A stretch of 64,000 nucleotides of DNA, taken from an uncultured Thermoplasmatales archaeon. Lineage in GTDB: Archaea > Thermoplasmatota > E2 > DHVEG-1. Positions 1-64,000 of the stretch are shown piece by piece. The translations under genes were made by a program, and so were the position numbers. A model generated the notes under the pieces. The model ran no database searches. It was given only the letters and a program-made list of their open reading frames with translations, and had not been told where the DNA came from. Location: contig CAYMOC010000002.1 in the NCBI GenBank assembly GCA_964391965.1, forward strand, positions 16,915 to 80,914. Reading direction: 5' to 3'. Numbering within the stretch: position 1 is the stretch's first letter; each line of letters starts with the position of its first letter.

Positions 1-1385
1 GACGATCTGAACAAAGTTCTTTGATTTCAACTTTGTTTCATAGAAGAGTAGTATCAGATGAATTCTGGAAACACATAAATATGTTATCTGATAATTTTGA
101 AGATCTTTCTGAAAAAGACAAAATTGTTGTTAAAAAACTAAAAAAAGATGTAGAAAAATCAAGGAAAATCCCTGAGGATTTTGTAACACGTATGTCCAAG
201 GCTACAACTATTGCTTATCAGAAATGGGAGGAAGCTCGAAATAAAAAAGATTTCAAGGTTTTTGCATCTGATTTAGAAAAAATAGTGGAACTAGAAAAAG
301 AATACTGCGGTTATATGGATCTTCCAGGACCACGATATGATACATTATTAGATGACTATGAGGAAGGTATGACTGCTGAGAAACTTAAAAAAGAATTCTA
401 TCCATTAAAAAAAGAACTTATTAAAATCCTTGAAAAAATAAAAGATAGTAATGTTTATTCTAACCAAGAAAAGTTAAATAAAAAGTTTAGTAAAGATCAG
501 CAAAAAAAGCTTTGTGATCTTGTTATTGAAAAAATGCTTCTTCCAAAGGACCGGGCGAGGGTTGATGAAACCACGCATCCATTTACCACTTCAATTGGTA
601 ACCAGGATGTGCGTATTACTACTAACTTTGGAAGAGGTGATCCATTGTTTTCTTTTACATCAACTGTTCATGAAGCAGGTCATGCATTGTATGAGCTGGG
701 TATGCCGAAAGGTGAATACGAGTATACTGTTATTTCTGATTCACCGTCTTTAGGTCTTCATGAGTCTCAGTCTCGTTTCTGGGAGAATATGATTGCTAAA
801 AGCAAAAGTTTTTGGAAATATTTTTACCCAAAGTTTGTAAATACTGCTCCAGATCAGTTTGAAAACACAGGTTTTGATGATTGGTATAAACTTGTGAACC
901 GTGTTGAACCATCTCTTATAAGGGTTGAAGCTGATGAGTTGACTTATTGTTTACATGTAATTCTTCGTTTTGAAATAGAGCTGGGTCTTATGGATGGATC
1001 TATTAGTGTTTCTGAGCTGCCTCAGGTTTGGAATCAAAAAATGGATGAAATGCTTGGAGTAACACCCTCTAACGATGTTGAAGGAGTGCTTCAGGATATG
1101 CATTGGAGTGGAGGAAGCATAGGTTATTTTCCCACTTATGCAATTGGTTCTATTTATTCTTCTCAACTTTTTAAAACTCTAACATGTGAAAAACCAAAAA
1201 TTTATGAAGATATAGAAAAAGCAGAGTTTGCAGAAATTCTCAGCTGGCTGAGGAAAAAAGTTCATGTCCATGGACGAAAGTATATGGCTGATGATATCAT
1301 CAAAAGAGTATGTGGAGAGGGGCTTAATTCTAAAGTTTTTGTTGATTATCTAAAAAACAAATACTTCGAATTATACGAAGTATAA
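1..1385 (+). CDS. M32-family (Taq-type) zinc carboxypeptidase, 5'-truncated at window edge
   Basis: The reading frame is open from the window start. It carries the M32 signature motifs HPF, DVRITT (DxRxT), HEAGHALYE (HExxH), HESQS, IRVEADE and GVLQDMHWS. Confidence 0.75.
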   Translation, partial: RSEQSSLISTLFHRRVVSDEFWKHINMLSDNFEDLSEKDKIVVKKLKKDVEKSRKIPEDFVTRMSKATTIAYQKWEEARNKKDFKVFASDLEKIVELEKEYCGYMDLPGPRYDTLLDDYEEGMTAEKLKKEFYPLKKELIKILEKIKDSNVYSNQEKLNKKFSKDQQKKLCDLVIEKMLLPKDRARVDETTHPFTTSIGNQDVRITTNFGRGDPLFSFTSTVHEAGHALYELGMPKGEYEYTVISDSPSLGLHESQSRFWENMIAKSKSFWKYFYPKFVNTAPDQFENTGFDDWYKLVNRVEPSLIRVEADELTYCLHVILRFEIELGLMDGSISVSELPQVWNQKMDEMLGVTPSNDVEGVLQDMHWSGGSIGYFPTYAIGSIYSSQLFKTLTCEKPKIYEDIEKAEFAEILSWLRKKVHVHGRKYMADDIIKRVCGEGLNSKVFVDYLKNKYFELYEV

Positions 1386-1469
1386 AGATTTCATTATTTT
1401 ATATACCCAAAGGATAAATACAAAAAAAATATAACCACTAAAAAAATTGTAATTAGGATAGTATCATCG

Positions 1470-2528
1470 ATGATTAAAAAAACTGTACGTTGCCCTAAAT
1501 GTAACGGTGTTACATCATTTTCTGGCATGGAAGGAGAAACAAAAAATATAACTTGTCCATCTTGTGGTAATACTGGTAAAGTTACTTTTAGAAAAGAGTC
1601 TGAAGAGAAGTCTTATGCTATTGAGGTTTCGGATCTTAAAAAGATTTATGGAAATCTATCAGCTGTTGATGGTATTTCTTTTAAGGTTAAAAAAGGAGAA
1701 GTTTTTGCTTTTCTAGGCCCTAATGGTGCAGGTAAAACAACTACGGTTGAAATGATTGAATCTATTAGAAAACCTAATCAGGGTTCAATAAAAATTTTGG
1801 ATAAAGACGTCTCTGTTTCTTTTAATGATGTTAAAAATTTGATTGGTATTCTTCCTCAGGAGTTTCATAGTTTTGAAAGACTCACGGTTAGGGAGACTCT
1901 TGATTATTTTTCTAAACTTTATGAAAAAAATGCAGATATTGATGAAATTATTGATGCGATGAATCTTAACGATGATGAAAACAAACTTTACAAGGACCTT
2001 TCTGGTGGTTTGAAACAACGTGTTGGTGTAGCTATTTCTTTGGTTAATGATCCTGATATTGTTTTTCTTGATGAACCAACAACGGGTCTTGATCCTAAGG
2101 CACGACGTGAAGTTTGGGATGTTATAGCGGGTCTTCGTGATAAAAATAAAACTGTTTTTTTAACCACTCATTACATGGAGGAAGCAGAGTATTTAGCAGA
2201 TCATATAGCTATTATTCATAAAGGAAAAATTATAGCTGAGGGTTCTTTGGAAGAGTTGAAAGATAAGTATGGCAAGGGTAGTGTTTTGCGTGTTAAAAAC
2301 TGTAAGAATCATGATGCAGTTGAAATCTTAAAAGATAAAGGTTTTGATGTTAAAAAAGAAGGAAATGGTGATATTGCAGTTAATATTGAACATAAGGATC
2401 GTGTTTTAGAGGTCTTGTCTTCTTTGAAAAAAGAATGTATTGATTATGATAGTATAGATATCCGTAAGAGTAATCTTGAAGAAGTTTTTCTTTATCTTAC
2501 TGGTGCTCGTTTGAGAGGTGACACTTGA
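1470..2528 (+). CDS. ABC transporter ATP-binding protein with N-terminal CxxC...CxxC zinc-ribbon
   Basis: Walker A is GPNGAGKTT, the ABC signature is LSGGLKQRV and Walker B is IVFLDEPTTGLD. The first ~40 aa contain CPKCNG...CPSCGN. Confidence 0.8.
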   Translation: MIKKTVRCPKCNGVTSFSGMEGETKNITCPSCGNTGKVTFRKESEEKSYAIEVSDLKKIYGNLSAVDGISFKVKKGEVFAFLGPNGAGKTTTVEMIESIRKPNQGSIKILDKDVSVSFNDVKNLIGILPQEFHSFERLTVRETLDYFSKLYEKNADIDEIIDAMNLNDDENKLYKDLSGGLKQRVGVAISLVNDPDIVFLDEPTTGLDPKARREVWDVIAGLRDKNKTVFLTTHYMEEAEYLADHIAIIHKGKIIAEGSLEELKDKYGKGSVLRVKNCKNHDAVEILKDKGFDVKKEGNGDIAVNIEHKDRVLEVLSSLKKECIDYDSIDIRKSNLEEVFLYLTGARLRGDT

Positions 2529-2531
2529 TTT

Positions 2532-3641
2532 ATGAGACCGCGTTTTATTTTGTTTGATTTGTATTATAATATTAAGACATGGATGAGGAGTAAGGGTACG
2601 GTTTTTTGGACTTTGCTTTTCCCGGTTTTGTTAATTCTTATTTTTGGTGCGATTTTTTTAGATACAGGTGATGTTGAGTATGATCTTGTTGTTCAAGATC
2701 TTGATGATAGCGAACACTCGGAGGAGTTTGTTAAGGTTCTTAGGAATATTTCTGTTTTTAGGGTTATTGAGATTGATTTAGATGAAGATATCTCGGATTA
2801 TATGAAGGATAATGATAAGTCTTCAGCGTTGCAGATACCTAAAAATTTTGGTAGTAGTGTTCAGATGTCTTTTGTGGATGAGAATGTTAGTACTAATTTG
2901 ACTTTTTTTAATGATCCATCTGATCAGAGTACAACTGGTGTTGTAAGAAACGTTGTTTCTAATGCTTTAAATGAGTATAATATGGGTATTACACAGGGTC
3001 GTCGTGTTGTTGGATTGGATGAAGAAAGTACGGTTGGTGATGATTTTGAGTTTATTGATTTTTTTGTTCCAGGTATTATCGGGTTTACTATTATGACTAG
3101 TTGTATTTATGGTAGTATTGAACGTAATACTAAGTATCGTAAGGATGGTATTCTTAGAAAACTTTTGACAACGCCTGTAACTCGGACTGAATGGATTGTT
3201 TCTAAGATGCTTTTTATGTTGTTTCTTTCTTTTGTTTCAACTTTGTTGATTATCGTTGTTGGTATGGGTGTGTGGGGTCTTAGTGTTAATATTGGTGTTT
3301 TCTTTTTTGTAATTATTATTGCGACTAGTTTTCTTTTTTCGGGTATGGGTATGATTATTGGTCGTTTTGTTAAAGAAGAGGAAACAGCTGATATGGCTGG
3401 TGGAGCGATTACTTTTCCTATGATGTTTCTAGCGGGGACTTTTTTTCCTTTGGAGCAGATGCCGGATTTTTTGCAGACTATTGCTCAGTTTCTTCCTTTG
3501 TATTATGTTAATGAGGCTCTAAGAAATACTATGATTTATGGCAATTTAGATAAGACTCTTTATTTCACTGGTTTTGTTTTGGTTTTTGCTTTGGTGTTTT
3601 TTGTTGTGGGTGTTTTGGTTACAAAGTGGAAAGAAGATTAA
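2532..3641 (+). CDS. ABC-2 type transporter permease
   Basis: Its start lies 4 bp after the ATPase stop. It has multiple hydrophobic helices, a long extracytoplasmic loop after TM1 and an ABC-2 type C-terminal TM bundle. Confidence 0.6.
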   Translation: MRPRFILFDLYYNIKTWMRSKGTVFWTLLFPVLLILIFGAIFLDTGDVEYDLVVQDLDDSEHSEEFVKVLRNISVFRVIEIDLDEDISDYMKDNDKSSALQIPKNFGSSVQMSFVDENVSTNLTFFNDPSDQSTTGVVRNVVSNALNEYNMGITQGRRVVGLDEESTVGDDFEFIDFFVPGIIGFTIMTSCIYGSIERNTKYRKDGILRKLLTTPVTRTEWIVSKMLFMLFLSFVSTLLIIVVGMGVWGLSVNIGVFFFVIIIATSFLFSGMGMIIGRFVKEEETADMAGGAITFPMMFLAGTFFPLEQMPDFLQTIAQFLPLYYVNEALRNTMIYGNLDKTLYFTGFVLVFALVFFVVGVLVTKWKED

Positions 3642-3768
3642 GTTGATGCTATAGTCTTAAATAGTAGTTTTTATAAAAATCAAAAAATATAAATAGTTTG
3701 AACTACAAACATAATAATAGTGAATGATGTTAACAATTATCATTATTTGCTGGGGGTATAGAAAAATA

Positions 3769-3897
3769 TGTTAATCATCGGCCAAGTATCAAACGAACAA
3801 GAAAAAAACATGGTAACCTTCGTAGCAAAAGTCTTCATCGTAGGAGAAAGATTCAGATACTTAGCAAGAAGAGAAAGAGAAAAAAAATTTAGATAAA
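3769..3897 (+). CDS. small ORF (42 aa), Arg/Lys-rich C-terminus; hypothetical
   Basis: The ATG lies just downstream of a duplicated promoter-like motif. The ORF is below the ORF-track size cut-off and I found no homology. Confidence 0.15.
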
Positions 3898-3910
3898 ATA
3901 GTTTGACGCT

Positions 3911-4333
3911 TCAAGAAAAAAGAGGTGATATAGATGAAAAACTTTCTTTATCAAACTCGATATTATCAGACAAAGCTTGAAGTAAACACATCCAAGAAGC
4001 AGGATGAAACAAAAGAACTAAAATAAAAATCAAAGTATGATCCGTGATAAAATCAACCATCCCTGGAGAGAAATGGTCGTCCATATACACAATAAAAAGA
4101 AGCACCCACTCAAAAAAATTTGAAACTATCAAAGCAAGAATTATAAATATAAACAAAAAACCCATAAAAAGTGGTTCTGGAGTTGCTTGATATTCCATGA
4201 AGAAATCAGTTTTTTCAACATTTACTTTAAAATCTTTACCTGAAAAATTTGGAACTGCAGAGATTGAAGAAAACATCAAAAAGATTGAAAAAAATGCCAT
4301 ACAAAAAATTAAAAATTTTTTTATTTTTTTCAT
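3911..4333 (-). CDS. hypothetical small membrane protein
   Basis: It has an N-terminal signal/TM segment and two further hydrophobic helices. I recognised no family. Confidence 0.3.
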   Translation of the reverse strand: MKKIKKFLIFCMAFFSIFLMFSSISAVPNFSGKDFKVNVEKTDFFMEYQATPEPLFMGFLFIFIILALIVSNFFEWVLLFIVYMDDHFSPGMVDFITDHTLIFILVLLFHPASWMCLLQALSDNIEFDKESFSSISPLFS

Positions 4334-4439
4334 AAAAACAAAACCTCAAATTTTAAAATATTATAAAAATAATCAAAGTAATCAGAGTATAAAAAAATAT
4401 CTAGATAAAAAAATTTAAGAAAAAAATATTTTGATATTT

Positions 4440-4706
4440 TTAGCCAGATAAACTCTCTGTACTAATCAAAGTTTTCGAGTCCATTACTCCCTTAATTGCT
4501 CTAATATTTTTAATTACAACTTTTCCAATCATATCAATATTTGATGCCTCAATTTTTACAAGAATATCATACTCTCCAAAAAGAGGATGAACTTCAACAA
4601 CCTGAGGCATATCAGATAATTTCTGAAATACTTCTTTTTCCTGTAATGGACTTATTGTTATTAATGCAAATCCAGTTGCCATAGAATCGCATAATGCAAC
4701 TAACAC
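4440..4706 (-). CDS. stand-alone Lrp/AsnC-type ligand-binding (RAM) domain protein
   Basis: It is about 88 aa and shows the beta-alpha-beta-beta-alpha-beta pattern typical of AsnC C-terminal domains (…EVHPLFGEYDILVKIEA…). Confidence 0.5.
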   Translation of the reverse strand: MLVALCDSMATGFALITISPLQEKEVFQKLSDMPQVVEVHPLFGEYDILVKIEASNIDMIGKVVIKNIRAIKGVMDSKTLISTESLSG

Positions 4707-4787
4707 ATATTATAGTTTTTCTTTCAATTATTTGTAAAAAATGTAATTTTTTTACCAATCAAAAAATATTTATCCTATTTATGCATT

Positions 4788-5138
4788 ATGTTAACAATTG
4801 ACTGGGGGTTTTATGTTTTGGTAAATGAAGAAAAAAACAAATCAAGTATTACAAGTGTGGCAGAAAAAGAAATAAATCTATTAAACAGACATGTAGATGT
4901 ATTAAAAACAGTAAAAGAACACGGACCCATAGGAATAATACGACTATCAAAAATGACAGGGCAACCACAACATACAATTCGATATTCACTAAGAACACTT
5001 GAAAAAGATGGAATAATCGAGCCGTCACCAAATGGAGCAATGGTCACAGACAAAGCAGAAGATACACTTGATACAATTGAAACAACAATAGATGAATTTA
5101 CAACAACCATGAAAGGAATAAAAGATAAACTCAAATAA
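4788..5138 (+). CDS. winged-helix transcriptional regulator (possible start at TTG 4818)
   Basis: An HTH-like segment (LSKMTGQPQHTIRYSLRTLEKDGII) resembles TrmB/MarR-type wHTH. Confidence 0.4.
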   Translation: MLTIDWGFYVLVNEEKNKSSITSVAEKEINLLNRHVDVLKTVKEHGPIGIIRLSKMTGQPQHTIRYSLRTLEKDGIIEPSPNGAMVTDKAEDTLDTIETTIDEFTTTMKGIKDKLK

Positions 5139-5269
5139 AGAAATATTTATATTATTTTTATATAAAATAGCGTAATTTCCTGTTTTTGGTAATTAATGTT
5201 AAACAACTTTTATAAACTAGTTATGTGTATAATAAGGAGTAGAGAACAAAAAAAGATAAAAAAATCGGA

Positions 5270-6382
5270 GTGAAAATTAAGATGAAGAAATTTAAGATCA
5301 TAACAATGACATTAGGACTTATGCTACTATTCACACTAGGATCAGTTGCTAGCTCAGAAGACGTTAATGTAACTATAAATGATCCGAAAGCAGATGTAAT
5401 GGACTTCTATAAAGCTCTACAAGGAATTTATAGTGGCGGTGATTACAACGAAGATATTGATATAAAAACAATATCCTATGAAAAATCAGAAGGAAGCACT
5501 AAATTATCTTTTGATTTAGAAGTATTCGGTAAAATACTAGACAGTGGAGATGTAAGCGCACTTACCGGAGAAATGGACCCGGATATGGAGGAAACAGATC
5601 CTTTATCAATGATATCAAAATTAAAAGATCCTATAGTTTATTATGCAATATCATTCCAAAGCTCAGAAGAAATTTACACATTCAATTATATTAATACTAA
5701 TTGTTCAGTGACAATTGCTGAAGAAACAATCTGGGATTTAGACTATGAAATAAACAATGGCGTTCTTTCATCATCATTTAATCTCAAAAACGAAGATGAA
5801 ACGATAGAAAACATTACAGTAGAAACAACGTATATGAAAATTGACATAGATTTATCATCCTTATCAGATCCTTCAAATGCTGAAAATATAGATGAATCAT
5901 CTATGATTAACTGGTACTCTGATAGCTATCCAAATATGGAAGGTTTCTTTGCATCATTTTATACTGAACCGACAAATCCACAACCAGATGAGGAAACAGA
6001 GATAACTGCTAGTATATATGGCGGAACTGAACCGTACTCATATAAATGGGATTTTGGAGACGGCAGTGAATCAACAGGTTGGTTAGATGATCCAGGCACA
6101 ACTCATATATTTGAAGAAAAAGGAACATACACTGTTAACTTAACAGTAGAAGATAATGAAGGCAATTTAAGTTATGCAGAACTACCTGTTTTTGTTGGAA
6201 CAGAAAATTTAGATGATGTAAATCAAACCGGTGATACAAACAGCAGTAGAAATAAAAATAATAACGATGGTTTTCTTGCTGCTGCAACAAGTGGTAACAC
6301 GGGTCTGATAGCATTTATTGCCCTTGTAGCAATAATATTAGTAGCAGGTCTTGCAGTACTCTACTATATTAGCAAAAGATAA
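5270..6382 (+). CDS. secreted surface protein with PKD domain and C-terminal TM anchor
   Basis: It has a signal peptide, a PKD-like motif (YKWDFGDGSESTGW) and a C-terminal hydrophobic helix followed by KR. Confidence 0.55.
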   Translation: MKIKMKKFKIITMTLGLMLLFTLGSVASSEDVNVTINDPKADVMDFYKALQGIYSGGDYNEDIDIKTISYEKSEGSTKLSFDLEVFGKILDSGDVSALTGEMDPDMEETDPLSMISKLKDPIVYYAISFQSSEEIYTFNYINTNCSVTIAEETIWDLDYEINNGVLSSSFNLKNEDETIENITVETTYMKIDIDLSSLSDPSNAENIDESSMINWYSDSYPNMEGFFASFYTEPTNPQPDEETEITASIYGGTEPYSYKWDFGDGSESTGWLDDPGTTHIFEEKGTYTVNLTVEDNEGNLSYAELPVFVGTENLDDVNQTGDTNSSRNKNNNDGFLAAATSGNTGLIAFIALVAIILVAGLAVLYYISKR

Positions 6383-6480
6383 AAAAAATACATATTTTTT
6401 TTCTTTTTTTATTTTACTCTTTTTTAGTTATGTTTTTATTTAAAGAATATATCATGTTTCTTAATTAGTGAGGAACATTT

Positions 6481-7836
6481 ATGGCTAAAAAAGAAAATAA
6501 GAAAAGCGAATACACTTATAAAAGAAATTTTGCATGGGATGTTTTTTCAAAAAAACAGATTGAGGATGTTTTTAGTTTTTGTGAAGAATATAAAGATTTT
6601 TTAAACAATTCTAAAACTGAACGAGAAAGTATTAAAGAAATTAAAAAAATTGTAGAGAAAGCAAAAAAGAAAATCATTCTAAACCGTGAATCTGAAGCAG
6701 CAATTTTTATCAATGGAAATAAAAAAGTTGAGGATGGTTTAAGAATTATTATTTCTCATGTGGATAGTCCTCGTTTGGATTTAAAACAGGTTCCATTGTT
6801 TGAAGATGGTGATAGTAATCTTGCACTTTTTGAAACACATTATTATGGAGGTATAAAAAAATTTCATTGGGTTACAATTCCTCTTGCTTTGCATGGAGTA
6901 ATTATTAAAAAAGATGGAGAAAAACTTTATTTTAATCTTGGTGAGGATGAAAAAGATCCTGTTTTTTCTGTACCTGATTTGTTACCTCATCTTTCTTATG
7001 AAGTACAGAATGAGAAAAAAATGTCTAAAGCAATCAAGGGTGAAAGTCTTGACATTATGGTTGGGAATCAACCTGTTAAGGATGAAGAAGTTAAAAACCG
7101 GATTAAAGCAAATATTCTTGAAAAACTTCATGAGAAATATGGACTTATCGAAGAGGATTTTATATCAGCAGAGTTAGAAGCAGTGCCAATTTATAAAAGC
7201 CGGGATGTGGGTTTTGATCGTTCAATGATTGGTTCCTATGGCCAGGATGACCGTGTTTGTGCTTTTACAGCTATGAAAGCAGCACTTGATGCTAAAAACA
7301 AGTACAGTTGTATTGTTTTATTTGTAGATAAAGAAGAAATAGGAAGTGAAGGTAACGCTACAGCACAGGTATCAAATTTTATAAGGTCAGTTATTAAAAA
7401 ACTTGATAAAAATGTTGATGTAGATGAGGTTATGCTTAAAAGCAAAGTTATTTCTGCTGATGTTAATGCCGCTGTTACACCAAATTATACTGAGGTTTTT
7501 GAGTTGAAAAACGCTTCATCCTTAGGTAACGGTGTTGTAATGTCTAAGTTTACAGGTCATGGTGGTAAGTATGCTGCTAATGATGCCACAGCTGAGTTTG
7601 TCTCAGAGATTAGAACACTGTTAAATGAGAATAAGATTCCTTGGCAGACTGCTGAACTGGGAAAAGTAGACAAAGGCGGCGGTGGAACTGTTGCTAAATA
7701 CTTTAGTCGCCTTGGTATGGATGTAATAGATTTGGGTCCTGCGGTTATGAGTATGCATGCACCATTTGAAATTACTAGTAAAGTCGATGTTTATTCAGCA
7801 TATTTAGCCTATAAAAAATTCTTAGAAGCAACATAA
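6481..7836 (+). CDS. M18-family (aspartyl/ApeA-like) aminopeptidase
   Basis: It has the HVDSP motif, DDR and a C-terminal MHAPFE-type metal-ligand region. Length is about 450 aa. Confidence 0.6.
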   Translation: MAKKENKKSEYTYKRNFAWDVFSKKQIEDVFSFCEEYKDFLNNSKTERESIKEIKKIVEKAKKKIILNRESEAAIFINGNKKVEDGLRIIISHVDSPRLDLKQVPLFEDGDSNLALFETHYYGGIKKFHWVTIPLALHGVIIKKDGEKLYFNLGEDEKDPVFSVPDLLPHLSYEVQNEKKMSKAIKGESLDIMVGNQPVKDEEVKNRIKANILEKLHEKYGLIEEDFISAELEAVPIYKSRDVGFDRSMIGSYGQDDRVCAFTAMKAALDAKNKYSCIVLFVDKEEIGSEGNATAQVSNFIRSVIKKLDKNVDVDEVMLKSKVISADVNAAVTPNYTEVFELKNASSLGNGVVMSKFTGHGGKYAANDATAEFVSEIRTLLNENKIPWQTAELGKVDKGGGGTVAKYFSRLGMDVIDLGPAVMSMHAPFEITSKVDVYSAYLAYKKFLEAT

Positions 7837-7862
7837 AAAAAATCTATTTTTTTTTTATTTTT
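7837..7862. terminator. T-rich bidirectional terminator between convergent genes
   Basis: An oligo-T/A tract (tattttttttttatttttt) lies between the stop codons of convergent genes. Confidence 0.3.
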
Positions 7863-9483
7863 TACTAAGACGATCAATTATATGATTACGACAATACTCA
7901 GGATTACATTTTTTATCTGTTTTTCTCGCCACTGGTAAACCCGCGAGTCGCATCATAGGCCGGGTTGCTTTTTTTCCATGTTTCCAACGAGCATAAAACC
8001 AATGTACAAAGAAAAACATAGGACCAAGTACCTTTTGCATCTGCGGCGCCCAGAAATCAATATTATTACGCCAGCAACGAGAAAGTACCTCCCATTGAAG
8101 CTCTGTAAGATTATCAAGATTTGTTCGATGTGAATCACTAAGAAGTGCTTCACGAAGTGGAATAAAAAGAACAGGAGTGTAAAACATTTTAGAATTTTGA
8201 GCTCGCAGTTCATCTATCAACTCAAGTGTTGCCAATACATCATCCTCTGTTTCATCAGGCTGACCGGTCATAATAGTACACAATGGATACCAATCATGAT
8301 CATTTAGATGCCCTATTGCTTCAACTACAAGCTCAGGCCAATTATCAACACTGAAAGGCAATGCTTTTCCTTTCATATATTTCTGCATCAAACGAACACT
8401 ACCTGTTTCAATACCCATCTCAACAGAAATAAATGGTTTTTTGTAAAGTTCACTAGTCTTAGGAGTCCATTTAGTTTTCTCTATCAATATCGGTGTAAGT
8501 TCCTCAAGAAGTGTTTTATCGTACAAAATCGGTGCAAAAGAACCATGTGAAAGAAGAATATGTTCAACACCAGGATAATCCGCAATTGTCTTGTAAAGTT
8601 TTACAACCTCAGGTGTATTTGGAACAAAATTTTTTTTACATTTATAAAGAAAAATATCCTCAGTTACAGTAAAAATAGATTTAGAACCTTCTTTTATATT
8701 GGTTTTAACTTCTTTCATTATATGATCAATTGGAAAACTATGCCTGTTACGCATAGTAGGGCTACAAAAAGCACAACCACGTCCACAACCACGCATAATC
8801 TCAACCATTCCATAACTAGAAGCATGTTTAATCGTTGGAATGAAATCTCTTTTAGGATGAGCCGCCTCATAAAAAGCAGGAAATTTTTCACTGTTTAACA
8901 ATTTTTTGAAAACAGGTACAACTTCTTCCTCCCCTTCACCCTGAAAAATATGATCAATACCAAGCTTTTCTTGCATATTTGCTTCAGCAATCTGCCAGGC
9001 ACCCTGGCCGCCAACAATAACCTTTGGATCATATTTTTTAATAGAAGGATGCTTCAACAATTTCACAAACTCTGAAGCATTCAATGCTTCTCCACCAAAA
9101 CCAATCAAACTATTATAAGTAGTAGAAACATAAGCAAGACCCATAGGATCCATAGTTGAAATACCAACAACTTTTGTTTTTCGTCCTACAAAACGATGAA
9201 TTTGATCATAATGAGTGCAAACCACATTTTCTTCACCGAACTCATCAATAAGCATCGATTCAACCTTACGTAACCCATAAATAGTTTGTTTAGCAGAACC
9301 ATCAGAATTGCATTCAAGATTGTTTAAATGTTCACGAAGAGCATAACCCGAAAGTTTTTTTGGAAAAGTACAAATAAACGCGGCAAAAGGATTGTTATCA
9401 TACTCATTAGCTTCAGCTCTAGAAGCAGCTAAAACAATCGGTACACCTTCAACATCTGTATCCAACTCTAAATTATTGCTCAT
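7855..9483 (-). CDS. radical SAM protein with N-terminal B12-binding-like domain and long C-terminal extension (542 aa)
   Basis: CGRGCAFCS is a CxxxCxxC motif. An N-terminal Rossmann-like region (VVGISTMDP…KVIVGGQGA) is present. Confidence 0.6.
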   Translation of the reverse strand: MSNNLELDTDVEGVPIVLAASRAEANEYDNNPFAAFICTFPKKLSGYALREHLNNLECNSDGSAKQTIYGLRKVESMLIDEFGEENVVCTHYDQIHRFVGRKTKVVGISTMDPMGLAYVSTTYNSLIGFGGEALNASEFVKLLKHPSIKKYDPKVIVGGQGAWQIAEANMQEKLGIDHIFQGEGEEEVVPVFKKLLNSEKFPAFYEAAHPKRDFIPTIKHASSYGMVEIMRGCGRGCAFCSPTMRNRHSFPIDHIMKEVKTNIKEGSKSIFTVTEDIFLYKCKKNFVPNTPEVVKLYKTIADYPGVEHILLSHGSFAPILYDKTLLEELTPILIEKTKWTPKTSELYKKPFISVEMGIETGSVRLMQKYMKGKALPFSVDNWPELVVEAIGHLNDHDWYPLCTIMTGQPDETEDDVLATLELIDELRAQNSKMFYTPVLFIPLREALLSDSHRTNLDNLTELQWEVLSRCWRNNIDFWAPQMQKVLGPMFFFVHWFYARWKHGKKATRPMMRLAGLPVARKTDKKCNPEYCRNHIIDRLSKK

Positions 9484-9504
9484 AACAGAAACCTACAAAG
9501 AATT

Positions 9505-9828
9505 TTATGTTTTTTTAACAAGCATTTTTTTAAACAAAGGATCCTTAAGAGTCTCCTGAAGTTGACCTAGAAAATCATTCCATGAAAGACTATTATTAGA
9601 CCATTTAATCATTTCTTTTTTATGAAGTGAAAAAATTTTAAGAAAACTCTGCCAACTATAACCATCATCTTTTAATGGTTTAGACCAACCAGCATCACGC
9701 CAAAGATAACTAGGAAGCTTGTTTCCAAACCATAAAGTAAAAGAATCTATTTTAAGTTCCAAGTTTTTTTTCTGATTCATAAAATGTTTTTTTAATTTTT
9801 TAGGTTCAGGTGGAATATGATAATTCAT
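9505..9828 (-). CDS. hypothetical protein, probably co-transcribed with downstream radical SAM gene
   Basis: A 21-bp gap separates it from the next gene on the same strand. It is Trp-rich and I recognised no family. Confidence 0.3.
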   Translation of the reverse strand: MNYHIPPEPKKLKKHFMNQKKNLELKIDSFTLWFGNKLPSYLWRDAGWSKPLKDDGYSWQSFLKIFSLHKKEMIKWSNNSLSWNDFLGQLQETLKDPLFKKMLVKKT

Positions 9829-10026
9829 AGATTTTATACCCCATATATACTATATATAATATTTACAGCAAAGAGAGCATCAAGTATATATTTTTTTATA
9901 AAAAAATAAGAGAAAAACTACAATAATTAAGGATAAATGAGAAAAAAAATATTACACTACTCTAAATTTATTAATAGAAAACTTAATATTTAGATAACAA
10001 AAATATAACTAAAAGAATATAAGACG

Positions 10027-11019
10027 GTGGAAGAGCTGAAAAAAATTATAACCATTAAGGATAAACTATTTGCTCATTTAGAAACTTGGAGGATTTATAC
10101 TATTATATGGTGTGGTCTTGTAAGTCTTACAGGTTCATGCATATCTCATGAAGGTTTTCCACCATTAATAATTGCTTTTTTTGTAACAATTACACCGATG
10201 ATGGGATGGGCGGCAGCTCTATATCTATCAGATTTTTTAGACAGAAAACTTGATGCTATAGAAAAACCCCATAGGCCTATCCCTTCTGGAAGAATCAGCC
10301 CCAAAGAAGCAATAATTGTAGGCGGAATCTTTGTGATAACAGGGCTGATTATTTCATATATCTTAGGAATCTATAACTTTATTTTAGTGTTTATAGTAGC
10401 TATACTAGTTTATTCATATACAAAGATTTCAAAATCAAAAGGTTTAATGGGCAATCTGAACCGTGGAGTTGTAATAGTCGCAGCATATTTTTATGGAGTT
10501 TTTTCAGCAAATATACATATTGAATTATTGCCAGTATATATCTGGATATTACCACTTGTATTTCTCTTTCACGACACTAACAGCAATTTAGTTGGAGCCA
10601 TTCGAGATATGAAAGGCGACAAAAAAGGAGGATATCAAACTATACCAGTCAAGTATGGCCTGGAAAAATCTGTTTATATTTCATTAATTTTAACATTTAT
10701 ATGGCATGGTATACTATTATTTTTACAATATAACTATAAATTTTTAGAACCAGTTTTTTATGTTTTTTTGTTAATCGATATTTTTATTATAGTTTCATTA
10801 TATGGTTATATGTTTAGATCTATCAAAGACTACACTCGAAAAAAAGCTTTAAATTTTCATCGTTTTTTTGTGATAGAAAGAATAATACTTGCATCTAGCA
10901 TCATATTAGGAATAATTGAAATTAACTTAGGAGTAATTATTCTGATTTTATCCTTGATAACAACTATTACATCTCAACATTATTTAAGAAGTAGATATGA
11001 GTTTGTTGATAAAAAATGA
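10027..11019 (+). CDS. UbiA-family prenyltransferase (DGGGP-synthase-like)
   Basis: It has Asp-rich motifs DFLDRKLD (DxxDxxxD), RPIPSG and DMKGDKKGG. There are about 8 TM helices. The start codon is GTG. Confidence 0.65.
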   Translation: MEELKKIITIKDKLFAHLETWRIYTIIWCGLVSLTGSCISHEGFPPLIIAFFVTITPMMGWAAALYLSDFLDRKLDAIEKPHRPIPSGRISPKEAIIVGGIFVITGLIISYILGIYNFILVFIVAILVYSYTKISKSKGLMGNLNRGVVIVAAYFYGVFSANIHIELLPVYIWILPLVFLFHDTNSNLVGAIRDMKGDKKGGYQTIPVKYGLEKSVYISLILTFIWHGILLFLQYNYKFLEPVFYVFLLIDIFIIVSLYGYMFRSIKDYTRKKALNFHRFFVIERIILASSIILGIIEINLGVIILILSLITTITSQHYLRSRYEFVDKK

Positions 11020-12011
11020 AATATGCAGTTATTGGCTTAGGTGCCGTTGGGAGTATCATTGCTGGTTTACTTTCAAAAAACAATGAAAATGTTATCTTAA
11101 TTGGTAAAAAAACACAAATCGAGCAGATTAAAAAAAATGGATTAAAAATCTCAACAAATCAATCTGAGACAATAATAGAAAATCTTAACTTATCATCAAA
11201 GTTTGCTTCTGTAGAGAAAGTTGATATACTTTTTGTATGTGTAAAATCACAGGATACTAAAAAATTATTTTTAGAACTAAAAGAGTTTCTAAAAGAAGAA
11301 ACGGTTATTGTTTCATTACAAAATGGTGTTAGAAACGCTGAAATAATAAATAAAATTGTTAAAAATAAGGTACTTTCATCAGTAGTTTTATTCAATGCCG
11401 TATACAAAAAACCAGGAAACGTCGACTTGTCAATCAGGGGAGGAATTCTATTAGAAGATGATAAAAAATATTCAAAAATAATAGATGAATTATTCAAAAA
11501 CACGGATGTAAAAATAACTCTTGTCGAAAACATAAAAAGTTACCAATGGAGTAAACTTATCCTAAATCTGCAAATAGCTGTAACTGCACTTACTGGTCAA
11601 ACAATAAAAGAATCAATTATAAATAAGGATTCGAGGAAAATTTTAGCTGAAACAATGTCTGAAGGAGTAAAAATTGTTGACAAATCAGGTGTTAAACTTG
11701 AAAAACTGCCGGGTCTTGATCCAAAAAAAATGATTAAACGGCTTAATATGCTTAATTCAATATTTTTAAGAATAGGAAGTAAATTTCTTGGTGTTTCAAA
11801 GAATGCTAGAAATTCAATGTGGCAGAGTCTTGCAAGAAATAAAAAAACTGAAATAGATTTTATAAATGGTGAAATTGTAAAACTTGCAGAGAGAAATAAT
11901 TTAGAAGCACCTATAAATGAAAAACTTGTAAAATATGTAAAACAGGCCGAAAAAAAAGACAGTGTTGGTAACATCAAACCCAAGAAGTTGAGAAAAATAT
12001 TAGATTTTTAA
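11016..12011 (+). CDS. ketopantoate reductase (ApbA/PanE) family NAD(P)H oxidoreductase
   Basis: The N-terminus MKYAVIGLGAVGSIIAGLL is a Rossmann fold. Its start overlaps the UbiA stop (ATGA), giving translational coupling. Confidence 0.6.
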   Translation: MKYAVIGLGAVGSIIAGLLSKNNENVILIGKKTQIEQIKKNGLKISTNQSETIIENLNLSSKFASVEKVDILFVCVKSQDTKKLFLELKEFLKEETVIVSLQNGVRNAEIINKIVKNKVLSSVVLFNAVYKKPGNVDLSIRGGILLEDDKKYSKIIDELFKNTDVKITLVENIKSYQWSKLILNLQIAVTALTGQTIKESIINKDSRKILAETMSEGVKIVDKSGVKLEKLPGLDPKKMIKRLNMLNSIFLRIGSKFLGVSKNARNSMWQSLARNKKTEIDFINGEIVKLAERNNLEAPINEKLVKYVKQAEKKDSVGNIKPKKLRKILDF

Positions 12012-12064
12012 TTATTAAATTTTATTGGAAGCATTCTTAAGTTTGATATGAATTATAATGGATA

Positions 12065-12913
12065 ATGAAAAGAAATTCAAATAAACAAATTCAAGAGCAA
12101 TGGGCAAAATATTGGGATAACGTCTGGGTTCAGAAAGACGACTCAAAAAAACTTAAATCAATTAATAAAAAAGAGCAAATTTATTTTTCTTTAGCAGGCA
12201 TTATCAACTCATATATTAAAAATTATATTAAAAATGATAAAGAATACAGAATAATTGAGATTGGTTGCGGTGGTTCTTCAATATTTCCAATTTTGATGAA
12301 GAGCTTTAAAAATCTAAAAATCGCAGGTATTGATAGGTCTCTTCTTGGATGTAATTTCGTATTTGAAGGAAATGAATATAGAAATGGATCTGTTGATGTC
12401 ATCTGTGGTGATGCATTACAAATTCCAATAAAAAATAATTCTTTCGATATCTCTTATAGTATTGGCCTTGTTGAACATTTTGAAAATCAATATGAAATTA
12501 TCAAAAGCCATGTAGATCTTTTAAAAAAGGAGGGGTTAGTTGTAATAGTGATACCAAATCTAACTGGTTTTCAAAAAAAACTATTAAGATCTGAGCTTTT
12601 TAAATCCAAAACAGCATTGAACAATCAAAATTGGATTAATGGAATGAAAATAACGACAACTAATGATTTAAAAAAAATATTAAAAAAGCTAGATTGTAAA
12701 AAAATCGAAATCATACCCGCAGGAGGGTTACATCCGCTTTTAATGTTGGAATCATATTATTCAGAGAAATACTCTGAAGCAAATAAATTTTCAGATACTA
12801 TTTATAAAATCTTTTTATCAGGACTGTTTATAATAATTAATATTCCCTTTATATTTAGATTAAACATGATGAATTTATCACCTTTCATTGTAGCCACTGC
12901 AATAAAAAAATAA
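12065..12913 (+). CDS. class I SAM-dependent methyltransferase
   Basis: Motif I is IIEIGCGGSS. An acidic loop and a motif II-like region (VICGDALQIP) follow. Confidence 0.6.
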   Translation: MKRNSNKQIQEQWAKYWDNVWVQKDDSKKLKSINKKEQIYFSLAGIINSYIKNYIKNDKEYRIIEIGCGGSSIFPILMKSFKNLKIAGIDRSLLGCNFVFEGNEYRNGSVDVICGDALQIPIKNNSFDISYSIGLVEHFENQYEIIKSHVDLLKKEGLVVIVIPNLTGFQKKLLRSELFKSKTALNNQNWINGMKITTTNDLKKILKKLDCKKIEIIPAGGLHPLLMLESYYSEKYSEANKFSDTIYKIFLSGLFIIINIPFIFRLNMMNLSPFIVATAIKK

Positions 12914-12940
12914 TAAAAAAAACATATAAGTTGATAAAAA

Positions 12941-13594
12941 ATGAGTAGTAAAATAGTTATAAATTTTTTTTCTTTTATCAAAAAAATTTTGTTTTCTGAA
13001 TTTCCTGATAAATTCAAACCCGGGAGTTTAAAAAATGTTGTAGATCTGATGTTCAGAGTTTTTGAAAAAACAGCTCATAATTTTGATTTTATAACAAATG
13101 CATATTTGAATGCATATGAAGTTATGATTGAAAAAGAGTTAAAACTAACAGAGGTATCAAAGGATGATTCTGTTTTAATCATTGGATGTGGTTCTCTGCC
13201 TTCTACATCTATTGTTATTGCTGAAAAAACTAATGCTAAAAATGTTAGTATGGATATAGATAAATCTGCAGTTGAAGCAGCTAGAAAAATATTAAAGAAA
13301 ATGAATCTTTTAGATAAAGTAAAAGTAAGACTTGTTGAAGATATAAATTATCCAATAGATGATTTTGATTTAATCTTTATTTTATATGGTGTTAAGAAAC
13401 AGGAAAAAATTTTTAGACATATTTTTGAAAATGCAAAATCAGATGTTAAAGTTATAATTAGATCATATTCAGATGATTTTAAGAATGTTTTTGATTTTAA
13501 AAATTTTAAAGTTTTAGATCATTTTATAATTGTTAAAAAAGTTAGATCTGATGTTTTTGGACCTGTTTTTTCTTTTCTTTTAGAAAAAAAATAA
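12941..13594 (+). CDS. SAM-binding Rossmann-fold enzyme, nicotianamine-synthase-like glycine loop (or methyltransferase)
   Basis: VLIIGCGSLPSTSIVIAEK resembles the NAS motif (F/V)(I/V)GSGPLPLTSI(V/L). The protein is 217 aa. Confidence 0.4.
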   Translation: MSSKIVINFFSFIKKILFSEFPDKFKPGSLKNVVDLMFRVFEKTAHNFDFITNAYLNAYEVMIEKELKLTEVSKDDSVLIIGCGSLPSTSIVIAEKTNAKNVSMDIDKSAVEAARKILKKMNLLDKVKVRLVEDINYPIDDFDLIFILYGVKKQEKIFRHIFENAKSDVKVIIRSYSDDFKNVFDFKNFKVLDHFIIVKKVRSDVFGPVFSFLLEKK

Positions 13595-13601
13595 GTTTGT
13601 T

Positions 13602-14978
13602 TTATTTTTTTATTTTAGAAACTATTACTTTTATTTGATCTGAACGTGCATCTTTTTGTATATGATCTGTTTCTGTTACTCTGACTTTAACACTTTTTCC
13701 TATTTTTTGTTGAAATCTTTTTTGAAGTTCATTAATTAATTCTTTAACACTTACTCCTTGGTTTCTTTGTTTTTCATCTATTACGATTAATATTTCAACG
13801 TCATCAAGATCATGTTGCACTATTTGGAATTGTTTTATTTTATAAGAGTTAAAAAATTCCATTGTTTTTGCAGGGATACCAGTTACACTCAATGGAGAAA
13901 GTGTTTTTCCATTTGGAAGATAAATTAATTCTGATGTTCGGCCTTCGATGTGTTTTATTAATTTTGAAGTTATTCCACAACTTGTTTTTTTATCAATAGG
14001 TACAACTATGTCATCTATACCTGTATATCTTATTATTGGGGTTCCTTTCCCGTATAGTTTTGTTATTACTGTATGACCTGGTTTGTTTAAAGGAACGGGT
14101 TTATTGTTATCATCAAGTATTTCCATGTAGACATAGTCTGAGTGGATGTGGAAAAAGTTGCCTTCAACACATTCGAAACCTATTGGTCCTCCTTCTGTTG
14201 TTCCATAAATGTCAAAAACGCGTGTGTTGAATGCCTTTTCTACATATTTTTTTGTGTACTCATCAAGTGTTGAACCTCCAGAGCCTATGAATTTTGGTTG
14301 AATGTTTTTTCCTTGCCCATTGTGTTTTAAATATGCTAGTTGTCTAAGCATGTTAGGATCAGTAGCTAAAAACTCTGGTTGGAAAACATTTAGTTCTTTG
14401 ATTATTTTTTCTGGTTTTTCACCTAAATGCAGATATTTTACATGATCCATTGATATGAATTTTTTTGCGAAAGGCATTAGACTTTCTGAGAAAAAAGCGT
14501 TTTCTGCACTACCTGGTTCTACATCTATTATCAGACATGATTTTGTAGTTCTCCAGTTTCCACCATATGCTTTTAAAACTCTTATAAAAGCAAGCAGGCT
14601 TTTGATTGCAGCAAAACGGTCGATATAAATAAAAACTGGTTTACCAGTAGAGCCACTAGTAGATATTGTAAAACCGTCTTTTGTTTTAAAATTATAAGGT
14701 TTAATGTTTACAGGATAGTTATTTCTTAAATCATCTTTTGTGATGAAAGGAAGTTTACCGATATCATTTATTCCATGTATATCATCGGGATGAACTCCAG
14801 CTTTTTTGTATTTATCATGATACATTGGCACAGTGTATGCATATTTCACAATTTTTCTAAGTTGTTTATCCTGATATCGTCTAAGTTTTTCTTTGTCAAA
14901 ACTCCATGGTCTATTGATATCAGAAAGATAATTTTTGCCTAGATTATATAGAAATTTAGGATCGATAAAGAAACTCAT
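13602..14978 (-). CDS. PaaK/coenzyme F390 synthetase-like adenylate-forming enzyme
   Basis: It has the AMP-binding P-loop TSGSTGKP and an N-terminal region typical of COG1541. Confidence 0.65.
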   Translation of the reverse strand: MSFFIDPKFLYNLGKNYLSDINRPWSFDKEKLRRYQDKQLRKIVKYAYTVPMYHDKYKKAGVHPDDIHGINDIGKLPFITKDDLRNNYPVNIKPYNFKTKDGFTISTSGSTGKPVFIYIDRFAAIKSLLAFIRVLKAYGGNWRTTKSCLIIDVEPGSAENAFFSESLMPFAKKFISMDHVKYLHLGEKPEKIIKELNVFQPEFLATDPNMLRQLAYLKHNGQGKNIQPKFIGSGGSTLDEYTKKYVEKAFNTRVFDIYGTTEGGPIGFECVEGNFFHIHSDYVYMEILDDNNKPVPLNKPGHTVITKLYGKGTPIIRYTGIDDIVVPIDKKTSCGITSKLIKHIEGRTSELIYLPNGKTLSPLSVTGIPAKTMEFFNSYKIKQFQIVQHDLDDVEILIVIDEKQRNQGVSVKELINELQKRFQQKIGKSVKVRVTETDHIQKDARSDQIKVIVSKIKK

Positions 14979-15098
14979 TTTTCAAATATTTCCTCTTTTT
15001 TTGCTCTACATGTATTATTAACACAAGATATTTAACTTTTAATAATAGAACTATATTATTTGATTTAAAGGGAGGCGTCTTAACTGAGCGTGTTTTCT

Positions 15099-16412
15099 AT
15101 GATTCGTGGATTTTTAGCTTTAAAAATTCATGAAAGAAACTCTAGAGAAAAAATACTTAAAATTCAAGAAAAAAAATTCCGTAAAATTTTAAAATTTGCC
15201 TATAACAATTCTAAATTTTATCATAATCTGTATAAATCAAAAGGTATTTCAGAGGAGGAATTGGATAATATACCTGTTGAAAAAATACCTGTGGTAGATA
15301 AAGAAACATTAATGGAAAATTTTGATGATGTGGTAACAGTAGATGATGTTTCCAAAAAAGAGGTTCTGAGTTTTTTAAATGAAAGTAAACATCCTAATGA
15401 TCTTTTAAAAAACAAATATCATGTTATTCATTCATCAGGTTCCTCTGGTAAATTAGGTTTGTTTCTTTACAGCAAAAAAGAATGGGACAGCATTTACCCA
15501 TATATTACAAAAGCTTATGATTTCAATTTCAGAAAAAACCGTTCTGTTTTTATAGGTGCAACAGGAGGACATTTCGCAGGAGCCAGCTTTAGTAGTTGGG
15601 GTGGAAAAGGAATACCTGGTTTATTTAATGAACCACTTATACTTAATGTAAATGAACCAATAGATCAGATAATAAAAAAACTAAATAATTTTAAACCAAC
15701 AATTTTAGGTGGTTATTTTAATGCTTTAAAAATTCTTGCTCAGAAAAAAGAAAATGGTTTACTCAAAATTAATCCTAAAATATTAGTAAACTGTGGGGAA
15801 GGACTAAACCTTAAAGACAAAGAATTTATTGAGAATGTTTTCGATGCACCTATGTCAAATTTGTATAGTTTTGCTGAATGTATTGTTTTAGGATTTGGAA
15901 AGGATGAATATGAAGGCATATACCTTTTTGATGATTTAGCAAAAATTGAATTTAAAAAAGATTATATAATTGTTACAAACCTGTATAATAAAACAGAGCC
16001 GATAATTAGATACAGAATTGATGACTATATTTCATTAAAAAAAGATAAAAAAAACAAGTATCCCTTTACACTAGTAAATGAAATAATTGGAAGAGCAGAG
16101 TTTATAATTTGGTTTAAAAATGAAGAAGGAAACAAAGATTTTATTCATCCTTTGATTTTTACAGATTTTTTTGTTAAAGGATTAGATAAACATCAAATAA
16201 TTATAACCGGTGAATCTTCATTTATTTTTAAAGCAGTTATTAAATCTGATGAAAAAAAGAGAGTTTTAAAGGAAATAGATAAAAAATTAGAAAAAATTTT
16301 ATTAGATAAAAAATTTTCAAATGTCAAATACCAAATCAAAGAAGTTGATGAAATTCCTGTTAACCCAAAAACAGGTAAATATAAACTAGTAATAGATAAG
16401 AAAAAAAATTGA
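15099..16412 (+). CDS. PaaK-like adenylate-forming enzyme paralogue with degenerate P-loop
   Basis: Its architecture matches 13602-14978, but the P-loop is HSSGSSGKLG. The ATG at 15099 is preferred over the GTG at 15090. Confidence 0.5.
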   Translation: MIRGFLALKIHERNSREKILKIQEKKFRKILKFAYNNSKFYHNLYKSKGISEEELDNIPVEKIPVVDKETLMENFDDVVTVDDVSKKEVLSFLNESKHPNDLLKNKYHVIHSSGSSGKLGLFLYSKKEWDSIYPYITKAYDFNFRKNRSVFIGATGGHFAGASFSSWGGKGIPGLFNEPLILNVNEPIDQIIKKLNNFKPTILGGYFNALKILAQKKENGLLKINPKILVNCGEGLNLKDKEFIENVFDAPMSNLYSFAECIVLGFGKDEYEGIYLFDDLAKIEFKKDYIIVTNLYNKTEPIIRYRIDDYISLKKDKKNKYPFTLVNEIIGRAEFIIWFKNEEGNKDFIHPLIFTDFFVKGLDKHQIIITGESSFIFKAVIKSDEKKRVLKEIDKKLEKILLDKKFSNVKYQIKEVDEIPVNPKTGKYKLVIDKKKN

Positions 16413-16416
16413 TGTT

Positions 16417-17814
16417 TTAATCATCTCTTATAAAAAACATTCTAAGTCCTGCTTTAATAAAACGGAAATCCCATTTTTTAAAAGCTCTAAAAATTTGTCG
16501 AAAAAGATATTTAGGATTAAAATAAAATTTTTTATGAGCATATAAACAGTAATCATTTAGCTCCTCTTTTGACAGTTTACTTAATCCTCTGTTTGAGTCT
16601 GCATCCACAATATATTCATCTGATCTGACTTTGCCATTTTTCACAGCTTCATCCCACATCTCGGAACCGCGGTAATAACCAAGAGTTAAAAAATGTGCGA
16701 TATCCAATGGAATACTTCTAGCAAAACGAATTGTATCCTCAATATCTTCTTTTGTTTCCATTGGTGCACCAAAAATAAAACTACCAGAGGTTATGAAACC
16801 CATTTTGTGGCTAAGATGTACTGCATTACGAATTTGATCAGGAGTTGTTCTTTTATTATAAAAATCTAAAACTTTCTGATTAGCTGATTCGATACCAAAA
16901 GAAATAAATTTTACACCGGCATCCTTCATTTTTTTATAAATTACTGGATCTGCTGAATCTACTCTAGCAGCCATAACCCAGAAATTTAGATTAAAATTAT
17001 TCTCGATTACTTTATCCATTATTTTTCCGACACGTTTCTTATTTGCAAGAAAATTATTATCAACAATTATAACAGTTTCAAAACCATCTTTTACAATCTT
17101 ACGAAGCTCTTTGATGACATTTTCAACAGATCTCTCACGATAACATGGATCTATTGCATTATAACCACAGAATCTGCAATTATATGGACAACCCCGTGTT
17201 GTGATTATAGAAGTTGTTTTACCATCGGTCATTTTTTGACCTAAGATATAACCATAGTCATATTTTTCAACAAGATGGCGAGCTGGAAAAACGATCTTAT
17301 CTAAATCTTTTATAACATCTAAATCCGCGGTTTTTTTAATCAAACCTTTTTTATCACAATAACAAATCCCTTTAATCGCTGATAGGTCTTTTTTACCGTT
17401 CAAGGCATCAACAATATCAAGTATGTTTTGCTCCCCTTCCCATTTAACACAAATATCTGAATCAAAATCCATAAGAGCATCTTCTGGATCTAACGCACAA
17501 TGAGGGCCACCAATTAAAAAAGGTTTATTTTTTTCAATGTTTCTAATAAATTTTGCTAATTCTTTTGATTGCTCAAAAGAACTTGTACAAATAGTTAGAC
17601 CTATAACATCTGACCATGAAATCAATGATTTAAGTTTTTCACGTTCAACATTTTCAGCAGTTAAATCTAATACTTCAATACTGTGACCGTCTTTTTCTAG
17701 AATTGCTGAAAGATATAATATTCCCAGAGGTGGAGAATAAGGATTAACCGGTAAGGTTTTTTTATCTGCGATTCTAAATCCTCTACCTGGAGGGAAAATA
17801 AACAAAAAATTCAT
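16417..17814 (-). CDS. B12-binding radical SAM protein
   Basis: It has an N-terminal cobalamin-binding-like domain and the motif RGCPYNCRFCG (CxxxCxxC). Confidence 0.7.
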   Translation of the reverse strand: MNFLFIFPPGRGFRIADKKTLPVNPYSPPLGILYLSAILEKDGHSIEVLDLTAENVEREKLKSLISWSDVIGLTICTSSFEQSKELAKFIRNIEKNKPFLIGGPHCALDPEDALMDFDSDICVKWEGEQNILDIVDALNGKKDLSAIKGICYCDKKGLIKKTADLDVIKDLDKIVFPARHLVEKYDYGYILGQKMTDGKTTSIITTRGCPYNCRFCGYNAIDPCYRERSVENVIKELRKIVKDGFETVIIVDNNFLANKKRVGKIMDKVIENNFNLNFWVMAARVDSADPVIYKKMKDAGVKFISFGIESANQKVLDFYNKRTTPDQIRNAVHLSHKMGFITSGSFIFGAPMETKEDIEDTIRFARSIPLDIAHFLTLGYYRGSEMWDEAVKNGKVRSDEYIVDADSNRGLSKLSKEELNDYCLYAHKKFYFNPKYLFRQIFRAFKKWDFRFIKAGLRMFFIRDD

Positions 17815-17828
17815 TTTTAGATCCTTTT

Positions 17829-19157
17829 TTAAATATTAAAATCATTTTTGTAATATCTTCTAAATGTAACATTAGTCCCCATAGGAAGTAATGCTCCCAT
17901 TCTCCTAACTGTTGTTAAAATCCTTGTGTTTCTTTTTATGATATTCTTCCACGAGTAAAATTCTTTAGCGACTTTTTTACTCCCGTTTAATAATTCTTCA
18001 ACGGTCATATTTTTGGGTTCAAAAACAACATCAACCTGATTATATTTACTCCAATCTTTAGTAAAAATACGTCCTTCTCTATCAAGCCTATCAAATAAAG
18101 GCGTACCTGGATACGGCGTTAAAATATTTATTTCAAGAACATCTATTTCAAGTTCATTTATTTTTTCAAGAGTTGCATCAAAAACATCAGGTGTGTCTTC
18201 ATCAAAACCAAATATTATCCCCCCTTGAATTGACATCCCGTAATCATGAACACGATCTATCATTTTACTAAAATCTTCAACCTTATTATGTGTTTTTTTT
18301 ATACCATTAAGAGCAGCCTGACTAACTGATTCAAAACCTACAAACCATTCAACACAACCAGATTCTCTAGCCAGCTGTAAAAATTCATCATCAGCTTTTA
18401 ACAAAACATTAGTTGTACCATTAGACACCCAACTTTTATTTATCTTATTTTTAATCATTTCCTTGAAAAGTTTTTTAGCATATTTTGGATTCGCAGTTAA
18501 ATGAGGATCATGAATTGTAAAGAGTCGGTTAGGCATTTCTTTCATTTCATTTATTACATTTTGTATAGGTCTTTGTTTAATACCATGCTCGCAGAAACTA
18601 GCAATTGCACAAAACTCACACCTGTTGGGACAACCACGTGTTGTCTGAACAGCACCCATAATAGGATTATGTCTGATAAGATCTCTTCTTATAGGAGGTA
18701 TGTCCTCGGGTTTATAGTTTGTATCTTTTTCATAAATTTTTTTAAGTTTTCCTTTCTCAAAATCAGCAAGAAGCTTAGGCCAGTTCGATTCAGCCATACC
18801 TAAAATAATACTATCAGCATGTTTCAAAGCCTCTTCAGGCACAGCAGTTGGATGATAACCTCCAAGAACTACTTTTTTACCCCTTTTTCTAAACTCATCA
18901 GCTATTTCATAGACACGTGGAGCTGTCATAGTATAACAAGTAATACCTATAAGATCTGCATCAGTATCAAAATCAAGGGAATCATAGTTCTCATTAACGA
19001 TTTCTACATCATATTTTTTAGGAGTGATTGCTGCAACATGGGGCAAAGTAATTATTGGATAACCAAAAAGAATAGAAGCCCATGAGCTTTTATCATTTAC
19101 AGTAGTTGCACCATGTTCAATCCTTGGAAACACAAGAAGTACTTTAATAAAGTTCAA
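17829..19157 (-). CDS. B12-binding radical SAM protein (DUF4070-like C-terminus)
   Basis: The radical SAM motif is RGCPNRCEFCA. It is a clear paralogue of 22762-24045. Confidence 0.7.
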   Translation of the reverse strand: MNFIKVLLVFPRIEHGATTVNDKSSWASILFGYPIITLPHVAAITPKKYDVEIVNENYDSLDFDTDADLIGITCYTMTAPRVYEIADEFRKRGKKVVLGGYHPTAVPEEALKHADSIILGMAESNWPKLLADFEKGKLKKIYEKDTNYKPEDIPPIRRDLIRHNPIMGAVQTTRGCPNRCEFCAIASFCEHGIKQRPIQNVINEMKEMPNRLFTIHDPHLTANPKYAKKLFKEMIKNKINKSWVSNGTTNVLLKADDEFLQLARESGCVEWFVGFESVSQAALNGIKKTHNKVEDFSKMIDRVHDYGMSIQGGIIFGFDEDTPDVFDATLEKINELEIDVLEINILTPYPGTPLFDRLDREGRIFTKDWSKYNQVDVVFEPKNMTVEELLNGSKKVAKEFYSWKNIIKRNTRILTTVRRMGALLPMGTNVTFRRYYKNDFNI

Positions 19158-19270
19158 ACCTCCCTAATTAATATTAAACTATTTATTGAACCTAAATAAT
19201 TTTTATGATGATTTATCCTTAAGAAGGGGAAGTATATTTAATCTTTTTTATTAGGTGATTAATAAAAAAA

Positions 19271-20587
19271 TCAAAAAAGTTTATCAAAATCCGAGATGAA
19301 ATAATCGGATTTATTTATTTCAACAGACTTAAAATCTATTTTAATTTTTGGATAGAGTTGAAATTTTGTTTTAATTTTTTTATTTAGACCATGTGAATTT
19401 AAAACTAAATTTAAACCAAAACCTTCAGGTGGTTTTAAAAAATCTAAGCTTATAGAACTATGATTTGTGTTAAATAATTGTCTTTGAGGTTCAAATTTAC
19501 AAAACCCTTCTAAATCTATTCTTCTATCGCCATTTGAATAAAAACCTTTTACAGTTCCAGGTTGTTCATAAACTATATATGCATTCTTATTGTCAGATAA
19601 TTTAAATAGAAAACCATATGGGTCAGTTTTTTTCTTAAAATTTATTTTGAATTTTTCTTTATCATCCTGAAAGATTAAACTTATTTCAGTGGGGTAATAA
19701 ATATCATGATCTTCTGAATATTCAATTTTTTTATATTCAAAACATCCATTAAAAAATTCTTTATATTTGCATCCATCCTTAGATAAAATAATTGTGCCTA
19801 TAACAGGGCCTTTTAATATCCATCCTAAAATATTACCATAAAAAAGAGTCCAACCATTATCAAAAACTGCCCATGCCCAATCATAACCAAGAGGGTTATT
19901 GTCTTTACTAAAAGCTAAGGAATTTGGGATTCTTGGTTTTTTGCATTGCAACCATTTACCCATTAGTTTAGCATAAGTTGAAAGACTTTTTTTAATATTT
20001 CTTGAATATGTAAACCAGTTTGTATATGAAAAATCTCCCCATACATGTTCATAATATCCAGAGCCGTTTACTGAAAAATTATTTTGATTTATGTTTAACA
20101 AACCTGAGATTTTACATTTTGGGATAAAACCATACCTGTAAAAACCTAAACCCATTGGAAGCCAGCCGTTAGTTGTTCCTTGGGATACCCAATGTGGTAG
20201 TGCTTCTGATTTATATGTTAAATTGGTTTGTATATTGTTTTTTTTATCATTCAAAAAAATTTTATAATCTGGGAATAAACCTTCGATGTATGAATCTTTG
20301 TAATTTATTTTTTGAGTTTTGTGATCTGCATATATTTTCAGTTTTTTTCGCTGATTTTCAGAATAATAACTATAATGTTTATTTTCATCTAAGTCGAAAA
20401 GAGTTATAAAAAAATTTGAGCCGTATTCTTTTGATTTTTTGAACCATTCGCCAAAGGAGGCTTTTAAATTCCATTTTTTTTTATTATCATTTTGTTTTAA
20501 AAAAGCTTCGAAACACCACCACTCTATTGCACTTTTTTCATGTTCTTTTTCATCAGAACAGCTCCAAGGATTTTTATTATCAACCAT
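19271..20587 (-). CDS. CrtC/AttH-like (carotenoid 1,2-hydratase/lipocalin-like) protein, tentative
   Basis: HEKSAIEWWCFEAFL resembles the H..EWWY.TGhL N-terminal motif of the CrtC/AttH family. The protein is Trp/Tyr-rich and beta-rich. The internal ATG at 20587 avoids overlap with the divergent gene. Confidence 0.35.
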   Translation of the reverse strand: MVDNKNPWSCSDEKEHEKSAIEWWCFEAFLKQNDNKKKWNLKASFGEWFKKSKEYGSNFFITLFDLDENKHYSYYSENQRKKLKIYADHKTQKINYKDSYIEGLFPDYKIFLNDKKNNIQTNLTYKSEALPHWVSQGTTNGWLPMGLGFYRYGFIPKCKISGLLNINQNNFSVNGSGYYEHVWGDFSYTNWFTYSRNIKKSLSTYAKLMGKWLQCKKPRIPNSLAFSKDNNPLGYDWAWAVFDNGWTLFYGNILGWILKGPVIGTIILSKDGCKYKEFFNGCFEYKKIEYSEDHDIYYPTEISLIFQDDKEKFKINFKKKTDPYGFLFKLSDNKNAYIVYEQPGTVKGFYSNGDRRIDLEGFCKFEPQRQLFNTNHSSISLDFLKPPEGFGLNLVLNSHGLNKKIKTKFQLYPKIKIDFKSVEINKSDYFISDFDKLF

Positions 20588-20682
20588 AGACAAAAATTGT
20601 ATTAAATAGATTATATAAATATGTTTATCATACATATAAAAAAGTTTTTTTATAGGATAAAACATATAAAAAATGGTTTTCT

Positions 20683-21699
20683 TTGCAGATGAAAAAAACA
20701 AAAGTTGACATAATAGGCGGGGGAATATCAGGATTAGCCGCAGCCATAGCAATAAAAAAACTTAACAAAAAAATAGATGTAAATATCTATGAAAAACACA
20801 AAAAAATAGGATACAACCCAGAAGGAAGAAGATGTGGAGAAGCCCATTCAATAGAAGGAAAATGGAAAAAATGGAAACCAAACAAAAAAAGCATATTCAA
20901 TGAAATATACAAAGTCGAAACAATAGTCGGGAAAAAAACTTATACACTAAAAAGAAAAAAAGGAACATCCTGCATATTAAACAGACAAGAATTCATATCA
21001 AATTTAGGAAAAAAAGCAGAAAAACTTGGAGCATACATACAAACAGATAACAAAATAAAAACAATAAAAGAATTAGATGCAAAATACATAATCGATGCAT
21101 CAGGATGCCCTAGCTTTGTAAAAAAAGAATTAAAAATTAACCATGGAATAACAGGAAAAACATATCAACAAACAATAGAAAACTCAAATTTTTTCATAAA
21201 AGACACCGTTAAAATATTTATAACAGAAAAAACAGGCTATTATTGGATTTTTCCAAGAAATCCCGATAAAAAAGAAATTAATCTAGGTGTAGGCATTGTC
21301 GGAAAAAAACAAGCTAACTTAAAAAAAATATTAAATGAATTTAAAGAAAAATACAAAGTCACAGGAGAAATTAATTACAAAACAGGAGGGTTGATACCGG
21401 TCGGGCTGCAGAGGCCGCTTAAACATGAAAATATACTATTTGTTGGGGATACAGGAGTCGGCACTTTTCCGTATACTGGAGAGGGAATATACCGTGCTCT
21501 ATTAAGTGGAGATATCGCAGCGGATTGCATCGTCAAAAAACAAATAAGAAGATATCCTCATGAAATAAATCAAAATTTTATCAAATGGGATCTTATTGGA
21601 AAAAATGTAATAAGGATAAGCTCAGTATTAGAAAGTATAAGCCCAAAAGCTGTTGTTTCAATGCATCAAAAATATCTCAATTTTTTTATTAGCAATTGA
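20683..21699 (+). CDS. geranylgeranyl reductase-family FAD-dependent oxidoreductase (short, 338 aa)
   Basis: It has the FAD-binding motif DIIGGGISGLAAA and the GGR-family motif FVGDTGVGTFPYTGEGIYRALLSG. Confidence 0.55.
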   Translation: MQMKKTKVDIIGGGISGLAAAIAIKKLNKKIDVNIYEKHKKIGYNPEGRRCGEAHSIEGKWKKWKPNKKSIFNEIYKVETIVGKKTYTLKRKKGTSCILNRQEFISNLGKKAEKLGAYIQTDNKIKTIKELDAKYIIDASGCPSFVKKELKINHGITGKTYQQTIENSNFFIKDTVKIFITEKTGYYWIFPRNPDKKEINLGVGIVGKKQANLKKILNEFKEKYKVTGEINYKTGGLIPVGLQRPLKHENILFVGDTGVGTFPYTGEGIYRALLSGDIAADCIVKKQIRRYPHEINQNFIKWDLIGKNVIRISSVLESISPKAVVSMHQKYLNFFISN

Positions 21700-21735
21700 A
21701 TAGAAAATAATATTATTACTATTTATTTTTAAATT

Positions 21736-22716
21736 TTATCTATCAAATTTTTTGGGATACATGGTGTAACCAAATTCGTCAAAATAAAAAATCATTTTTT
21801 TATAAATGTATTCTCTAAGAAACTTTACTTCTCGGGCAAGATTAAGATTTCTAGGCTCTACATAATCCTTAAAATCTACGTCAGTTGTTACATCTAAAAA
21901 ATCAAGTACTTCATCCATTGTTTTATCTGTTTTATTACAAAGTGACTCATATGTAATAGAAACATAATCATTATCATTTAACTTATGTATATTATTTAGA
22001 TAAAAACTTGTTTCTTTTGAAGCCCTATTTATAATATCAAAAACACCAGTAGGAAAAAAACCTGAATAATATAAACGATTTAATGCTAAAAGAATAGGAT
22101 TTTCATATGTTTTATTATATTTTTTTGAAAACATTGCAGTATACAAATTCTTTTTCTCTAATAATTTCTGCCATGCCCTCATTGTAGAACTGATAACTGC
22201 TAGTGGATTTCTGTTGATAAAAATAAATTTGGCATTTGGAAAATGTTTTTTTATAAATAAAAAATTTGGATAATCATATGGGTTTTTAAGAAGAACAGGA
22301 TAATTATTTTTAGATATAAACATAATTTTTTGACATAATTGTTTTAAAAGAGCTGTGTTTTCCAAAGAAGTTTTCTCAGACATGTTTTTTTTAGTGTAAA
22401 TGTAAACATATTCATGAGCGTAATCAGCTGTTACTTTAATTCGATCAATTTTTCTATTAGTGATTCCTTTTGATTTAAAAACTTCATTAAGTTCTTCCTT
22501 TGTATCTTGTTCAAGGTTATTTATATGATTATAAATTAACTCATCATATTTTAAAATATGATACGCAGTTACAATATTGAGTTTTTTTGTATCACCTAGC
22601 ATTTTGTAAAGAATGCTTGTACCAGATCTATGCAAACCCATGATAAATATAGGATAAAAATCCATATTTTCTATTAGGTTAAGATGTGTTTTGTCAATAT
22701 TTTTTTCTTGTAACAT
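21736..22716 (-). CDS. PAPS-dependent sulfotransferase
   Basis: The 5'-PSB motif is GLHRSGTSIL and the 3'-PB motif is RNPLAVISS. Confidence 0.65.
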   Translation of the reverse strand: MLQEKNIDKTHLNLIENMDFYPIFIMGLHRSGTSILYKMLGDTKKLNIVTAYHILKYDELIYNHINNLEQDTKEELNEVFKSKGITNRKIDRIKVTADYAHEYVYIYTKKNMSEKTSLENTALLKQLCQKIMFISKNNYPVLLKNPYDYPNFLFIKKHFPNAKFIFINRNPLAVISSTMRAWQKLLEKKNLYTAMFSKKYNKTYENPILLALNRLYYSGFFPTGVFDIINRASKETSFYLNNIHKLNDNDYVSITYESLCNKTDKTMDEVLDFLDVTTDVDFKDYVEPRNLNLAREVKFLREYIYKKMIFYFDEFGYTMYPKKFDR

Positions 22717-22761
22717 TTTTTTATCAGAAAAATATAGTTTATTGTTATAAAATAATTTTTT

Positions 22762-24045
22762 TCAGATGTTTAGTTTTTCATTTTTGTAAAAATATCTAGT
22801 ACTTAAACCTGAAAGAAATGATGTTAAAACATCTATAACATTAAAACCATTGTTTTTTATACTTCTTTTTAAACAGTTTTTAACCGAGTAAAACTCTCCA
22901 GCTATCCTTCTGATACCCTCATATAATTCATCAGCCGTCATTTCTTTTGGTATGAAATTTACTTTACCTTCTTCATATCTTGACCAATCATAACTTGTTA
23001 TCCTTCCTTCTTTTTCCAATCTATCAAATAGTGGGGTACCTGGATAAGGTGTTAATATACTAAATGTTGCTGAATCAAGACCCCAATCATACATTGCTTT
23101 AAGTGTTTCATCAAAACAATCTGGTGTGTCATAATCTAACCCAAATACAAAAAAACCTGTAACTTTCATATCATGATTTTTGATTTTTTGGATAGCTTTT
23201 TCATAATCTTCAACCTTATTTGTACCCTTACCAGCAGAATCGATGCTTTCTTGGGATATAGATTCTATACCAAGATACCATCTTACAACGCCTGCTTTTT
23301 TAGCTAATTCTAAAAATTCATCATCTTTTGCTACAATATTTATATTGCCAAATGCATAAAATTTTTTATCAAGTTTCGCCATTTCCCTAAAAAGTTTTTT
23401 TGTATATTTTGGATTGATCGTGAGTGATGCATCTGCAAAAAATATTGATTTAGATTTTATTTTTTTCATTTCGTCAATTACAGATTCTACAGGACGGGCT
23501 CTAAAAATTCTTCCCTCCACCCTATTCATAGCGCAGAATTCACAACCAGTTGGACAACCTCGAGATACTTGGATTCCCTCCATAAAAGTATAATTACCGA
23601 CATCATGTCTTGCCTGTGGTATTTCTTCAGGTTTTACTAATCTTTCAGGTGTATATATTTTTTTAAGTTCTCCTTTTTCTAAATCCTTTAAAAGTTTAGG
23701 CCAAGTAAGTTCTCCTTCTCCAATAACTATTGCATCAGCATGCTCTTTTACTTCATCAGGCATAAGAGTTGCATGATAACCACCAATTACTACAGGCATA
23801 TTTTTTTCTCTAAATTTTTTTGCGACTTCATAAGCTCTAAGAGAATTATAAGTTAGAGACGTGATACCGACCAAATCATATTTTTTATTAAAATCTATAG
23901 TTTCATATCTTTCATCAATGATTTCAACATCATGTCCGTCCGGTGTAATACCAGCGATTTGTTGTAAAGTCAAACTAGGATAAGTAATCTTATTTAACAT
24001 ACTTCTTTTTGTATTTGGATGAGGAGAAACTAATAAAATTTTCAT
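22762..24045 (-). CDS. B12-binding radical SAM protein
   Basis: The radical SAM motif is RGCPTGCEFCA. It is a paralogue of 17829-19157. Confidence 0.7.
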   Translation of the reverse strand: MKILLVSPHPNTKRSMLNKITYPSLTLQQIAGITPDGHDVEIIDERYETIDFNKKYDLVGITSLTYNSLRAYEVAKKFREKNMPVVIGGYHATLMPDEVKEHADAIVIGEGELTWPKLLKDLEKGELKKIYTPERLVKPEEIPQARHDVGNYTFMEGIQVSRGCPTGCEFCAMNRVEGRIFRARPVESVIDEMKKIKSKSIFFADASLTINPKYTKKLFREMAKLDKKFYAFGNINIVAKDDEFLELAKKAGVVRWYLGIESISQESIDSAGKGTNKVEDYEKAIQKIKNHDMKVTGFFVFGLDYDTPDCFDETLKAMYDWGLDSATFSILTPYPGTPLFDRLEKEGRITSYDWSRYEEGKVNFIPKEMTADELYEGIRRIAGEFYSVKNCLKRSIKNNGFNVIDVLTSFLSGLSTRYFYKNEKLNI

Positions 24046-24289
24046 CTTTTAACACATCTAACAAATTTTTTTTATAAATTTTTTATATACAATTCTTATA
24101 TTTGTAGTTTTACCAACAAAACCCTGTTAATAAACTAAATTTTAGCGTAAATACACTCTATACTGGTTTAGTTTACTAAATAGGTTTTATTTAAAATTTT
24201 TTGATAGATCTATCCAAAAGAAAAAATTGATATCAACAGTAGTTTTTAATATTTCATGTTTTATTTTCCAATACTGGCGAATTGATATT

Positions 24290-25687
24290 ATGAATGAATT
24301 CTTTAATCCAAAAAATACATTTTCGTTTTTAAAAACATTTTTTTTCGATCCAAAAAGATTAAAGAATTTTTCCAAAGAAAAAATGGAAAGATATAGAAAT
24401 AAAGCATTTAGAAAAACAATAGAGTATGCTTATACAGTTCCTTTATACCATAAAAAATATAGAAAAGCAGGAGTACACCCTAAAGATATAAAAGGATTTA
24501 AAGATATAGAAAAACTACCTTTCGTTACAAAGAAAGACCTTAGAGAGGCATCCTTAGAAGAGATTATTTCAAAAGGTGCAAAAAAAGAGAATAAATATGT
24601 TGTTTGCACCAGTGGTTCTACTGGAAAACCTGTAAATTTTTTTACTGATTTTCAAACATTATCAAAAAGTATTGGGATTTACTTGAGAGAATTAGAGATT
24701 TTTGATTTACATTGGAGAAAGTCAAAAGTAGCACATATTGGAAATTTTAGTAAAGACAAAGCAGATTCTGCTTTCGAAGAAGGTTTTGTATCCAAAACAC
24801 GTGTTTTTTACAACCATAGTAACTCTCTTTCAATTAACAATTTTGAACCGATAGATAAAATTATGAAAAAATTAGACAGTTTTAAACCCGATCTGATTTT
24901 ATCCTACCCGGTGACTTTTAAAAATTTAGCTTTTTTAAAAAATAAAGGATATGGTAAAAACGTTAACCCCCAGGTTTTAGCTGTTGGCGGTTATGTTTTA
25001 GATGAATATACCAAAAAATATGTAGAGGATGCTTTCAACTGTAAAATGTTAAATGTTTACTCATCAGCAGAATCAGGTGCAGATATTGCATTTGAATGTT
25101 TTGATGATACTTGGCATGTAAACCATGATTTTTTCCATGTTGAATCTATAGATGAACAAAGAACTCCTGTTGATGATAAAACTTCAGGTCATGTTGTTTT
25201 GACAAGGATGTTTGGACAAGGAACGCCTATAGTTAGATACACAGGTATGGATGATTGGGTTACAATAGAAGAAGATTATAACTGCAGTTGTGGTTTAAAT
25301 ACCCCTATTTTAAAAGGTGGTATTAAAGGTAGGATGAGCACAAGTGTTATTTTACCAGATGGAAGAGTTTATCCTTCTGCATCATTTGCTTTTATATCTG
25401 TTATTTTAAATAAGTTTAATACAAAAAAAGTGAAACAATTTCAGATAATTCAGAATAAAATTGATGATATTGAGATTTTACTTGTAATAGATGAAGTCCT
25501 TAGAGATAAACCTCCCGCGGTTGATAAAATTTTTAATAAAATAAAAGAAAAATATCAAGAGATCTGCGGAGAAAATGTTAATATCAAAGTAAGAGAGGTA
25601 GATGAAATTAAATCTGAAAGAGGGAAACCTTCACCTTTGGTGATTTCAAAGATTGATACTGAAGAGGCATATAAAAAAATATTATAA
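24290..25687 (+). CDS. PaaK/coenzyme F390 synthetase-like adenylate-forming enzyme
   Basis: The P-loop is TSGSTGKPVNFF. It is a close paralogue of 13602-14978. The start is at the internal ATG at 24290. Confidence 0.65.
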   Translation: MNEFFNPKNTFSFLKTFFFDPKRLKNFSKEKMERYRNKAFRKTIEYAYTVPLYHKKYRKAGVHPKDIKGFKDIEKLPFVTKKDLREASLEEIISKGAKKENKYVVCTSGSTGKPVNFFTDFQTLSKSIGIYLRELEIFDLHWRKSKVAHIGNFSKDKADSAFEEGFVSKTRVFYNHSNSLSINNFEPIDKIMKKLDSFKPDLILSYPVTFKNLAFLKNKGYGKNVNPQVLAVGGYVLDEYTKKYVEDAFNCKMLNVYSSAESGADIAFECFDDTWHVNHDFFHVESIDEQRTPVDDKTSGHVVLTRMFGQGTPIVRYTGMDDWVTIEEDYNCSCGLNTPILKGGIKGRMSTSVILPDGRVYPSASFAFISVILNKFNTKKVKQFQIIQNKIDDIEILLVIDEVLRDKPPAVDKIFNKIKEKYQEICGENVNIKVREVDEIKSERGKPSPLVISKIDTEEAYKKIL

Positions 25688-25765
25688 AGAATAGATTTTA
25701 ACATTATTTTTTATTGATATATTTGGAAGTCGAAAATATTAAATCAAATAGTTTTATTCCTCAGG

Positions 25766-26224
25766 TTGAGAACTATGAAAATACAAGTTATAATGGGATC
25801 AAAATCTGATATGAAGGTAGCTGAAAAAGCAGAGAAAATATTAAAAGAATTCAGTGTAGATTATGATATTAAAGTAGCTTCAGCACATCGTACACCTGAT
25901 TTTTTAAAAGAACTCGTTCAAAAATCTGATGCAGATGTATTTATTGGAATAGCCGGGCTTTCCGCAGCACTACCAGGCAGTATAGCCGCACATACAATAA
26001 AACCTGTTATAGGCGTTCCTGTTTCAGGTAAAGTAAATTTTGATTCGATTCTTTCAATTGTTCAAATGCCTCCAGGGATACCTGTTGCCGCTGTTGGTTT
26101 AGACCGTGGAGATAACGCAGCTCTTTTAGCAGTTGAAATACTTTCCCTGATGGATTCGAAAATTAAGGATGAGTTGAAAAAATATAGAGAAAAAAGAAAA
26201 GAACAGACTATAAAAAGCAACTAA
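25766..26224 (+). CDS. purE: N5-carboxyaminoimidazole ribonucleotide mutase
   Basis: It matches the PurE fold, with the GSKSD and AHRTP motifs. Confidence 0.8.
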
Positions 26225-26244
26225 GTTTTGTTTGGTAAAAAATT

Positions 26245-27192
26245 ATGTTTAAAGCTAAAAAGTTTATAGAAGAATCAGTTGAAAAAATCAAAAACGATGT
26301 CGACGGTAAAGCCCTTATAGCTTTTTCTGGAGGAGTAGATAGTACTGTTTGTGCAGCTCTTGTAAATAAAGCAATCGGTGATGACCTAATAGCAGTACAT
26401 GTAGACACTGGTTTTATGAGGAAAGGCGAATGTGAATCGGTAAAAGAATTAATGGAAAACATGAATCTTAATTATCGATTTATTGATGCAAGCCAAGATT
26501 ATTATAAAGCTCTTAAAAATATTGTTGATCCTGAACAGAAACGTAAAATTATTGGTGAAAAATTTATACGTATTTTTGAAAAAGTAGCCAAGGAAGAAAA
26601 CATTGATTATTTGGTTCAAGGAACAATAGCTCCGGATTGGATTGAATCAGGTGATGATGTACGTGATACAATTAAATCTCATCATAATGTCGGTGGTCTT
26701 CCTGAAAAAATGGATTTAAAACTTGTTGAACCACTTCGAGATCTTTACAAAGACGAGGTCCGCAAACTTGCTAGAGAGATGAAGTTACATGTTTCAGAAA
26801 AACAACCATTCCCGGGACCGGGTCTAGCAATTAGAATTATGGGTGAGGCAACATCAGAAAGAGCAGATATTGTTAGAGAAGCATGTTTTATTGTTGAAGA
26901 TGAAATAAACAAAGCTGTTGAAAAAAAACTTATGGAGATGCCTTGGCAGTATTTTGCAGTACTACTCCCAGTTAAAACAGTTGGAGTACATGGAGACAAA
27001 AGAGTTTATGGAGATGTTATAGCTGTTAGAGCAGTAAAAAGTATGGATGCCATGAGTTGTTCATTTAGTAGCATACCTGATGAAATCTTAGATAACATAT
27101 CTAACAGAATCACAAACACACTTGGGGATAAAATCAACCGTGTGGTTTATGATGTGACAAATAAACCACCTGGAACAATCGAATGGGAATAA
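26245..27192 (+). CDS. guaAB: GMP synthase subunit B (ATP pyrophosphatase)
   Basis: It has the SGGVDS PP-loop and a GMP synthase C-terminal domain. Confidence 0.8.
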   Translation: MFKAKKFIEESVEKIKNDVDGKALIAFSGGVDSTVCAALVNKAIGDDLIAVHVDTGFMRKGECESVKELMENMNLNYRFIDASQDYYKALKNIVDPEQKRKIIGEKFIRIFEKVAKEENIDYLVQGTIAPDWIESGDDVRDTIKSHHNVGGLPEKMDLKLVEPLRDLYKDEVRKLAREMKLHVSEKQPFPGPGLAIRIMGEATSERADIVREACFIVEDEINKAVEKKLMEMPWQYFAVLLPVKTVGVHGDKRVYGDVIAVRAVKSMDAMSCSFSSIPDEILDNISNRITNTLGDKINRVVYDVTNKPPGTIEWE

Positions 27193-27198
27193 AAAACC

Positions 27199-27777
27199 AT
27201 GGTTAAAATCTATGTTGTAGATAACGGCGGTCAATGGACACACAGGGAATGGCGTACATTAAAATACTTAGATGTAAACACAAAAATCATTCCAAATACA
27301 ACACCTTTTAATGATTTAGAAAATAAAAAAATTGATGGTTTAGTTCTATCCGGTGGAGCACCACGCATAGGATTAAAAAACGAATTAGGGAACTGTGCTG
27401 AATATCTAGAAAAAGCAGATTTTCCAATCATGGGAATCTGTGCAGGTCATCAATTCATGGCAAGGTTTTTTGGAGGAGAAGCAAAACCCTCAAAAATCCC
27501 TGAATTTGGAAAAATAGAATTAACTATTATTGAAAACAATGATCTTTTCGAAGATGTACCCGAAAAATCAGTAGTTTGGGAATCCCATAATGACGAGGTT
27601 ACAAAACTACCAAAAGATTTTATAAATTTAGCCGAGAGTGAAAACTGCAAAATTCAAGCTATGAAACATAAAAATAAACCATTTTATGGACTACAGTTTC
27701 ATCCAGAGGTAGACAACACTGAATACGGAGAGGAAATCTTTAAAAACTTTGTAAAAAAATGTTTACAAAAAAAGTAA
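27199..27777 (+). CDS. guaAA: GMP synthase subunit A (glutamine amidotransferase)
   Basis: It has a class I GATase triad (GICAGHQ…HPE). Confidence 0.8.
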   Translation: MVKIYVVDNGGQWTHREWRTLKYLDVNTKIIPNTTPFNDLENKKIDGLVLSGGAPRIGLKNELGNCAEYLEKADFPIMGICAGHQFMARFFGGEAKPSKIPEFGKIELTIIENNDLFEDVPEKSVVWESHNDEVTKLPKDFINLAESENCKIQAMKHKNKPFYGLQFHPEVDNTEYGEEIFKNFVKKCLQKK

Positions 27778-27812
27778 TTAAACGCCTTTATAATTTTTAA
27801 AAAATAATTGGA

Positions 27813-28400
27813 GTGGAGAGGAAAATGAAAAAAAATATAATAATTACTACAATTTTACTTGTTTTTATAACAACCTTTATTTTAACTGGTTGTTTTGAAG
27901 AAGAAAAAATAACTAACCAAAATGAGTTGCTTTCAGATGTCCCATTTGAAGATATGAAACTCTCAAGTTCATCATTCAACAATAGCGAATATATACCAGA
28001 AAAATATACAAAATATGGAAAGGGTGTATCTCCGCCTCTAAGTTTTAATAATTGTCCAAACAACACTAAAAGTTTTGTTTTAATAATGGATGACTTCGAT
28101 GCAGAAAATTTTGTTCATTGGCTTGTATGGAACATACCAGCTAATGATACAGGTTTTTATGAAAATGAAACAATTATTTATCCACAGGGGCTGAATGATT
28201 TTAATGAAATAGGTTATGGCGGACCAAAACCTCCAGCTAAATCCGATGTTCATAATTATCGGTTTATTTTATATGCTTTAAATGTAGAAGAAATAAATCT
28301 AAAAGAAGGTTCAACCCGAGAAGAATTGGAATCTTTAATAGATGAAAACAGTTATGCTATAGAAAAATCTGTTTTAATGTGTAAATACAAAAAAAATTAA
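27813..28400 (+). CDS. PEBP (YbhB/YbcL) family lipoprotein
   Basis: It has a signal peptide with a Cys lipobox. The PEBP motifs DDFDAENFVHW and GGPKPP…HNYRF are present. Confidence 0.65.
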   Translation: MERKMKKNIIITTILLVFITTFILTGCFEEEKITNQNELLSDVPFEDMKLSSSSFNNSEYIPEKYTKYGKGVSPPLSFNNCPNNTKSFVLIMDDFDAENFVHWLVWNIPANDTGFYENETIIYPQGLNDFNEIGYGGPKPPAKSDVHNYRFILYALNVEEINLKEGSTREELESLIDENSYAIEKSVLMCKYKKN

Positions 28401-28424
28401 AAACAGAGTTAGTCTACTGTTAGA

Positions 28425-29240
28425 TTGTTTGGTGAGAAATCAAAAAAATTTTCTTATAGAGTGGGAGAGTATATTTTGTATACAGATAATAAACTAAAAC
28501 CAAGTATTGCTGATGCATTAAAATTTATTGAAAATAAACATAAATCTGTACCTGAAAAAACTATTCTTTTAATAGCAGGTGATTGTATGATTGATTACAA
28601 GGGACGTGCTCGATCGTTTCTAGACTGGGGCGAACGTATAATTATGATAAAAGAAGATGGAAACGTGCTTGTCCACCGTCCGGAACTACGGGAACCAGTT
28701 AACTGGCAACCAGCAGGAAGTAAAACAGATTTTAAAATCGAAAAAAAGTTTTTAGTTATGAGATGTAGCCATAGTAAACCTGCTGAAAAAATGAAAATTA
28801 AGTTTCGATCTATAAAATTTGTGACAGCTACAAGGCTAAAAGATAAAGCTGCACCAGTGATTTCTGGTATGGAATCAGATGTAGTTAATCAAATTATGTC
28901 TGAACCAGAATGCATAGAAGAAGGATTCAGAGTAAAAAAACGAGAGAAACAGGTTAAATCAGGTATGATTGATCTTTATGGTTTTGACAAGGACCACATT
29001 CCTGTTGTAATCGAAGTAAAACGCAGTCTTGCAACCATAAGCGCAGTACATCAACTACGAATGTATGTAAATGATATAAAGGGTGAAGCAGAGGAAGCGA
29101 AAGTACGAGGCATACTTTGCGCACCTCGTGTTCCTGACATGGTAAAACATCTATTAGAAGATTATAACCTCGAATGGCAAGAAGTAGAAAGAAAAATAGT
29201 ACTACCAGATGATTATCAAAAAACACTAAAAGATTTTTAA
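28425..29240 (+). CDS. nucS: NucS/EndoMS endonuclease
   Basis: The C-terminus has a RecB-like PD-(D/E)xK motif (IDLYGFD…VIEVKRS). An N-terminal DUF91-like domain is present. The start codon is TTG. Confidence 0.55.
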   Translation: MFGEKSKKFSYRVGEYILYTDNKLKPSIADALKFIENKHKSVPEKTILLIAGDCMIDYKGRARSFLDWGERIIMIKEDGNVLVHRPELREPVNWQPAGSKTDFKIEKKFLVMRCSHSKPAEKMKIKFRSIKFVTATRLKDKAAPVISGMESDVVNQIMSEPECIEEGFRVKKREKQVKSGMIDLYGFDKDHIPVVIEVKRSLATISAVHQLRMYVNDIKGEAEEAKVRGILCAPRVPDMVKHLLEDYNLEWQEVERKIVLPDDYQKTLKDF

Positions 29241-29309
29241 CAAAAATTTCAAAAATAAATATATAAATAATAAAATTATACATCTTAGTTTAGAGAGTGA
29301 TGTAAAAAA

Positions 29310-29693
29310 ATGAAAAAAAGCATAATAATATTTGTATCATTTTTTATAATATTTTTAATGACATCAAACACTACAGCAGTTTCAAACACATTAACACCAG
29401 AAAAAGAAAAAATTATTGAAAAAAATGAAGAAAATAAAGATTATGAGAACATTGAAAAAGAGATAGATATTTTAAAAAATAATCTTGACTTAAAACATAC
29501 AACAGGATTATTTGAATTCTTAGCTGCATGGCTTATAACTTGGGCGATCCATGTCGTCGATTTCTTTGAAACTTTTCATCCAATTGCATACAAAATAATG
29601 GAGATATTTGAAATACCTCTCTTAGTTGCTCTGTTGTTTCCTATGACCTATGTTTTATTAGTTGTATCTTTCTTTGAAGTTCTTTTCACATGA
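29310..29693 (+). CDS. hypothetical secreted/membrane protein
   Basis: It has a signal peptide and two C-terminal TM helices. Confidence 0.35.
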   Translation: MKKSIIIFVSFFIIFLMTSNTTAVSNTLTPEKEKIIEKNEENKDYENIEKEIDILKNNLDLKHTTGLFEFLAAWLITWAIHVVDFFETFHPIAYKIMEIFEIPLLVALLFPMTYVLLVVSFFEVLFT

Positions 29694-29750
29694 TAGCAAT
29701 CAAAAAAATTACCTTTATTTTTTTAAACAAGTAAACCAATACATATCTTA

Positions 29751-30206
29751 ATGGTAGAAATTGTATTTGAAAATTTTATAAGTTCAGAGGATGTAGAATT
29801 AGTAATAAGACTATTTGCTGCTGTGATACTTGGTGCCATTGTTGGTTATGAAAGAGAGATGAGCCATAAACCCGCGGGTCTTAGAACACATATATTTGTT
29901 TGTATGGGTTCATGTCTTTTCACAATTGCTTCTTTTTTCTTGCTACCTGGAGATGTTAGTGGCAATTATGATGTAACAAGGATTGCAGCTGGCGTGGTTG
30001 CAGGAATAAGTTTTATCGGTGCAGGAAGTATAATAGCACTCCGCGGGGATGTGAAGGGACTTACAACTGCTGCTAGTTTATGGGTTGTTGCAGCTATAGG
30101 ATTGATTATCGGACTTGGAAATTATTTACTTCCAATTCTTGCCACAGTTATTTCTTTTATAATCTTACAGTTAGAAAGAGTGAAGAAGAGACATATAAAA
30201 AAATAA
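29751..30206 (+). CDS. MgtC/SapB family membrane protein
   Basis: The N-terminal sequence LFAAVILGAIVGYERE is conserved in MgtC. Confidence 0.65.
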   Translation: MVEIVFENFISSEDVELVIRLFAAVILGAIVGYEREMSHKPAGLRTHIFVCMGSCLFTIASFFLLPGDVSGNYDVTRIAAGVVAGISFIGAGSIIALRGDVKGLTTAASLWVVAAIGLIIGLGNYLLPILATVISFIILQLERVKKRHIKK

Positions 30207-30218
30207 AAATTTTTTTTA

Positions 30219-31784
30219 TTAGTTAAAGATATGGCATGGAAGGATAATATCAAATAGATTTTTAACAAAATTTTTGAAAATATTCAATATTTTAAAGATA
30301 AGTGTTTTTTCTGTAAAGAATCGGTTTGTATTTGAGGTTTCTGTCCATGTGCTTTCTGCTCCATGTTCATCCTTTGTTTTGACTTTTATAAAATTTTCAT
30401 ATTCACGTATTATTTTACATGATTCTCCAGATTCGTATGGACCTAACCAGCCTGAATTGTCTCCGTTTTCCCATTGAAAAAGATAGTAAATTTTGTGTTT
30501 TTCTGCATCTGTTGTTGTAGCAGAATATCCTTCGTTTCCATTTATTGTTGTTCTTTCTACATCAGGTTTACTAGGTGCAGTATTGTAAATATTTAGATTT
30601 AAATTTTGAGACCATTCACTTTCCTGACCGTACACATCCATTACTTTTACTTTTATATCAAAATTTGTTGTAGAGGTTACACTCCAACTATGAGTTATAG
30701 TCATTTCTTCTCCAGATGGTTTTGGGGGGAGCCATCCTGTGTTTGTTTCATCCCCCCAGTCAAAAAAGTAGTATAATCCGTTGTTATCTGGATCTGTTGA
30801 GCTAGCAGTAAATGTTATTGTTTCACCGGCATTACTTCCATATATATCTGGATAGAAATTAATTGGTTTTTCTGGTTTTTGGTTTTCACCTATTGTCATA
30901 TAGTATGATTCCTGGTTTATTTCACATTCTTTGTATTTTATTTTAAAAAATCCTTCTTCTCCCCAGTTTGTTCCCCAACTGTTTTTACATATCCAATAAC
31001 CTGGATTATCATTGTATCCAACTATTGAAACGCAGTGTCCTCCAAGTTTTGATCCCCATACATGTTCATATATACCGCTGTTGTAATATTTGAAATCTTC
31101 ATAAACGATAAATGTTGCTACAAGTGGACCATGAGTTACTATTGCATCTTTCATACCTTCAATGCTATTTGCTCTTCTGTAATTTGAGATTTTTGCTACT
31201 TTTTTCTGCCAGTTTTCACATGCATCATCACATTCTGTGTTTTTTGAGTCATATGGTAGACATGTTTCAGGTGGAACTCCAGTTGTTTTTAATCTATCAA
31301 GAGCGTTTTTTGGAAGCCATCCTGAACCGCATGTTCCTCCGCCGCAGAAAAAAAGTTGGCCCTCCGATAGATCAAAATCATAAAAGTTGTCTGAGTTTGA
31401 TTTTAGGTAAACTTCAAATGCTGAAAGAGTTCCAAAAGCTACACAGCTTCCGCAATCTTCTTGGTTTTTAATTGGTGTTGTATAATCTACTCCGTTAATA
31501 TTTCTCCAATCGTAACTTTCAGGGAGATTTGAGGAGGTTGGTTTTTGATCTGGAAGGTTGTCAGTTTCTTCTCTTTTTGCTCCTAATAGTGTTTTCATTT
31601 CTTCATTGGTTAGTTGTGATATGCTATTTTCAGCTGCAATCCATTCTGCATTGTTTTTTTCTATCGATGCCTGGATTTGATCTATTGTGTTATTTGATTT
31701 TGCAATGATGGAGTTGAAGTTTAATGAGATTATTAATAAAATTGTGTAAGCTATTATTATTTTTGGTTTTAACATATTTGACAT
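30219..31784 (-). CDS. secreted papain-like (C1) cysteine protease with two C-terminal PKD domains
   Basis: It has a signal peptide. The catalytic-Cys motif is CGSCVAFG. PKD-like motifs are YFFDWGDETNTGW and YLFQWENGDNSGW. An SD-like GGAGAG lies upstream of the ATG at 31784. Confidence 0.6.
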   Translation of the reverse strand: MSNMLKPKIIIAYTILLIISLNFNSIIAKSNNTIDQIQASIEKNNAEWIAAENSISQLTNEEMKTLLGAKREETDNLPDQKPTSSNLPESYDWRNINGVDYTTPIKNQEDCGSCVAFGTLSAFEVYLKSNSDNFYDFDLSEGQLFFCGGGTCGSGWLPKNALDRLKTTGVPPETCLPYDSKNTECDDACENWQKKVAKISNYRRANSIEGMKDAIVTHGPLVATFIVYEDFKYYNSGIYEHVWGSKLGGHCVSIVGYNDNPGYWICKNSWGTNWGEEGFFKIKYKECEINQESYYMTIGENQKPEKPINFYPDIYGSNAGETITFTASSTDPDNNGLYYFFDWGDETNTGWLPPKPSGEEMTITHSWSVTSTTNFDIKVKVMDVYGQESEWSQNLNLNIYNTAPSKPDVERTTINGNEGYSATTTDAEKHKIYYLFQWENGDNSGWLGPYESGESCKIIREYENFIKVKTKDEHGAESTWTETSNTNRFFTEKTLIFKILNIFKNFVKNLFDIILPCHIFN

Positions 31785-31865
31785 GTTTATCTCTCCTTTT
31801 AAAAGCAATAACAAAAATAATTAACATACGTTAACTATATAATATTTTTCCAAAAAAAGAAAAAA

Positions 31866-32420
31866 TTATCCCCATCTATCAAAAAGAGAATGAGCAAGTC
31901 CAAGCTGATCCAAAATTTTTCCAACCACAAAATCAACTAAATCCTCAATTTTTTCTGGTTTATGATAAAAACCAGGCATAGCAGGCAATATTGTAGCACC
32001 AGCAAGTTTTGCTTTTTTCATATTATCAATACCTGTTAAATCAAGAGGAGTCTCCCGTGGAACAAGAACAAGCTTTCTTCCTTCTTTAAGAGCGCAAACA
32101 GCAGCACGAGCAGTAAGAGTATCACCATAACCATTAGCAATAGAAGAAAGTGTTTTCATACTACAAGGGCAAACAACCATAGCATCAAGCTTAAAAGACC
32201 CGCTAGCTGGTCCTGCAAACATATCATCATTTTCGTAAACAAAATCAACAGATTTTTTTAAAACATTAAAAGAAAAACCAGTTTCATGTTCTAAAATATT
32301 TTTTCCACCAGATGAGGCTATTAAATGAATTTCAACATTTTTATTTTTAGAAAGAATTTCAACAAGTTTAACCCCATAGATAGAACCCGATGCTCCACCA
32401 ATACTTACTAATAATTTCAT
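31866..32420 (-). CDS. ubiX: flavin prenyltransferase UbiX
   Basis: The N-terminus is MKLLVSIGGASGSIYG… (flavoprotein fold). The protein is about 185 aa. Confidence 0.7.
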   Translation of the reverse strand: MKLLVSIGGASGSIYGVKLVEILSKNKNVEIHLIASSGGKNILEHETGFSFNVLKKSVDFVYENDDMFAGPASGSFKLDAMVVCPCSMKTLSSIANGYGDTLTARAAVCALKEGRKLVLVPRETPLDLTGIDNMKKAKLAGATILPAMPGFYHKPEKIEDLVDFVVGKILDQLGLAHSLFDRWG

Positions 32421-32436
32421 TTTAAAACAAAAAAAA

Positions 32437-33198
32437 TTATATTTTTGTTGCCTCAACAATTTTATTAAGAGCACTTTCAAGATTTTTTTCTTCCTCAAGA
32501 GCAGTACCAGTTACAATAATATCTGCTCCAGCTATAGCTTTTTTTCTAACAGTTTCGGCATCACGAATGCCACCACCGACAACCAAGGGAATATTGATGT
32601 TTTTCTTAACCGCTTTGATCATCTCATCAGAAACAGGATCGGGTGCACCGGAGCCAGCCTCTAAATAAAAAAACTTCATTCCAAGAAACTCAGAAGCAAT
32701 ACCGTATCCTACTGCAGTTTCAATATCAGATCGTTCGACTAAATCCACATCCCCCATCTTACCCGCAGTCATACCAGGTTCAACAATAAGATAACCCATA
32801 GAAATAGGTTCAAGACCAACATGTTTGACAAAAGGTCCACCTTTTACATGTTCACGGATAACAAAATCAAGATTCCGAGAATTAAGAAGACTCATAAAAA
32901 AAATCGCATCAGCATAACCACTAAGAAATTTAGCACCCGAGGGAAACAAAATAACAGGAAGATTACATTGAGCTTTAATTGCTTTAACAGTATCATCAAC
33001 CTGTTCACTAGAAGCAAGAGTTGATCCGCCTACCATTATTGCACTACTACCTGCTTTTTCAGCGGTTTTTGCTTTAACAGCAGCTTCATCGGAAGTTTGA
33101 TCCTCAGGGTCTAAAAGAGCGAAATGAAGAGTTCTTTCTAATGCAGTTTTTGATATATCTTCAGATAATGTCATACTAACACGTCGAAAATAAAACAT
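32437..33198 (-). CDS. geranylgeranylglyceryl phosphate synthase
   Basis: It has a PcrB/GGGPS TIM-barrel with the conserved C-terminal GGGIRD. Confidence 0.7.
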   Translation of the reverse strand: MFYFRRVSMTLSEDISKTALERTLHFALLDPEDQTSDEAAVKAKTAEKAGSSAIMVGGSTLASSEQVDDTVKAIKAQCNLPVILFPSGAKFLSGYADAIFFMSLLNSRNLDFVIREHVKGGPFVKHVGLEPISMGYLIVEPGMTAGKMGDVDLVERSDIETAVGYGIASEFLGMKFFYLEAGSGAPDPVSDEMIKAVKKNINIPLVVGGGIRDAETVRKKAIAGADIIVTGTALEEEKNLESALNKIVEATKI

Positions 33199-33222
33199 AC
33201 TATTTAAACATTATAGTTATCT

Positions 33223-34008
33223 TTAACCCAAAACTGTAAGATTTTCAATTAATTCCTTGTTACACGCTGCTATGACACTAGTTCTTTCATCCAAAGACAG
33301 GGGCATATCAAGCTTTCTACCCATCATATCTGTCACAAAACCACCAGCCTCACGAACAAACAAGGTAGATGCGGCAATATCAGTAACCCTCATGTACTCA
33401 CGTCCAACAATATAAAAATCCAAAGCACCTGTAGCCACAAGACACATCTCCAAGCTAGCACAACCTAAAGAACGAACTTTATCTTGTTTAGCAAGAACGA
33501 AACTTTTTTTATCATAATTATTACCCAAAGTCAAACAAGAAAGAATCTGCTTATCGGGAACCTCTGGAGCGGCAACACGGTTTTTGTTCATAAAGGCACC
33601 ATGACCTTTTTCGCAAACAAACAAATCACCAGTAGGAATATTACGAACCACACCATACCATACATCTGACAAGTTTTGTTTACCCACAGCTAAAGAAACA
33701 GAATAAAAAGGAATACCACGAGAGGCGTTACGAGTACCATCCACAGGATCCAAAACAAAAACAAACTCTCCCCCATTATCAACAAAACCAGCTTCTTCAC
33801 TAAGAACATTAACCTTAATTTTAGATTTCTTAATAGCCTTTAACGCTACATCCTCAGCAAGCTGATCAATAAACTTAGTAGGAGTACCATCAGCACCAAT
33901 ACCTACATTTCGTTTAAAACTAGAAAAATCAGATTTAGCAACACGTCTAACCTTACGATAGATTTTATCAACAACTTTACCAGCTAAAATTTTTATTTCT
34001 TCAACCAT
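33223..34008 (-). CDS. inositol monophosphatase / fructose-1,6-bisphosphatase family (SuhB-like)
   Basis: It has the VLDPVDGT metal-binding motif. Confidence 0.7.
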   Translation of the reverse strand: MVEEIKILAGKVVDKIYRKVRRVAKSDFSSFKRNVGIGADGTPTKFIDQLAEDVALKAIKKSKIKVNVLSEEAGFVDNGGEFVFVLDPVDGTRNASRGIPFYSVSLAVGKQNLSDVWYGVVRNIPTGDLFVCEKGHGAFMNKNRVAAPEVPDKQILSCLTLGNNYDKKSFVLAKQDKVRSLGCASLEMCLVATGALDFYIVGREYMRVTDIAASTLFVREAGGFVTDMMGRKLDMPLSLDERTSVIAACNKELIENLTVLG

Positions 34009-34140
34009 AAATAAAATTCAACAAAAAAATAACAACAGATCTTAAAATAAAAAAATTTGGTAAAAAAAATTGTTTTGTTTGAGATTCAATCGGTTTTGTA
34101 ATGAATTCATTATAAAAAAACAAGTTTTTCAAATAATCTT

Positions 34141-34262
34141 TCAACAAAATTGTGTTTTTGAGTATTAATATCTAGTAACACAAAATTTGTAACTTTTATT
34201 TTTAAACTATCCGACCATTCTCCTTCATTACCATGAACGTCTTTTGCTTTTACACGTAGTTT
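34141..34262 (-). pseudogene. out-of-frame remnant of a PKD/Ig-like domain C-terminus downstream of the subtilase stop
   Basis: The reverse-strand translation LRVKAKDVHGNEGEWSDSL parallels KVKVMDVYGQESEWSQNL in the C1 protease PKD domain. It is preceded by a stop codon in that frame. Confidence 0.2.
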
Positions 34263-34297
34263 ATATTTTAATTGTTATCCAAACCAAATCTTCTTTA

Positions 34298-37200
34298 TTA
34301 TTTTATAAGCTTATTAACTAACATAAATATAAGGGGAAATCTTTGTGTAAACTGATAGAGTTTAAACAAAAACGAATTCACTTCTGAAACATGAACTCCA
34401 TCTATAACTGTTTGAGTGATACTGTTACCATTTAAATCAATTGCATTTGTTCTGAAAGAAAGTTTTGTATCATCTACTACAGAAATTTCTGCAATCCATC
34501 TATTTTCTGAAGTGGGAATTAAAGAAGTATTTTTCCAGGTTTTTCCGTTATCAGCAGAATGCTGCAAATTTAATTTTAACAAAGAACTTTCATCTTGGAC
34601 TTCCATTACCAATTGTATCTTATTATCTTTGGTAATAACTCTATTGTACAAATTATTGTTTAAACATCTAAGATAAACATCCGGAGGATTTGAATCTTTT
34701 GAAAGATTAGCAAAACTTTCAATTTTCGTAATAATTTTTGATGAAATTGAAAGATTTAAGTAACTTTCCGCTATGATTTCAAATTTAGAGGTATCCTTGA
34801 AACTAAAATAATCGTCCAGTTCTTCAGTTATGACATTATCATACAATACATTTCCATCTTGAATAATTGTCCAAATTGTTCTATCAACACCCGAAAAAAC
34901 ATTGTTACCATGTGCATCTTCTAAAATTGTATCAGTTAAAGTAATATAATTATTAGTTTCATTAAGTTTATTTTTGGATATTCTCAGGCCAGATTTAAAA
35001 GGATGTTCTCCAAATACTTTCGTAGGATTGCTATTTTTTCCGTAGCTTTCAATATTAAGCGACATAAAAGAGATACTTTTATTCTCATACATTCCAATTG
35101 CAGCATCGATATATTTAACTGGCTCAGCTTGAAGAAATACATTTATTTTATAAGGTGAAGGCATCGTAATTAATTTTGGTATCAAATCAATTGGATTCAT
35201 AAAATAAAATCCAAAAATATTGGTCAATTCATAGTCTTCTACAAAAGGAAACAGACCCCAATTTACAATACCCTCTTTGATCTGAGGAGTTTTAAGTATT
35301 GTTTCTCTTTTTATGAAGTTATTATAATCCGGTTTAAATGTTGTATCTTCTTTTATCCCTTGTTGGTTAAATCTTACAACATAAAAACTTGGCATTTTTG
35401 TTTCATGACTTAAATACCACATATAATCCTTGAACAATCTTAACTTTGGATGAAATTGGTAATTTAATGTCATGTTAAATTTCTCATTTGGAGAAATCCT
35501 AAAATCACCATCATAAAAAGTACTGCCAAATCCCGCCCTGTCAATACCAATACGATTATAACAAACAATTTGATTGATTCTTCCTGGATTAAAATCTACT
35601 TTTACTGTATTTTCTGAATCCACTATTATTCTACAATCATCGATTATACTGAGATCTTCTTTTAATAAAATATTTGTTTCTACTTTATTAGAAATAAAAT
35701 CATCCAGTTTTTTTGAGAAGGACTCACAAGAGTAGATATGATAAACACCATCTGGTAAATAAAAAACACTATTTAAACTACCTATTTCCGTCTCATTTTT
35801 ACCCATTTTTAAATACGTATAATAAGAGAAACCATACCAGTTATTTTCCTCAGAAAAAATCATTGTATAAGCAGTATAAATTCCAAAAAGTTTTATTTCA
35901 TCTTTATTCTTAAAAGGAGTAGAAATATTAATTTTATTTAAACCACTAATTCCAAACATTACATTATAACTGTCATTTAAATCAGAGGTTATCGATATTC
36001 GTCCATAATAGATTTTTTTAGGTATATTAGTTGTGTTAACTGTTAACTTTATAGATCTCTTGCATCCTGCAGGAATTATTAACTCAGTTTCATTTAATTT
36101 CACAAAATCAAATATGTTACCATGAATATCATATAATGATAATTTTAGACTTACTTCATGATCAACTATTTGGTTAAGATTTTCAATGTAAAATATTTCT
36201 TCTTTTGTAATAAACTCTGTAAACACTCCAAAATTGATAAATGAGTTTGAGATATGTAAATCAGAACTAACCGCCGAAGAAACATTTAATCTTCCAGCAC
36301 CCTCCTGATAAGCATTATAACCCAACGGATTTGCAGTTGAGGTTAACGCATCTTTAACATCAGAAACATTCCAATCTGGATGTGCCTGCATAACTAGACT
36401 AGCAGCACCTGCTACATGTGGACAAGCCATACTAGTACCAGAATAAGTCACATATCCCTCACTAAAAGCATCTGCTGCAGTAATCCTATAACCCGGAGCA
36501 ACAAGATCAGGTTTCATAAGATGATTAAAAGACGGTCCTTTACCGCTAAAATATGCTAACTCATCATTTTTTGTACTTGCACCAACAGATATTACATCAT
36601 TAGTACTAACAATTGGATTCATAGTATAATATCCAGCGCTTCCATCGTTTCCCGAGGCGACTACCACCAAAACATTATTCTCAATTGCATTGTTAATTGC
36701 TTTTTCTAAAGGATTTTCTGTAACACTACTAAATAATGTACTCGGGCCTAGACTCATACTTACAATATCTGCTTCATCTCCAGTATTTGAAATATTATCC
36801 GGCCCATAAGCAGCATATTCAATTCCAGAAATAATCCAAGAAATATAACCTCCGTCTTTACCTAATACTTTAACGTTCCATAGTTTTGCTTTTGGAGCAA
36901 TGCCAGTATAACGATAATCTGAGGCGGCACCAGTTCCTGCTGCTATACTAGCACAATGTGTACCATGACCAACAACATCCTCTTCAGTTTCATTATACTT
37001 GTTTTCCCTGGAGGGTATGCATAACTTATTTTCAACTACCTTTGGGTCATGTGTTAAAGGATTATCGTCTAAATCATCAAGATCAGGATGAGAACTATTT
37101 ATGCCTGTATCCAGAATGGCAATTTCGATATTTTCTCCATCAAATCCATAGTTATGAGCCAAATCCGCCCCTACAATTGGAACGCTTTCATCTAAACAAA

Positions 37201-37864
37201 CATCTACTTTTCTATCTAACCATATTTTATTTATATTATTATCTGAAATTAACGATTCAACTTCAAAATCAGGTTCTTTTATAGAGATTTTTGAGGCGAC
37301 TAAATTTGCAATACTATAATAATTACGAGACATCGTATTTTCTTTTATCAGCCTATCAGTTTTAAGTAAAGAAGTATCATCTAAAAAAGAGGATCTGCAA
37401 ATATTATTTACCTCGCTTCGACTATCTTTCAACTCTATAATAACAGGTATATAATCTAATTTATAATATTCATTTTCAATTAAATAATCAATGTTAAAAA
37501 ATTCAATATCGATTTTTTCCAAATCTATATTCTTTGGAATTAAATAATTATTATTTTTGATTTTTAATTCATGAAAATTATTGAGATCTTCTATTTGATC
37601 TGAGGGAAATATTATTGGTTTTTTATCTACATTTTCAATTTGTTTAACTAAAAAACGATCACCAGATATTAACATTAAATCTTGTGTGTCTCCAGATTTA
37701 TCCGATTGATAGTTATTATCAATCAAATAGTTATTATTATTCATTTTATAATTGGTAAAAATTTTCTTCCCCGATATACTACTAACATTATTTGTCATTA
37801 GAAGATTAAAACCAGCTAAAAATAAGATGCTTACTAATACAATAGATATGAGTTCTTTTTTCAT
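34298..37864 (-). CDS. secreted subtilisin-like (S8) serine protease with very long C-terminal extension
   Basis: The D/H/S triad motifs are AILDTGI, HGTHCAS and GTSMACPHVAG. A signal peptide follows the ATG at 37864. Confidence 0.7.
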   Translation of the reverse strand: MKKELISIVLVSILFLAGFNLLMTNNVSSISGKKIFTNYKMNNNNYLIDNNYQSDKSGDTQDLMLISGDRFLVKQIENVDKKPIIFPSDQIEDLNNFHELKIKNNNYLIPKNIDLEKIDIEFFNIDYLIENEYYKLDYIPVIIELKDSRSEVNNICRSSFLDDTSLLKTDRLIKENTMSRNYYSIANLVASKISIKEPDFEVESLISDNNINKIWLDRKVDVCLDESVPIVGADLAHNYGFDGENIEIAILDTGINSSHPDLDDLDDNPLTHDPKVVENKLCIPSRENKYNETEEDVVGHGTHCASIAAGTGAASDYRYTGIAPKAKLWNVKVLGKDGGYISWIISGIEYAAYGPDNISNTGDEADIVSMSLGPSTLFSSVTENPLEKAINNAIENNVLVVVASGNDGSAGYYTMNPIVSTNDVISVGASTKNDELAYFSGKGPSFNHLMKPDLVAPGYRITAADAFSEGYVTYSGTSMACPHVAGAASLVMQAHPDWNVSDVKDALTSTANPLGYNAYQEGAGRLNVSSAVSSDLHISNSFINFGVFTEFITKEEIFYIENLNQIVDHEVSLKLSLYDIHGNIFDFVKLNETELIIPAGCKRSIKLTVNTTNIPKKIYYGRISITSDLNDSYNVMFGISGLNKINISTPFKNKDEIKLFGIYTAYTMIFSEENNWYGFSYYTYLKMGKNETEIGSLNSVFYLPDGVYHIYSCESFSKKLDDFISNKVETNILLKEDLSIIDDCRIIVDSENTVKVDFNPGRINQIVCYNRIGIDRAGFGSTFYDGDFRISPNEKFNMTLNYQFHPKLRLFKDYMWYLSHETKMPSFYVVRFNQQGIKEDTTFKPDYNNFIKRETILKTPQIKEGIVNWGLFPFVEDYELTNIFGFYFMNPIDLIPKLITMPSPYKINVFLQAEPVKYIDAAIGMYENKSISFMSLNIESYGKNSNPTKVFGEHPFKSGLRISKNKLNETNNYITLTDTILEDAHGNNVFSGVDRTIWTIIQDGNVLYDNVITEELDDYFSFKDTSKFEIIAESYLNLSISSKIITKIESFANLSKDSNPPDVYLRCLNNNLYNRVITKDNKIQLVMEVQDESSLLKLNLQHSADNGKTWKNTSLIPTSENRWIAEISVVDDTKLSFRTNAIDLNGNSITQTVIDGVHVSEVNSFLFKLYQFTQRFPLIFMLVNKLIK

Positions 37865-37937
37865 TTTATCCAAACCAAATTTTTTATTTGTTTGTTTATA
37901 TAAATTTTCATATATAAATTTTTCCTTATATAAAAAA

Positions 37938-38846
37938 TTAATTAATGTTTTCAAAATTTGCACTATAAAATGACAAAAAAACTACAACAAAAAACCCTGC
38001 AATTATTGAAAAAAAGGTAAAAAATACATTCGAAGGATTATCAAGTATAATCTTACCAGGGGAACGAAGAGCACCTACCATCAAACCAATAACAAAACAT
38101 AAAGTAGCTGTATGATACTTTTTAAGAAGAAAAGACAAAACTCGAGAAAAAGAAAGTAAACCAACTGCTCCACCAGCAATATATAATACTGCATAGGGAA
38201 GATCAGTGAAATCTAAAGTCGCGATTTTTTTTAAAACATTTATCATAAAACTATACTGACCAAGAACAAGAAGAATAAAAGCACCAGACACACCTGGCAG
38301 TATCATAGCACAAAAAGAAATGAAACCAGCAAGAAAAATAACTATAAAAGAATGGGTGGTATTTATTTGTTCTAAACCTACAACCAGAAAACCAACTAAA
38401 AACCCAATTAAAACAAAAAAAAGAGACCTAAAAGTAATATTTTTCTTAACCGAATGATAAACAAAAAAAGCAGAAGCAAGAATTAAACCAAGAAAAAAAG
38501 CATAAGTATAATTCTTAAAATTAATTATCAAATAATCCATAAGATGAGCAAGAGATAAAAAAGCAATAAAAATACCAAATGCTAACGGAATTAGTAAAGC
38601 AAAATCTATTTTTAAAAAATTTTCACAAGCTTTTTTAAAATATTTTCGTTTATAGAAACCTTTAAAAAAATAAAAAACAAACTTCAAATCTATAGCTCGG
38701 ATAGCATAAACCAGTCTTTCATAAATACCAGTTATAAGAGCAATTGTTCCACCAGAAACACCAGGGATTATATCAGCACTACCCATGAATAATCCTTTTA
38801 GAAAAATCAGTAATGCCTCAAACTTTGTGTTTTTTGTTTTTTCCAA
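37938..38846 (-). CDS. DUF368-family polytopic membrane protein
   Basis: Two repeats carry a PGVSGxT motif (BacA-like PGxSRSGxT) and there are about 8 TM helices. Confidence 0.45.
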   Translation of the reverse strand: MEKTKNTKFEALLIFLKGLFMGSADIIPGVSGGTIALITGIYERLVYAIRAIDLKFVFYFFKGFYKRKYFKKACENFLKIDFALLIPLAFGIFIAFLSLAHLMDYLIINFKNYTYAFFLGLILASAFFVYHSVKKNITFRSLFFVLIGFLVGFLVVGLEQINTTHSFIVIFLAGFISFCAMILPGVSGAFILLVLGQYSFMINVLKKIATLDFTDLPYAVLYIAGGAVGLLSFSRVLSFLLKKYHTATLCFVIGLMVGALRSPGKIILDNPSNVFFTFFSIIAGFFVVVFLSFYSANFENIN

Positions 38847-38902
38847 GAATCTTATGCCACCTTAAATCTTAAAAGTTGATAGTAGAAAACATAATTAAAT
38901 AA

Positions 38903-40183
38903 TTATACTTTTTTTCCAAAACCTTTGCTTACCATTAATTCTTTACCCTCTATTACTCTTTCACCACGTATAAAAACATCCGAAGGAAAACATGCTCTAA
39001 AACCTTCAAATGGCGTCCAACCACAACGTGAATGAAGCATATCCGAATCAATCTTGGTTTCATCTTTTAAATCAATAACAACTAAATCAGCATCAAAACC
39101 TTTAACGATTTTTCCTTTACGGATATTTAATATTTCTGCAGGTTTTTCACATAATAAAGAAATCAAACGATTCCAAGAAATTTTTTCTTTTTTAGCCAAA
39201 TACAAAAACAAAGGATACATTGTTTCAACACCCGGAACACCAGAGGGTGCTTCGTTAAACTCTTTTTCTTTTTCTTCCAAGCTGTGTGGTGCGTGATCAG
39301 ATTCTAAAACATCAAAACCATGTTTAATTATATTTTCAAATAAAAAATCCCTGATATCTTTTTGTCTAATTGGAGGGTTAACTTTGTAAAAACTCTGAGG
39401 AGAAAGATGTTTATCAACATATAATAGACTATGATGAGGGGTTACACCACAACTAACATTATTTTCATTACAGTCCTTAATTAAATTAAATGCTTCTTTT
39501 GTCGAAATATGACAAAAATGAATTTTAACATCCAAACCTTTCTTAAATTCTAACACTTGTTTAACAGCTAATTGTTCACATACACCTGGACGAGTTTTAA
39601 GGTGATCCGAAATGTTTTCTTCTTTTATTCTATATTTATTTAAACATTTTTCATCCTCAGCATGAAACAAAATAGGAACATCAACTCCATCCAATGTTTC
39701 AAACAAAGATTTAAGATTATCAAAATCAAATAACAATGAATTTGTTGAACTACCAAGATATGCTTTGAAACCATTACCAAAATCTGCTAACTTATAAGCA
39801 TCTGAAAAATTGTTGTTATTTAAACCAGCGTACAATCCAAAATCTACAACAGATTTATTTTCAGCAGTAGAAATCTTATCTTTTAAATCTGAAACAGTAA
39901 CAGTTTGTGGTTTTGTATTCGGCATATCAAAAACACAAGAAATACCTCCAAAAACAGCGGCTTTTGAACCTGTATAAAAATCCTCTTTTTGTGTCATACC
40001 AGGATCCCTGAAATGAACATGGATGTCTACCCCTGCTGGAAGGATAACCTTGTTTTTAAACTTAAAATGTTTATCACCGGTTAGAATCTTTTTAATACTA
40101 ACTATTTTACCTTCATCTATTCCAATACAACAGTTTTGAAAACCGCCATTAATGTAACATTTTCCTTCAACAACTGTTTCCAT
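38903..40183 (-). CDS. pyrC: dihydroorotase
   Basis: DIHVHFRDPG…MPNTKP is a cyclic amidohydrolase signature. The start is at the internal ATG at 40183. Confidence 0.7.
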   Translation of the reverse strand: METVVEGKCYINGGFQNCCIGIDEGKIVSIKKILTGDKHFKFKNKVILPAGVDIHVHFRDPGMTQKEDFYTGSKAAVFGGISCVFDMPNTKPQTVTVSDLKDKISTAENKSVVDFGLYAGLNNNNFSDAYKLADFGNGFKAYLGSSTNSLLFDFDNLKSLFETLDGVDVPILFHAEDEKCLNKYRIKEENISDHLKTRPGVCEQLAVKQVLEFKKGLDVKIHFCHISTKEAFNLIKDCNENNVSCGVTPHHSLLYVDKHLSPQSFYKVNPPIRQKDIRDFLFENIIKHGFDVLESDHAPHSLEEKEKEFNEAPSGVPGVETMYPLFLYLAKKEKISWNRLISLLCEKPAEILNIRKGKIVKGFDADLVVIDLKDETKIDSDMLHSRCGWTPFEGFRACFPSDVFIRGERVIEGKELMVSKGFGKKV

Positions 40184-40778
40184 CAATTTTTTTCTCCAAT
40201 ATTTCTCCATTGGGTTTTGTTTCAGTAAAAATCTGACCAGAGAATTTATAAATTTTTGTATCAGTTTCAAACCAGGAATCAGGAGGAAGTCCTGCTTTCA
40301 TACAAGTGTGATTCAAAAATTCTTCTTTATCCCACTCTTGTTCAACAGGCACCTGTGGAAGAAGTAGTCCTTTAAACATTCCTTTTTCCACGATGAGTCC
40401 ATCTCGTCCGATTTTTATTGTATCAACATACTCTTGTGGTTTATCAACCTTGATTATTTCTGGTTTTGTAAGAATTGTAACCTCAATAATAATTTTATCA
40501 AGCTCATCAACACTTAAAGGAGGAAAACGAGGATCCCGGGTAGCTGAACTAGCTCCTTCTGCTATAGCGTCTTTTAGTTTCATAACAGGCGTGGGAATTC
40601 CTATACATCCACGTAAATCATGATTTGGGTGAGTATGAAGTGTTACAAAAGCTCCTTGTTTTTCATCAAAAAAATCTTCATCAAAACCAGGTATAGTATC
40701 ATTTTTAACTTTATTTTCAACAACGTTTCTAGCATACTTTACTGCTTTTTTTCCTTTATCTAAATCAATCATAATCAA
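40167..40778 (-). CDS. AMMECR1 domain protein
   Basis: It has the LRGCIG signature. Confidence 0.7.
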   Translation of the reverse strand: MIMIDLDKGKKAVKYARNVVENKVKNDTIPGFDEDFFDEKQGAFVTLHTHPNHDLRGCIGIPTPVMKLKDAIAEGASSATRDPRFPPLSVDELDKIIIEVTILTKPEIIKVDKPQEYVDTIKIGRDGLIVEKGMFKGLLLPQVPVEQEWDKEEFLNHTCMKAGLPPDSWFETDTKIYKFSGQIFTETKPNGEILEKKIDGNSC

Positions 40779-40852
40779 AAAAAGAGTAACATATTTGTTA
40801 TTTAAAAGAAATTTGGTAGAAAAAAAATAAAAAAAGAAATTTTTAAAAATAT

Positions 40853-43800
40853 TTAGTCTTCATCTCTTGACATCAATATGTTTTCTGTTTGAGTCATTGG
40901 TTCATTATCTTCAGAAACAACTTCAAGTGTTCCAATATAGGTATAATTAACTGTATCATTTCCAAATTTAACTGTTTGATTTATAGATACATTATATGAA
41001 CCGGGTTTCAACTCTAGATAATACTGACCGTTTTTATCAGAGGTTATTGTTTTTGATGCTGCTGTGTTATTAACAACTGATTCGTTTTTATCAAAATCAA
41101 TCTTTATGTTACCAATGTTTGAACCATTAATTTTGTCCTTTGTTTCACCACTTACATTGACTGTATGTTTTGTAAGAGAGATATCTAAAGAACTTGTAGA
41201 TGCTGTATCTATTTGTCCATCATAGGAATACACCAAAGCTTTACCCTCTTCTGTATAGCTTCGAATGGTTATATTATAAGAAGCATCATTATTTAATTCT
41301 ACAGTGAACTCTCCGTTTTCATCACTAGTTGGATCATCGGGTGATTTAGCAGGGTTATCCTCTGCTGATTTATCTATCGAGAAATCAATTTCTATATCAT
41401 CAACAGGTTGATTGTTAAATTCAACGTTTCCTGTGAAAGTTAAAGATTCTTTGGTTAATGAAATATTTTGACTTGTTCCATCAGAAGCAGAATCTATATC
41501 ACCTGAACCTGTGTAAACAACTACATCACCTTCGGTGTAATTAACAGATATATTGTAGTAACCTTCAGGTGTTAATTCAACCAGATAGTATCCATCTGAA
41601 TCTGTTGTTGGATTAAATGGTTTTAACGCTGAGTTATTTTCAATTGATTCATCGATTTCAAAATCAAGAGCGATACCTGATTTTTCTATAACGTTTGAGC
41701 TTTTATCAACTATATAACCAGTTATTGTAGCGGAATGTTTCTCAGTTAGTTCTATGTCTTTATCATTGATTTCTGTTTCACTTTTATCAATTGTAAAACC
41801 ACTTTCATTATAAGTGTAAACTAAAACATCTCCTTCTTTATGACTTATCGAAATATTATATACTCCAGGTATCAAATCAAACTTTTCATCAGTTTCTCCA
41901 TTTAATTCATTTGTATATTCGCCATTTAAGTTAGTAATAGCAGTTTTTGCAACTGCAGTATTATTAACAGGATCCTCAACAGACAGATCTGGTGAAAACT
42001 CAATCTGTATTTCTTTATCTTCAACATCTTCACCATCGTATTCAACAGAACCACTTACTTCAACAGGTGCAAGACCAACTGAAATATTATAAGTCAAGGT
42101 CTCATTTTCCTGAGGGAAAATGTATTCCTCTGCAGCATATTCAGTAGTCTCAACTTTTAAAGTGTAGTTGTTAAGATTTAAACCATTAATTGAACCAGGT
42201 ATAAGATTTTTAAAAGAAAAATCTCCTTCGGAATCAGTTGTATCATTTTTAATTTCAGAAGCAACAGTGAACATGTCAGTTGTTTTTTTATGAAGTAAAC
42301 GAACAGTCACATCTTTTAGTTCTTCACCAGAATCATATTTTCCATTCTGGTTTTCATCATAAAATAATTTACCTTCAACATTGGCTGGTTTAGCTTTTGA
42401 AATATTAAGTGTTTTAGTACCAGAATGTAAATTCACAAGATTTCCATAAATGTTGAAATCACCTTCTGATGCATATAGTTGATATCTTCCAGGGAATAAA
42501 TCTGAAACACCATAAAAACCTGATTCTGAAGAAGTATTATCGCCTCGATCGCCTCCCGCAGTATCAGGTTGACCATTTTGATCTATTTTAGTTATTTCTA
42601 TAAGATTCACAGATACATTAGAAAGAACTTTATCAGAGGAAGAATCAAAACTACTATTATCATCCTTATTTTCAAAAACATAACCTTCAACACCTGCAGG
42701 TTTAATTGTAATATTTCCAAGATCTATTCTTCCTTTATCATCAGTAAGTCGCATAGCTTCATCCTCTGAAACTTGAACAGTTATATTTTTAAGGATGAAA
42801 CCACCAACATTTTCATTTTCAATGGATGCAGGAATACCAGAACCAATGGTTGGATAAATATTGAATAATTGTGACATATACTCAGGATAACGAATAACAC
42901 TGAGTTTTATTTCCCCGCCACCAGTTAAAGCACTAAAGTTACCATCAGAAATATTAATCTGATCATGTGTTACTGGAATAACAACTTCATCTGTGTAACT
43001 AAGATTTTTCTGAACCAGCATCATCACAGGTTTATTCATATATTCACCTTGATAAACAAGTGAACCGTTGACTGTGGCACCCTCGTAATATTTAGCAATG
43101 ACAACTGGAGCGAAACCTTGATATTTGGAAATATCAGAAACATACTCTGCATAGAAATGCTTCATACCCTGACAAGGGAGTTGAAAATTTGGAAACTGAC
43201 TTTGTTGTTGCCCTTGCATCTGTGACATTTGACTTTGCCTATATCCAAAGAATGTTTTGTAAAACATAGTATTAAAATATGGATCTTGATAATCCTGACT
43301 AGTGTCAGTAACTTGATAATATTGCCTTTCATTTTCAGGTAATTCTAGAATTTCTTTGGCATACTGATCGAACCTACGTTCAGGTTCTCCTTGTGGATTC
43401 AAAACTTCTCCTTTGTAATTGATTTTAACAAATTCATCACTTGGTACTTGTTGAGTCATAATAAGACTTTTATCAGCAAGAAATGCAAATATACTAAAAA
43501 TTTGTCTATCATAGATTTCTGTAGCATAATAACGAATACTTAACCCCGTAGTTTCCTGAATATCATGATAGAACCACACGGTTTCATCCAGAGATAGACC
43601 AGTTGTGTTATTATTTACCAAATCAACAATATCATGATAATAAGCATTTTCAGGCCATTGAGCACCTACTTTTAGAAATCTTTCATCAATATTTTGAATA
43701 TACTGATGATACTCAGGATAAATGTCTTCACCGTATGATGGAGACTCAGTAGGCTGTTCTAACCAAGAAGAGATCTTTTCTGCATTATCCGGGAAATATT

Positions 43801-45790
43801 TATTTAAAACATCATACACATCATCAGAAACTTTGTTTTTGTTTTTTGAAACATCGCCTTCCATCAAACGTATCGCTAAAACAGCTATAGCTTCTTTTTC
43901 ACTAGTAGCAGTATGAAAATTACTGGCAGGAGGAATACCATCCTGGAAATTGTCAGCAACAGTAGGATGTTCACCAATTGCAACCTCATAGAAACCATAA
44001 TCCCACCAGGATATAACAGCAGGACGATCTACTGGATCTGAAATATCTGTATCTTGTTGTTTCAACCATTGAAAAGCTTCAGTCCAATATCTTTCTTTTC
44101 CAACACCTAAACCAAATGGATGAGAAACTTCTTCACCCCAAAACATTTCCTTCCATGTGCCATCTCCATCTTCAGTTTCAGCATTAGGAATAGCAGCAGT
44201 AAAAACAGGTATAATATTAAAAATCAAAGACATAGAAACAAAAAGGATTCCCACTACATGTAAAACTTTTACACCACGTCGTATCCCATGCAAACCTCCT
44301 CCAGCATTTTTAATATCCCTAACCATACCTGGATAGTCAATTTTATCAATAATTAACCAAGTTAGAAAACCAGCAAAAATAGCTATCACCGGCGCCATAT
44401 CTGTAAGAAAACGACCAGCAATACCAGTCAACCAAACATTTACCATAAACAAGATAACCAAAAATAATAAATCATTTCTCTCATGATTTTTATAAAATTT
44501 ATAGATTACAAAAATAAAACCAGCCCAACCAAGCCAATACAAAACAGCACCGAAATTCATAACAGTATTACTAATCGGAAAAGTATTAGCCTCAGCAATA
44601 GTCAAAGAAACTTTATTAGAATAAATCCCGCCAGTACCACGAATGATTTCACTAAACTTTGAAAGCTGACCTATATATGGGACAACAGAACTAAGCTCTG
44701 GAATAAACCATAAAAAGGAAAAACCAGCACCACCTAAAATTAATATAACAGGCAATGAAAGAGTCCAAGGGATTTTTCTTCTACCCAACACATAATAGAT
44801 TAATCCAAAAATCAAGACTCCTAATATCATATAAAATGGGATTGTTGCTCTGAAACCACTCGCCCATTTTGATGCGATCACAGGCAACGAAACCATATAA
44901 CCTGTAAAAAGTATAACCAAAGGAGGCATAAACGTTTTAATATCATCTTTTCCTTTTAAAAGATCGATAAAAATTTGAACAAATGCATACAACGCAATAA
45001 CAGTATACAAGTATTCATGTTCAACCCAAACCATACTTAAACCAGCAAGAGATATTCCTCCAAGAAGAGCATAAAAAAATGATTTTGCTCTATCTTTTTC
45101 TTTAATGCTTTTTATAAGAAAAGCAAACGTTATGAAAAACAAAAGTAAGTTAAATGAATCATGATCAAAAAGAGAATAAGCTGAACCATGACCTGTACCA
45201 ACAATTGCAACAGTTAACGAAAGCCATAAAGCAGAGATTAATCCAACTTTTTTATTAAATACATCTTTTCCTATAGAATAAACTGGGAAAACAAGTAACG
45301 CTCCAAATAAAGCAGGTATAAACTGCATCGCATATCCAATTGCATCAATTTCATCCATAAACGGAGTTAACACTCTACTGAAACCAAGAGCCATCATGTT
45401 AAATAATGGAGCACGACCACCAGATCGGCCAATAGGATAATCTAGTAAGGGATCATTCTCTGAGTAAAACTGGTACGTCCCCTCATTATATGTTTCTTCA
45501 ACGATTCTCATATTATAGTAAGGGTCCGGGCCTGAAAGATAATATTTTTCTAAGCCATCTCCATCAGGATTATATGCTACACCACTTATAATGTTGAAAT
45601 AGGAATTAAAGAGTAATACTAATAAAAAGATTCCAATTAAAGCAACTCCTATCCACCAGTTTTTTTTCAGTTTAGGGATTGTGCTTTTTGGTTTTTCAAT
45701 CACTGTTTTTCTGGTGGATACATGTTTTGGTTCTTCTGAATAGGTTTTACTTTTTCTTTGTGCTCGTTTTCGCATTTTAACTTTCACCAT
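40853..45790 (-). CDS. aglB: oligosaccharyltransferase AglB/STT3 with ~700-aa C-terminal repeat extension
   Basis: It has a polytopic N-terminal domain, the WWDYG motif (ISWWDYGFYE) and an N-terminal DPYY/SGGRAPL region. C-terminal repeated beta-domains contain YNISVNYTEGDVVVYTG-like units. Confidence 0.8.
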   Translation of the reverse strand: MVKVKMRKRAQRKSKTYSEEPKHVSTRKTVIEKPKSTIPKLKKNWWIGVALIGIFLLVLLFNSYFNIISGVAYNPDGDGLEKYYLSGPDPYYNMRIVEETYNEGTYQFYSENDPLLDYPIGRSGGRAPLFNMMALGFSRVLTPFMDEIDAIGYAMQFIPALFGALLVFPVYSIGKDVFNKKVGLISALWLSLTVAIVGTGHGSAYSLFDHDSFNLLLFFITFAFLIKSIKEKDRAKSFFYALLGGISLAGLSMVWVEHEYLYTVIALYAFVQIFIDLLKGKDDIKTFMPPLVILFTGYMVSLPVIASKWASGFRATIPFYMILGVLIFGLIYYVLGRRKIPWTLSLPVILILGGAGFSFLWFIPELSSVVPYIGQLSKFSEIIRGTGGIYSNKVSLTIAEANTFPISNTVMNFGAVLYWLGWAGFIFVIYKFYKNHERNDLLFLVILFMVNVWLTGIAGRFLTDMAPVIAIFAGFLTWLIIDKIDYPGMVRDIKNAGGGLHGIRRGVKVLHVVGILFVSMSLIFNIIPVFTAAIPNAETEDGDGTWKEMFWGEEVSHPFGLGVGKERYWTEAFQWLKQQDTDISDPVDRPAVISWWDYGFYEVAIGEHPTVADNFQDGIPPASNFHTATSEKEAIAVLAIRLMEGDVSKNKNKVSDDVYDVLNKYFPDNAEKISSWLEQPTESPSYGEDIYPEYHQYIQNIDERFLKVGAQWPENAYYHDIVDLVNNNTTGLSLDETVWFYHDIQETTGLSIRYYATEIYDRQIFSIFAFLADKSLIMTQQVPSDEFVKINYKGEVLNPQGEPERRFDQYAKEILELPENERQYYQVTDTSQDYQDPYFNTMFYKTFFGYRQSQMSQMQGQQQSQFPNFQLPCQGMKHFYAEYVSDISKYQGFAPVVIAKYYEGATVNGSLVYQGEYMNKPVMMLVQKNLSYTDEVVIPVTHDQINISDGNFSALTGGGEIKLSVIRYPEYMSQLFNIYPTIGSGIPASIENENVGGFILKNITVQVSEDEAMRLTDDKGRIDLGNITIKPAGVEGYVFENKDDNSSFDSSSDKVLSNVSVNLIEITKIDQNGQPDTAGGDRGDNTSSESGFYGVSDLFPGRYQLYASEGDFNIYGNLVNLHSGTKTLNISKAKPANVEGKLFYDENQNGKYDSGEELKDVTVRLLHKKTTDMFTVASEIKNDTTDSEGDFSFKNLIPGSINGLNLNNYTLKVETTEYAAEEYIFPQENETLTYNISVGLAPVEVSGSVEYDGEDVEDKEIQIEFSPDLSVEDPVNNTAVAKTAITNLNGEYTNELNGETDEKFDLIPGVYNISISHKEGDVLVYTYNESGFTIDKSETEINDKDIELTEKHSATITGYIVDKSSNVIEKSGIALDFEIDESIENNSALKPFNPTTDSDGYYLVELTPEGYYNISVNYTEGDVVVYTGSGDIDSASDGTSQNISLTKESLTFTGNVEFNNQPVDDIEIDFSIDKSAEDNPAKSPDDPTSDENGEFTVELNNDASYNITIRSYTEEGKALVYSYDGQIDTASTSSLDISLTKHTVNVSGETKDKINGSNIGNIKIDFDKNESVVNNTAASKTITSDKNGQYYLELKPGSYNVSINQTVKFGNDTVNYTYIGTLEVVSEDNEPMTQTENILMSRDED

Positions 45791-45870
45791 TTTTTAAATA
45801 ATTCTAAAATTGGGTTTTAATAGTCAGAACCCGTAAAAAGTCTAGCATTATATATAAGTTATCTAAATAA

Positions 45871-46743
45871 TTATAATGATTGATTTGAAAGAATCTTTTT
45901 CATAACAGTTGCAGTTTTTACTATACTAAAATCATTTTCGATAGTATCAGTTGATATGATTTCATCACATCCATTAGATTTTAGTTTTTCAACAGCATTT
46001 TTTGCAAACAAACCATGAGTGCAAGCTGCAAAAACTTTGTTTGCACCATTTTTTTTAAGCTGCTGAATTGATTTAGCCATGGTGCCACCAGTTGAGATTA
46101 TATCATCAACTATTGCTACATTTTTGTTTTTTGCATCAAGATTTTTTGGTTTAATTTCAACTGTCTCTCCATCGATGCGTGTTTTTTCCATATAATCAAA
46201 ATCACAACCAATGATCGATGCTGCTTTTTTAGCTCTATTAAGTGCTCCTTTGTCAGGAGCAAGAATCATATCAACATCTTTTGTTTTTAGATGTTCTGCA
46301 ATAGCAGAAACAGCTGAACAACTTTTAGCTTCACAATCAAAAAAATCAAGAATGTATTCTTTATGAGGATCCACTGTTACAAAAAAATCTGTATTCAAAC
46401 TAATAAGTTTAGCAATAGCACGAGCACTAATTGGTTCCCCATCTTTAAATTTTTGATCCTGACGAGCATAACCAAAATAAGGAGCAACAACTGTGATACT
46501 ATTTGCTTTTGCTTCTTTTACTGCATCCATAAGTAAAAAAAGCTCAATTATTTTTTCATCAGGAAAAGTAGTTTGAACAATTATAACATCTTCATCAGAT
46601 ACATCATCCATGAGTCTAACATACAATTCTCCATCAGGAAAACGTTTTCTCTCAAGTTTAACCACTGATACATTCAAAACTTTAGATAAGTCATTAGATA
46701 TTTTCTTTGATGCTGAACCTTCAATAATCTTCATAACAATCAA
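45871..46743 (-). CDS. prs: ribose-phosphate pyrophosphokinase
   Basis: It has the PRPP-binding motif VDDIISTGGT. Confidence 0.8.
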   Translation of the reverse strand: MIVMKIIEGSASKKISNDLSKVLNVSVVKLERKRFPDGELYVRLMDDVSDEDVIIVQTTFPDEKIIELFLLMDAVKEAKANSITVVAPYFGYARQDQKFKDGEPISARAIAKLISLNTDFFVTVDPHKEYILDFFDCEAKSCSAVSAIAEHLKTKDVDMILAPDKGALNRAKKAASIIGCDFDYMEKTRIDGETVEIKPKNLDAKNKNVAIVDDIISTGGTMAKSIQQLKKNGANKVFAACTHGLFAKNAVEKLKSNGCDEIISTDTIENDFSIVKTATVMKKILSNQSL

Positions 46744-46839
46744 AAAATCGAAACTGCAATTAGATTAAAAAGTTTTTTTGGTAAGAAAGTTTTTATAACA
46801 ATCAAATATTATTCTATTTAAAGAAGGTGGGATGTAATA

Positions 46840-49029
46840 ATGAAATACAATCGTACTATTATTTTTATATTAATAATCGGATTAATTTTTTCTTCTGTAG
46901 CTGTTAATATTGACACGATAAATGCAGATGATGAAAATGCACAAGACAATGTGGATACTGAATTCAGAATTACAATAAATTCTCCCACTTATTTTTTGAT
47001 TAATGCAACAACGATTGTTGAACATATAACCCTACCAGGCAGCGGTAAAACATATAACACCTCTCAGATTGAATCAGGGAGTGCACCTCTCGAGGCTATT
47101 AAAGGACGCATCCATGAAGTTATAAATGAAACAATAAGAAATACATTCCCAGGATGTAAAATAAATCCGAATCAGGATTTACCAGCATATACTAATGGTT
47201 CTTTTAACTCCGATTTTTTTATAACTGTAACAACAGAGTTTTTTTCAATGAACGAAAAAGCAGATTTAGCTAAAATGCTAAAAGGAATGCTAAATATGGG
47301 TGCAGATATAGTATACGATTTTAATCTATACGCAACAAACGGATGGCAGAACACTTTTGAATTTTTTTCTGAATCAGAATACACAATCATCAGCTCCAGC
47401 AGAAAAAAAACTGTTGATGGAAATATACAAAACGAAAATAACAAAAAAATTAAGATTACAAACATGTCAAAATCATCAAGTCTAGAAGAAAAAATCACAT
47501 TTGATTTTAAGATTGATTCAACACAAAATAAAAGAAATTCTCTAGAGATTACAATGACAATAAAATCAATCGCAATATCTATTTATAACCTTCCTGATTA
47601 TGTCGACAAATTGAGTTTTATAACTGCTGATGGAATAAGACTTTTTATAGAAAACAAATTTAACAATTTCACATGGAGCAATATAAAAACCACTACAATC
47701 AATCCTCTAATAAAAGACACGTCATCAATAATTGAAAATTCATCTCTAAATCAAACACTGAACCTCGAATTTGAATGGGATACAAACTCTACAGAAGTTT
47801 CACCGGGCTATGATTTAAATAATATGGATAGTCAACCACCTATAAAAACAACATTTATAGACGACTATGTTAACTTAAGCATATGTAATATCTCTGATAA
47901 AGCATTTTATGGCATAATAAATTCAGGAGGCAAAGTAAATCTTAATTCCGAGGATATCAATTTTGGTGATGGTTTAAACAAATTATCATATGAATATGAG
48001 AATTCAATATTATTCCCAAAAAATATGACATTAAGTAATCAAAATCCATTTACATGGAAACAATCAGAGGATTTTAACGGAAACTTTGAATCGAAAGATG
48101 CAAAGGATTACAATAAAGAAAATAAAGAAACAGTTATTGAAATTGACCTTCAAAATCCTCGGTTAAATGTTTTGAGTTTTATAACAGGTAATACCGAGCT
48201 TGAATTTGATGCAATAGTTACAGAGAGTAGAAAATATTATGTTTCAAATATATCAAATGAATCAGAATATTTCCCAATTCCAGAAAAAATTTCTCTGGAT
48301 TATCTTTGCGCTGATGCCTTTAGATTATGTGTAAATGAAAATGTTTTCAGTGATGAAAACATGACTAGTTTTTTACAGAATGAAAAAAATATTTTCAAAC
48401 AAAGAACAAATGATTTATGGCCGGGTTTAAAAATCGGTAAACAAGCAAAAATAGATAAAACAACGTTTGAAAAATCCTTAAATTCCGAAGAAGTAAATAT
48501 TTTTGATATGGACGAATATCCTGCTATAAATGTTGACAGTAACGCTAAAATAGTTAAGCCTATCAATTTTGATTTAGGTCTTCTACCGCCGTCTTTTAAA
48601 ATAGAAAAACAAACATTTAAAATAGAAAGTTTAGAGGATCAAAATATAACGTATAGGATTATATTCCCAGATGGCATAAATGTAAAGGTTAGAAATAGTT
48701 TAATTAAAGATGCGGATATACAAAAAACAAAAGATGGAAGAACAATAATTGAATTTAGTTTCAATAGTTCAGAAGGAGGTTTGCCTGCTAATCTCATAGA
48801 TTGCGAACTTGAGACGTCCGGTGTTTTTATCCTTGGCATGTTTCTACCATGTATACTCACATTTATTGTGGCAATTATTCTTGTATTAGTAATTATTTTT
48901 GTTAAAAGAAAAAAAGGTGGAAGATTCAGAGATTTAATACCACGTAGATCTAAAAAAGAAAAATTTGAAGAAGACAGTTACGAAGATGAAGAATTCTATG
49001 TTCCGCCACCACCGGAAGGAAAAAAATAG
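46840..49029 (+). CDS. type-I membrane surface protein, hypothetical
   Basis: It has a signal peptide, a large Asn/Ser-rich ectodomain, a C-terminal TM helix and a basic tail with PPPP. Confidence 0.45.
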   Translation: MKYNRTIIFILIIGLIFSSVAVNIDTINADDENAQDNVDTEFRITINSPTYFLINATTIVEHITLPGSGKTYNTSQIESGSAPLEAIKGRIHEVINETIRNTFPGCKINPNQDLPAYTNGSFNSDFFITVTTEFFSMNEKADLAKMLKGMLNMGADIVYDFNLYATNGWQNTFEFFSESEYTIISSSRKKTVDGNIQNENNKKIKITNMSKSSSLEEKITFDFKIDSTQNKRNSLEITMTIKSIAISIYNLPDYVDKLSFITADGIRLFIENKFNNFTWSNIKTTTINPLIKDTSSIIENSSLNQTLNLEFEWDTNSTEVSPGYDLNNMDSQPPIKTTFIDDYVNLSICNISDKAFYGIINSGGKVNLNSEDINFGDGLNKLSYEYENSILFPKNMTLSNQNPFTWKQSEDFNGNFESKDAKDYNKENKETVIEIDLQNPRLNVLSFITGNTELEFDAIVTESRKYYVSNISNESEYFPIPEKISLDYLCADAFRLCVNENVFSDENMTSFLQNEKNIFKQRTNDLWPGLKIGKQAKIDKTTFEKSLNSEEVNIFDMDEYPAINVDSNAKIVKPINFDLGLLPPSFKIEKQTFKIESLEDQNITYRIIFPDGINVKVRNSLIKDADIQKTKDGRTIIEFSFNSSEGGLPANLIDCELETSGVFILGMFLPCILTFIVAIILVLVIIFVKRKKGGRFRDLIPRRSKKEKFEEDSYEDEEFYVPPPPEGKK

Positions 49030-49038
49030 TTGATAAGT

Positions 49039-50223
49039 TTATTTTAAAAGTTTAGGTAAAAATCTTACCAACGAAGGTGATTTCTTAATCAAAGGTTTAA
49101 CTAGTTTAGAAGGAAAATCTATATCCCCATGTTCATTTATCGTGTTAATTATTTTTTCATTTTCAAACTTTTTAATATAGAAATCTAATTCTTCATCAGC
49201 TAAGTTTTTGAATATTTTTCTAAATCTCATACCTATTTTGATTTCTTTACCAAGCATGTTTGTCCATTTTTTTTGATAAATACTAAGGTTTTTTGCTGTA
49301 AAATCATTATTTCCAAGAGAATTTAGTGCTGTTTCGGCACAAAAATCTGCTGAAACTAAACCAGGGTATAAACCACCACCGGATGTGGGTTTTACCTGAG
49401 ACGCTGCATCTCCAACGATCATAAGATTGTCATCAAAAGTTTTTTTTAGAAACCCAACAGGTATTATTCCACCGATATTTTTTGTAATTTTAATATTTTT
49501 AAAAATTTTTTTTGTGTGTTTATGTTTTAAAAAACGGTTGAAATAATATTTTGATGAATGTTTACAGTTCTGTTGTATACATAAACCTATTCTTGCCTTG
49601 GTTCCCTCATCGTTTAAAGGGATGATCCATGCAAAAAAACCTGGAGATATTTTGTTTCCAACAAATATTTCGACAAAATCAGGATCAAGTTTTGTGTTTA
49701 TAATTTCTGCTCCGATACCGATTAGTTTTTCTTCAGGTTCAGGTAGTTTGAATTGTTTTCTAACCCTGGATAATGCTCCATCTGCACCTATTAATAATTT
49801 AGTATTGTAAACGTTTTCTTTATTTGTTTTGATTTTTATTTGATTGTGTTTTTTAACGGTTTCAATAAATTTTTCATTTCTATAAATCTGTGTGTTGCTA
49901 TCAACTGAGTTTTCTATTAGTTTTTTATCAAAAAGCTGTCGGTCTATAACCAACGCATGTGTTTTATTTCCACCAAGTGTTAATATATGATTTGATGGAG
50001 AATGAACGTGAGCTCCTTTTATCTTATTTTGGAGTGATTCATTTTTATTTATATCAATAAGTTTAAAGATTCTTGATGTGACTAAACCTGCGCATTGAAT
50101 ATGTTGTCCTATTTCTTTGTTTTTCTCTATAATTACTACTTTGTAACCTTTTTTTGAGATTTTCTGAGCAACTGATGCGCCTATTGGCCCTCCGCCGATA
50201 ATTGTAACATCTGTTTCCATCAT
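49039..50223 (-). CDS. geranylgeranyl reductase family FAD-dependent oxidoreductase
   Basis: It has the motifs VTIIGGGPIGASVA and VGDAASQVKPTSGGGL. Confidence 0.6.
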   Translation of the reverse strand: MMETDVTIIGGGPIGASVAQKISKKGYKVVIIEKNKEIGQHIQCAGLVTSRIFKLIDINKNESLQNKIKGAHVHSPSNHILTLGGNKTHALVIDRQLFDKKLIENSVDSNTQIYRNEKFIETVKKHNQIKIKTNKENVYNTKLLIGADGALSRVRKQFKLPEPEEKLIGIGAEIINTKLDPDFVEIFVGNKISPGFFAWIIPLNDEGTKARIGLCIQQNCKHSSKYYFNRFLKHKHTKKIFKNIKITKNIGGIIPVGFLKKTFDDNLMIVGDAASQVKPTSGGGLYPGLVSADFCAETALNSLGNNDFTAKNLSIYQKKWTNMLGKEIKIGMRFRKIFKNLADEELDFYIKKFENEKIINTINEHGDIDFPSKLVKPLIKKSPSLVRFLPKLLK

Positions 50224-50311
50224 TTTTATACAAGAGATTGTGTAATGTGCCAAAGATTTATAATGGAATCGTTGATTCACTGGCTTTAACAAAAAATACA
50301 AGAGTTTTTTA

Positions 50312-50674
50312 ATGGAGTATCAAAACGCTATGGGCCTGTTTAAAAAAATCAAAGAGACATTTTTTACATTTAAGAAAAAAGAGAAAAAATCTAAAAACGA
50401 TGATGATAAAAACTATGATGAAATGTTGTGTCGTTTTGTTCTAGATGGATCTGGTAACACTGTTGGAGAAAGTATAGCGGTTAATGAAAACGAAAGCGTT
50501 ATGATTATTAAATCTGATAAAAATTACCTTGGTGTTCCATTGAAACATATTGAAAAAAGAGGGAAAACTCTTCTTGTAAAAGGTTTGGTTGATCAGGAAA
50601 AAGCAAGTATTATGGGCGAACAATGGCGTAAGGAATCATATCAAGAGATAAAACATTCAAAAGAAAGTGAATAA
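50312..50674 (+). CDS. hypothetical protein (possible PRC-barrel-like)
   Basis: This is an acidic/basic small protein with weak resemblance only. Confidence 0.25.
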   Translation: MEYQNAMGLFKKIKETFFTFKKKEKKSKNDDDKNYDEMLCRFVLDGSGNTVGESIAVNENESVMIIKSDKNYLGVPLKHIEKRGKTLLVKGLVDQEKASIMGEQWRKESYQEIKHSKESE

Positions 50675-50695
50675 AAAATGTGTTTTGAATATAAA

Positions 50696-51037
50696 ATGGT
50701 GATAGTAACAAGAAAAGATCTTAAACTTTCACCAGGTAAACTTGCTGCTCAAGTTGCTCATGCTGCCGTGGAATGTGCCTTTGGTACTAAAAAAAATAAT
50801 TCCAAATGGTTTAAAAAATGGCAGCAGGAAGGCGCTAAAAAAGTTGTAGCAAAAACAACTTCAGAAAAAGATTTTTTTATTTTAAGAGAAAAAGCAAAAG
50901 ATCTCGGGGTTTTTACAAAAATAATAACTGATGCAGGACATACTGAGATAGCTGCGGGTACTAAAACTGTTTTAGGTGTTGGACCCGCGCCATCTAATAT
51001 TATCGATCAAATAACTGGAGAACTGACTTTACTATAA
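50696..51037 (+). CDS. pth2: peptidyl-tRNA hydrolase, archaeal type
   Basis: MVIVTRKDLKLSPGKLAAQVAHAAV matches the Pth2 family. Confidence 0.75.
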   Translation: MVIVTRKDLKLSPGKLAAQVAHAAVECAFGTKKNNSKWFKKWQQEGAKKVVAKTTSEKDFFILREKAKDLGVFTKIITDAGHTEIAAGTKTVLGVGPAPSNIIDQITGELTLL

Positions 51038-51291
51038 AGAAATAACAAAAAAGTTTTTTTGGGTTTTTCTATTTTCTCTTTTTTTATGATTAGAAACAAT
51101 TGCTGAATTTAGCGCTGTAACGATATGTATAAACTTGCTATTAAAAATCAAATTAATGGGTTTTATTTTTTTAAAATGAGTTATGATATATATCAATATA
51201 TTTTTTAAAATACTATAACATTTTCACAAAAAAAAGAGTTTTTCCCAAAACTTAAATATAAAAATATTCTTTTGCGAATAAATGTGGTAGT

Positions 51292-52101
51292 GTGAAGAAA
51301 AATATAGTTGTGATGCTAATATTGATGCTGTTAGTAGGCTTAGTTTTTAGTGGTTGCATTGGAACTGATGATGAAAATAATGATGAATCTGATAATGTAG
51401 ACAACGATGTTGATGGCAATGATGGAAAAATGACAGGAACGGCCAACTATTCCGGAACATGGTCAGGTTCAATAGGTGGAGAATCCTATAGCGGAACATG
51501 GGAATTCGATGTCGACTTCGATGAAGGAACAGTAACCGGCTCGTTTTCAGGCGATGGCACAGGAGATATAACTGGAACAGTTTCCGATAGAGAAATACAG
51601 GCATCTGGGAACGCAGCCTTCGGCACCGTTGAATGGTCCGGTGATTTTACATCTAACGGCGAAGAAGTTTCAGGCACCTGGGAACTCGCTGGGGACTATG
51701 CCTACTCTGGATCTGGCACATGGAGTGGAGAATTAGGCGAAATAGAGAACGGAAATGACGGTGACAACGAGGATAATGGCGATGAAAATGGTCTGCCAGA
51801 CGAAGATCAAGTCGATGGAGATGAACCAATAGCCCGATATCCGGATTCAATTATGCTGGAGCATTCCAATTTCACATCTGAGGAGGGGCAGATAATAGAA
51901 ATCAATTATGGAACTACTGATAGTCTCGATGATGTTGTAGCCTGGTACAAACAAGAGTTAGGGGGACCTAACGCAGAAGAGAGCGAAGACGGTGAAACAA
52001 CACTTCACTATATGTTTGAAGAAGAGGAATATGCTAAGATAACAGTCTCAACAGATGAATATACTCTAATCGAACTCCGATATGGGGTTTCAGAGGGATA
52101 A
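51292..52101 (+). CDS. acidic secreted lipoprotein-like protein with GTW/SGTW repeats
   Basis: It has a signal peptide with Cys (VFSGCIG) and internal repeats. Its GC content is higher than the neighbouring genes. Confidence 0.45.
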   Translation: MKKNIVVMLILMLLVGLVFSGCIGTDDENNDESDNVDNDVDGNDGKMTGTANYSGTWSGSIGGESYSGTWEFDVDFDEGTVTGSFSGDGTGDITGTVSDREIQASGNAAFGTVEWSGDFTSNGEEVSGTWELAGDYAYSGSGTWSGELGEIENGNDGDNEDNGDENGLPDEDQVDGDEPIARYPDSIMLEHSNFTSEEGQIIEINYGTTDSLDDVVAWYKQELGGPNAEESEDGETTLHYMFEEEEYAKITVSTDEYTLIELRYGVSEG

Positions 52102-52168
52102 TATTACAATTCCATATTTCTTTATTTTTCTATTTCATCAATTTTTTCTTTAATTTTTAAGAAAAAAA

Positions 52169-53032
52169 TTATAGTTTTTTCTTTTTTAAAATTATAATCG
52201 CTACAGCTAAAGCGACAACAAATGCAAATAGTTCAAAACCTGGTATCCCGCCGTTATCATCTTCTTCAGTTTGTTCGTAAACTGTTCCAGTCATTTCATT
52301 CATAATACTAATTGAATCCTGATTCCATTGAGTTAAATCCACATCGCTAAAAGCTCTAACATATAATCGCACATCTTTCAGAATTTTATGTGTATCTTTT
52401 TCAGGTATTTCAAAAGGAATTTTACTACTGTTAAGTGGTCCATTCACATATTGTCTACCTCTAAATGTAGACCAATCATCATCCCCATTAGGACCTGTTC
52501 CAATAAACGTTAATTCAAAAGAGTAATCAGCTAAATCTAAACCTGATTGTTTAAACGGACTCATCCAAACATTTGCATGTTCAGCTGAGTCATCTTCATA
52601 GTAATTAACTAGAATATAGTAACATGCATAAACATCTCCAGATGTTGAACCATCAAAAGTCATGTCAAACTCTACATTATTATCCTTATTTGAATAATCT
52701 AAATCAAAATTTTTTATAGAAACAGAAATACTCTCATCAGTTGGTTTTTCTGAACCAGGTTCATTGTTAGAATCTTGATGATAAATTTTATAGTTTTCAT
52801 CAGATTCTTCAGGTGGTTCAATGTTTTCAATGTCTTCAGCTAAACCAAAAAGATTTTTAAAAAAATTGATTGTTTTATTTACAATTGGGATTTTTTTAAG
52901 GAATTCAAGAATTGGTCCATCACGATTATTTTTAAAAAAAACGTTTGTGTTATCTGTTTTTGCGTTTACAACCGTTACAAACATTGTAGTAAACAATAGC
53001 ATTGCTATTAAAAAAATTAATATTTTTTTCAT
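52169..53032 (-). CDS. PGF-CTERM sorting-signal surface protein
   Basis: It has a signal peptide and a C-terminal GGIPGFELFAFVVALAVAIIILKKKK. Confidence 0.5.
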   Translation of the reverse strand: MKKILIFLIAMLLFTTMFVTVVNAKTDNTNVFFKNNRDGPILEFLKKIPIVNKTINFFKNLFGLAEDIENIEPPEESDENYKIYHQDSNNEPGSEKPTDESISVSIKNFDLDYSNKDNNVEFDMTFDGSTSGDVYACYYILVNYYEDDSAEHANVWMSPFKQSGLDLADYSFELTFIGTGPNGDDDWSTFRGRQYVNGPLNSSKIPFEIPEKDTHKILKDVRLYVRAFSDVDLTQWNQDSISIMNEMTGTVYEQTEEDDNGGIPGFELFAFVVALAVAIIILKKKKL

Positions 53033-53146
53033 ACAAATTGCCCCATATATTAATATTTTTATACAAATCACTATTGTAATATTTCTTATATAATTATCGC
53101 TGTTTTTTTAAGTAAAAAAATAAAACTTAGATAAAAAAGAGAGGGG

Positions 53147-53890
53147 TTATTTTCTTTTTCTTAAAAAGATTAAAGCCAACCCAATTGCAGCTAATAATGA
53201 AATTATTTCAAAACCAGGTATGCTTCCTCCGCCATTATCACCGTCGTCATTTGAAGAAGATGCAGAAGGATACATGCTTCCAGCCCATTCACCAGGCCCC
53301 AAAGGTGCAGCATCAACATAGGTTTTGGTTTCAAAATCTGTATTCTGCGGATTTTCTGTATCTATATTTGTATAATCAAAATTTGTTACAACCTCGGTTG
53401 TCACAGCCCAGAATTCAAAAGAGGGCTCATCTGTCTGAATTTCAAATGACGCAGTAAAAGTCTTATCTCCATTTGATAAAGGATTAGATATAGTTCCTAT
53501 ATTTTGAGAACCACCCTGAATTGTTTGATATGTCGCTGTACCGGAGGTTGTATAAGTAGCAGTATGCCAATAATCTGAATTATCAGGATCGCCATAATAT
53601 AATACATATGAGCAGATAGAACTTTGATTGAAAGACGGTATTTGTTCTTCCACAGATAAAGACATAGTAAGGTTATTACCATTTAATGAATAACTAGCTT
53701 TTATAATGTCAATATAGGGTCTATCTCCAACATTTTTTGAAGAAATTGAATAAGTATTTGCTCCAGTGTTTATTTTATAACAAAAAATATCATTTTTTTC
53801 ATCAGTTATCTCTTTTGCAGAAACTGTACATGTTATTAACAGCATACTAAAGATTGATATTAGAATAAATATTTTTTTAGATTTCAACAT
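53147..53890 (-). CDS. PGF-CTERM sorting-signal surface protein
   Basis: It has a signal peptide and a C-terminal GGSIPGFEIISLLAAIGLALIFLRKRK. Confidence 0.5.
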   Translation of the reverse strand: MLKSKKIFILISIFSMLLITCTVSAKEITDEKNDIFCYKINTGANTYSISSKNVGDRPYIDIIKASYSLNGNNLTMSLSVEEQIPSFNQSSICSYVLYYGDPDNSDYWHTATYTTSGTATYQTIQGGSQNIGTISNPLSNGDKTFTASFEIQTDEPSFEFWAVTTEVVTNFDYTNIDTENPQNTDFETKTYVDAAPLGPGEWAGSMYPSASSSNDDGDNGGGSIPGFEIISLLAAIGLALIFLRKRK

Positions 53891-53982
53891 TTTTTTTTCA
53901 ACATCCATAATATCAAAAAAGTTATTCCTTATTAGTTTAACTAAAAATTATAATGAATAAAAAAATAGAAAGGATTAAAAAT

Positions 53983-55248
53983 TTATTTTTTGTTTTTTCT
54001 TTTTAAGAGTATTAAGGCGATACCAATTGCTGCAATTAAAAAAACAGTTTCAAAACCAGGTATGCCGGACCCTGAACCGTCATCATCTGATGAATTTGAA
54101 CCATCATCTGATGAATTTGAACCATTTAGAGTATTAATGCTATATGAGTCTTGGTTCCATAGTGTTCCATTAGCATCTTTATAAGCTCTAACAAAAACTT
54201 CAGTTTTTGATAATGTTTTATTGGAATCTACATCCTCTGAGACAAGAGGAGAGGTTTCGGAATACGAGGTGTCAAGTGTACCTTTTATTTTGTATTCCCA
54301 GGTCTGCCAATTATCAGATAAGGATTTGAAATGATAAGCTTCAAACTCAGTTTCTCCCATAAAAGATCCAATTGCACTAAGATAAGAGGTCATATCGAAA
54401 CCAGACGTCCAGACATATTGTTCATCTGTTGTTCCATCACTGTAGTAATTAACAAGACAGATTTTACAATGATCAACCCCGCTTGTGGTTCCTGAAATTC
54501 TCATATCAACAGTACTTTTATTATCACTAGAGCTAAAATCATAATTTGCTGAATCAATTGAAACTTGAATAGATGTATCTGTAGGTGTTTCACTAGAAGG
54601 ATCTGTTGTGGTTTCAGTATAATTCATCATATCATCCATATCGTTAGGAATATCACCCCAACCATTATCAGAGGGGTCATCCTCTTCTTCCGGCTCTGTT
54701 CCATCATCTCCACTTGAATCTTGATAGTATGGTGCAAACATATCTGGTGCGTAATCATAATATGCCTCTGTGGCATCCACTGATTCAGATGCCATGCCAT
54801 ATATGTCAAAACTATCTTCAGGATGGTTAATATCAAAGATTGCAGTAAATGTATCTCCCGAAACAGGATCTGTTAACTGCCCCATTTCACCACTATACTT
54901 ATTGTTTCCTATCCACATCCCGCTGCCAGCTGAATAAGTTGCATAATATTGACCGGATGAATTTTCAAGATAAATGATATAAGTATGATACATGTCATTT
55001 TGTATCTCACCTTCTACGGTTAAAGATGCAGTGACTGTAGAACCTGAAATTTCATAACTAACACTTGTCACATCAACATTGTCTCTTGAACCTGAATATT
55101 GACGATAGGCCATACCTGAACCCCCAAGTTCATAAACCCAAACATCATCAGTATCATCATTTACAGTTGTTCCTGAGGCGCCAACACTCAAAAGAGTTAT
55201 TGCAATTAAACCTGCAATTATTAGACTTGTTTTTTTTAAAAGTTTCAT
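53983..55248 (-). CDS. PGF-CTERM surface protein, two-domain fusion of the neighbouring paralogue types
   Basis: It has a signal peptide and a C-terminal SGIPGFETVFLIAAIGIALILLKRKNKK. The N-domain resembles 53147-53890 and the C-domain resembles 52169-53032. Confidence 0.5.
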   Translation of the reverse strand: MKLLKKTSLIIAGLIAITLLSVGASGTTVNDDTDDVWVYELGGSGMAYRQYSGSRDNVDVTSVSYEISGSTVTASLTVEGEIQNDMYHTYIIYLENSSGQYYATYSAGSGMWIGNNKYSGEMGQLTDPVSGDTFTAIFDINHPEDSFDIYGMASESVDATEAYYDYAPDMFAPYYQDSSGDDGTEPEEEDDPSDNGWGDIPNDMDDMMNYTETTTDPSSETPTDTSIQVSIDSANYDFSSSDNKSTVDMRISGTTSGVDHCKICLVNYYSDGTTDEQYVWTSGFDMTSYLSAIGSFMGETEFEAYHFKSLSDNWQTWEYKIKGTLDTSYSETSPLVSEDVDSNKTLSKTEVFVRAYKDANGTLWNQDSYSINTLNGSNSSDDGSNSSDDDGSGSGIPGFETVFLIAAIGIALILLKRKNKK

Positions 55249-55340
55249 ATTTTATTTCCCTCGGCCAGTCGTAAAAGGTTTATTTCTTATAAAACTATTG
55301 AAAAGTTTTCTAAAGGTCTTTTTGTTTAATTTCTTTTATA

Positions 55341-55916
55341 TTGATGAAAAAACAAATAAGACTTCTTGGAATTGATGATTCTCCTTTTACCTTTAAAGAT
55401 AAGTTTTCCTCTGTTATCGGTGTGGTTATGCGTGGTGGAGAATACTTGGAATGTGTTTTAAAAGATAAAGTCGAGATTGATGGAGAGGATGCAACAAAGA
55501 TCGTTAAAAAAATGATAAAGAATACTCGTCATAAGAAACAACTTAAAGCTATGCTTCTTGATGGTGTGGCTTTAGGGGGTTTTAATGTTGTTGATATTGA
55601 CAATGTGTATGATTCAACAAATCTACCAGTTATAACGGTTACTAGAACTAAACCTTGTTTTAGTAAAATTAAAACTGCTCTAAAAAGTAATTTTGATGAT
55701 TGGAAGAGGCGTTGGAATATTATAAAATCTGGAGAGCTTTATAAGGTTGAAACAGGGTTTAATCCGATTTATGTTAAATGTTCAGGAATTGATTTTGAGG
55801 AGGCAAAAGAAATAATAAAGTTGTCTACGATACGAGGGGTCATACCTGAACCTGTCCGGGTTGCTCATCTTATAGCATCAGGTATCACTAGAGGTGAAAG
55901 CTATGGTAAAGCCTAA
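55341..55916 (+). CDS. DUF99/UPF0215-family protein
   Basis: The N-terminus RLLGIDDSPF is typical of archaeal DUF99. Confidence 0.4.
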   Translation: MMKKQIRLLGIDDSPFTFKDKFSSVIGVVMRGGEYLECVLKDKVEIDGEDATKIVKKMIKNTRHKKQLKAMLLDGVALGGFNVVDIDNVYDSTNLPVITVTRTKPCFSKIKTALKSNFDDWKRRWNIIKSGELYKVETGFNPIYVKCSGIDFEEAKEIIKLSTIRGVIPEPVRVAHLIASGITRGESYGKA

Positions 55917-56091
55917 AGCAATTGTTGATAAAGAAAAATGTCTTGCCTGTGGCGGTTGTATTAGTGTATGCCCACAGGATGCAATTTCATGGATTGGAAA
56001 TAAAGCCTTTGTAACTAAAGAAAAATGTATATCATGTAAGATTTGTTTTAAAACATGTCCAGTTGGAGCGATTTCTATGGAGGAGTACTAA
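55894..56091 (+). CDS. 2x[4Fe-4S] ferredoxin
   Basis: It has two CxxCxxCxxxCP motifs. It overlaps the upstream gene and ends 4 bp before the GGR gene. Confidence 0.6.
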   Translation: MKAMVKPKAIVDKEKCLACGGCISVCPQDAISWIGNKAFVTKEKCISCKICFKTCPVGAISMEEY

Positions 56092-56094
56092 AAT

Positions 56095-57291
56095 ATGAAA
56101 TATGATGTTGTTGTAGTTGGATCGGGGCCGGCGGGAAGCGTAACAGCTCGTTTTGCTGCTGAAAATGGTGCTAAAGTTCTTGTTATAGAAAGACGCGCTG
56201 AAATTGGTGTACCCGTTCTCTGTGGCGAAGGAATTAGCCGGAAAATTGATGACTGGGATATGCTCAAAGGAAATCGTTGGATAGCAGGTCGTATGGATGG
56301 AGCACGAATCTATTCACCAGATAAAACATGTGTAACCCTTGATGCAGATATGGCAGGTAATGAAACAGGATATGTTGTATACCGTGATGTGTTTGATCAA
56401 GAACTTGCTCGTCGTGCTGCAGAAGCAGGAGCAGATTTTATGATGAACACACAAGCAACAGGGCTAATAAAAAAGGATGGAGAAATAAAAGGAGTTACAG
56501 CTAAACATTTTGAAGAGGAAATACAGATAGAAGCAGATATCGTAGTTGGTGCCGATGGAGTAGAATCAAAAATTGGTCAGTGGGCTGGTCTTAAAACAAT
56601 CTTGAAACCACATGATTTGGAAACATGTTGTCAATACACTTTTACCAACTGTGAAAACCTGGATGCATATTGTGATTTCTATCTTGGAAAAAAAATAGCG
56701 CCAGGAGGATACATATGGGTTTTTCCAAAAAGTGATGGTACAGCCAATGTTGGTATAGGTATACTTGCAAGCCTTTCTGAACCTGGACTTGCTAAAAAAC
56801 TACTAGATGAATTCATAGAAAAAGATAAAAGATTTACTGATGCTCAACCAATACGTTTTCTAACTGGTGCAGTACCTGTTTCAGAACCCGCAGAAGAAAC
56901 AGTTGATGATAATCTGATTTTAGTTGGTGATGCGGCAAGACATGTAGATCCCATAACAGGCGGGGGTTTGACTCATAGTTTAGAAGTCGGAAAAATAGCT
57001 GGAGAGATTATCGGAAAAGCAGTAAAAAACAAGGATTTTTCAAAAGAATTCCTATCAGAATATCAAGAAAAATGGAAAAAAACAATAGGGAAAAAAATAA
57101 AACGTAACTACATGGTTAAAGAAATAATGCTTGACATGGAAGATAAAACATTCAATATGCTAGCGGATTCCTTAAAAGATTATAAATTCGAAGAACTCAG
57201 TACTTTTAGTTTAATAAAAGCACTAGTCGGAAAGCATCCTACACTCTTAATAAAATTAAAACCTCTTATGAAAGTTGCAAAAGAAAAATAA
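56095..57291 (+). CDS. digeranylgeranylglycerophospholipid (geranylgeranyl) reductase
   Basis: It has the motifs VVVGSGPAGS and LVGDAARHVDPITGGGL. Confidence 0.7.
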   Translation: MKYDVVVVGSGPAGSVTARFAAENGAKVLVIERRAEIGVPVLCGEGISRKIDDWDMLKGNRWIAGRMDGARIYSPDKTCVTLDADMAGNETGYVVYRDVFDQELARRAAEAGADFMMNTQATGLIKKDGEIKGVTAKHFEEEIQIEADIVVGADGVESKIGQWAGLKTILKPHDLETCCQYTFTNCENLDAYCDFYLGKKIAPGGYIWVFPKSDGTANVGIGILASLSEPGLAKKLLDEFIEKDKRFTDAQPIRFLTGAVPVSEPAEETVDDNLILVGDAARHVDPITGGGLTHSLEVGKIAGEIIGKAVKNKDFSKEFLSEYQEKWKKTIGKKIKRNYMVKEIMLDMEDKTFNMLADSLKDYKFEELSTFSLIKALVGKHPTLLIKLKPLMKVAKEK

Positions 57292-57310
57292 AAAATTGTT
57301 GTGTATTTGT

Positions 57311-58123
57311 ATGAAATGGGGAATTGTTTACAATTTACATACAAAAAAAGCATCATCTCTTGCTGAAGAAATATATGAATTTCTAAAAGAAAAACAAGAA
57401 GTTTTTTTGGAAAAAAAATTCTCCAAAAAAGACCGAGTAAAAGAACATTCCTTATCTGAAATTAATAAAAAATGTGATATAGTTGTAACCATTGGTGGAG
57501 ATGGAACTATTCTTCGTGCTCTTGAAAAAATAGATAAACCAATCTTTGCGATAAACTGCGGCGGGATGGGTTTTCTTTGTGAATCAGAATCTAAATATGC
57601 AAAAGAAGGAATAAATCGTGTTATTTCTGGTGATTATAATGTTGAAGAACGAGCTAAACTAAAAATAACACTTGATGGAAAAAGACTGCCTGATGCTGCA
57701 AACGAAGTAACTGTACAAACTGCAAGGATTGCAAAAATTATGTATTTACAGGTCTTTGTTGAAAACGAACTTTTAGAAACACTTGGTGCTGACGGAGTGA
57801 TTGTTGCAACACCAACTGGTAGTACAAGTTATGCTCTTAGCGCTGGTGGACCGATACTTGATCCTATGGTTAACGCGATGGTTATAGCGCCTCTTGCACC
57901 GTTTAAACTTGGTGCTCGTCCTTGGATTGTTCCTCTTAGTAAAAAAGTACAAATTAAGGTCCTTCCTAAAAGTGAGGATTCAAGTATTGTAATCGACGGG
58001 GAATCTCCTCAAAAAGTCGATACAGAAAGCGAAATTATGATTACGGGTTCTGAAAATAAGGCTCGTTTTGTTAGATTTGGTGAAAGCTTTTATCAGATGG
58101 TTAGATTAAAACTAGTTAGATAA
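57311..58123 (+). CDS. nadK: NAD kinase
   Basis: It has the GGDGT, NCGGMGFL and DGVIVATPTGSTSYALSAGGP motifs. Confidence 0.75.
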   Translation: MKWGIVYNLHTKKASSLAEEIYEFLKEKQEVFLEKKFSKKDRVKEHSLSEINKKCDIVVTIGGDGTILRALEKIDKPIFAINCGGMGFLCESESKYAKEGINRVISGDYNVEERAKLKITLDGKRLPDAANEVTVQTARIAKIMYLQVFVENELLETLGADGVIVATPTGSTSYALSAGGPILDPMVNAMVIAPLAPFKLGARPWIVPLSKKVQIKVLPKSEDSSIVIDGESPQKVDTESEIMITGSENKARFVRFGESFYQMVRLKLVR

Positions 58124-58138
58124 AATCCTGAGTTTTTT

Positions 58139-58561
58139 ATGTTTTTTAAAAAAAAGAAAAAGGATAGGAAAATAGTTGATCCTGTGAAACCCTGGCGTAT
58201 TACAAAGAGTTGTCTTGAGATGATTTTGGAGTCTTCTAAAGATGTTTTTCCAAAAGAATTTGGTGGGCTTCTTAGAGTTGATAGCTATGATAAACATTTG
58301 ATAACAGAAATTGTTATGCTCCCGGGCACCATTTCAGGTAATACTCATGCGATTTTTCAGATGCATATGAGACCCATTGATTATAGTATTATTGGAACGG
58401 TTCATAGTCATCCTTCAGGATCTTTTTATCCTTCAAATGCAGATAAGGAGATGTTTAGAAAGTATGGTAAAGTTCATATTATTGTTGCTTCTCCTTTTTC
58501 TTTTGAGTCGTGGAGTGCTTATGATTATGATGGTGAAAAAATAAAGTTAGAAATTTTTTAA
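58139..58561 (+). CDS. JAMM/MPN+ metalloprotease
   Basis: It has the JAMM motif E…HSHPSGSFYPSNAD. Confidence 0.55.
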   Translation: MFFKKKKKDRKIVDPVKPWRITKSCLEMILESSKDVFPKEFGGLLRVDSYDKHLITEIVMLPGTISGNTHAIFQMHMRPIDYSIIGTVHSHPSGSFYPSNADKEMFRKYGKVHIIVASPFSFESWSAYDYDGEKIKLEIF

Positions 58562-58591
58562 AAAAAAAGTTTTTTTTATTTTGTTTTTTCT

Positions 58592-58651
58592 TGTCCGCAG
58601 CTTTTGCATTTTTTCCAACTATCAAGGTTTCCATGTCCGCAGTTTTTACAT
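58592..58651. repeat. 18-bp imperfect direct repeat TGTCCGCAG(C/T)TTTT(G/A)CAT x2, 42 bp apart
   Basis: The copies lie at 58592-58609 and 58634-58651, in a convergent 3' intergenic region. Confidence 0.4.
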
Positions 58652-58688
58652 ACCCAACCTGTCAAAAAATTATTCCTCCTGTATTGTA

Positions 58689-58919
58689 TTATTTTTCAAA
58701 AATTCTGAGCAGTTCTTTTCCTTTTTCGGTTAATGTGTATTTTTTACTCCTGTTTTGCTCGTCTTCTTCTTTAATGAGATTCATTTGTTTTAAGTCTTTA
58801 AGATGACCGTAAACTGTAGAGAGAGATAGATTTAAAGCAGATGCTATTTTGTAACCGTGTAAGGGTTTATTTTCAATTTGTTTTAGGATTTTTTTCTTGG
58901 TTCTGCCTAGAATGTCCAT
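58689..58919 (-). CDS. small winged-helix transcriptional regulator (PadR/ArsR-like)
   Basis: The HTH segment is HGYKIASALNLSLSTVYGHLKDL. Confidence 0.5.
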   Translation of the reverse strand: MDILGRTKKKILKQIENKPLHGYKIASALNLSLSTVYGHLKDLKQMNLIKEEDEQNRSKKYTLTEKGKELLRIFEK

Positions 58920-58974
58920 TTTATTTTTTACCTAATGCAGATTTACAGTCATAAAAAATATTGCAATTATATAC

Positions 58975-59026
58975 GTTATAACGGAAAAAACCGTTATATG
59001 TAACCTGTATAACTAAGTAGATATCA
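58975..59026. promoter_or_regulatory. candidate operator: inverted repeat TATAACGG-6-CCGTTATA plus extra TATAAC half-sites upstream of HTH regulator
   Basis: The arms lie at 58978-58985 and 58992-58999, 55-105 bp upstream of the regulator start. Confidence 0.3.
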
Positions 59027-59209
59027 GCATTTTGTTACAATAAAAATTTTTTTTATAGCAATATTAAATCACTAACTTTTGAGACCTCACAATGATTAAT
59101 AACAATCGTTAATATATAAAATTTTTTCTCATCCAAAAAACCTAAACAAAGATAAGAGTTTATATAAAAAATAAACATTCCATCAAAATTGAGGAGAAAC
59201 AAAAAAAAA

Positions 59210-60274
59210 ATGGATGCTCCATCAATAGATACACTGATATTTGCACCACTTGCACCAATACTCTGTGTTCTATTACTATGGTTCATACAACTACTATTCA
59301 TAGAAAGCGAAAAATATCTTCTCGAAAAAATAAGGCCATTACATGAAGCTTTATTTCGTTTTACAAACTTTTTAGGCATACTCTTTCAAAACATATGCCA
59401 TGCATTAGGATACACGGTTACAAAAAGTGGGGTATCTGATTTTCATATAACAATACATTACGGCAAAGTTAAACCTAAAAGAGAAAAAACCGGTATTTTC
59501 GAATGGATATCCAATGCCTTTCTATTTGTAGGGCCTTTTTTCATACCAGCCTTTTTACTATTAACATGTCTCTTTTTCTTGATTCAGAGAGGATACGGGT
59601 TTCAGATACCTTATAACTTAGAAGGACTTGAACATACTTTTGGCGGCCAGATAATAATAGTAGGAACCAGCCTTTACGAGTTCACAGCTAAATTTTTAGG
59701 GTTTTTAGTAAACATAGATCTATTACACCCCGCGCATTTTGGGTTTTTCTTATTTATGATCATATTAGGAATGGGCATAAGGCCAATATACATTGGTGAA
59801 AAAAAAACACAAAGAGTAGACATGTTTTATGATCTAAAAAACATCTGGAATCTAATAGTTGACCACCCTCGTTATCTACTCTATTTTTTTATTTTAGCTT
59901 ACTCGTTTTTTTATATATCATATTATTTCCAAAATAACTGGTATGTCTTCATATTCTCCATATTCGGATGGCTCTCAATAATATCAATTTTCTCAATCCT
60001 TATTTCAGATATGATACTACTTTTAGTGATGAAAACAGATGAAATAAAAGGTTTAAAAAAAGCTATACCTTTCATCATAATCCCAATAATTTACATTTTG
60101 ATGCGTATAATCTTTTATTATCACCCAACAGATTACAGTAACAGCGCATCCTTGTTGGTTACATTTCTAACTACTATTCTTGTTACATATTTGCTACTCA
60201 AAAAATCTACCAATAGTTTTAAATCTAAATTAGGATTTAAAATGTTTAAAAAGAAAAAAAAGGGAGAAAAATAA
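59210..60274 (+). CDS. hypothetical polytopic membrane protein
   Basis: It has about 8 predicted TM helices. I recognised no family. Confidence 0.35.
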   Translation: MDAPSIDTLIFAPLAPILCVLLLWFIQLLFIESEKYLLEKIRPLHEALFRFTNFLGILFQNICHALGYTVTKSGVSDFHITIHYGKVKPKREKTGIFEWISNAFLFVGPFFIPAFLLLTCLFFLIQRGYGFQIPYNLEGLEHTFGGQIIIVGTSLYEFTAKFLGFLVNIDLLHPAHFGFFLFMIILGMGIRPIYIGEKKTQRVDMFYDLKNIWNLIVDHPRYLLYFFILAYSFFYISYYFQNNWYVFIFSIFGWLSIISIFSILISDMILLLVMKTDEIKGLKKAIPFIIIPIIYILMRIIFYYHPTDYSNSASLLVTFLTTILVTYLLLKKSTNSFKSKLGFKMFKKKKKGEK

Positions 60275-60278
60275 GTTT

Positions 60279-61166
60279 ATGTCTGATGATGAAATTTTAA
60301 AAGGTGAAAAAATTGAAAAAGTGCTTTCACCACATCCTTTTTCATTTATGAATCTGCAATCATTATGTATATTCTTAATAATATGGGGTTTACTAAGTGC
60401 ATGGATAATTAATTTTTCTGAATGGAGTCCGGCTTTTGAGGGGAATTTCTGGCTTTCATTATTTTTATGGGGAATTGGGTTGTTATTAGCAGGAATTGTT
60501 GCATCACTATTAACAGTCAGATGGAGTATTTTCTTTTTATATCTAGGAGTTTTTGCAGGCGGAACAGGCCTTATTTTTCTACTTTCAATAGATGGAGCAA
60601 TAGGGTTATTTGCTCCAGCTTGGACCATTAGTATGTCCATTATCGGTTTTTTGCTTGTTGAATGGTATCGAAGATCACATAAATACATATTATCCAATAA
60701 GAGATTAAAATTCAAAGGAGGGGTATTTACAAAAGAAGAAAGAACCATCCGATATGATAAAATCTCTGACATTAATGCTAAACAAGGAATACTAGGTCAA
60801 ATTTTTGGTTTTGGAACAATCATACCAATAACGCAATCAGGTTTTGGACTTGGAAGCGATGAATCAATGGCCGGTGGAGGTGTTGCACTTGGCGGGAAAA
60901 AAGCAAAACTTTTTGGTTTCGCAGGAGGCGGGCGTGAAGTAAGCACACCACGAGCACGCAGCTATTATGAACTACATGGAGTATATCCTTATAAAGAAAT
61001 AAAAAAAATTGTTGAAAAAATGGTTCAGGAATCATCGATTACACCATATCAACAAGAACAAGTAGCTTTTCAAAAAGAACAAGTCGATATTCAAAAACAA
61101 ATGCGTGATTTACTTAAAATGCAGGATGCTAACAAAAACATTGAGGAAGAAGATAACGAAGAATAA
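60279..61166 (+). CDS. membrane protein with bacterial-type PH (bPH_2/YdbT-like) domain
   Basis: TM helices flank YILSNKRLKFKGG…RTIRYDKISDINAKQGILGQIFGFGTI. It has an acidic coiled-coil tail. Confidence 0.45.
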   Translation: MSDDEILKGEKIEKVLSPHPFSFMNLQSLCIFLIIWGLLSAWIINFSEWSPAFEGNFWLSLFLWGIGLLLAGIVASLLTVRWSIFFLYLGVFAGGTGLIFLLSIDGAIGLFAPAWTISMSIIGFLLVEWYRRSHKYILSNKRLKFKGGVFTKEERTIRYDKISDINAKQGILGQIFGFGTIIPITQSGFGLGSDESMAGGGVALGGKKAKLFGFAGGGREVSTPRARSYYELHGVYPYKEIKKIVEKMVQESSITPYQQEQVAFQKEQVDIQKQMRDLLKMQDANKNIEEEDNEE

Positions 61167-61176
61167 AAAGGAGCAG

Positions 61177-61680
61177 ATGAGTTTTTTGATCCCAAAAAAA
61201 TTATTTCTTACAAAAGGGAAAGGTTTTCATAAACATAAACTTCAATCTTTTGAACTTGCACTTCGTGATGCAGGAATAAGCAGATGTAATCTAGTAAAAG
61301 TATCCAGCATCATTCCTCCAAAATGTGAAATAATTAACAAAAAAAAAGGTGTTTCTTTTCTTAAACCTGGTGAAATAACATTTTGTGTGCTATCTGTTTG
61401 TGAAACAAATAATGCTAACGAAGAGATAGCAGCCGGTATCGGTTTAGCATACTCAGATAATCGAGAAATATTTGGATATGTAGCAGAAGGAATTAAAAAA
61501 GGGGAAGAAAGTGGAAAACTTACAGAGGATGTCGAGGAGACAGCTGAAAACATGTTAAAAACTGTTTTAATAGATACTCAATCGGATTGTGTTTTAAACA
61601 AAAAAAGTATAGTTCAGACATTTAAAGGAAAAGAAGATGTTTGGTCAACAGCCGTTGCTGCAGCTGTTTTTTTAATGTAA
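61177..61680 (+). CDS. pdaD: pyruvoyl-dependent arginine decarboxylase
   Basis: LALRDAGISRCNLVKVSSIIPP matches the PdaD self-cleavage region (…SS…). GGAG lies upstream of the ATG at 61177. Confidence 0.6.
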   Translation: MSFLIPKKLFLTKGKGFHKHKLQSFELALRDAGISRCNLVKVSSIIPPKCEIINKKKGVSFLKPGEITFCVLSVCETNNANEEIAAGIGLAYSDNREIFGYVAEGIKKGEESGKLTEDVEETAENMLKTVLIDTQSDCVLNKKSIVQTFKGKEDVWSTAVAAAVFLM

Positions 61681-61784
61681 AAAATTAAGTGATTTTATAT
61701 GTTTTTCAAAGTATTGATTTTATAGAAGAAGACTTTATATACAGGTTTCCTTTACCAGTGTTAAATTAAGGAGTGTATATTAGA

Positions 61785-64000
61785 ATGAAAGAAGAATTCA
61801 ATATTTGGTTTGAAGATCTTAAAATGGAGGATGTGCCATCTGTGGGTGGAAAAAATGCATCACTTGGAGAAATGATAAGATCTCTAAAAGAAAAAGGCGT
61901 TAACGTCCCATCAGGTTTCGCAGTTACAGCCTATGCATATAAATACACAATGGAAAAAGCAGGTACTGATAAAAAAATAAGAGAAATCTTATCAGATTTA
62001 GACACGCATGATGTAAAAAACCTTGCAGAACGCGGTAAAAAAATCCGTGAAATAATAAAAAACACACCACTTCCAAAAGAAATAGAAGAAGACATCCGTA
62101 AACACTACCGTGGAATGGAAGAACGATACGGTAAAAATTGTGATGTTGCAGTAAGAAGCAGTGCAACAGCAGAGGATCTTCCTGATGCAAGTTTCGCAGG
62201 TCAGCAAGAAACATATTTGAATGTTCAAGGCGAAGAAGAATTACTTGAAAAAGTACGTGAATGTTTCGCTTCACTTTTCACAAACCGTGCAATATCCTAT
62301 CGTGAAGACAAAGGATTTGATCACTTCGACGTGTACCTCTCTGTTGGAGTTCAGAAAATGGTAAGATCAGATCTAGCTAGTTCTGGTGTTATGTTTTCAA
62401 TTGATACAGAAAGTGGTTTTGAAGATGCAGTATATATAACTGGTGCATATGGACTTGGAGAAAACGTTGTACAAGGAGCAGTAAATCCTGATCAATTCTA
62501 TGTTTTCAAACCAACTCTTAAAAAAGGATTCAAACCAGTTGTAGAAAAAAAACTGGGAAGTAAAGAAAAACGTATGATTTACTCTGATAGAGGTGTAAAA
62601 AACGAATCAGTTTCAGAGGAAGATAAAAATAAATTTGTTATAGGTGATGACGAAGTCATACAGCTTGGTAAATGGGCAACAATTATTGAAGAACATTACA
62701 AAAAACCAATGGATATAGAATGGGCAAAAGACGGAAAAACCGGAGGACTTTTTATAGTACAAGCACGTCCAGAAACAGTTCATTCACAAAAAGATGTTAC
62801 AAAATTAGAAACATATGTACTTGAAGAAAAAGGAAACGTTCTCGCACAAGGAGAAGCAGTAGGAGCTAAAATCGGCCAAGGAGAAGTAAACGTTATAGAA
62901 TCAGCTGAAAACATTGACCAATTCAAGAAAGGGCAAGTTCTTGTAACAGATATGACAGATCCGGATTGGGAACCAATCATGAAAATCGCAGGAGCAATTG
63001 TTACAAACAGCGGCGGAAGAACATGTCATGCAGCAATAATATCTCGAGAATTAGGTATCCCTTGTGTAATAGGAACAGTTAATGGAACAGAAAAAATCAA
63101 AAATGGTGCAAAAGTCACAGTAGACTGTTCAGAAGGTGTAGGAAACATCTATGATGGTCTTTTAAAATTCAAAATAGAAGAAACCAAACTTGATAGCATA
63201 CCAGAAACAAAAACCAAAGTGATGATGAACGCAGCAATTCCTGAAAAAGCATTCCAACAAGGACAAATACCAAACGATGGAGTAGGACTAGCAAGAGAAG
63301 AATTCATAATAAACAGTCACATCGGAATTCACCCAAAAGCATTACTAGACTATGATGAACTAAAAAACAAAGCACAAAATGATGAAAAAATCGCTGAAGT
63401 AATAAAAAAGATCGATAAGATAAGCGCAGGTTACACAGACAAAAGAGAATTCTTTGTTGATACTCTTGCACGAGGAATCGCTAAAATCGCTGCAGCATTT
63501 TACCCCCGTGATGTAATTGTTCGTATGAGTGATTTTAAAACCAACGAATATGCAAATCTAATAGGCGGATATCTTTACGAACCAAAAGAACACAACCCAA
63601 TGATCGGATGGCGCGGGGCAAGCCGTTACTATGATAAAAACTACAAAGAAGCATATGGAATGGAATGCGAAGCCATTAAAAAAGTACGAGACGAAATGGG
63701 TCTAACCAATGTAAAACCAATGATACCATTCTGCAGAACCCCTGAAGAAGGACGTAAAGTAATAGAAACCATGGAAGAATTCGGCCTAAAACGCGGAGAA
63801 AATGACCTAGAAGTCTATGTGATGTGCGAGATACCAAGTAATGTAGTAGTTGCAGATCAATTCGCAGAAATATTTGACGGATTCAGCATAGGATCAAACG
63901 ATTTAACACAACTAACACTAGGACTTGACCGTGACAGCGATCTTGTAGCACATATATTCGATGAAAGACAAGAAGCAGTAAAAAGACTAGTAAAACAAGT
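61785..64000 (+). CDS. ppsA: phosphoenolpyruvate synthase, 3'-truncated at window edge
   Basis: VPSVGGKNASLGEM is the PEP-utilising N-terminal domain. The frame is open to the window end. It is missing from the ORF track because no stop codon falls in the window. Confidence 0.85.
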   Translation, partial: MKEEFNIWFEDLKMEDVPSVGGKNASLGEMIRSLKEKGVNVPSGFAVTAYAYKYTMEKAGTDKKIREILSDLDTHDVKNLAERGKKIREIIKNTPLPKEIEEDIRKHYRGMEERYGKNCDVAVRSSATAEDLPDASFAGQQETYLNVQGEEELLEKVRECFASLFTNRAISYREDKGFDHFDVYLSVGVQKMVRSDLASSGVMFSIDTESGFEDAVYITGAYGLGENVVQGAVNPDQFYVFKPTLKKGFKPVVEKKLGSKEKRMIYSDRGVKNESVSEEDKNKFVIGDDEVIQLGKWATIIEEHYKKPMDIEWAKDGKTGGLFIVQARPETVHSQKDVTKLETYVLEEKGNVLAQGEAVGAKIGQGEVNVIESAENIDQFKKGQVLVTDMTDPDWEPIMKIAGAIVTNSGGRTCHAAIISRELGIPCVIGTVNGTEKIKNGAKVTVDCSEGVGNIYDGLLKFKIEETKLDSIPETKTKVMMNAAIPEKAFQQGQIPNDGVGLAREEFIINSHIGIHPKALLDYDELKNKAQNDEKIAEVIKKIDKISAGYTDKREFFVDTLARGIAKIAAAFYPRDVIVRMSDFKTNEYANLIGGYLYEPKEHNPMIGWRGASRYYDKNYKEAYGMECEAIKKVRDEMGLTNVKPMIPFCRTPEEGRKVIETMEEFGLKRGENDLEVYVMCEIPSNVVVADQFAEIFDGFSIGSNDLTQLTLGLDRDSDLVAHIFDERQEAVKRLVKQ

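Follow-up and report, generated by a model that had tools for sequence, protein, structure and literature searches.

The closest described system is the pair of overlapping genes encoding Ted, a tetraether desaturase of the B12-radical-SAM type, and Hgs, an AttH-like hydroxy-GDGT synthase, through which GDGT is converted to an unsaturated and then to a hydroxy-GDGT (October 2025 preprint, bioRxiv 10.1101/2025.10.20.683597). In the same preprint, Ted homologues were defined as proteins of at least 500 aa, Hgs homologues were reported absent from Thermoplasmatota at the BLAST threshold used, and the genes of GDGT methylases, which are B12-radical-SAM enzymes, were found together with PF00501/paaK genes in 25% of neighbourhoods. 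Grs and Gmm are likewise B12-radical-SAM lipid enzymes (PMC11214058), and hydration of long isoprenoid chains, among them C20 geranylgeraniol, is known from the CrtC family (PMC6013536).

Here we analysed a block of 15 genes and ~18 kb, located at 7855-25687 of a 64,000-nt stretch of DNA (the window) from an uncultured sediment Thermoplasmatota archaeon. We propose, with a probability of roughly 0.55, that this block is a modular island for making and remodelling an O-prenylated isoprenoid, the probable target being the host's own archaeol/GDGT-type ether lipids.

A modular island recurring in Thermoplasmatota

All 15 contiguous ORFs claimed in a first-pass annotation were found, offset by at most 63 bases (Table 1). 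Searches with Pfam and NCBIfam profiles or with folds upheld nearly all of its family calls, the exception being the cobalamin domain of g1, which was sub-threshold. The flanking M18 peptidase, purE and guaA genes, the last of which is split, and the switches of gene orientation were as described. No island protein reached an NCBIfam equivalog cut-off; what was observed are families, folds and neighbourhoods, from which we infer the putative products and substrates. The GC content, 0.291 in the cluster and 0.322 elsewhere in the window, is uninformative on the suggested accessory status. The earlier, shorter starts of g8 (15099) and g15 (24290) agree with gene calls on identical Logan contigs, the start of g12 is corrected to 20689, and g11 probably starts near 20587 (~438 aa) or 20665 and not at 20752, with 20587 the likelier of the two.

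Table 1 Genes of the island, with coordinates in the window, assignments and motifs.
Gene	Coordinates	Strand	Assignment	Motifs and conserved residues
g1	7855..9483	-	542-aa radical SAM protein; Radical_SAM 42.5 bits	CxxxCxxC (CGRGCAFC) at C233
g2	9505..9828	-	107-aa Trp-rich protein, upstream of g1	
g3	10027..11019	+	UbiA-superfamily prenyltransferase; Pfam UbiA 123 bits	D69xxD72xxxD76; RPIPSG at 83; D194xxxD198
g4	11016..12011	+	ApbA/PanE-type NAD(P)H oxidoreductase; ApbA and ApbA_C	
g5	12065..12913	+	Class I SAM methyltransferase, lineage-specific; Methyltransf_11 46.7 bits	
g6	12941..13594	+	Short NAS/CntL-like SAM enzyme; putative 3-amino-3-carboxypropyl transferase	Y55, E65, G-C-G-x-x-P-x-T at 82-89, D105 (conserved in family)
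g7	13602..14978	-	PaaK-type adenylate-forming ligase; divergent from g8	TSGSTG at 107
g8	15099..16412	+	Divergent PaaK-fold ligase, F390-synthetase-related	SSGSSG at 115
g9	16417..17814	-	B12-binding radical SAM enzyme, HpnJ/BchE/PhpK-like	CxxxCxxC at C209
g10	17829..19157	-	B12-binding, radical SAM and DUF4070 (Pfam); best conserved member, partner of g11	CxxxCxxC at C176
g11	19271..20665	-	AttH/CrtC fold; putative isoprenoid double-bond hydratase	
g12	20689..21699	+	Short (336-aa) geranylgeranyl-reductase (GGR)-family flavoprotein; divergent from g11	
g13	21736..22716	-	PAPS-type sulfotransferase, putative lineage-specific decoration step; Sulfotransfer_3 81.8 bits	RSGT at 30; RNPLAVISS at 169
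g14	22762..24045	-	B12-binding radical SAM and DUF4070; g10 paralogue, 43% identical	CxxxCxxC at C164
g15	24290..25687	+	PaaK-type adenylate-forming ligase; g7 paralogue, 39% identical	TSGSTG at 128

Reshuffled versions of the core were found in ~60 divergent loci, all named members of which are Thermoplasmatota, and this recurrence indicates that the clustering is not due to chance. The recurring modules are the g10-g11 pair, a triad of UbiA, reductase and NAS-like genes, a divergent pair of PaaK-type genes, further B12-radical-SAM genes and the short GGR paralogue. Most of them are combined, in differing gene order, in four loci (L128, L146, L114 and L088). Rather than a fixed set of 15 genes, the unit is a modular core with lineage-specific additions, such as the genes of sulfotransferases, sulfatases or glycosyltransferases; for g1, g2 and g5, support does not extend past close relatives. 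Gene presence and adjacency were counted in the 54 loci that span 6 kb or more.

The g10-g11 pair resembles Ted-Hgs

As in Ted-Hgs, a B12-radical-SAM gene here adjoins the gene of an AttH-like hydratase. The g10 gene, whose B12-binding domain scored above the Pfam threshold, was observed in 30 of the 54 loci, immediately adjoining g11 in 13, with 65-93% identity among relatives; its homologues form more than 120 clusters at 71-93% identity, nearly all 439 aa long and all from uncultured organisms. The g11 protein fell below the Pfam threshold for CrtC, and its AlphaFold model (pLDDT 89.3) matched AttH (2ich, 3e-14) and kievitone hydratase (7a0q, 2e-11) in Foldseek. The g11 family, in which acidic and aromatic residues are invariant, is small (213 representatives in 1.84 billion), and Thermoplasmatota account for all of its named members but one, which carries the label Atribacterota. 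Unlike Ted, g10 has only 439-442 aa; because it is shorter than Ted and no Hgs was reported from Thermoplasmatota, the two pairs may be analogous rather than orthologous, with possibly different chemistry. The island had been described at first as lacking any obvious counterpart, which does not hold for g10-g11 or for paaK genes next to GDGT methylase genes. It does hold for the rest: literature searches found no described counterpart of the triad, the set of three PaaK-type ligases or the sulfotransferase.

The prenyltransferase triad and further radical SAM genes

The g3 protein, with about seven hydrophobic segments, was best matched by PRK12884 (121.6 bits, cut-off 269) and by the M. jannaschii DGGGPS structure (6m31, 3e-20), and its copies in related loci are 45-66% identical. 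These matches place it, as a divergent paralogue, in the UbiA branch that holds the O-prenylating DGGGPS and chlorophyll synthase. A related contig carries a separate DGGGPS candidate that scores 262 bits on PRK12884 against 122 for g3, which makes g3 a specialised paralogue. The proposed translational coupling of g3 to g4 (TIGR00745 203 bits, cut-off 141) was borne out by an ATGA overlap. The g6 protein matched Pfam NAS (27.5 bits, cut-off 27.1), NCBIfam CntL (60.5 bits) and CntL structures in the PDB (5e-9); its alignment begins at CntL residue 106, leaving out the N-terminal domain of CntL/NAS, and G82, G84 and P87 each occur in at least 90% of 34 family members. NAS-like genes were present in 28 of the 54 loci, usually beside UbiA and reductase genes, and g3-type UbiA genes in 21. 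UbiA adjoins ApbA in five loci, and an SDR/epimerase-type reductase occupies the same position in 11; the triad likewise occurs in an ApbA version (5 loci) and an SDR version (11 loci).

Four radical SAM proteins with cobalamin-binding-like N-domains had been proposed. The radical SAM assignment stands for all four, and the B12-binding domain for g9, g10 and g14, leaving g1 with 17.7 bits against a Pfam cut-off of 32.1 and weak matches to TIGR04013 and the MiaB/RimO N-domain. Copies of g1 were confined to L003 (92%) and L113 (77%), both close relatives, and invariably adjoined the gene of the M18 peptidase; the membership of g1 in the island is uncertain. The g9 protein (B12-binding 53 bits, Radical_SAM 98 bits) has top NCBIfam matches of 157-165 bits, each under its cut-off, and resembles the MCR glutamine C-methyltransferase 9ccb (1e-22); g9-type genes occur in 12 of the 54 loci. 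In g14 the B12-binding domain is above the Pfam threshold, and orthologues (60-69% identity) were found in 14 of the 54 loci, adjoining g10 in six.

PaaK-type ligases and the remaining genes

All three genes that were called PaaK/F390-synthetase-like can be placed there, g7 and g15 by profiles and g8 by fold. The g7 protein scored 127 bits on PaaK TIGR02155 (cut-off 646) and 6e-31 against BT_0428/PaaK structures; NCBIfam PaaK-type matches of g15 reached 91-94 bits, under the cut-offs, and g15-type genes occur in 10 of the 54 loci. For g8 there was no Pfam match and a sub-threshold TIGR02304 match (118.6 bits, cut-off 251.9); its AlphaFold model (pLDDT 90.6) matched BT_0428 (4.8e-23), PaaK1/2, NatL2, AjiA1 and ClxA. 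Homologues of g8 are 49-94% identical in Thermoplasmatota and 33-44% in bacteria, and g7 and g8 are adjacent in seven loci.

The g12 protein (GGR_cat 36.3 bits; TIGR02032 124 bits, cut-off 158.8) has orthologues of 55-63% identity in six loci, adjoining g11 in four. Two full-length GGRs, its longer paralogues, are encoded elsewhere in the window, as is GGGPS; these are canonical lipid genes. An orthologue of g13 (45%) was found in L116, and in L094 an unrelated sulfotransferase gene directly follows the g11 homologue. The g2 protein, with no Pfam or NCBIfam match, has conserved copies in L003 (94%) and L113 (70%) alone. The g5 protein has one C-terminal hydrophobic segment (residues 245-264), taken as a membrane anchor, and no orthologue in the 54 loci.

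Proposed function and alternatives

The tailoring of an isoprenoid or ether lipid, already suggested in the first-pass annotation, is supported, and is strengthened by the g11 fold, the branch of g3, the B12-binding, radical SAM and DUF4070 architecture of g10 and g14, and the synteny of the core. The membrane anchor of g5 and the canonical lipid genes elsewhere in the window also count in its favour. Several features count against it. Missing from the island are Tes, CDP-archaeol synthase and any head-group gene, and g1, g2 and g5 are not supported across lineages. NAS/CntL enzymes and PaaK-type ligases usually belong to soluble small-molecule pathways and, to our knowledge, have no established archaeal lipid role. 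Sulfation of a tertiary alcohol would also be unusual.

The ligases may instead serve a function of their own beside a lipid-tail set (g9-g14, perhaps g3-g6), activating aromatic or fatty acids from peptide fermentation for catabolism or detoxification, co-regulated with the set and acting on a different molecule. This is unlikely, even with g7 clearly PaaK-like, the bacterial g8 homologues in unrelated contexts and a peptidase-rich window (M32, M18, C1 and S8), from which aryl acids would be expected; paaK/PF00501 genes also lie beside GDGT methylase genes, and lipid methylation has been linked to amphiphile stress (bioRxiv 10.1101/2025.10.20.683597). However, other aromatic-acid catabolic genes are absent from the island and its relatives, g8 is only distantly similar to true PaaK in sequence (0.00018) and stays under every NCBIfam cut-off, and dedicated roles are suggested by the three paralogous ligases and by the divergent g7-g8 pair, which is kept across orders beside NAS-like and B12-radical-SAM genes. 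A sulfated or amidated small metabolite was the other possible product named at first. A prenylated amino-acid-derived molecule, such as a lipid-tailed metallophore of the nicotianamine or opine kind, would be assembled by the NAS-like enzyme, the reductase and the ATP-dependent ligases and then C-methylated, hydrated and sulfated. The family motifs place g6 in NAS/CntL, and its position near an NAD(P)H reductase recalls the cnt operon, in which CntL adjoins the opine dehydrogenase CntM; PaaK-family ligases make esters and amides in natural-product pathways (compare the NatL2, AjiA1 and ClxA matches), and sulfotransferases and B12-radical-SAM methylases are common tailoring enzymes. Such a product is nevertheless quite unlikely: g6 lacks the CntL/NAS N-terminal domain, the non-homologous SDR that replaces the reductase in most loci fits an opine dehydrogenase poorly, the core of related loci is not accompanied by any conserved transporter, regulator or carrier protein, and the only characterised counterpart of the most conserved pair acts on GDGTs.

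Modification of a polyprenyl-phosphate-linked sugar or cell-surface glycan is very unlikely. Here g3 would resemble decaprenyl-phosphate phosphoribosyltransferase and act ahead of an SDR/epimerase-type reductase; sugar acids would be amidated by the CapK-like ligases, and the glycan would be modified further by sulfo- and glycosyltransferases. The UbiA-SDR adjacency recalls mycobacterial UbiA/DprE2 logic, CapK_C domains are recorded on g7- and g8-type homologues, glycosyltransferase genes occur in eight related loci, and the window encodes AglB and a polyprenyl-phosphate translocase-like protein outside the island. Yet the phosphoribosyltransferase model gave g3 36 bits and the DGGGPS-type models 122, the AttH/CrtC fold and the GGR paralogue are indicative of isoprenoid double bonds and not of sugars, and neither a flippase nor an oligosaccharyltransferase accompanies the core as a conserved neighbour. 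Tailoring of a tetrapyrrole or quinone cofactor, either by a bacteriochlorophyll-like set (BchE-like radical SAM, ChlG/BchG-like UbiA, BchP-like reductase, hydratase and methyltransferases) or towards a methylated or methylthiolated prenylquinone, is highly improbable. BchE was the top NCBIfam match of g10 and g14 and the second of g9, ChlG/BchG and BchP/ChlP models were also matched, and MiaB-like methylthiotransferase genes occur in eight related loci; but these BchE-, ChlG- and BchP-type scores fall far short of the family cut-offs and do not exceed the scores of lipid or other B12-radical-SAM families, 4-hydroxybenzoate-type UbiA models gave g3 only ~40 bits, and a tetrapyrrole or quinone ring-forming gene is absent from every locus.

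In the preferred ether-lipid reading, g4 would reduce a carbonyl to an alcohol that g3 O-prenylates, with the SDR as reductase in other lineages, after which g6 would attach the aminocarboxypropyl group of SAM at the polar end. The ligases would adenylate carboxylates for amide or ester links there or, as reported for paaK genes next to GDGT methylase genes, may activate aryl or fatty acids of amphiphilic character while the membrane is remodelled. On the saturated isoprenoid chain, g10 would activate an unactivated carbon, for desaturation as by Ted or for methylation or ring closure, and g11 would add water to a double bond, cofactor-free, to give a tertiary alcohol (compare Hgs, CrtC and kievitone hydratase). 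The g14 and g9 enzymes may carry out additional C-methylations, desaturations or cyclisations, and g12 may re-saturate or trim double bonds. A hydroxyl would be sulfated by g13, glycosyltransferases or a sulfatase acting instead in other lineages; sulfatase genes lie beside g10 in four loci.

Composition of the island

All fifteen ORFs that the first-pass annotation had placed in the roughly 18-kb island (g1–g15, in order) were found in the window, and nearly all of its family calls were confirmed by profile searches. The cobalamin domain proposed for g1 stayed below threshold: this protein has the radical SAM core, but its B12-binding score of 17.7 bits (E 0.0033) lies under the cut-off of 32.1. 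The stop codon of the UbiA prenyltransferase gene g3 overlaps the start codon of the ApbA/PanE-type reductase gene g4 (ATGA), in agreement with the translational coupling suggested earlier, and the flanking genes are indeed an M18 peptidase gene, purE and a split guaA. None of the island proteins reached an NCBIfam equivalog cut-off in the profile search, they are publicly annotated as 'hypothetical protein' or with a generic family name, and the Rfam search of the window returned no RNA families. Near-identical DNA was found in metagenome-derived contigs only. The closest genome record, named 'uncultured Thermoplasmatales archaeon', has an identical g1–g10 order with protein identities of 88–95%.

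The GC content of the window is about 30%, and the composition of the cluster (0.291 versus 0.322) was uninformative with regard to horizontal transfer or 'accessory' status. The proposed co-regulation was not borne out by a shared motif. TTTTTTTATA alone was common to three of the four divergent intergenic regions, and because these regions have a GC content of only 17–26%, its sharing is no evidence for co-regulation.

Island modules recur in different orders among Thermoplasmatota

To compare gene neighbourhoods, collections were scanned with g8 as the anchor (one genome per species) and with g11 as the anchor (metagenome contigs), the window proteins were mapped onto the related loci (numbered with the prefix L), and neighbouring ORFs were clustered de novo; the module counts refer to the 54 loci with a length of 6 kb or more, every named member of which belongs to Thermoplasmatota. 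The modules of the island recurred, reordered, among these loci, and g10–g11 was the most conserved part. Genes of the g10 type, encoding a B12-radical SAM protein, were present in 30 of the 54 loci (30 is also the count given for co-occurrence with g11, the AttH/CrtC-fold gene) and directly adjoined g11 in 13. Nicotianamine synthase (NAS)-like genes such as g6 were found in 28 loci and g3-type UbiA genes in 21. These genes form a triad in the order UbiA, reductase, NAS-like, with the reductase being of the ApbA type in 5 loci and of a non-homologous SDR/epimerase type in 11. The PaaK-type ligase genes g7 and g8 constitute a conserved divergent pair that is adjacent in 7 loci. Less frequent were the B12-radical SAM types g14 (14 loci) and g9 (12 loci), the ligase type g15 (10 loci) and the short geranylgeranyl reductase (GGR)-family type g12 (6 loci), while g1 and g2 occurred in close relatives only and the methyltransferase gene g5 had no orthologue among the 54 loci. 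Most modules are held together in L128, L146, L114 and L088, with a gene order that varies by lineage. Since the order differs while such loci combine most of the modules, these results argue for functional linkage of the modules rather than inherited synteny.

Several loci carried lineage-specific additions, including GT28/UDPGT-type glycosyltransferases (8 loci), a sulfatase (4 loci) and MiaB-like radical SAM proteins (8 loci). The last are MiaB/RimO-family methylthiotransferases without TRAM (L094 4480–5742 and L093 8478–9821, for example), which adjoin UbiA and g11-type genes and score 253 bits on TIGR00089 (cut-off 251); lipid or quinone methylthiolation is a possible role. In its 4 loci, the sulfatase-family gene is the immediate neighbour of the g10-type gene, and in L122 (5665–6999) it sits between g10 and g11. 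Outside the window, an orthologue of the sulfotransferase g13 was found in L116 and an unrelated sulfotransferase in L094. Together, the sulfatase and the sulfotransferases hint at sulfate-ester turnover linked to the g10/g11 system. Four related loci (L093 1457–3027 and L160 35–1219, for example) have Aconitase-X genes at a distance of a few kb. This family includes phosphomevalonate dehydratase, an enzyme of the mevalonate pathway in archaea; its closeness to the island may reflect nothing more than lineage synteny.

Cobalamin-dependent radical SAM proteins and the AttH-fold protein

CxxxCxxC motifs are present in four radical SAM proteins, g1, g9, g10 and g14. In g9, g10 and g14, both the B12-binding domain (53.2, 42.9 and 47.4 bits; cut-off 32.1) and the Radical_SAM domain (98, 64 and 83 bits) exceed the Pfam thresholds, and these three are accordingly predicted, by profile, to be class B (cobalamin-dependent) radical SAM enzymes. 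DUF4070 was additionally found in g10 and g14. The NCBIfam cut-offs for the named equivalogs BchE, HpnJ, HpnR, PhpK, the MCR Gln methyltransferase and the ladderane-cluster radical SAM protein were reached by none of the island proteins. The best scores were 165 bits for HpnJ (cut-off 578), 163 for BchE (481) and 111 for TIGR04072 (360), and those on the HpnR model were 65–107 bits against 650. The g10 protein is conserved in more than 120 clusters at 71–93% identity, nearly all of 439 aa.

Next to g1, g2 encodes a Trp-rich protein of 107 aa without a family match, 21 bp upstream of g1. The g1–g2 pair is kept at 70–77% in L113, where it also adjoins an M18 peptidase gene, and g2 might act as a small partner of g1 or be its substrate.

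The CrtC/AttH call for g11 stood at the level of fold and not in the Pfam CrtC score (17.6 bits, under the threshold of 22.5). Its AlphaFold model (pLDDT 89.3) matched AttH (2ich, 3e-14) and kievitone hydratase (7a0q, 2e-11), and on this fold basis only g11 is a putative hydratase-type protein; the fold search also found this type of fold in Diels-Alderases and a phosphosteroid lyase. The g11 family is small, with 213 representatives among 1.84 billion and 46 at E ≤ 1e-30, and nearly all of its named members come from Thermoplasmatota or from an unclassified euryarchaeal MAG. Two AttH-fold genes per locus, one of the g11 type and one paralogue, were observed in L095, L099, L100, L102, L103, L104, L110 and L140; the paralogue is 37–40% identical to the g11 type and often stands in tandem after the g10-type gene.

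For g12, the GGR_cat score was above the cut-off (36.3 versus 27 bits) and the TIGR02032 score below it (124 versus 158.8 bits). The sulfotransferase g13 scored 81.8 bits on Sulfotransfer_3 (cut-off 27) and has the PAPS-loop motifs RSGT and RNPLAVISS.

The prenyltransferase triad and the PaaK-type ligases

The g3 protein scored 123 bits on Pfam UbiA (cut-off 34.2) and has DFLDRKLD at residue 69, DMKGD at residue 194 and about seven hydrophobic segments. Its scores on the DGGGP synthase models were all below the cut-offs (PRK12882, 96 versus 296 bits; PRK12883, 87 versus 353; PRK12884, 122 versus 269), and a second UbiA on the related contig L094 reached 262 bits on PRK12884, just under 269. 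Because a related contig carries this separate, far better candidate, g3 is unlikely to be the housekeeping DGGGP synthase and appears to be a specialised paralogue. The reductase g4 was above the subfamily cut-off of TIGR00745 (203 versus 141 bits) and below the equivalog cut-off of PRK08229 (259 versus 371), and a pantothenate role is made less likely by related loci in which an SDR stands in place of this reductase. The third member, g6, was marginal on Pfam NAS (27.5 versus 27.1 bits) and scored 60.5 bits on the CntL equivalog (cut-off 350), the N-terminal ~100 residues of CntL being absent. A G-x-G-x-x-P-x-T motif and an upstream Tyr/Glu motif are conserved in its family (34 members), and g6 is a putative aminocarboxypropyl transferase. 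The adjacent g5 is a Methyltransf_11 enzyme with a single, C-terminal hydrophobic segment.

The PaaK-like calls for g7 and g8 were supported by structure comparison. g7 matched PaaK-family structures at 6e-31, and the AlphaFold model of g8 (pLDDT 90.6), a protein without a Pfam hit, matched PaaK-family ligases at 5e-23. g7, g8 and g15 all have an (S/T)SG(S/T)(S/T)G motif, and none of them reached the cut-off of the PaaK equivalog TIGR02155 (127, 29 and 91 bits, respectively, against 646). Bacterial homologues of g8 (33–44% identical) were rejected as members of the same system, their gene contexts being unrelated. One of them (41%), in Desulfotomaculum copahuensis (L092, NZ_LYVF01000106), lies in a different cluster with three B12-radical SAM genes, a ketosynthase pair, a PIG-L deacetylase gene, a nitrilase-family gene, an AMP-binding gene, a phosphopantetheinyl transferase gene and transporter genes.

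Comparison with known systems

The closest arrangement was that of the tetraether desaturase Ted and the hydroxy-GDGT synthase Hgs, a gene pair from Ca. Bathyarchaeota B1_G15 and a Guaymas metagenome. Ted, a B12-radical SAM protein from Ca. Bathyarchaeota, desaturates saturated GDGT chains anaerobically, and the AttH-like Hgs, the gene of which overlaps ted, hydrates GDGT double bonds to give hydroxy-GDGTs, as demonstrated for both by heterologous expression (bioRxiv 10.1101/2025.10.20.683597, October 2025). In that preprint, Ted homologues were defined by BLASTP E ≤ 1e-100 to DRO69_02625 and a length of at least 500 aa, and Hgs homologues by E ≤ 1e-80 to GBSed_1000338311; at this threshold the latter occurred almost only in Methanobacteriota and Bathyarchaeota and not in Thermoplasmatota (bioRxiv 10.1101/2025.10.20.683597). 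In the island, too, the gene of a cobalamin radical SAM protein immediately adjoins that of an AttH/CrtC-fold protein, in a sediment anaerobe with other lipid genes nearby, a likeness drawn from arrangement, fold and the published description. However, g10 has 439–442 aa (442 aa in the window), and g14 (427 aa) and g9 (465 aa) are also under the 500-aa filter. Unlike the overlapping ted and hgs, g11 and g10 are on the same strand about 100 bp apart (113 bp in the window), and their order varies. UbiA, NAS-like, PaaK-like and sulfotransferase genes were not reported with Ted-Hgs. As Hgs homologues were reported absent from Thermoplasmatota at that threshold, yet the named members of the g11 family are nearly all from this group, g11 is probably a subfamily apart from Hgs, and g10–g11 may be an independent, analogous pair with a chemistry that is related to or different from that of Ted-Hgs.

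The GDGT ring synthases GrsA/GrsB and the GMGT/GDGT methylase Gmm are B12-radical SAM lipid enzymes (PMC11214058), and the neighbourhoods of the GDGT methylase genes cgm and pgm, which also encode B12-radical SAM proteins, contain AMP-binding genes including paaK in one quarter of cases (bioRxiv 10.1101/2025.10.20.683597). g9, g10 and g14 share the domain combination (B12-binding plus radical SAM) of these enzymes and of the hopanoid methylases HpnP/HpnR, DUF4070 is found in HpnP as in g10 and g14, and the PaaK-type ligases of the island parallel the surroundings of cgm and pgm. The known lipid modifiers of this class act on unactivated carbons of isoprenoid lipids, and several paralogues per genome are usual. 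The island proteins reach no NCBIfam cut-off of the class, and Grs, Gmm and Cgm were compared by description only.

Enzymes of the CrtC family add water to long isoprenoid chains, geranylgeraniol among them, and so form tertiary alcohols (PMC6013536). g11 resembles CrtC and kievitone hydratase in fold, and its family has invariant acidic and aromatic residues, although structural identity is 12–15% and carotenoid genes are absent. In carotenoid glycoside pathways, the tertiary alcohol made by the hydratase is glycosylated. A similar succession of hydratase and group transfer is suggested here by the sulfotransferase, and by a glycosyltransferase in L088 and L138. With respect to the core ether-lipid pathway, the nearest relation of g3 is to DGGGP synthase and g12 is a GGR-family protein, but both are divergent paralogues below the equivalog cut-offs, the canonical GGGP synthase and two full-length GGRs are encoded outside the island, and the core pathway is without a reductase and NAS-like enzyme coupled to the prenyltransferase. 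g6 resembles nicotianamine synthase and the staphylopine-type CntL in its SAM-binding core, its motifs and the NAD(P)H reductase nearby; in contrast to CntL, it has 217 aa, its reductase is of the PanE or SDR type and not an opine dehydrogenase, and its partner is a membrane prenyltransferase.

The literature searched, including that on BDGT biosynthesis, archaeal lipid sulfotransferases, archaeal NAS with prenyltransferase and DUF4070, offered no described counterpart for the gene combination of the island. BDGT backbone methylation was considered, and no cultured BDGT producer was among the homologues. The earlier claim that the cluster has no described counterpart applies to the whole combination and no longer stands for the B12-radical SAM/AttH pair and for the association of B12-radical SAM with PaaK genes.

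Proposed function and alternatives

The island probably belongs to a known kind of system, the archaeal lipid-modifying radical SAM systems. Because g10–g11 resembles the Ted-Hgs pair and the companion genes fit the theme (further B12-radical SAM paralogues, a GGR paralogue and a UbiA of the O-prenylating DGGGPS/chlorophyll-synthase branch), it is most likely a modular system tailoring isoprenoid ether lipids, with families, folds and neighbourhoods that are observed and substrates and steps that we infer. The lipid alternative of the earlier interpretation thus gains support. In such a system, g10, g14 and g9 would activate the chain by desaturation, methylation or cyclisation, g11 would hydrate it, g12 may manage double bonds, and g13 would cap the hydroxyl, as glycosyltransferases might do in other lineages. 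The triad would produce an alcohol as acceptor, prenylate it at the oxygen and add the aminocarboxypropyl group of SAM, and the PaaK-type ligases may form amide or ester links on the polar end or, in parallel with membrane remodelling, activate amphiphilic acids.

A prenylated small molecule is a real alternative as the product, because the pathways in which NAS/CntL and PaaK enzymes are otherwise known make soluble metabolites. A role in polyprenyl-phosphate glycans, to which a UbiA-family protein might also contribute, is less likely, since the DGGGPS-type models score better for g3 and no glycan-export genes are conserved. The resemblance of the radical SAM proteins to BchE raised a tetrapyrrole or quinone role, which is also less likely, no ring-forming genes being conserved; a bacteriochlorophyll-like or quinone pathway was rejected as the main reading with these genes absent and all scores under the cut-offs. 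Within the favoured lipid-tailoring reading, a more specific proposal, which we hold to be rather improbable (about one in five), is an undescribed class of ether lipids in sediment archaea with mid-chain functionalised chains and a SAM-derived head group. Here a Thermoplasmatota-specific B12-radical SAM/AttH pair would desaturate and hydrate the chain at mid-chain, and the new hydroxyl would be sulfated, or glycosylated in sister lineages. The UbiA, reductase, NAS-like and PaaK-type enzymes would attach a phosphorus-free aminocarboxypropyl (homoserine-type) group, by analogy with bacterial and algal betaine-lipid synthesis by BtaA/BtaB.

Tetraether lipids of sediments serve widely as markers of environment and palaeoclimate. 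No direct measurements have been made of the lipids of uncultured Thermoplasmatota from sediments (PMC11868695). For this group, in which the Ted-Hgs preprint reported no Hgs homologue, the island provides widely conserved candidate genes for lipids that are unsaturated, hydroxylated or methylated, and possibly also sulfated or glycosylated. Expression hosts already in use, T. kodakarensis and M. acetivorans with Tes, suit these candidates. No role in lipid synthesis has been described for the UbiA–reductase–NAS-like triad or the PaaK-type ligases, which may represent new head-group chemistry.

Other genes of the window

Three GGR-family genes, g12 included, are present in the window, and further lipid genes lie in a row outside the island.

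Positions and strands of g2 and of features outside the island
Feature	Position	Strand	Remark
M32 peptidase	21–1385		
PKD-domain surface protein	5270–6382		
M18 peptidase	6481–7836		
g2	9505–9828	-	
Papain-type C1 peptidase	30219–31814		
Row of lipid genes	31866–34008	-	PF02441 flavoprotein, PcrB, inositol monophosphatase-family gene
GGGP synthase PcrB	32437–33198	-	
Inositol monophosphatase-family gene	33223–34008	-	
Subtilase (S8)	34298–37963		1221 aa
Stretch with the AglB/STT3 oligosaccharyltransferase gene	37938–45790	-	AglB/STT3 protein of 1645 aa
GGR-family paralogue	49039–50301	-	420 aa
GGR-family paralogue	56095–57291	+	398 aa; small 2x[4Fe-4S] ferredoxin gene upstream

No Pfam match was obtained for ORFs of 729, 253, 421 and 361 aa (46840–49029 +, 53147–55248 - and 59189–60274 +). 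The AglB/STT3 protein has a long C-terminal Ig-like/CarboxypepD_reg extension, and a polyprenyl-phosphate translocase-like gene (VCA0040-like) and an amidohydrolase gene are located near it. Four peptidase genes were observed in the 64 kb, which together with the PKD-domain protein suggests a protein-degrading lifestyle.

Follow-up and report, generated by a model that had tools for sequence, protein, structure and literature searches.

A UbiA-family prenyltransferase gene coupled to a ketopantoate-reductase-family gene points to a possible isoprenoid hydroxy-acid lipid in Thermoprofundales archaea

In a sediment archaeon of the Thermoplasmatota, related to MBG-D/Thermoprofundales, a prenyltransferase gene of the UbiA superfamily overlaps the start of a gene for a reductase of the ketopantoate reductase (KPR) family. 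Archaeal UbiA proteins of this type are routinely labelled as DGGGP synthase (DGGGPS) or 4-hydroxybenzoate prenyltransferase, and the neighbouring protein is labelled as a pantothenate enzyme. The question raised by this locus is what the two enzymes make together. The whole stretch of DNA that was analysed, referred to here as the window, is 64 kb long, and the gene pair lies in it as follows.

10027..11019, + strand: UbiA-superfamily prenyltransferase gene (GTG start, 330 aa, Pfam UbiA E = 1.6e-35)
11016..12011, + strand: ketopantoate-reductase-family NAD(P)H 2-oxo-acid reductase gene (PanE/ApbA; ATG start, 331 aa, ApbA and ApbA_C domains)
11016..11019, + strand: ATGA start/stop overlap with the geometry of translational coupling (reductase ATG interlocked with UbiA TGA)

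The original prediction described this junction as an ATGA arrangement, and bases 11016-11019 indeed read ATGA, the UbiA TGA sharing the reductase ATG. The reductase start is credible, with GxGxxG at residues 7-12 as in other KPRs. Window-wide RNA scans returned no tRNA or Rfam features, and a sigma-70 promoter and terminator scan of the window was uninformative, the host being an AT-rich archaeon.

The same gene pair is found elsewhere. In a comparison of 101 related archaeal loci around UbiA, the gene directly after UbiA encodes a PanE-like reductase at 32 loci and, at 64 others (63%), an SDR resembling OleD and HpnA (130 and 112 bits, far under the family cut-offs) and also sterol 3-dehydrogenase. 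A reductase is absent from this slot and from all fetched flanks at the remaining 5 of 101. The PanE-like and SDR types never occur together (0 of 96 loci), and loci of the two types are interleaved on the UbiA tree. The 4-nt overlap is present at 31 of the 32 PanE-like loci and 47 of the 64 SDR loci (78 of 96 in total). Because this overlap recurs with either a PanE-like protein or a non-homologous SDR, across UbiA identities of 45-92%, the pairing goes beyond chance, and the evidence supports it as real, conserved and functional. The initial description of the pairing as unusual holds among characterised systems but not within this archaeal order, where 95% of the loci fill the slot with a reductase. 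The smallest form is an isolated operon of polyprenyl synthase - UbiA - PanE on an archaeal contig of 310 kb (L130); L031 and L100 have these genes in the same order. A polyprenyl synthase gene lies directly upstream of UbiA in archaeal loci L030, L031, L034, L100, L101 and L130; none lies next to the window UbiA. A metagenome scan with a broad alignment returned only close archaeal relatives, adding statistics and no new bacterial contexts.

One explanation takes the database labels at face value, so that UbiA would be DGGGP synthase, the reductase would be a ketopantoate reductase for CoA, and the two neighbours would have no pathway in common. JGI labels on the homologues are exactly DGGGPS and 2-dehydropantoate 2-reductase, genes for GGGPS and GGR are also present inside the window, and no second UbiA is found in the 64 kb. 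However, the prenyltransferase departs from DGGGPS in its first Asp-rich motif and carries a clade signature.

10228..10254, + strand: first Asp-rich motif S68-D-F-L-D-R-K-L-D76 (Ser where the canonical Asn stands)
10570..10620, + strand: clade signature and second Asp motif H182-D-T-N-S-N-L-V-G-A-I-R-D194-M-K-G-D198 (invariant or nearly so in two alignments, among family members only)

The first motif thus has the form SDxxDxxxD (S68, D69, D72, D76) that was originally noticed. At the position of the missing Asn, the 120 closest UbiA homologues carry S (97), A (15), T (2), Q (2) or I (1) and never N, and the wider clade mostly carries Gly. The substitution proves to be the mark of a distinct clade: 43 of 44 clade representatives lack the Asn, and the clade has HDxxxNLVGxxRD. 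Among 64 motif-bearing matches that lack this second signature, mostly canonical DGGGPS-like proteins, 53 keep the Asn and the other 11 have clade-type residues. The window UbiA reaches no NCBIfam equivalog (best PRK12884, 121 bits vs. a cut-off of 269), and its scores against the DGGGPS models are 96 bits vs. 296 (NF009521), 87 vs. 353 (NF009522) and 35 vs. 278 (NF009512). In the UbiA trees, all of them neighbour-joining, the family is split from the NDxxD group with a bootstrap of 55/60, and the DGGGPS of M. jannaschii (6m31) is placed with the NDxxD group and not inside the family clade; it is 35-42% identical to that group and 31% identical over 212 aa to the window UbiA. DGGGPS identity was therefore rejected on motif, model scores and tree, and the prenyltransferase does not fall within the DGGGP synthases, a placement that would have made the locus ordinary.

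The reductase has both expected domains (ApbA PF02558, 2.4e-33; ApbA_C PF08546, 3.5e-23) and passes the family model TIGR00745 (203 bits vs. a cut-off of 141), which agrees with the pantothenate label; it misses the best equivalog, NF006083 (259 bits vs. 371). The scanned ORFs of the window include neither panB nor panC, and in most relatives an unrelated SDR is swapped in, mostly with the overlap unchanged. These results support the view that the reductase is not a PanE of pantothenate context. Among the bacterial relatives checked, the one nearest to the PanE-like protein (P0239) has no UbiA linkage, and a bacterial ApbA near a clade UbiA (L122) was set aside as a counterpart, being 25% identical to the window reductase and an independent association at best. 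Given also that bacterial members of the UbiA clade are housed in secondary-metabolite operons (see below), the combination of DGGGP synthase and ketopantoate reductase is very improbable, and both sets of labels are probably mistaken throughout an order of archaea that is abundant in sediments.

In the reductase, GxGxxG, N103, K180, N184, S267 and E279 are invariant among 25-26 sequences. By alignment to KPR structures, K180, E279, N103 and S267 presumably correspond to K176, E256, N98 and S244 of E. coli KPR. The AlphaFold model (pLDDT 92.7) has KPR or D-mandelate dehydrogenase as all of its top 50 PDB fold matches. The D-mandelate dehydrogenase family takes bulky 2-oxo acids. A weak NAD_Gly3P_dh_N match (3e-9) would allow another function, in which a GpsA-like reductase makes a glycerol-phosphate- or butanetriol-phosphate-type backbone from a keto-phosphate for UbiA, and Thermoplasmatota are known from the literature as producers of butanetriol tetraethers. 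However, the C-terminal domain and the catalytic residues are KPR-type rather than GpsA-type, an OleD-like SDR would be an improbable stand-in, and butanetriol tetraethers have been described as GDGTs whose glycerol backbone carries an added methyl group. The link to these tetraethers was considered and no support for it was found; a backbone-making role is the least credible of the functions weighed here.

Bacterial members of the clade belong to operons of the phenalinolactone and atolypene type, with genes for polyprenyl synthase, UbiA, class II cyclase and epoxidase. In L123/L124 (P0256), the order aminotransferase - polyprenyl synthase - UbiA - class II cyclase - epoxidase matches atoB-F. 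Genes for polyprenyl synthase and class II cyclase adjoin UbiA in L120 (P0243, in the order polyprenyl synthase - cyclase - UbiA), L122 (P0250) and L039 (P0400), and L038 (P0401) has a polyprenyl synthase, extra MEP-pathway genes and a P450 near UbiA. All five proteins fall inside the clade of the window UbiA, and the archaeal clade groups with bacterial P0243 at 60/60. The surroundings of P0246 (TCA-cycle genes) were uninformative, and the contigs of P0249 and P0241 were too short to use. Actinomycete members are fused to an isopropylmalate/homocitrate-synthase-like domain, another 2-oxo-acid enzyme; an SCP2-like lipid-carrier domain in the linker of this fusion is unsupported by Pfam. The window UbiA thus appears to be a member of a PlaT3/AtoD-like clade that has lost the motif Asn, a placing that rests on the synteny of the bacterial members. 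The recurrent partners of this UbiA are all keto-acid enzymes: KPR (32 loci), OleD/HpnA-like SDR (64), aminotransferase (L123/L124) and the isopropylmalate/homocitrate-synthase-like fusion.

PlaT3 (phenalinolactone) and AtoD (atolypene) were reported to add a C3 alpha-keto acid unit to GGPP or GFPP (PMC11317874, PMC11600129). For PlaT3, acting on GGPP, this is the first step, and PlaT3 with the synthase alone led to C23 products whose keto, hydroxy or amino groups came from host enzymes (PMC11317874). The acceptor of PlaT3 and AtoD has not been established in vitro, and the PlaT3 authors could not rule out an amino acid in this role (PMC11317874). The three carbons that AtoD adds may come from PEP; in vitro, AtoB converts an already prenylated product between its amine and ketone forms, and the hydroxyl form in this system was ascribed to host dehydrogenases (PMC11600129).

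For the acceptor, the step order and the product of the archaeal pair, we infer from this bacterial precedent and from gene context a co-translated module in which a synthase makes a polyprenyl 2-oxo acid and a reductase turns it into a 2-hydroxy acid, a proposal to which we give a little less than an even chance. UbiA would ionise a polyprenyl diphosphate, either GGPP from the cell pool or, in some relatives, the product of the dedicated polyprenyl synthase, and would couple the prenyl C1 to a three-carbon unit from phosphoenolpyruvate or pyruvate, giving a polyprenyl 2-oxo acid ("prenyl-pyruvate"). The KPR-family enzyme would then reduce the 2-oxo group with NAD(P)H, and neighbouring enzymes (NAS/CntL-like, PaaK-like, GGR-like, B12 radical SAM and CrtC-like) may saturate, methylate, activate or decorate the lipid acid. 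The archaeal loci and the window hold no homologues of the class II cyclase or the epoxidase, so the archaeal chemistry could have diverged from the bacterial one.

The steps may also run in the reverse order, as the original prediction implied in having the reductase make the prenyl acceptor: a small 2-oxo acid would first be reduced to a 2-hydroxy acid, which UbiA would then O-prenylate to a DGGGPS-like ether or a chlorophyll-synthase-like ester. The closest solved UbiA relatives are O-prenylating enzymes (DGGGPS, 3e-20; chlorophyll synthase, 3e-15), and hydroxy acids are within reach of the PanE, SDR and IPMS-like partners. However, AtoB works on a compound that is already prenylated, PlaT3 and its synthase, with the enzymes of the host, suffice for the C23 keto, hydroxy and amino products, and the SDR alternative resembles enzymes of lipidic substrates. 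The bacterial precedent of PlaT3, AtoD and AtoB therefore suggests reduction after prenyl transfer, although the order is unproven even for PlaT3, and we regard prior reduction as rather unlikely. The hydroxy-acid head group guessed at the outset is consistent with the evidence, whereas nothing was found for the quinol-type alternative. Genome papers on Thermoprofundales contained nothing relevant on UbiA, quinone, pantoate or lipid.

The module of prenyltransferase and reductase lies in an island of further candidate lipid-modifying genes.

7855..9483, - strand: B12/radical SAM protein, divergently transcribed
9505..9828, - strand: 107-aa protein with no assigned function, divergently transcribed
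12065..12913, + strand: third operon gene, for a class I SAM methyltransferase whose C-terminus is hydrophobic (Methyltransf_11 5e-12; weak BioC and UbiG matches)
12941..13594, + strand: NAS/CntL-like SAM-dependent transferase, candidate aminobutyryl transferase (NCBIfam CntL 1.5e-16; PDB CntL 5e-9; thermonicotianamine synthase 4e-5)
13602..14978, - strand: PaaK/F390-synthetase-like adenylate-forming ligase
15090..16412, + strand: F390-synthetase-related adenylate-forming enzyme (TIGR02304 3.3e-34)
16417-17814 and 17829-19157, - strand: two B12-binding radical SAM enzymes
19271..20752, - strand: CrtC/AttH-like putative isoprenoid hydratase (Pfam CrtC N-terminal domain E = 0.0064, a weak but full-length match)
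20683..21699, + strand: geranylgeranyl-reductase-family flavoprotein (GGR_cat 5e-9; TIGR02032 1e-35)
21736-22716, - strand: sulfotransferase
22762-24045, - strand: B12-binding radical SAM enzyme
24227-25687, + strand: third PaaK-like ligase

The most conserved partner after the reductase is the NAS/CntL-like gene, which follows it in 52 of the 62 loci with enough sequence. Of 46 loci, 39 have a PaaK/F390-type ligase no more than 6 kb away; within 8 kb, 37 of the 46 have a B12 radical SAM gene and 32 a CrtC/AttH-like gene. The methyltransferase at 12065..12913 has a homologue only in L001-L003, which belong to this sublineage, and the gene pair at 7855..9828 is conserved only in the closest relatives (L002, L003).

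The NAS/CntL-like gene suggests a further possibility, namely that the NAS/CntL-like enzyme supplies an amine which a CntM-like reductase joins to the prenylated 2-oxo acid by reductive condensation, giving a membrane-anchored head group similar to nicotianamine or staphylopine. CntM requires a 2-oxo acid as co-substrate and has the two-domain 6PGDH-type fold common to KPR, and the best matches of the conserved third gene are CntL and thermonicotianamine synthase. However, no opine dehydrogenase matched the reductase at E <= 0.001 by sequence or among its top 50 fold matches, its KPR catalytic set is intact, an extended SDR takes its place in 63% of the loci, and the minimal operon of L130 has no NAS-like gene. 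A condensing reductase of this kind is quite improbable.

As a whole, the gene pair suggests that the product is an isoprenoid hydroxy-acid lipid not described so far, and it speaks against ordinary synthesis of membrane lipids or vitamin B5. A more specific proposal is that Thermoprofundales (MBG-D) make lipids in which an isoprenoid chain, C23 or longer in total, is C-C bonded to a lactate-like 2-hydroxy-acid head ("polyprenyl-lactates"), tailored by an aminobutyryl- or methyl-transferase, the hydratase, B12 radical SAM enzymes and adenylating ligases, with horizontal transfer having exchanged the core enzyme between these archaea and the meroterpenoid pathways of bacteria; this is possible, though we consider it doubtful in its full extent. 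Few archaea are as abundant in marine sediments as Thermoprofundales. If the proposed chemistry is true, the recently recognised bacterial reaction of a prenyl diphosphate with a C3 keto acid reaches Archaea, the prenyl keto acid gains a dedicated reductase, and isoprenoid 2-hydroxy acids are predicted in MBG-D-rich sediments as a searchable lipid class. Polyprenyl-lactates would in turn serve as new biomarkers in sediments and add to archaeal lipid chemistry a branch built on neither ethers nor glycerol. The still unproven 2-oxo-acid role of this UbiA clade also gains independent support from genomes, through the isopropylmalate-synthase-like fusions and the swap of two unrelated reductases.

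Among known systems, the CntL/CntM pair and the archaeal thermonicotianamine synthase resemble the window in having a CntL/NAS-like gene near an NADPH oxidoreductase of related fold, with a 2-oxo acid implied; in contrast, the window reductase is KPR-type, the NAS-like protein has 217 aa vs. about 280 aa, and cnt-type transporter genes are absent. OleD (2-alkyl-3-oxoalkanoate reductase) and HpnA-like extended SDRs, the best matches of the alternative slot enzyme, are lipid keto-acid reductases but are not homologous to the window reductase. The KPRs (E. coli PanE, T. kodakarensis 5ayv/5hws, R. eutropha 3hwr) and D-mandelate dehydrogenase (3wfi) share its two-domain fold (target-normalised TM-score up to 0.91), and KPRs share the Lys/Glu/Asn/Ser catalytic set and the conversion of a 2-oxo acid to a 2-hydroxy acid. 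However, the window reductase is 17-28% identical to these enzymes, has an extra helical hairpin (approximately residues 231-264) before the substrate-binding Ser as in PRK08229-type proteins, and belongs to a type that was never seen here with pantothenate genes and is interchangeable with an SDR. DGGGPS of M. jannaschii is of the same superfamily as the window UbiA and is its best solved-structure match, with a similar second Asp motif and, likely, the same GGPP donor; the window UbiA differs in its clade, in the Ser (Gly/Ala in relatives) replacing Asn, in missing the equivalog cut-offs, in about 45 extra C-terminal residues and in its conserved gene partners. Compared with the PlaT3/AtoD/Bra-type operons of bacterial perhydrophenanthrene meroterpenoids, the window gene has an archaeal host, a coupled ketoreductase (KPR or SDR) instead of an aminotransferase, no class II cyclase or epoxidase, and a position in a membrane-lipid modification island. 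The likeness to these operons, known from the synteny of clade members, is that the window UbiA shares a clade with genes at the AtoD position of ato/pla-like operons, that both lack the motif Asn and carry HDxxxNLVGxxRD, that an adjacent polyprenyl synthase is common to them and some of the archaeal relatives, and that a keto-acid-modifying enzyme is encoded next door.

The UbiA prenyltransferase and the reductase are adjacent on the plus strand:

10027-11019 (+): UbiA prenyltransferase, 330 aa (Pfam UbiA, E 1.6e-35)
11016-12011 (+): ketopantoate-reductase (KPR)-family gene, PanE/ApbA-like, 331 aa (ApbA, 2.4e-33; ApbA_C, 3.5e-23)

The ATG of the reductase overlaps the TGA of UbiA in an ATGA at 11016-11019, and this start is sound because the GxGxxG of the reductase sits at residues 7-12. 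The UbiA's first Asp-rich motif reads S68-DFLDRKLD76. The Pfam matches, bases 11016-11019 and S68-D76 all bear out the pair, overlap and SDxxDxxxD motif of the original prediction. Both proteins have close homologues in MAGs of Thermoplasmatales archaeon SG8-52 and of similar Thermoplasmatota, and GGGPS/PcrB, NucS and a split GMP synthase, all encoded in the window, are further archaeal markers; the host is of the Marine Benthic Group D/Thermoprofundales kind.

UbiA and the reductase are the first two genes of a four-gene plus-strand operon, and a membrane-anchored methyltransferase and a NAS/CntL-like transferase follow them. The operon is part of an ~18-kb island (about 7.8-25.7 kb), in which there are also four B12-binding radical SAM enzymes, three ligases of the PaaK/F390-synthetase-like type, a geranylgeranyl-reductase (GGR)-family protein, a sulfotransferase and, on a weak match, a CrtC/AttH-like protein. 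The window ORFs that were scanned include no panB or panC and no polyprenyl synthase.

12065-12913 (+): methyltransferase with hydrophobic tail, between the reductase and NAS-like genes
12941-13594 (+): NAS/CntL-like protein, 217 aa
13602-14978 (-), 15090-16412 (+), 24227-25687 (+): three paralogous PaaK/coenzyme-F390-synthetase-like adenylating enzymes in one island
17829-19157 (-): B12-binding radical SAM gene, adjoining the CrtC/AttH-like gene
19271-20752 (-): CrtC/AttH-like protein, weak but full-length lipocalin-domain match (E 0.0064)
20683-21699 (+), 49039-50301, 56095-57291: three GGR-family paralogues in 64 kb
31866-32498 (-): UbiX/CoaC-type flavoprotein, beside GGGPS
32437-33198 (-): GGGPS

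The closest matches of the NAS/CntL-like protein are two aminobutyryl transferases, CntL (PDB, 5e-9) and thermonicotianamine synthase (4e-5), with no methyltransferase nearer, and its gene comes after the reductase in most relatives. The 12065-12913 methyltransferase is found only in the sublineage of loci L001-L003; L004 and L005 have a nearby GT1 glycosyltransferase, sugar nucleotidyltransferase or sugar O-methyltransferase instead. Relatives of the adenylating enzymes come near the NCBIfam DVU_1553 score (245 bits vs. a cut-off of 300, in L019), a family from a Desulfovibrio cluster of unknown function. The B12 radical SAM and CrtC-like pair, homologues of which both recur near UbiA in most related loci, resembles Ted (tetraether desaturase) plus Hgs (hydroxy-GDGT synthase) (Garcia et al., bioRxiv 10.1101/2025.10.20.683597). 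The 5′ ends of the mechanical CrtC-like and GGR-like ORFs overlap by 70 nt; their upstream TTG starts are probably wrong, because on L001, an identical contig, the called genes have a shorter CrtC-like product (464 aa) and a GGR-like start a few codons later.

The window UbiA reaches no NCBIfam equivalog; its top model, PRK12884, gives 121 bits against a cut-off of 269, and the DGGGP synthase (DGGGPS) models give 96 bits (cut-off 296) and 87 bits (cut-off 353). A profile searched against 1.84 billion representative proteins picked out 66 at E<1e-30, whose bit scores run from 485 down to about 120; beneath these lies a plateau of ~280-aa proteins at about 110-90 bits. The high-scoring family bears [G/S/A/C/T/M]D(Y/F)xDRxLD and a second signature, HDxxxNLVGxxRDxxGD, whereas in the plateau proteins the first motif takes its canonical form, NDxxDxxxD. 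Neighbour-joining trees were used throughout; with 119 sequences, 55/60 bootstraps separate family from plateau, and the window UbiA, whose relation to DGGGPS the original prediction had left open, is placed outside the DGGGPS group. The characterised M. jannaschii DGGGPS (PDB 6m31) shares 35-42% identity with plateau proteins vs. only 31% over 212 aa with the window UbiA, and sits outside the family clade. Model scores, motif and tree led us to reject a DGGGPS identity. The substitution of S for N, first remarked in this one protein, is a trait of the whole clade (Asn is missing in 43 of 44 representatives bearing both motifs), the position being Ser or Ala in archaea and mostly Gly in bacteria; the Ser is a clade marker, since the Asn-less motif separates the family from the canonical group. 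A second module nearby, pairing a further NAS/CntL-like gene with a UbiA paralogue, occurs in L019 (6459-8194), L020 (6456-8193) and L010 (12890-13456 and 15034-16056); this paralogue has the canonical NDxxDxxxD, falls in the canonical tree group and may or may not be a DGGGPS.

The reductase passes the family-level TIGR00745 but no equivalog model, and its KPR catalytic set (N103, K180, N184, S267, E279) is invariant in 25-26 sequences. The top 50 PDB fold matches of its AlphaFold model (pLDDT 92.7) comprise only ketopantoate reductases and D-mandelate dehydrogenases, a family that accepts bulky 2-oxo acids, and include no opine dehydrogenase. An extra helical hairpin of lower model confidence (about residues 231-264), common to PRK08229-type proteins, precedes the substrate-binding Ser and might conceivably help bind a hydrophobic substrate.

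Close UbiA homologues were fetched from 34 genome and 80 metagenome loci, with some redundancy between the two sets (of 99 UbiA sequences, 90 are distinct). Among the 101 with enough downstream sequence, the gene directly after UbiA is a PanE-like reductase in 32, so that the pair recurs elsewhere, a 315-aa extended SDR in 64 (top matches OleD, a 2-alkyl-3-oxoalkanoate reductase, 1.6e-37, and HpnA, 2.4e-32) and a NAS-like gene in 5. None of 96 loci holds both reductases, and a 4-nt overlap with the UbiA stop is found in 31/32 PanE and 47/64 SDR loci. The two types are interleaved on the UbiA tree and have therefore been swapped repeatedly; the slot shows non-orthologous displacement, and what stays constant is a UbiA-coupled keto reduction that depends on NAD(P)H. 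PanE-like proteins of at least 46% identity are all archaeal and UbiA-linked where checked, while bacterial proteins reach at most 38% and the one examined has no UbiA link; the subfamily is confined to the UbiA context. Its most divergent archaeal member belongs to a minimal operon:

L130, 5033-8008: polyprenyl synthase - UbiA - PanE-like, stand-alone on a 310-kb archaeal contig, then threonyl-tRNA synthetase

L031 and L100 have the same three genes in this order. In the L130 synthase, positions -5 and -4 before DDxxD are occupied by small residues (Ala, Ser), and the product of the enzyme may be longer than C20. Reductive condensation of the opine type, with the product of the NAS/CntL-like enzyme as partner, is quite improbable: the reductase is KPR-type in fold and residues, an SDR takes its place in other loci, and this minimal operon lacks a NAS gene. 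The UbiA and reductase evidence together contradict a housekeeping DGGGPS with KPR, which is very improbable, and a supply of glycerol-phosphate-type or butanetriol-phosphate-type backbone, which is even more so; the current annotations, DGGGPS and pantoate reductase, are probably wrong.

Bacterial members of the UbiA clade occur in terpenoid operons: polyprenyl synthase - cyclase - UbiA in L120 and L122, and aminotransferase - polyprenyl synthase - UbiA - class II (SHC-like) cyclase - squalene-epoxidase-like monooxygenase in L123/L124, the gene order of atoB-F in the atolypene cluster. In 60/60 bootstraps the archaeal clade joins P0243, which is encoded in an operon of polyprenyl synthase - cyclase - UbiA. 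Actinomycete members (Actinomadura, Amycolatopsis, Actinocrinis, Pseudonocardiaceae; about 820-890 aa) have UbiA fused to HMGL-like and HCS_D2 domains, which make up an isopropylmalate (IPMS)/homocitrate/citramalate-synthase-like enzyme, a type whose substrates are 2-oxo acids.

L038, 10001-12472: fusion protein (Amycolatopsis)
L039, 5486-8053: fusion protein (Actinomadura)

The fusion genes sit in terpenoid clusters with polyprenyl synthase, extra MEP-pathway genes and P450, plus class II cyclase and epoxidase in L039; the 140-aa linker of the fusion proteins has no Pfam match, and no published description of such a fusion was found. With KPR-type and OleD-like reductases, aminotransferase and IPMS-like synthase, every recurrent partner of the clade is therefore a keto-acid enzyme. 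PlaT3 (phenalinolactone) and AtoD (atolypene) are bacterial UbiA enzymes reported to add a C3 alpha-keto acid unit to GGPP/GFPP. C23 species with keto, hydroxy and amino groups were detected for PlaT3, and its D67A mutant is inactive (PMC11317874). For AtoD the proposal is an addition of three carbons, which may come from phosphoenolpyruvate; AtoB, the aminotransferase, converts the prenylated product back and forth between amine and ketone in vitro, and the hydroxyl form is made by host dehydrogenases (PMC11600129). On the synteny that its clade members share with clusters of the characterised type, the window UbiA would belong with PlaT3 and AtoD.

Given the observed linkage, clade, motifs and reductase displacement, and with acceptor, step order and product taken from the bacterial precedent by analogy, UbiA would join a polyprenyl diphosphate to a PEP- or pyruvate-derived C3 unit, and the co-translated KPR-family enzyme would reduce the resulting polyprenyl 2-oxo acid to a 2-hydroxy acid. 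Neighbouring genes would then modify the latter: NAS/CntL-like transferase (following the reductase in 52/62 loci), PaaK-like ligases (within 6 kb in 39/46), B12 radical SAM (within 8 kb in 37/46), CrtC-like protein (within 8 kb in 32/46) and GGR-like reductase. We favour this prenyl 2-oxo-acid synthase and reductase mechanism as a whole only tentatively. A rival model follows the original prediction in letting the reductase act on the prenyl acceptor: it would make a hydroxy-acid acceptor that UbiA then O-prenylates. This order is unlikely, though even for PlaT3 the step order is only a proposal. The earlier interpretation is partly supported, its underlying observation standing in full. No published description of the archaeal version was found in a non-exhaustive literature search, and the module is best classed with the prenyl-keto-acid systems of the PlaT3/AtoD type, as a new variant that is archaeal and coupled to a reductase.

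Follow-up and report, generated by a model that had tools for sequence, protein, structure and literature searches.

Two adjacent genes in a 64,000-nucleotide stretch of DNA from an uncultured Thermoplasmatales archaeon (the window) probably encode two different, functional PaaK/CapK-like enzymes of the ANL superfamily, which form a divergent and conserved pair within a Thermoplasmatota biosynthetic cluster. We refer to these genes as A and B, and to a third paralogue further along the window as C. The initial annotation of this locus had taken the P-loop of B to be degenerate; however, the Ser/Thr/Gly core of this loop is intact and the variant is a conserved signature of the subfamily to which B belongs. 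The real motif anomaly lies in A, the "canonical" paralogue, which is without the A10 lysine.

Organization and conservation of the gene pair

All three PaaK/CapK-type reading frames are intact and carry the loops first reported for them, with a GTG codon as an additional possible start for B (Table 1). A and B had been described as convergent, whereas A extends to the left from 14978 and B to the right from 15090, giving a divergent, head-to-head pair. The promoters of both genes presumably lie within the spacer between them. The spacers of orthologous A/B pairs measure 94-153 bp, and a ATATTTAACTTT element is conserved in several of these. A scan for bacterial-type promoters and terminators, which was not designed for archaea, did no better on the A/B spacer than on shuffled sequences (22 sites against 17.7 +/- 4.2); an Rfam scan found no RNA families in the window.

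Table 1. Coordinates of the A, B and C genes, their motifs and the surrounding genes in the window.
Feature	Position	Strand	Remarks
UbiA-family prenyltransferase	10027-11019	+	Pfam/NCBIfam
Ketopantoate-reductase-like oxidoreductase	11016-12011	+	Pfam/NCBIfam
SAM methyltransferase	12065-12913	+	Pfam/NCBIfam
Nicotianamine-synthase (NAS)/CntL-like transferase	12941-13594	+	Pfam/NCBIfam
Gene A	13602-14978	-	Intact ORF, 458 aa; PaaK/CapK-type adenylate-forming enzyme
A, A10-equivalent region IQKDARSDQIKVIVSK	13614-13661	-	Residues 440-455; D447-Q448 in place of canonical Gly-Lys
A, P-loop (motif A3) TSGSTGKP	14637-14660	-	Residues 107-114
Shared A/B intergenic region	14979-15089		AT-rich; 111 bp to GTG, 120 bp to ATG
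Gene B	15090 (GTG) or 15099 (ATG) to 16412	+	ORF, 440 aa (GTG) or 437 aa (ATG); PaaK/CapK-like
B, P-loop (motif A3) HSSGSSGKLG	15429-15458	+	Residues 114-123
B, motifs A5 YSFAE, A7 RYRIDD, A8 IGRAE	15864-16100	+	Residues 259-263, 307-312, 333-337
B, motif A10 IPVNPKTGKYKLVID	16353-16397	+	Residues 422-436; K430 is the predicted catalytic lysine
B12-binding radical SAM enzymes	16417-17814, 17829-19157, 22762-24045	-	Pfam/NCBIfam
CrtC/AttH-like lipocalin protein (hydratase-like)	19271-20752	-	Pfam/NCBIfam
Geranylgeranyl-reductase-like flavoprotein	20683-21699	+	Pfam/NCBIfam
Sulfotransferase (sulfo- or glycosyltransferase)	21736-22716	-	Pfam/NCBIfam
Gene C	24290-25687	+	ORF, 465 aa; third PaaK/CapK-type paralogue
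C, P-loop TSGSTGKP	24608-24631	+	Residues 107-114
C, A10-like region ERGKPSPLVISK	25607-25651	+	Contains ERGK

The E-values of their homologues, from 1e-295 to 1e-169 for A and from 1e-270 to 1e-83 for B, indicate that both are real genes and not chance open reading frames. Both are under purifying selection, with dN/dS ratios of 0.117 for A (measured against a 95%-identical orthologue) and 0.123 for B, compared with 0.07-0.22 for the neighbouring genes. The pairwise identities of the proteins are 27% for A and B, 28% for B and C, and 39% for A and C. An origin of B as a recent, decayed duplicate of A was rejected on the first of these values and on the span of the B family across archaea and bacteria.

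Family assignment

A matched the PaaK model TIGR02155 best among the NCBIfam families, with 127.5 bits against an equivalog cutoff of 646.3 bits (B 28.6, C 91.5); the cutoff of the other PaaK equivalog model, NF041878, is 700 bits. The best match of B was TIGR02304, "F390 synthetase-related", at 118.6 bits (E = 3e-34; cutoff 251.9 bits; A 85.3, C 60.0), and the coenzyme F390 synthetase FtsA model TIGR03335 (cutoff 458.7 bits) gave 72.9, 33.7 and 68.9 bits for A, B and C. All NCBIfam scores of C lie below cutoff. In Pfam, A scored 29.6 against the AMP-binding cutoff of 29.9, a scan with B returned no match, and precomputed PF27533 (CapK_C) matches are carried by many homologues in the A family and by some in the B family.

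A one-genome-per-species scan, run with the closer homologue set, yielded 233 confirmed relatives of B, from Thermoplasmatota to gut Clostridia. Close relatives of C are scarce: of 1.84 billion representatives, 2 reach an identity of about 50% or higher. B is a member of a distinct, old and uncharacterised PaaK/CapK-like subfamily, present in Thermoplasmatota and many bacteria, and A and C, both with the textbook P-loop, belong to a sister subfamily. The B subfamily defined in this way goes undetected by current Pfam models and is sub-threshold in NCBIfam.

The P-loop of B

In a position-wise comparison, the only differences between TSGSTGKP and SSGSSGKL are Thr/Ser exchanges and the replacement of Pro8 with Leu, and the core [ST]SG[ST][ST]G is intact. 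Set against the ANL motif A3, (S/T)(S/T/G)G(S/T)TGxPK, the B loop has the Ser/Gly core, with Leu for Pro8 and Ser for Thr5; the A and C loops fit this motif up to the Pro, and the final Lys is absent from them, as it is from PaaK. Seven of the eight residues of the A loop are 97-100% conserved in 117 A-family sequences, with Lys113 at 93%.

The initial reading of the B loop had been made subject to such a variant not being common and functional in characterised family members. Common it is, as the form H[ST]SGSSGK[LIV]G is shared by around 100 homologues of B. Among 45 homologues with 34-79% identity to B, Gly117 is invariant and Ser116 and Gly120 are conserved in at least 90%. We examined position 8 in 91 B-family loops, taken from all fetched loci (80 kept from the one-genome-per-species scan and six earlier ones, three of which repeat kept contigs), and found Pro in 59, Ile in 17, Leu in 8 and Val in 4, with Gly at position 9 in 73. 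The archaeal and halanaerobial lineages keep Ile, Leu or Val at position 8, whereas the clostridial members have Pro. As SSGSTGKPG is the loop of these clostridial relatives within the subfamily, the B loop is, on the pattern of its substitutions, a normal family-specific variant produced by lineage-specific drift; such a pattern fits a working variant, not decay.

The loops of solved PaaK-family enzymes also vary (BT_0428, SSGTTGNPT; ClxA, SFGTTGEPV; AjiA1, SSGTAGDPT), and a non-textbook P-loop is by itself no mark of a dead ANL enzyme. The change from Pro to Leu in B is not automatically neutral, because Pro occupies position 8 in every solved PaaK-family structure compared, and a Pro mutant of 4-chlorobenzoate:CoA ligase is tabulated in a review as having lost activity (PMC8388817).

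Fold and catalytic motifs of B

The overall architecture of the family had been thought to be kept in B, and its AlphaFold model (pLDDT 90.7, pTM 0.86) bears this out, displaying the full-length PaaK fold. The best Foldseek matches of this model, over its full length, were BT_0428, PaaK1-ATP and PaaK2 (E = 3e-24 to 2e-20, probability 1.00). The model of A (pLDDT 85.4, falling below 50 at residues 442-448) had BT_0428 and PaaK1/2 as its best matches (E = 1e-31 to 1e-27, probability 1.00), and both models match the ANL two-domain fold, with its large N-terminal and small mobile C-terminal domains, over their full length. In PaaK1 the ATP phosphates are contacted by the backbone amides and hydroxyls of Ser94, Thr96 and Thr97 (PMC8388817). 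The comparison with PaaK structures that had been proposed for the ATP-binding residues finds equivalents of these three retained in B, by alignment, as Ser116, Ser118 and Ser119.

The A5, A7 and A8 motifs of B align with YGLSE, RYRTRD and GRSDD of PaaK. Tyr259, Glu263, Asp312, Arg335 and Lys430 are invariant in the same 45 homologues, and an alignment of C-terminal regions with MAFFT places Lys opposite K424 of E. coli PaaK in all 106 B-family sequences. B was initially regarded as a catalytically altered paralogue beside an intact one, a view that finds no support in the invariance of its A5, A7, A8 and A10 residues or in a dN/dS ratio equal to that of A. Neither loss of catalytic residues nor relaxed selection, the marks of a pseudoenzyme, is seen in B.

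As it keeps all the residues with a known part in ATP binding and adenylation, B is most likely an adenylating enzyme, and is probably catalytically active. It would most likely bind Mg-ATP, form an acyl-AMP from a carboxylic acid and then hand the acyl moiety on to an acceptor with a thiol, amine or hydroxyl group. The initial annotation had offered two roles for B, as an enzyme of changed substrate specificity or as a non-adenylating partner. A substrate or acceptor different from those of A and C is plausible, given that B belongs to a different subfamily and shares only 27-28% identity with them, and a partner relation is backed by the conserved adjacency of A and B; the non-adenylating part of the proposal is not backed. 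The P-loop of B does not set the choice of substrate or acceptor.

The A10 region of A

Tyr258 and Glu262 (A5), Asp323 (A7) and Arg347 (A8) are invariant in the A family. The lysine of the A10 motif (Px4GK), which has been described as the key catalytic residue for adenylation (PMC8388817), is present in B and C and absent from its canonical position in A, where Asp-Gln/Tyr has replaced Gly-Lys. This comparison was made by aligning 341 C-terminal regions with MAFFT, using K424 of E. coli PaaK (paaK from the K-12 genome) as the anchor; the K424 column of the A family holds Tyr in 68, Gln in 10, His in 8 and Lys in 5 of 116 sequences. HMMER alignments to PDB chains end before the A10 tail, and a query with the 41-residue tail produced only a chance match. 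Basic residues are frequent close to the A10 site of the A family, with Lys or Arg at position 445 in 83% and at position 450 in 86%, and none is invariant. If either member of the pair is catalytically atypical it would be A, and not B, because it is A that is without the A10 lysine at the canonical position.

Surrounding gene cluster and synteny

The order of the genes at 10027-13594 is kept in Thermoplasmatota loci, and those at 16417-24045 are also syntenic in relatives. A on the minus strand adjoins B on the plus strand, together with NAS-like, UbiA and B12-radical-SAM genes, in some 12 distinct loci of Thermoplasmatota, at identities as low as 49%; pairing the entries of the two homologue tables gives at least 16 A/B match pairs on contigs of equal length, which are apparently co-located. 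No paaABCDE/FGHIJ-type genes were found among the scanned reading frames (1-13.6 kb and 16.4-24 kb) or in the gene tables of six related loci, and what these regions hold is prenyltransferase, methyltransferase and radical SAM genes. Beta-oxidation genes were likewise absent from the cluster genes at 10027-25687, the upstream reading frames scanned and the related loci, and nothing linked to F420 turned up in the genes scanned. Some bacterial homologues of B adjoin B12-radical-SAM genes in lipid- or polyketide-type clusters with a fatty-acyl-AMP ligase, ketosynthases and a phosphopantetheinyl transferase. For most bacterial homologues the neighbours are uninformative, and no hint of function came from the neighbourhoods in Petrotoga, a Bacillota genome and a metagenome contig.

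The UbiA, geranylgeranyl-reductase-like, CrtC/AttH-like, B12-radical-SAM, ketopantoate-reductase-like, NAS-like and sulfo-/glycosyltransferase genes around the pair, identified by domain-level annotations none of which reaches its family cutoff, point to a cluster that assembles or decorates an isoprenoid-derived lipid or lipid-like metabolite. In such a pathway A and B would be the ligases that activate carboxylate intermediates. A literature search found nothing specific on this cluster or on CapK-type enzymes, the nearest being work on archaeal lipid radical SAM and AttH proteins. This unstudied Thermoplasmatota cluster joins prenyl transfer, B12-radical-SAM chemistry, a NAS-like transferase and three putative adenylating enzymes, and would be a sensible place to look for new archaeal lipids or natural products. 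The enzymology is so far ordinary, and the value of these observations lies mainly in annotation.

Alternative explanations

The state of the A10 site in A raises the possibility, which we consider unlikely, of a division of labour in which B makes the acyl-adenylate and A is mainly responsible for the second half-reaction, completing the transfer to CoA or another acceptor, or serves as the dimer partner of B. Such a pair, possibly a heterodimer, would attach a group through an ester or amide bond to a new lipid or metabolite of isoprenoid origin, made by the surrounding cluster. This would account for Asp447-Gln448 in place of Gly-Lys, for the rarity of the lysine in the A family (5 of 116, where all 106 B-family sequences have it) and for the lack of an invariant basic residue nearby, given the key role of this lysine in adenylation (PMC8388817). 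It also agrees with the strictly conserved adjacency of A and B, with the obligate N-domain dimers of PaaK-type enzymes (PMC8388817) and with PtmA1/PtmA2, a precedent for two ANL-fold enzymes that share out the half-reactions (PMC6594144). However, A retains an invariant P-loop and the A5, A7 and A8 motifs, for which a pure transferase has no need, and the basic residue at 450 or 445 could replace the lysine from a re-registered loop; furthermore, B homologues stand alone in most bacteria and also occur as extra copies without A. That the pair instead consists of catabolic or detoxifying CoA ligases for aromatic or fatty-acid amphiphiles, co-located with lipid-modifying radical SAM enzymes as a membrane-stress island, is in our estimation quite improbable. 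PaaK is the nearest solved structure to A, B and C, and Garcia et al. report that, in around 25% of neighbourhoods, archaeal B12-radical-SAM genes for GDGT methylases lie with genes for PF00501 AMP-binding enzymes, paaK among them, which they read as an amphiphile response (bioRxiv 10.1101/2025.10.20.683597). Yet the TIGR02155 scores of 127, 29 and 92 bits for A, B and C are far under 646, ring-oxidation and beta-oxidation genes are missing from the reading frames scanned and from related loci, and the pair stays firmly linked to a UbiA/NAS-like/reductase cassette of biosynthetic appearance.

Little weight can be given to the proposal that a degenerate P-loop makes B a non-adenylating scaffold or pseudoenzyme. 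Position 8 is Pro in all the solved PaaK-family structures compared and likewise in 109 of 127 loops recovered from a set of 149 diverse representatives, loss of activity is listed for a related ligase mutated at its Pro (PMC8388817), and B is without a Pfam AMP-binding match; but the Ser/Gly core and the other catalytic motifs are conserved family-wide, the A10 lysine is never lost in the B family, and selection on B, with a dN/dS ratio of 0.12, is the same as on its neighbours. Position 8 itself is conserved as Ile, Leu or Val in the archaeal and halanaerobial lineages, with Pro in the clostridial members. Nucleotidyl transfer to a hydroxyl, as by coenzyme F390 synthetase, in place of carboxylate activation, seems very improbable indeed: the matches to TIGR03335 (A 72.9, B 33.7 bits) and TIGR02304 (B 118.6 bits) that suggest it are weak and far under the cutoffs of 458.7 and 251.9, PaaK-type carboxylate ligases match equally well or better, and the genes scanned include none related to F420. 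We favor the reading of A and B as two distinct, working ligases of a biosynthetic cluster.

Comparison with known systems

The PaaK enzymes of E. coli and Burkholderia cenocepacia (PaaK1/PaaK2, PDB 2Y27/2Y4N/2Y4O) and Bacteroides BT_0428 (PDB 4R1L) resemble both A and B in their two-domain fold and N-terminal helical microdomain, and in motifs A3 (in B, its Ser/Gly core), A5, A7 and A8, with the A10 Gly-Lys also found in B. The identity is only 16-22%. B differs from PaaK by about 18 residues inserted ahead of the P-loop and by Leu-Gly, and not Pro-Thr, after the loop lysine, and A differs in being without the A10 lysine at the canonical position. The nearest family to B is the TIGR02304/PF27533 CapK_C group, yet B falls below its NCBI cutoff of 251.9 and the group is itself uncharacterised.

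NatL2/AjiA1 (PDB 6SIW, 6WUQ) and ClxA (PDB 9S3L/9S45) are PaaK-fold enzymes that are biosynthetic and not catabolic, and that have non-textbook P-loops. They belong to bacterial benzoxazole-type pathways and act on aromatic amino-hydroxy acids; ClxA has been crystallised with its own adenylate. These enzymes share 13-17% identity with B and, unlike B, keep Pro8. The platensimycin enzymes PtmA1 and PtmA2 are of the classical acyl-CoA-synthetase type, unlike the PaaK-type A and B, and split adenylation and thioesterification between them (PMC6594144). As two ANL-fold enzymes of one cluster, one of them atypical, they offer a parallel, by description, to the A/B pair.

The A and B ligase genes are divergent

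The window holds three intact reading frames for PaaK/CapK-type adenylate-forming ligases, the neighbors A and B and a third paralogue, C; a search of the window for a fourth paralogue found none beyond these. The loops reported in the initial annotation, TSGSTGKP in A and C and HSSGSSGKLG in B, are all present as quoted. The description of A and B as a convergent pair was mistaken: A runs leftward from 14978 and B rightward from 15090, and they are therefore divergent, head-to-head, with an AT-rich spacer of 111-120 bp between their starts. This spacer contains a motif, ATATTTAACTTT, common to the orthologous spacers of related loci (L001, L009-L011, L019), which are otherwise diverged from one another; it may be an operator element or an archaeal promoter (TATA/BRE).

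Ligase genes, their motifs and other features of the window.
Feature	Position (nt)	Strand	Residues	Description
A	13602-14978	-	458 aa	intact PaaK/CapK-type ORF
A P-loop	14637-14660	-	107-114	TSGSTGKP
B	15090 (GTG) or 15099 (ATG) to 16412	+	440 or 437 aa	intact PaaK/CapK-type ORF
B P-loop	15429-15458	+	114-123	HSSGSSGKLG
B A5			Tyr259, Glu263	invariant in B family
B A7			Arg307-Tyr308, Asp312	invariant in B family
B A8			Gly334-Arg335	invariant in B family
B A10			Lys430	in PKTGKYK; invariant in B family
C	24290-25687	+	465 aa	intact PaaK/CapK-type ORF
C P-loop	24608-24631	+		TSGSTGKP
A-B spacer	14979-15098			contains ATATTTAACTTT
Radical SAM gene	7855-9483	-	542 aa	weak MiaB/B12-rSAM-type matches only
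Small ORF	9505-9828	-	107 aa	beside the 542-aa radical SAM gene
Methyltransferase gene	12065-12913			near A
NAS/CntL-like gene	12941-13594	+		small SAM-fold protein; directly adjoins A
B12-binding radical SAM gene	17829-19157	-		immediately downstream of the CrtC/AttH-like gene
CrtC/AttH-like gene	19271-20752	-	493 aa	lipocalin-domain protein; mechanically called
Geranylgeranyl-reductase-like gene	20683-21699	+		flavoprotein
Sulfotransferase gene	21736-22716	-
Very large ORF	34298-37963	-	1221 aa	elsewhere in the window
Very large ORF	40853-45790	-	1645 aa	elsewhere in the window

A and B are real genes. Homologue searches returned matches from E = 1e-295 down to 4e-169 for A and from 8e-270 down to 6e-83 for B, and comparison with orthologues of 94-95% identity from a metagenome contig gave dN/dS values of 0.117 and 0.123, respectively, inside the range of the neighboring genes (0.07-0.22). 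AlphaFold models built from the family alignments (pLDDT 85.4 for A; pLDDT 90.7 and pTM 0.86 for B) match BT_0428, ATP-bound PaaK1 and PaaK2 over their full length, with Foldseek E-values of 4e-31 to 3e-27 for A and 3e-24 to 2e-20 for B.

The variant P-loop of B is conserved in its family

Position by position, SSGSSGKL differs from TSGSTGKP in Thr/Ser exchanges and the replacement of Pro8 by Leu. PaaK1 grips the ATP phosphates through loop backbone amides and Ser94, Thr96 and Thr97 (aryl-CoA ligase review, PMC8388817); these align with Ser116, Ser118 and Ser119 of B, which thus retains the three phosphate-contacting hydroxyls together with both glycines. Across 45 aligned B-family sequences, which range in identity from 34 to 79%, G117 never varies and the conservation of S116 and G120 is 90% or more; nearly all of 120 homologues carry H[ST]SGSSGK[LIV]G. 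Scanning a single genome from each species, we confirmed 233 relatives and kept 80 loci; those in Thermoplasmatota are 49-94% identical, and those at 33-44% come from Halanaerobium, Desulfotomaculum, Verrucomicrobium, Lachnospiraceae, Ruminococcus and a Patescibacteria genome. We read 91 loops, drawing on the 80 kept loci and on six obtained earlier, of which three duplicate kept contigs. The counts at position 8 are 59 Pro, 17 Ile, 8 Leu and 4 Val, and 73 loops have Gly at position 9. Clostridial loops read SSGSTGKPGY and archaeal, halanaerobial and Petrotoga loops read [ST]SGSSGK[ILV]G, so the exchange of Pro for an aliphatic residue is a lineage-specific change within one conserved family; the replacing residue is itself conserved in its lineages.

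Solved PaaK-family loops also vary (SSGTTGNPT in BT_0428, SSGTAGDPT in AjiA1 and SFGTTGEPV in ClxA, the last crystallized with its adenylate), with Pro at position 8 in every member compared, and a 4-chlorobenzoate:CoA ligase with a mutated Pro is listed as having lost activity (review table, PMC8388817). We infer from the alignments that B has a working P-loop; to call it degenerate was an overstatement, given the retained Ser/Gly core and the conservation of the variant across the family. Pairwise identities are 27% for A-B, 28% for B-C and 39% for A-C, and the low A-B value, an insertion of about 18 residues ahead of the P-loop and a family of its own rule out B as a decayed copy of A.

The A10 lysine is absent from its canonical position in A

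The invariant columns of the 45-sequence B alignment are the ANL catalytic motifs. In E. coli and Burkholderia PaaK the segments aligned with A5, A7 and A8 are YGLSE, RYRTRD and GRSDD. A10 was placed by reference to paaK of E. coli K-12, in an alignment of 341 sequences restricted to their last 125 residues. At the position of PaaK Lys424, 106 of 106 B-family sequences and 78 of 115 diverse representatives of the wider family have Lys; the 116 A-family sequences have Tyr in 68, Gln in 10, His in 8 and Lys in only 5. A itself has D447-Q448 in place of the PaaK Gly-Lys, and its AlphaFold model is disordered exactly at this site (pLDDT below 50 for residues 442-448). Motifs A3, A5, A7 and A8 are invariant in the A family, and C keeps an ERGK motif. 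As the A10 lysine is the key catalytic residue for adenylation (review, PMC8388817), the motif anomaly of the pair lies in the supposedly intact A and not in B. Basic residues are common near the site in the A family, none of them invariant (K/R445 in 83%, K/R450 in 86%), and K450 or R445 of A could be a stand-in.

A conserved gene neighborhood

The cluster occupies about 10.0-25.7 kb of the window. With locus L013 as the one exception, the divergent pair is kept in about 12 distinct Thermoplasmatota loci, at identities as low as 49%, and in no fewer than 16 cases an A match and a B match lie on contigs equal in size between the two homologue tables. Recurrent neighbors are a UbiA-family prenyltransferase (whose best matches, all below cutoff, are to models for archaeal prenyltransferases and DGGGP synthase), an oxidoreductase of the ketopantoate reductase family and between two and four B12-binding radical SAM enzymes. 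The most constant partner across these loci is the NAS/CntL-like gene, whose product matches NCBIfam CntL (E = 1.5e-16) and Pfam NAS (27.5 bits); given this resemblance to nicotianamine synthase and staphylopine CntL, this "methyltransferase" may move the aminocarboxypropyl group of SAM instead of its methyl group.

Members that vary between clusters are the geranylgeranyl-reductase-like flavoprotein, the CrtC/AttH-like lipocalin protein and the sulfotransferase, replaced in a 61%-identity cluster on another Thermoplasmatota contig (L091) by two glycosyltransferases (11376-12677 and 15679-16824). This difference suggests that a shared core product is decorated differently from lineage to lineage. 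The CrtC/AttH-like product has a weak Pfam CrtC match (E = 0.006), and its reading frame shares 70 bp with the geranylgeranyl-reductase-like gene; its true start probably lies further downstream, as the L001 orthologue is annotated with 464 aa. The 542-aa radical SAM gene and the 107-aa ORF, for which a family search found no match, are 93-94% identical in the nearest relatives and lie directly upstream of the UbiA gene.

Proposed roles of A and B

Taken together, these data make it probable that A and B are distinct, functional PaaK/CapK-like ligases, conserved as a pair within a biosynthetic cluster. From the gene structure, fold, motifs, selection and synteny observed for the ligases we infer their catalysis and substrates and the product of the cluster. 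B, and probably also A and C, would bind Mg-ATP through the Ser/Gly loop and activate a carboxylate by adenylation, using Lys430 in the case of B; the C-terminal domain would then rotate and the acyl group pass to a thiol, amine or hydroxyl acceptor. Their substrates would be intermediates of an isoprenoid-derived lipid or lipid-like product of the cluster.

A reversed division of labor, in which B adenylates and A, without its A10 lysine, carries out the transfer, has a precedent in PtmA1/PtmA2 (PMC6594144) and seems unlikely. It is somewhat harder to credit that the three are catabolic ligases activating amphiphiles. The initial annotation took B for a catalytically altered paralogue, perhaps non-adenylating, beside an intact A. 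A pseudoenzyme would be expected to lose exactly the catalytic motif positions, and in B these are the invariant columns; this reading is largely unsupported, and we regard B as a pseudoenzyme as very unlikely. An F390-synthetase-like adenylylation of a hydroxyl is the most improbable of these alternatives. A and B represent ordinary enzymology within an uncharacterized archaeal cluster; the modestly interesting point of the pair is the missing A10 lysine of A, and the cluster merits experimental attention.

Comparison with known families and systems

A scores 127.5 bits against a cutoff of 646 on the PaaK NCBIfam model and 29.6 against 29.9 on Pfam AMP-binding, and B scores 118.6 against 251.9 on TIGR02304 and has no match in Pfam. 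Judged by the curated cutoffs, none is a PaaK, F390 synthetase or TIGR02304 member; A and B fold like PaaK-type ANL enzymes and would be expected to work like them. All three ligases match the NCBIfam "DVU_1553 family AMP-dependent CoA ligase" model (E = 7e-31 for A), and the methyltransferase near A weakly matches the "DVU_1556 family methyltransferase" model (E = 3.5e-4), a hint that Desulfovibrio has a related cassette of ligase and methyltransferase.

Desulfotomaculum, Desulfosporosinus and a Clostridiales genome have B homologues beside B12-binding radical SAM genes; elsewhere in bacteria, most homologues stand alone among uninformative neighbors. In Desulfotomaculum copahuensis (L005, 2073-19558) the cluster around the B homologue has three B12-radical-SAM genes, of which one is HpnR-like (247 bits), and also encodes a fatty-acyl-AMP ligase, a phosphopantetheinyl transferase, two ketosynthases and an SCP2/hexapeptide acyltransferase; it looks like an uncharacterized lipid or polyketide pathway. 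According to a recent preprint, archaeal B12-radical-SAM enzymes methylate and desaturate tetraether lipids, an adjacent AttH-like hydratase makes hydroxy-GDGTs, and lipid radical SAM genes often have AMP-binding enzymes as neighbors (bioRxiv 10.1101/2025.10.20.683597). The B12-binding radical SAM and CrtC/AttH-like genes of the window resemble the pair of ted (tetraether desaturase) and hgs (hydroxy-GDGT synthase) described there in their gene layout.
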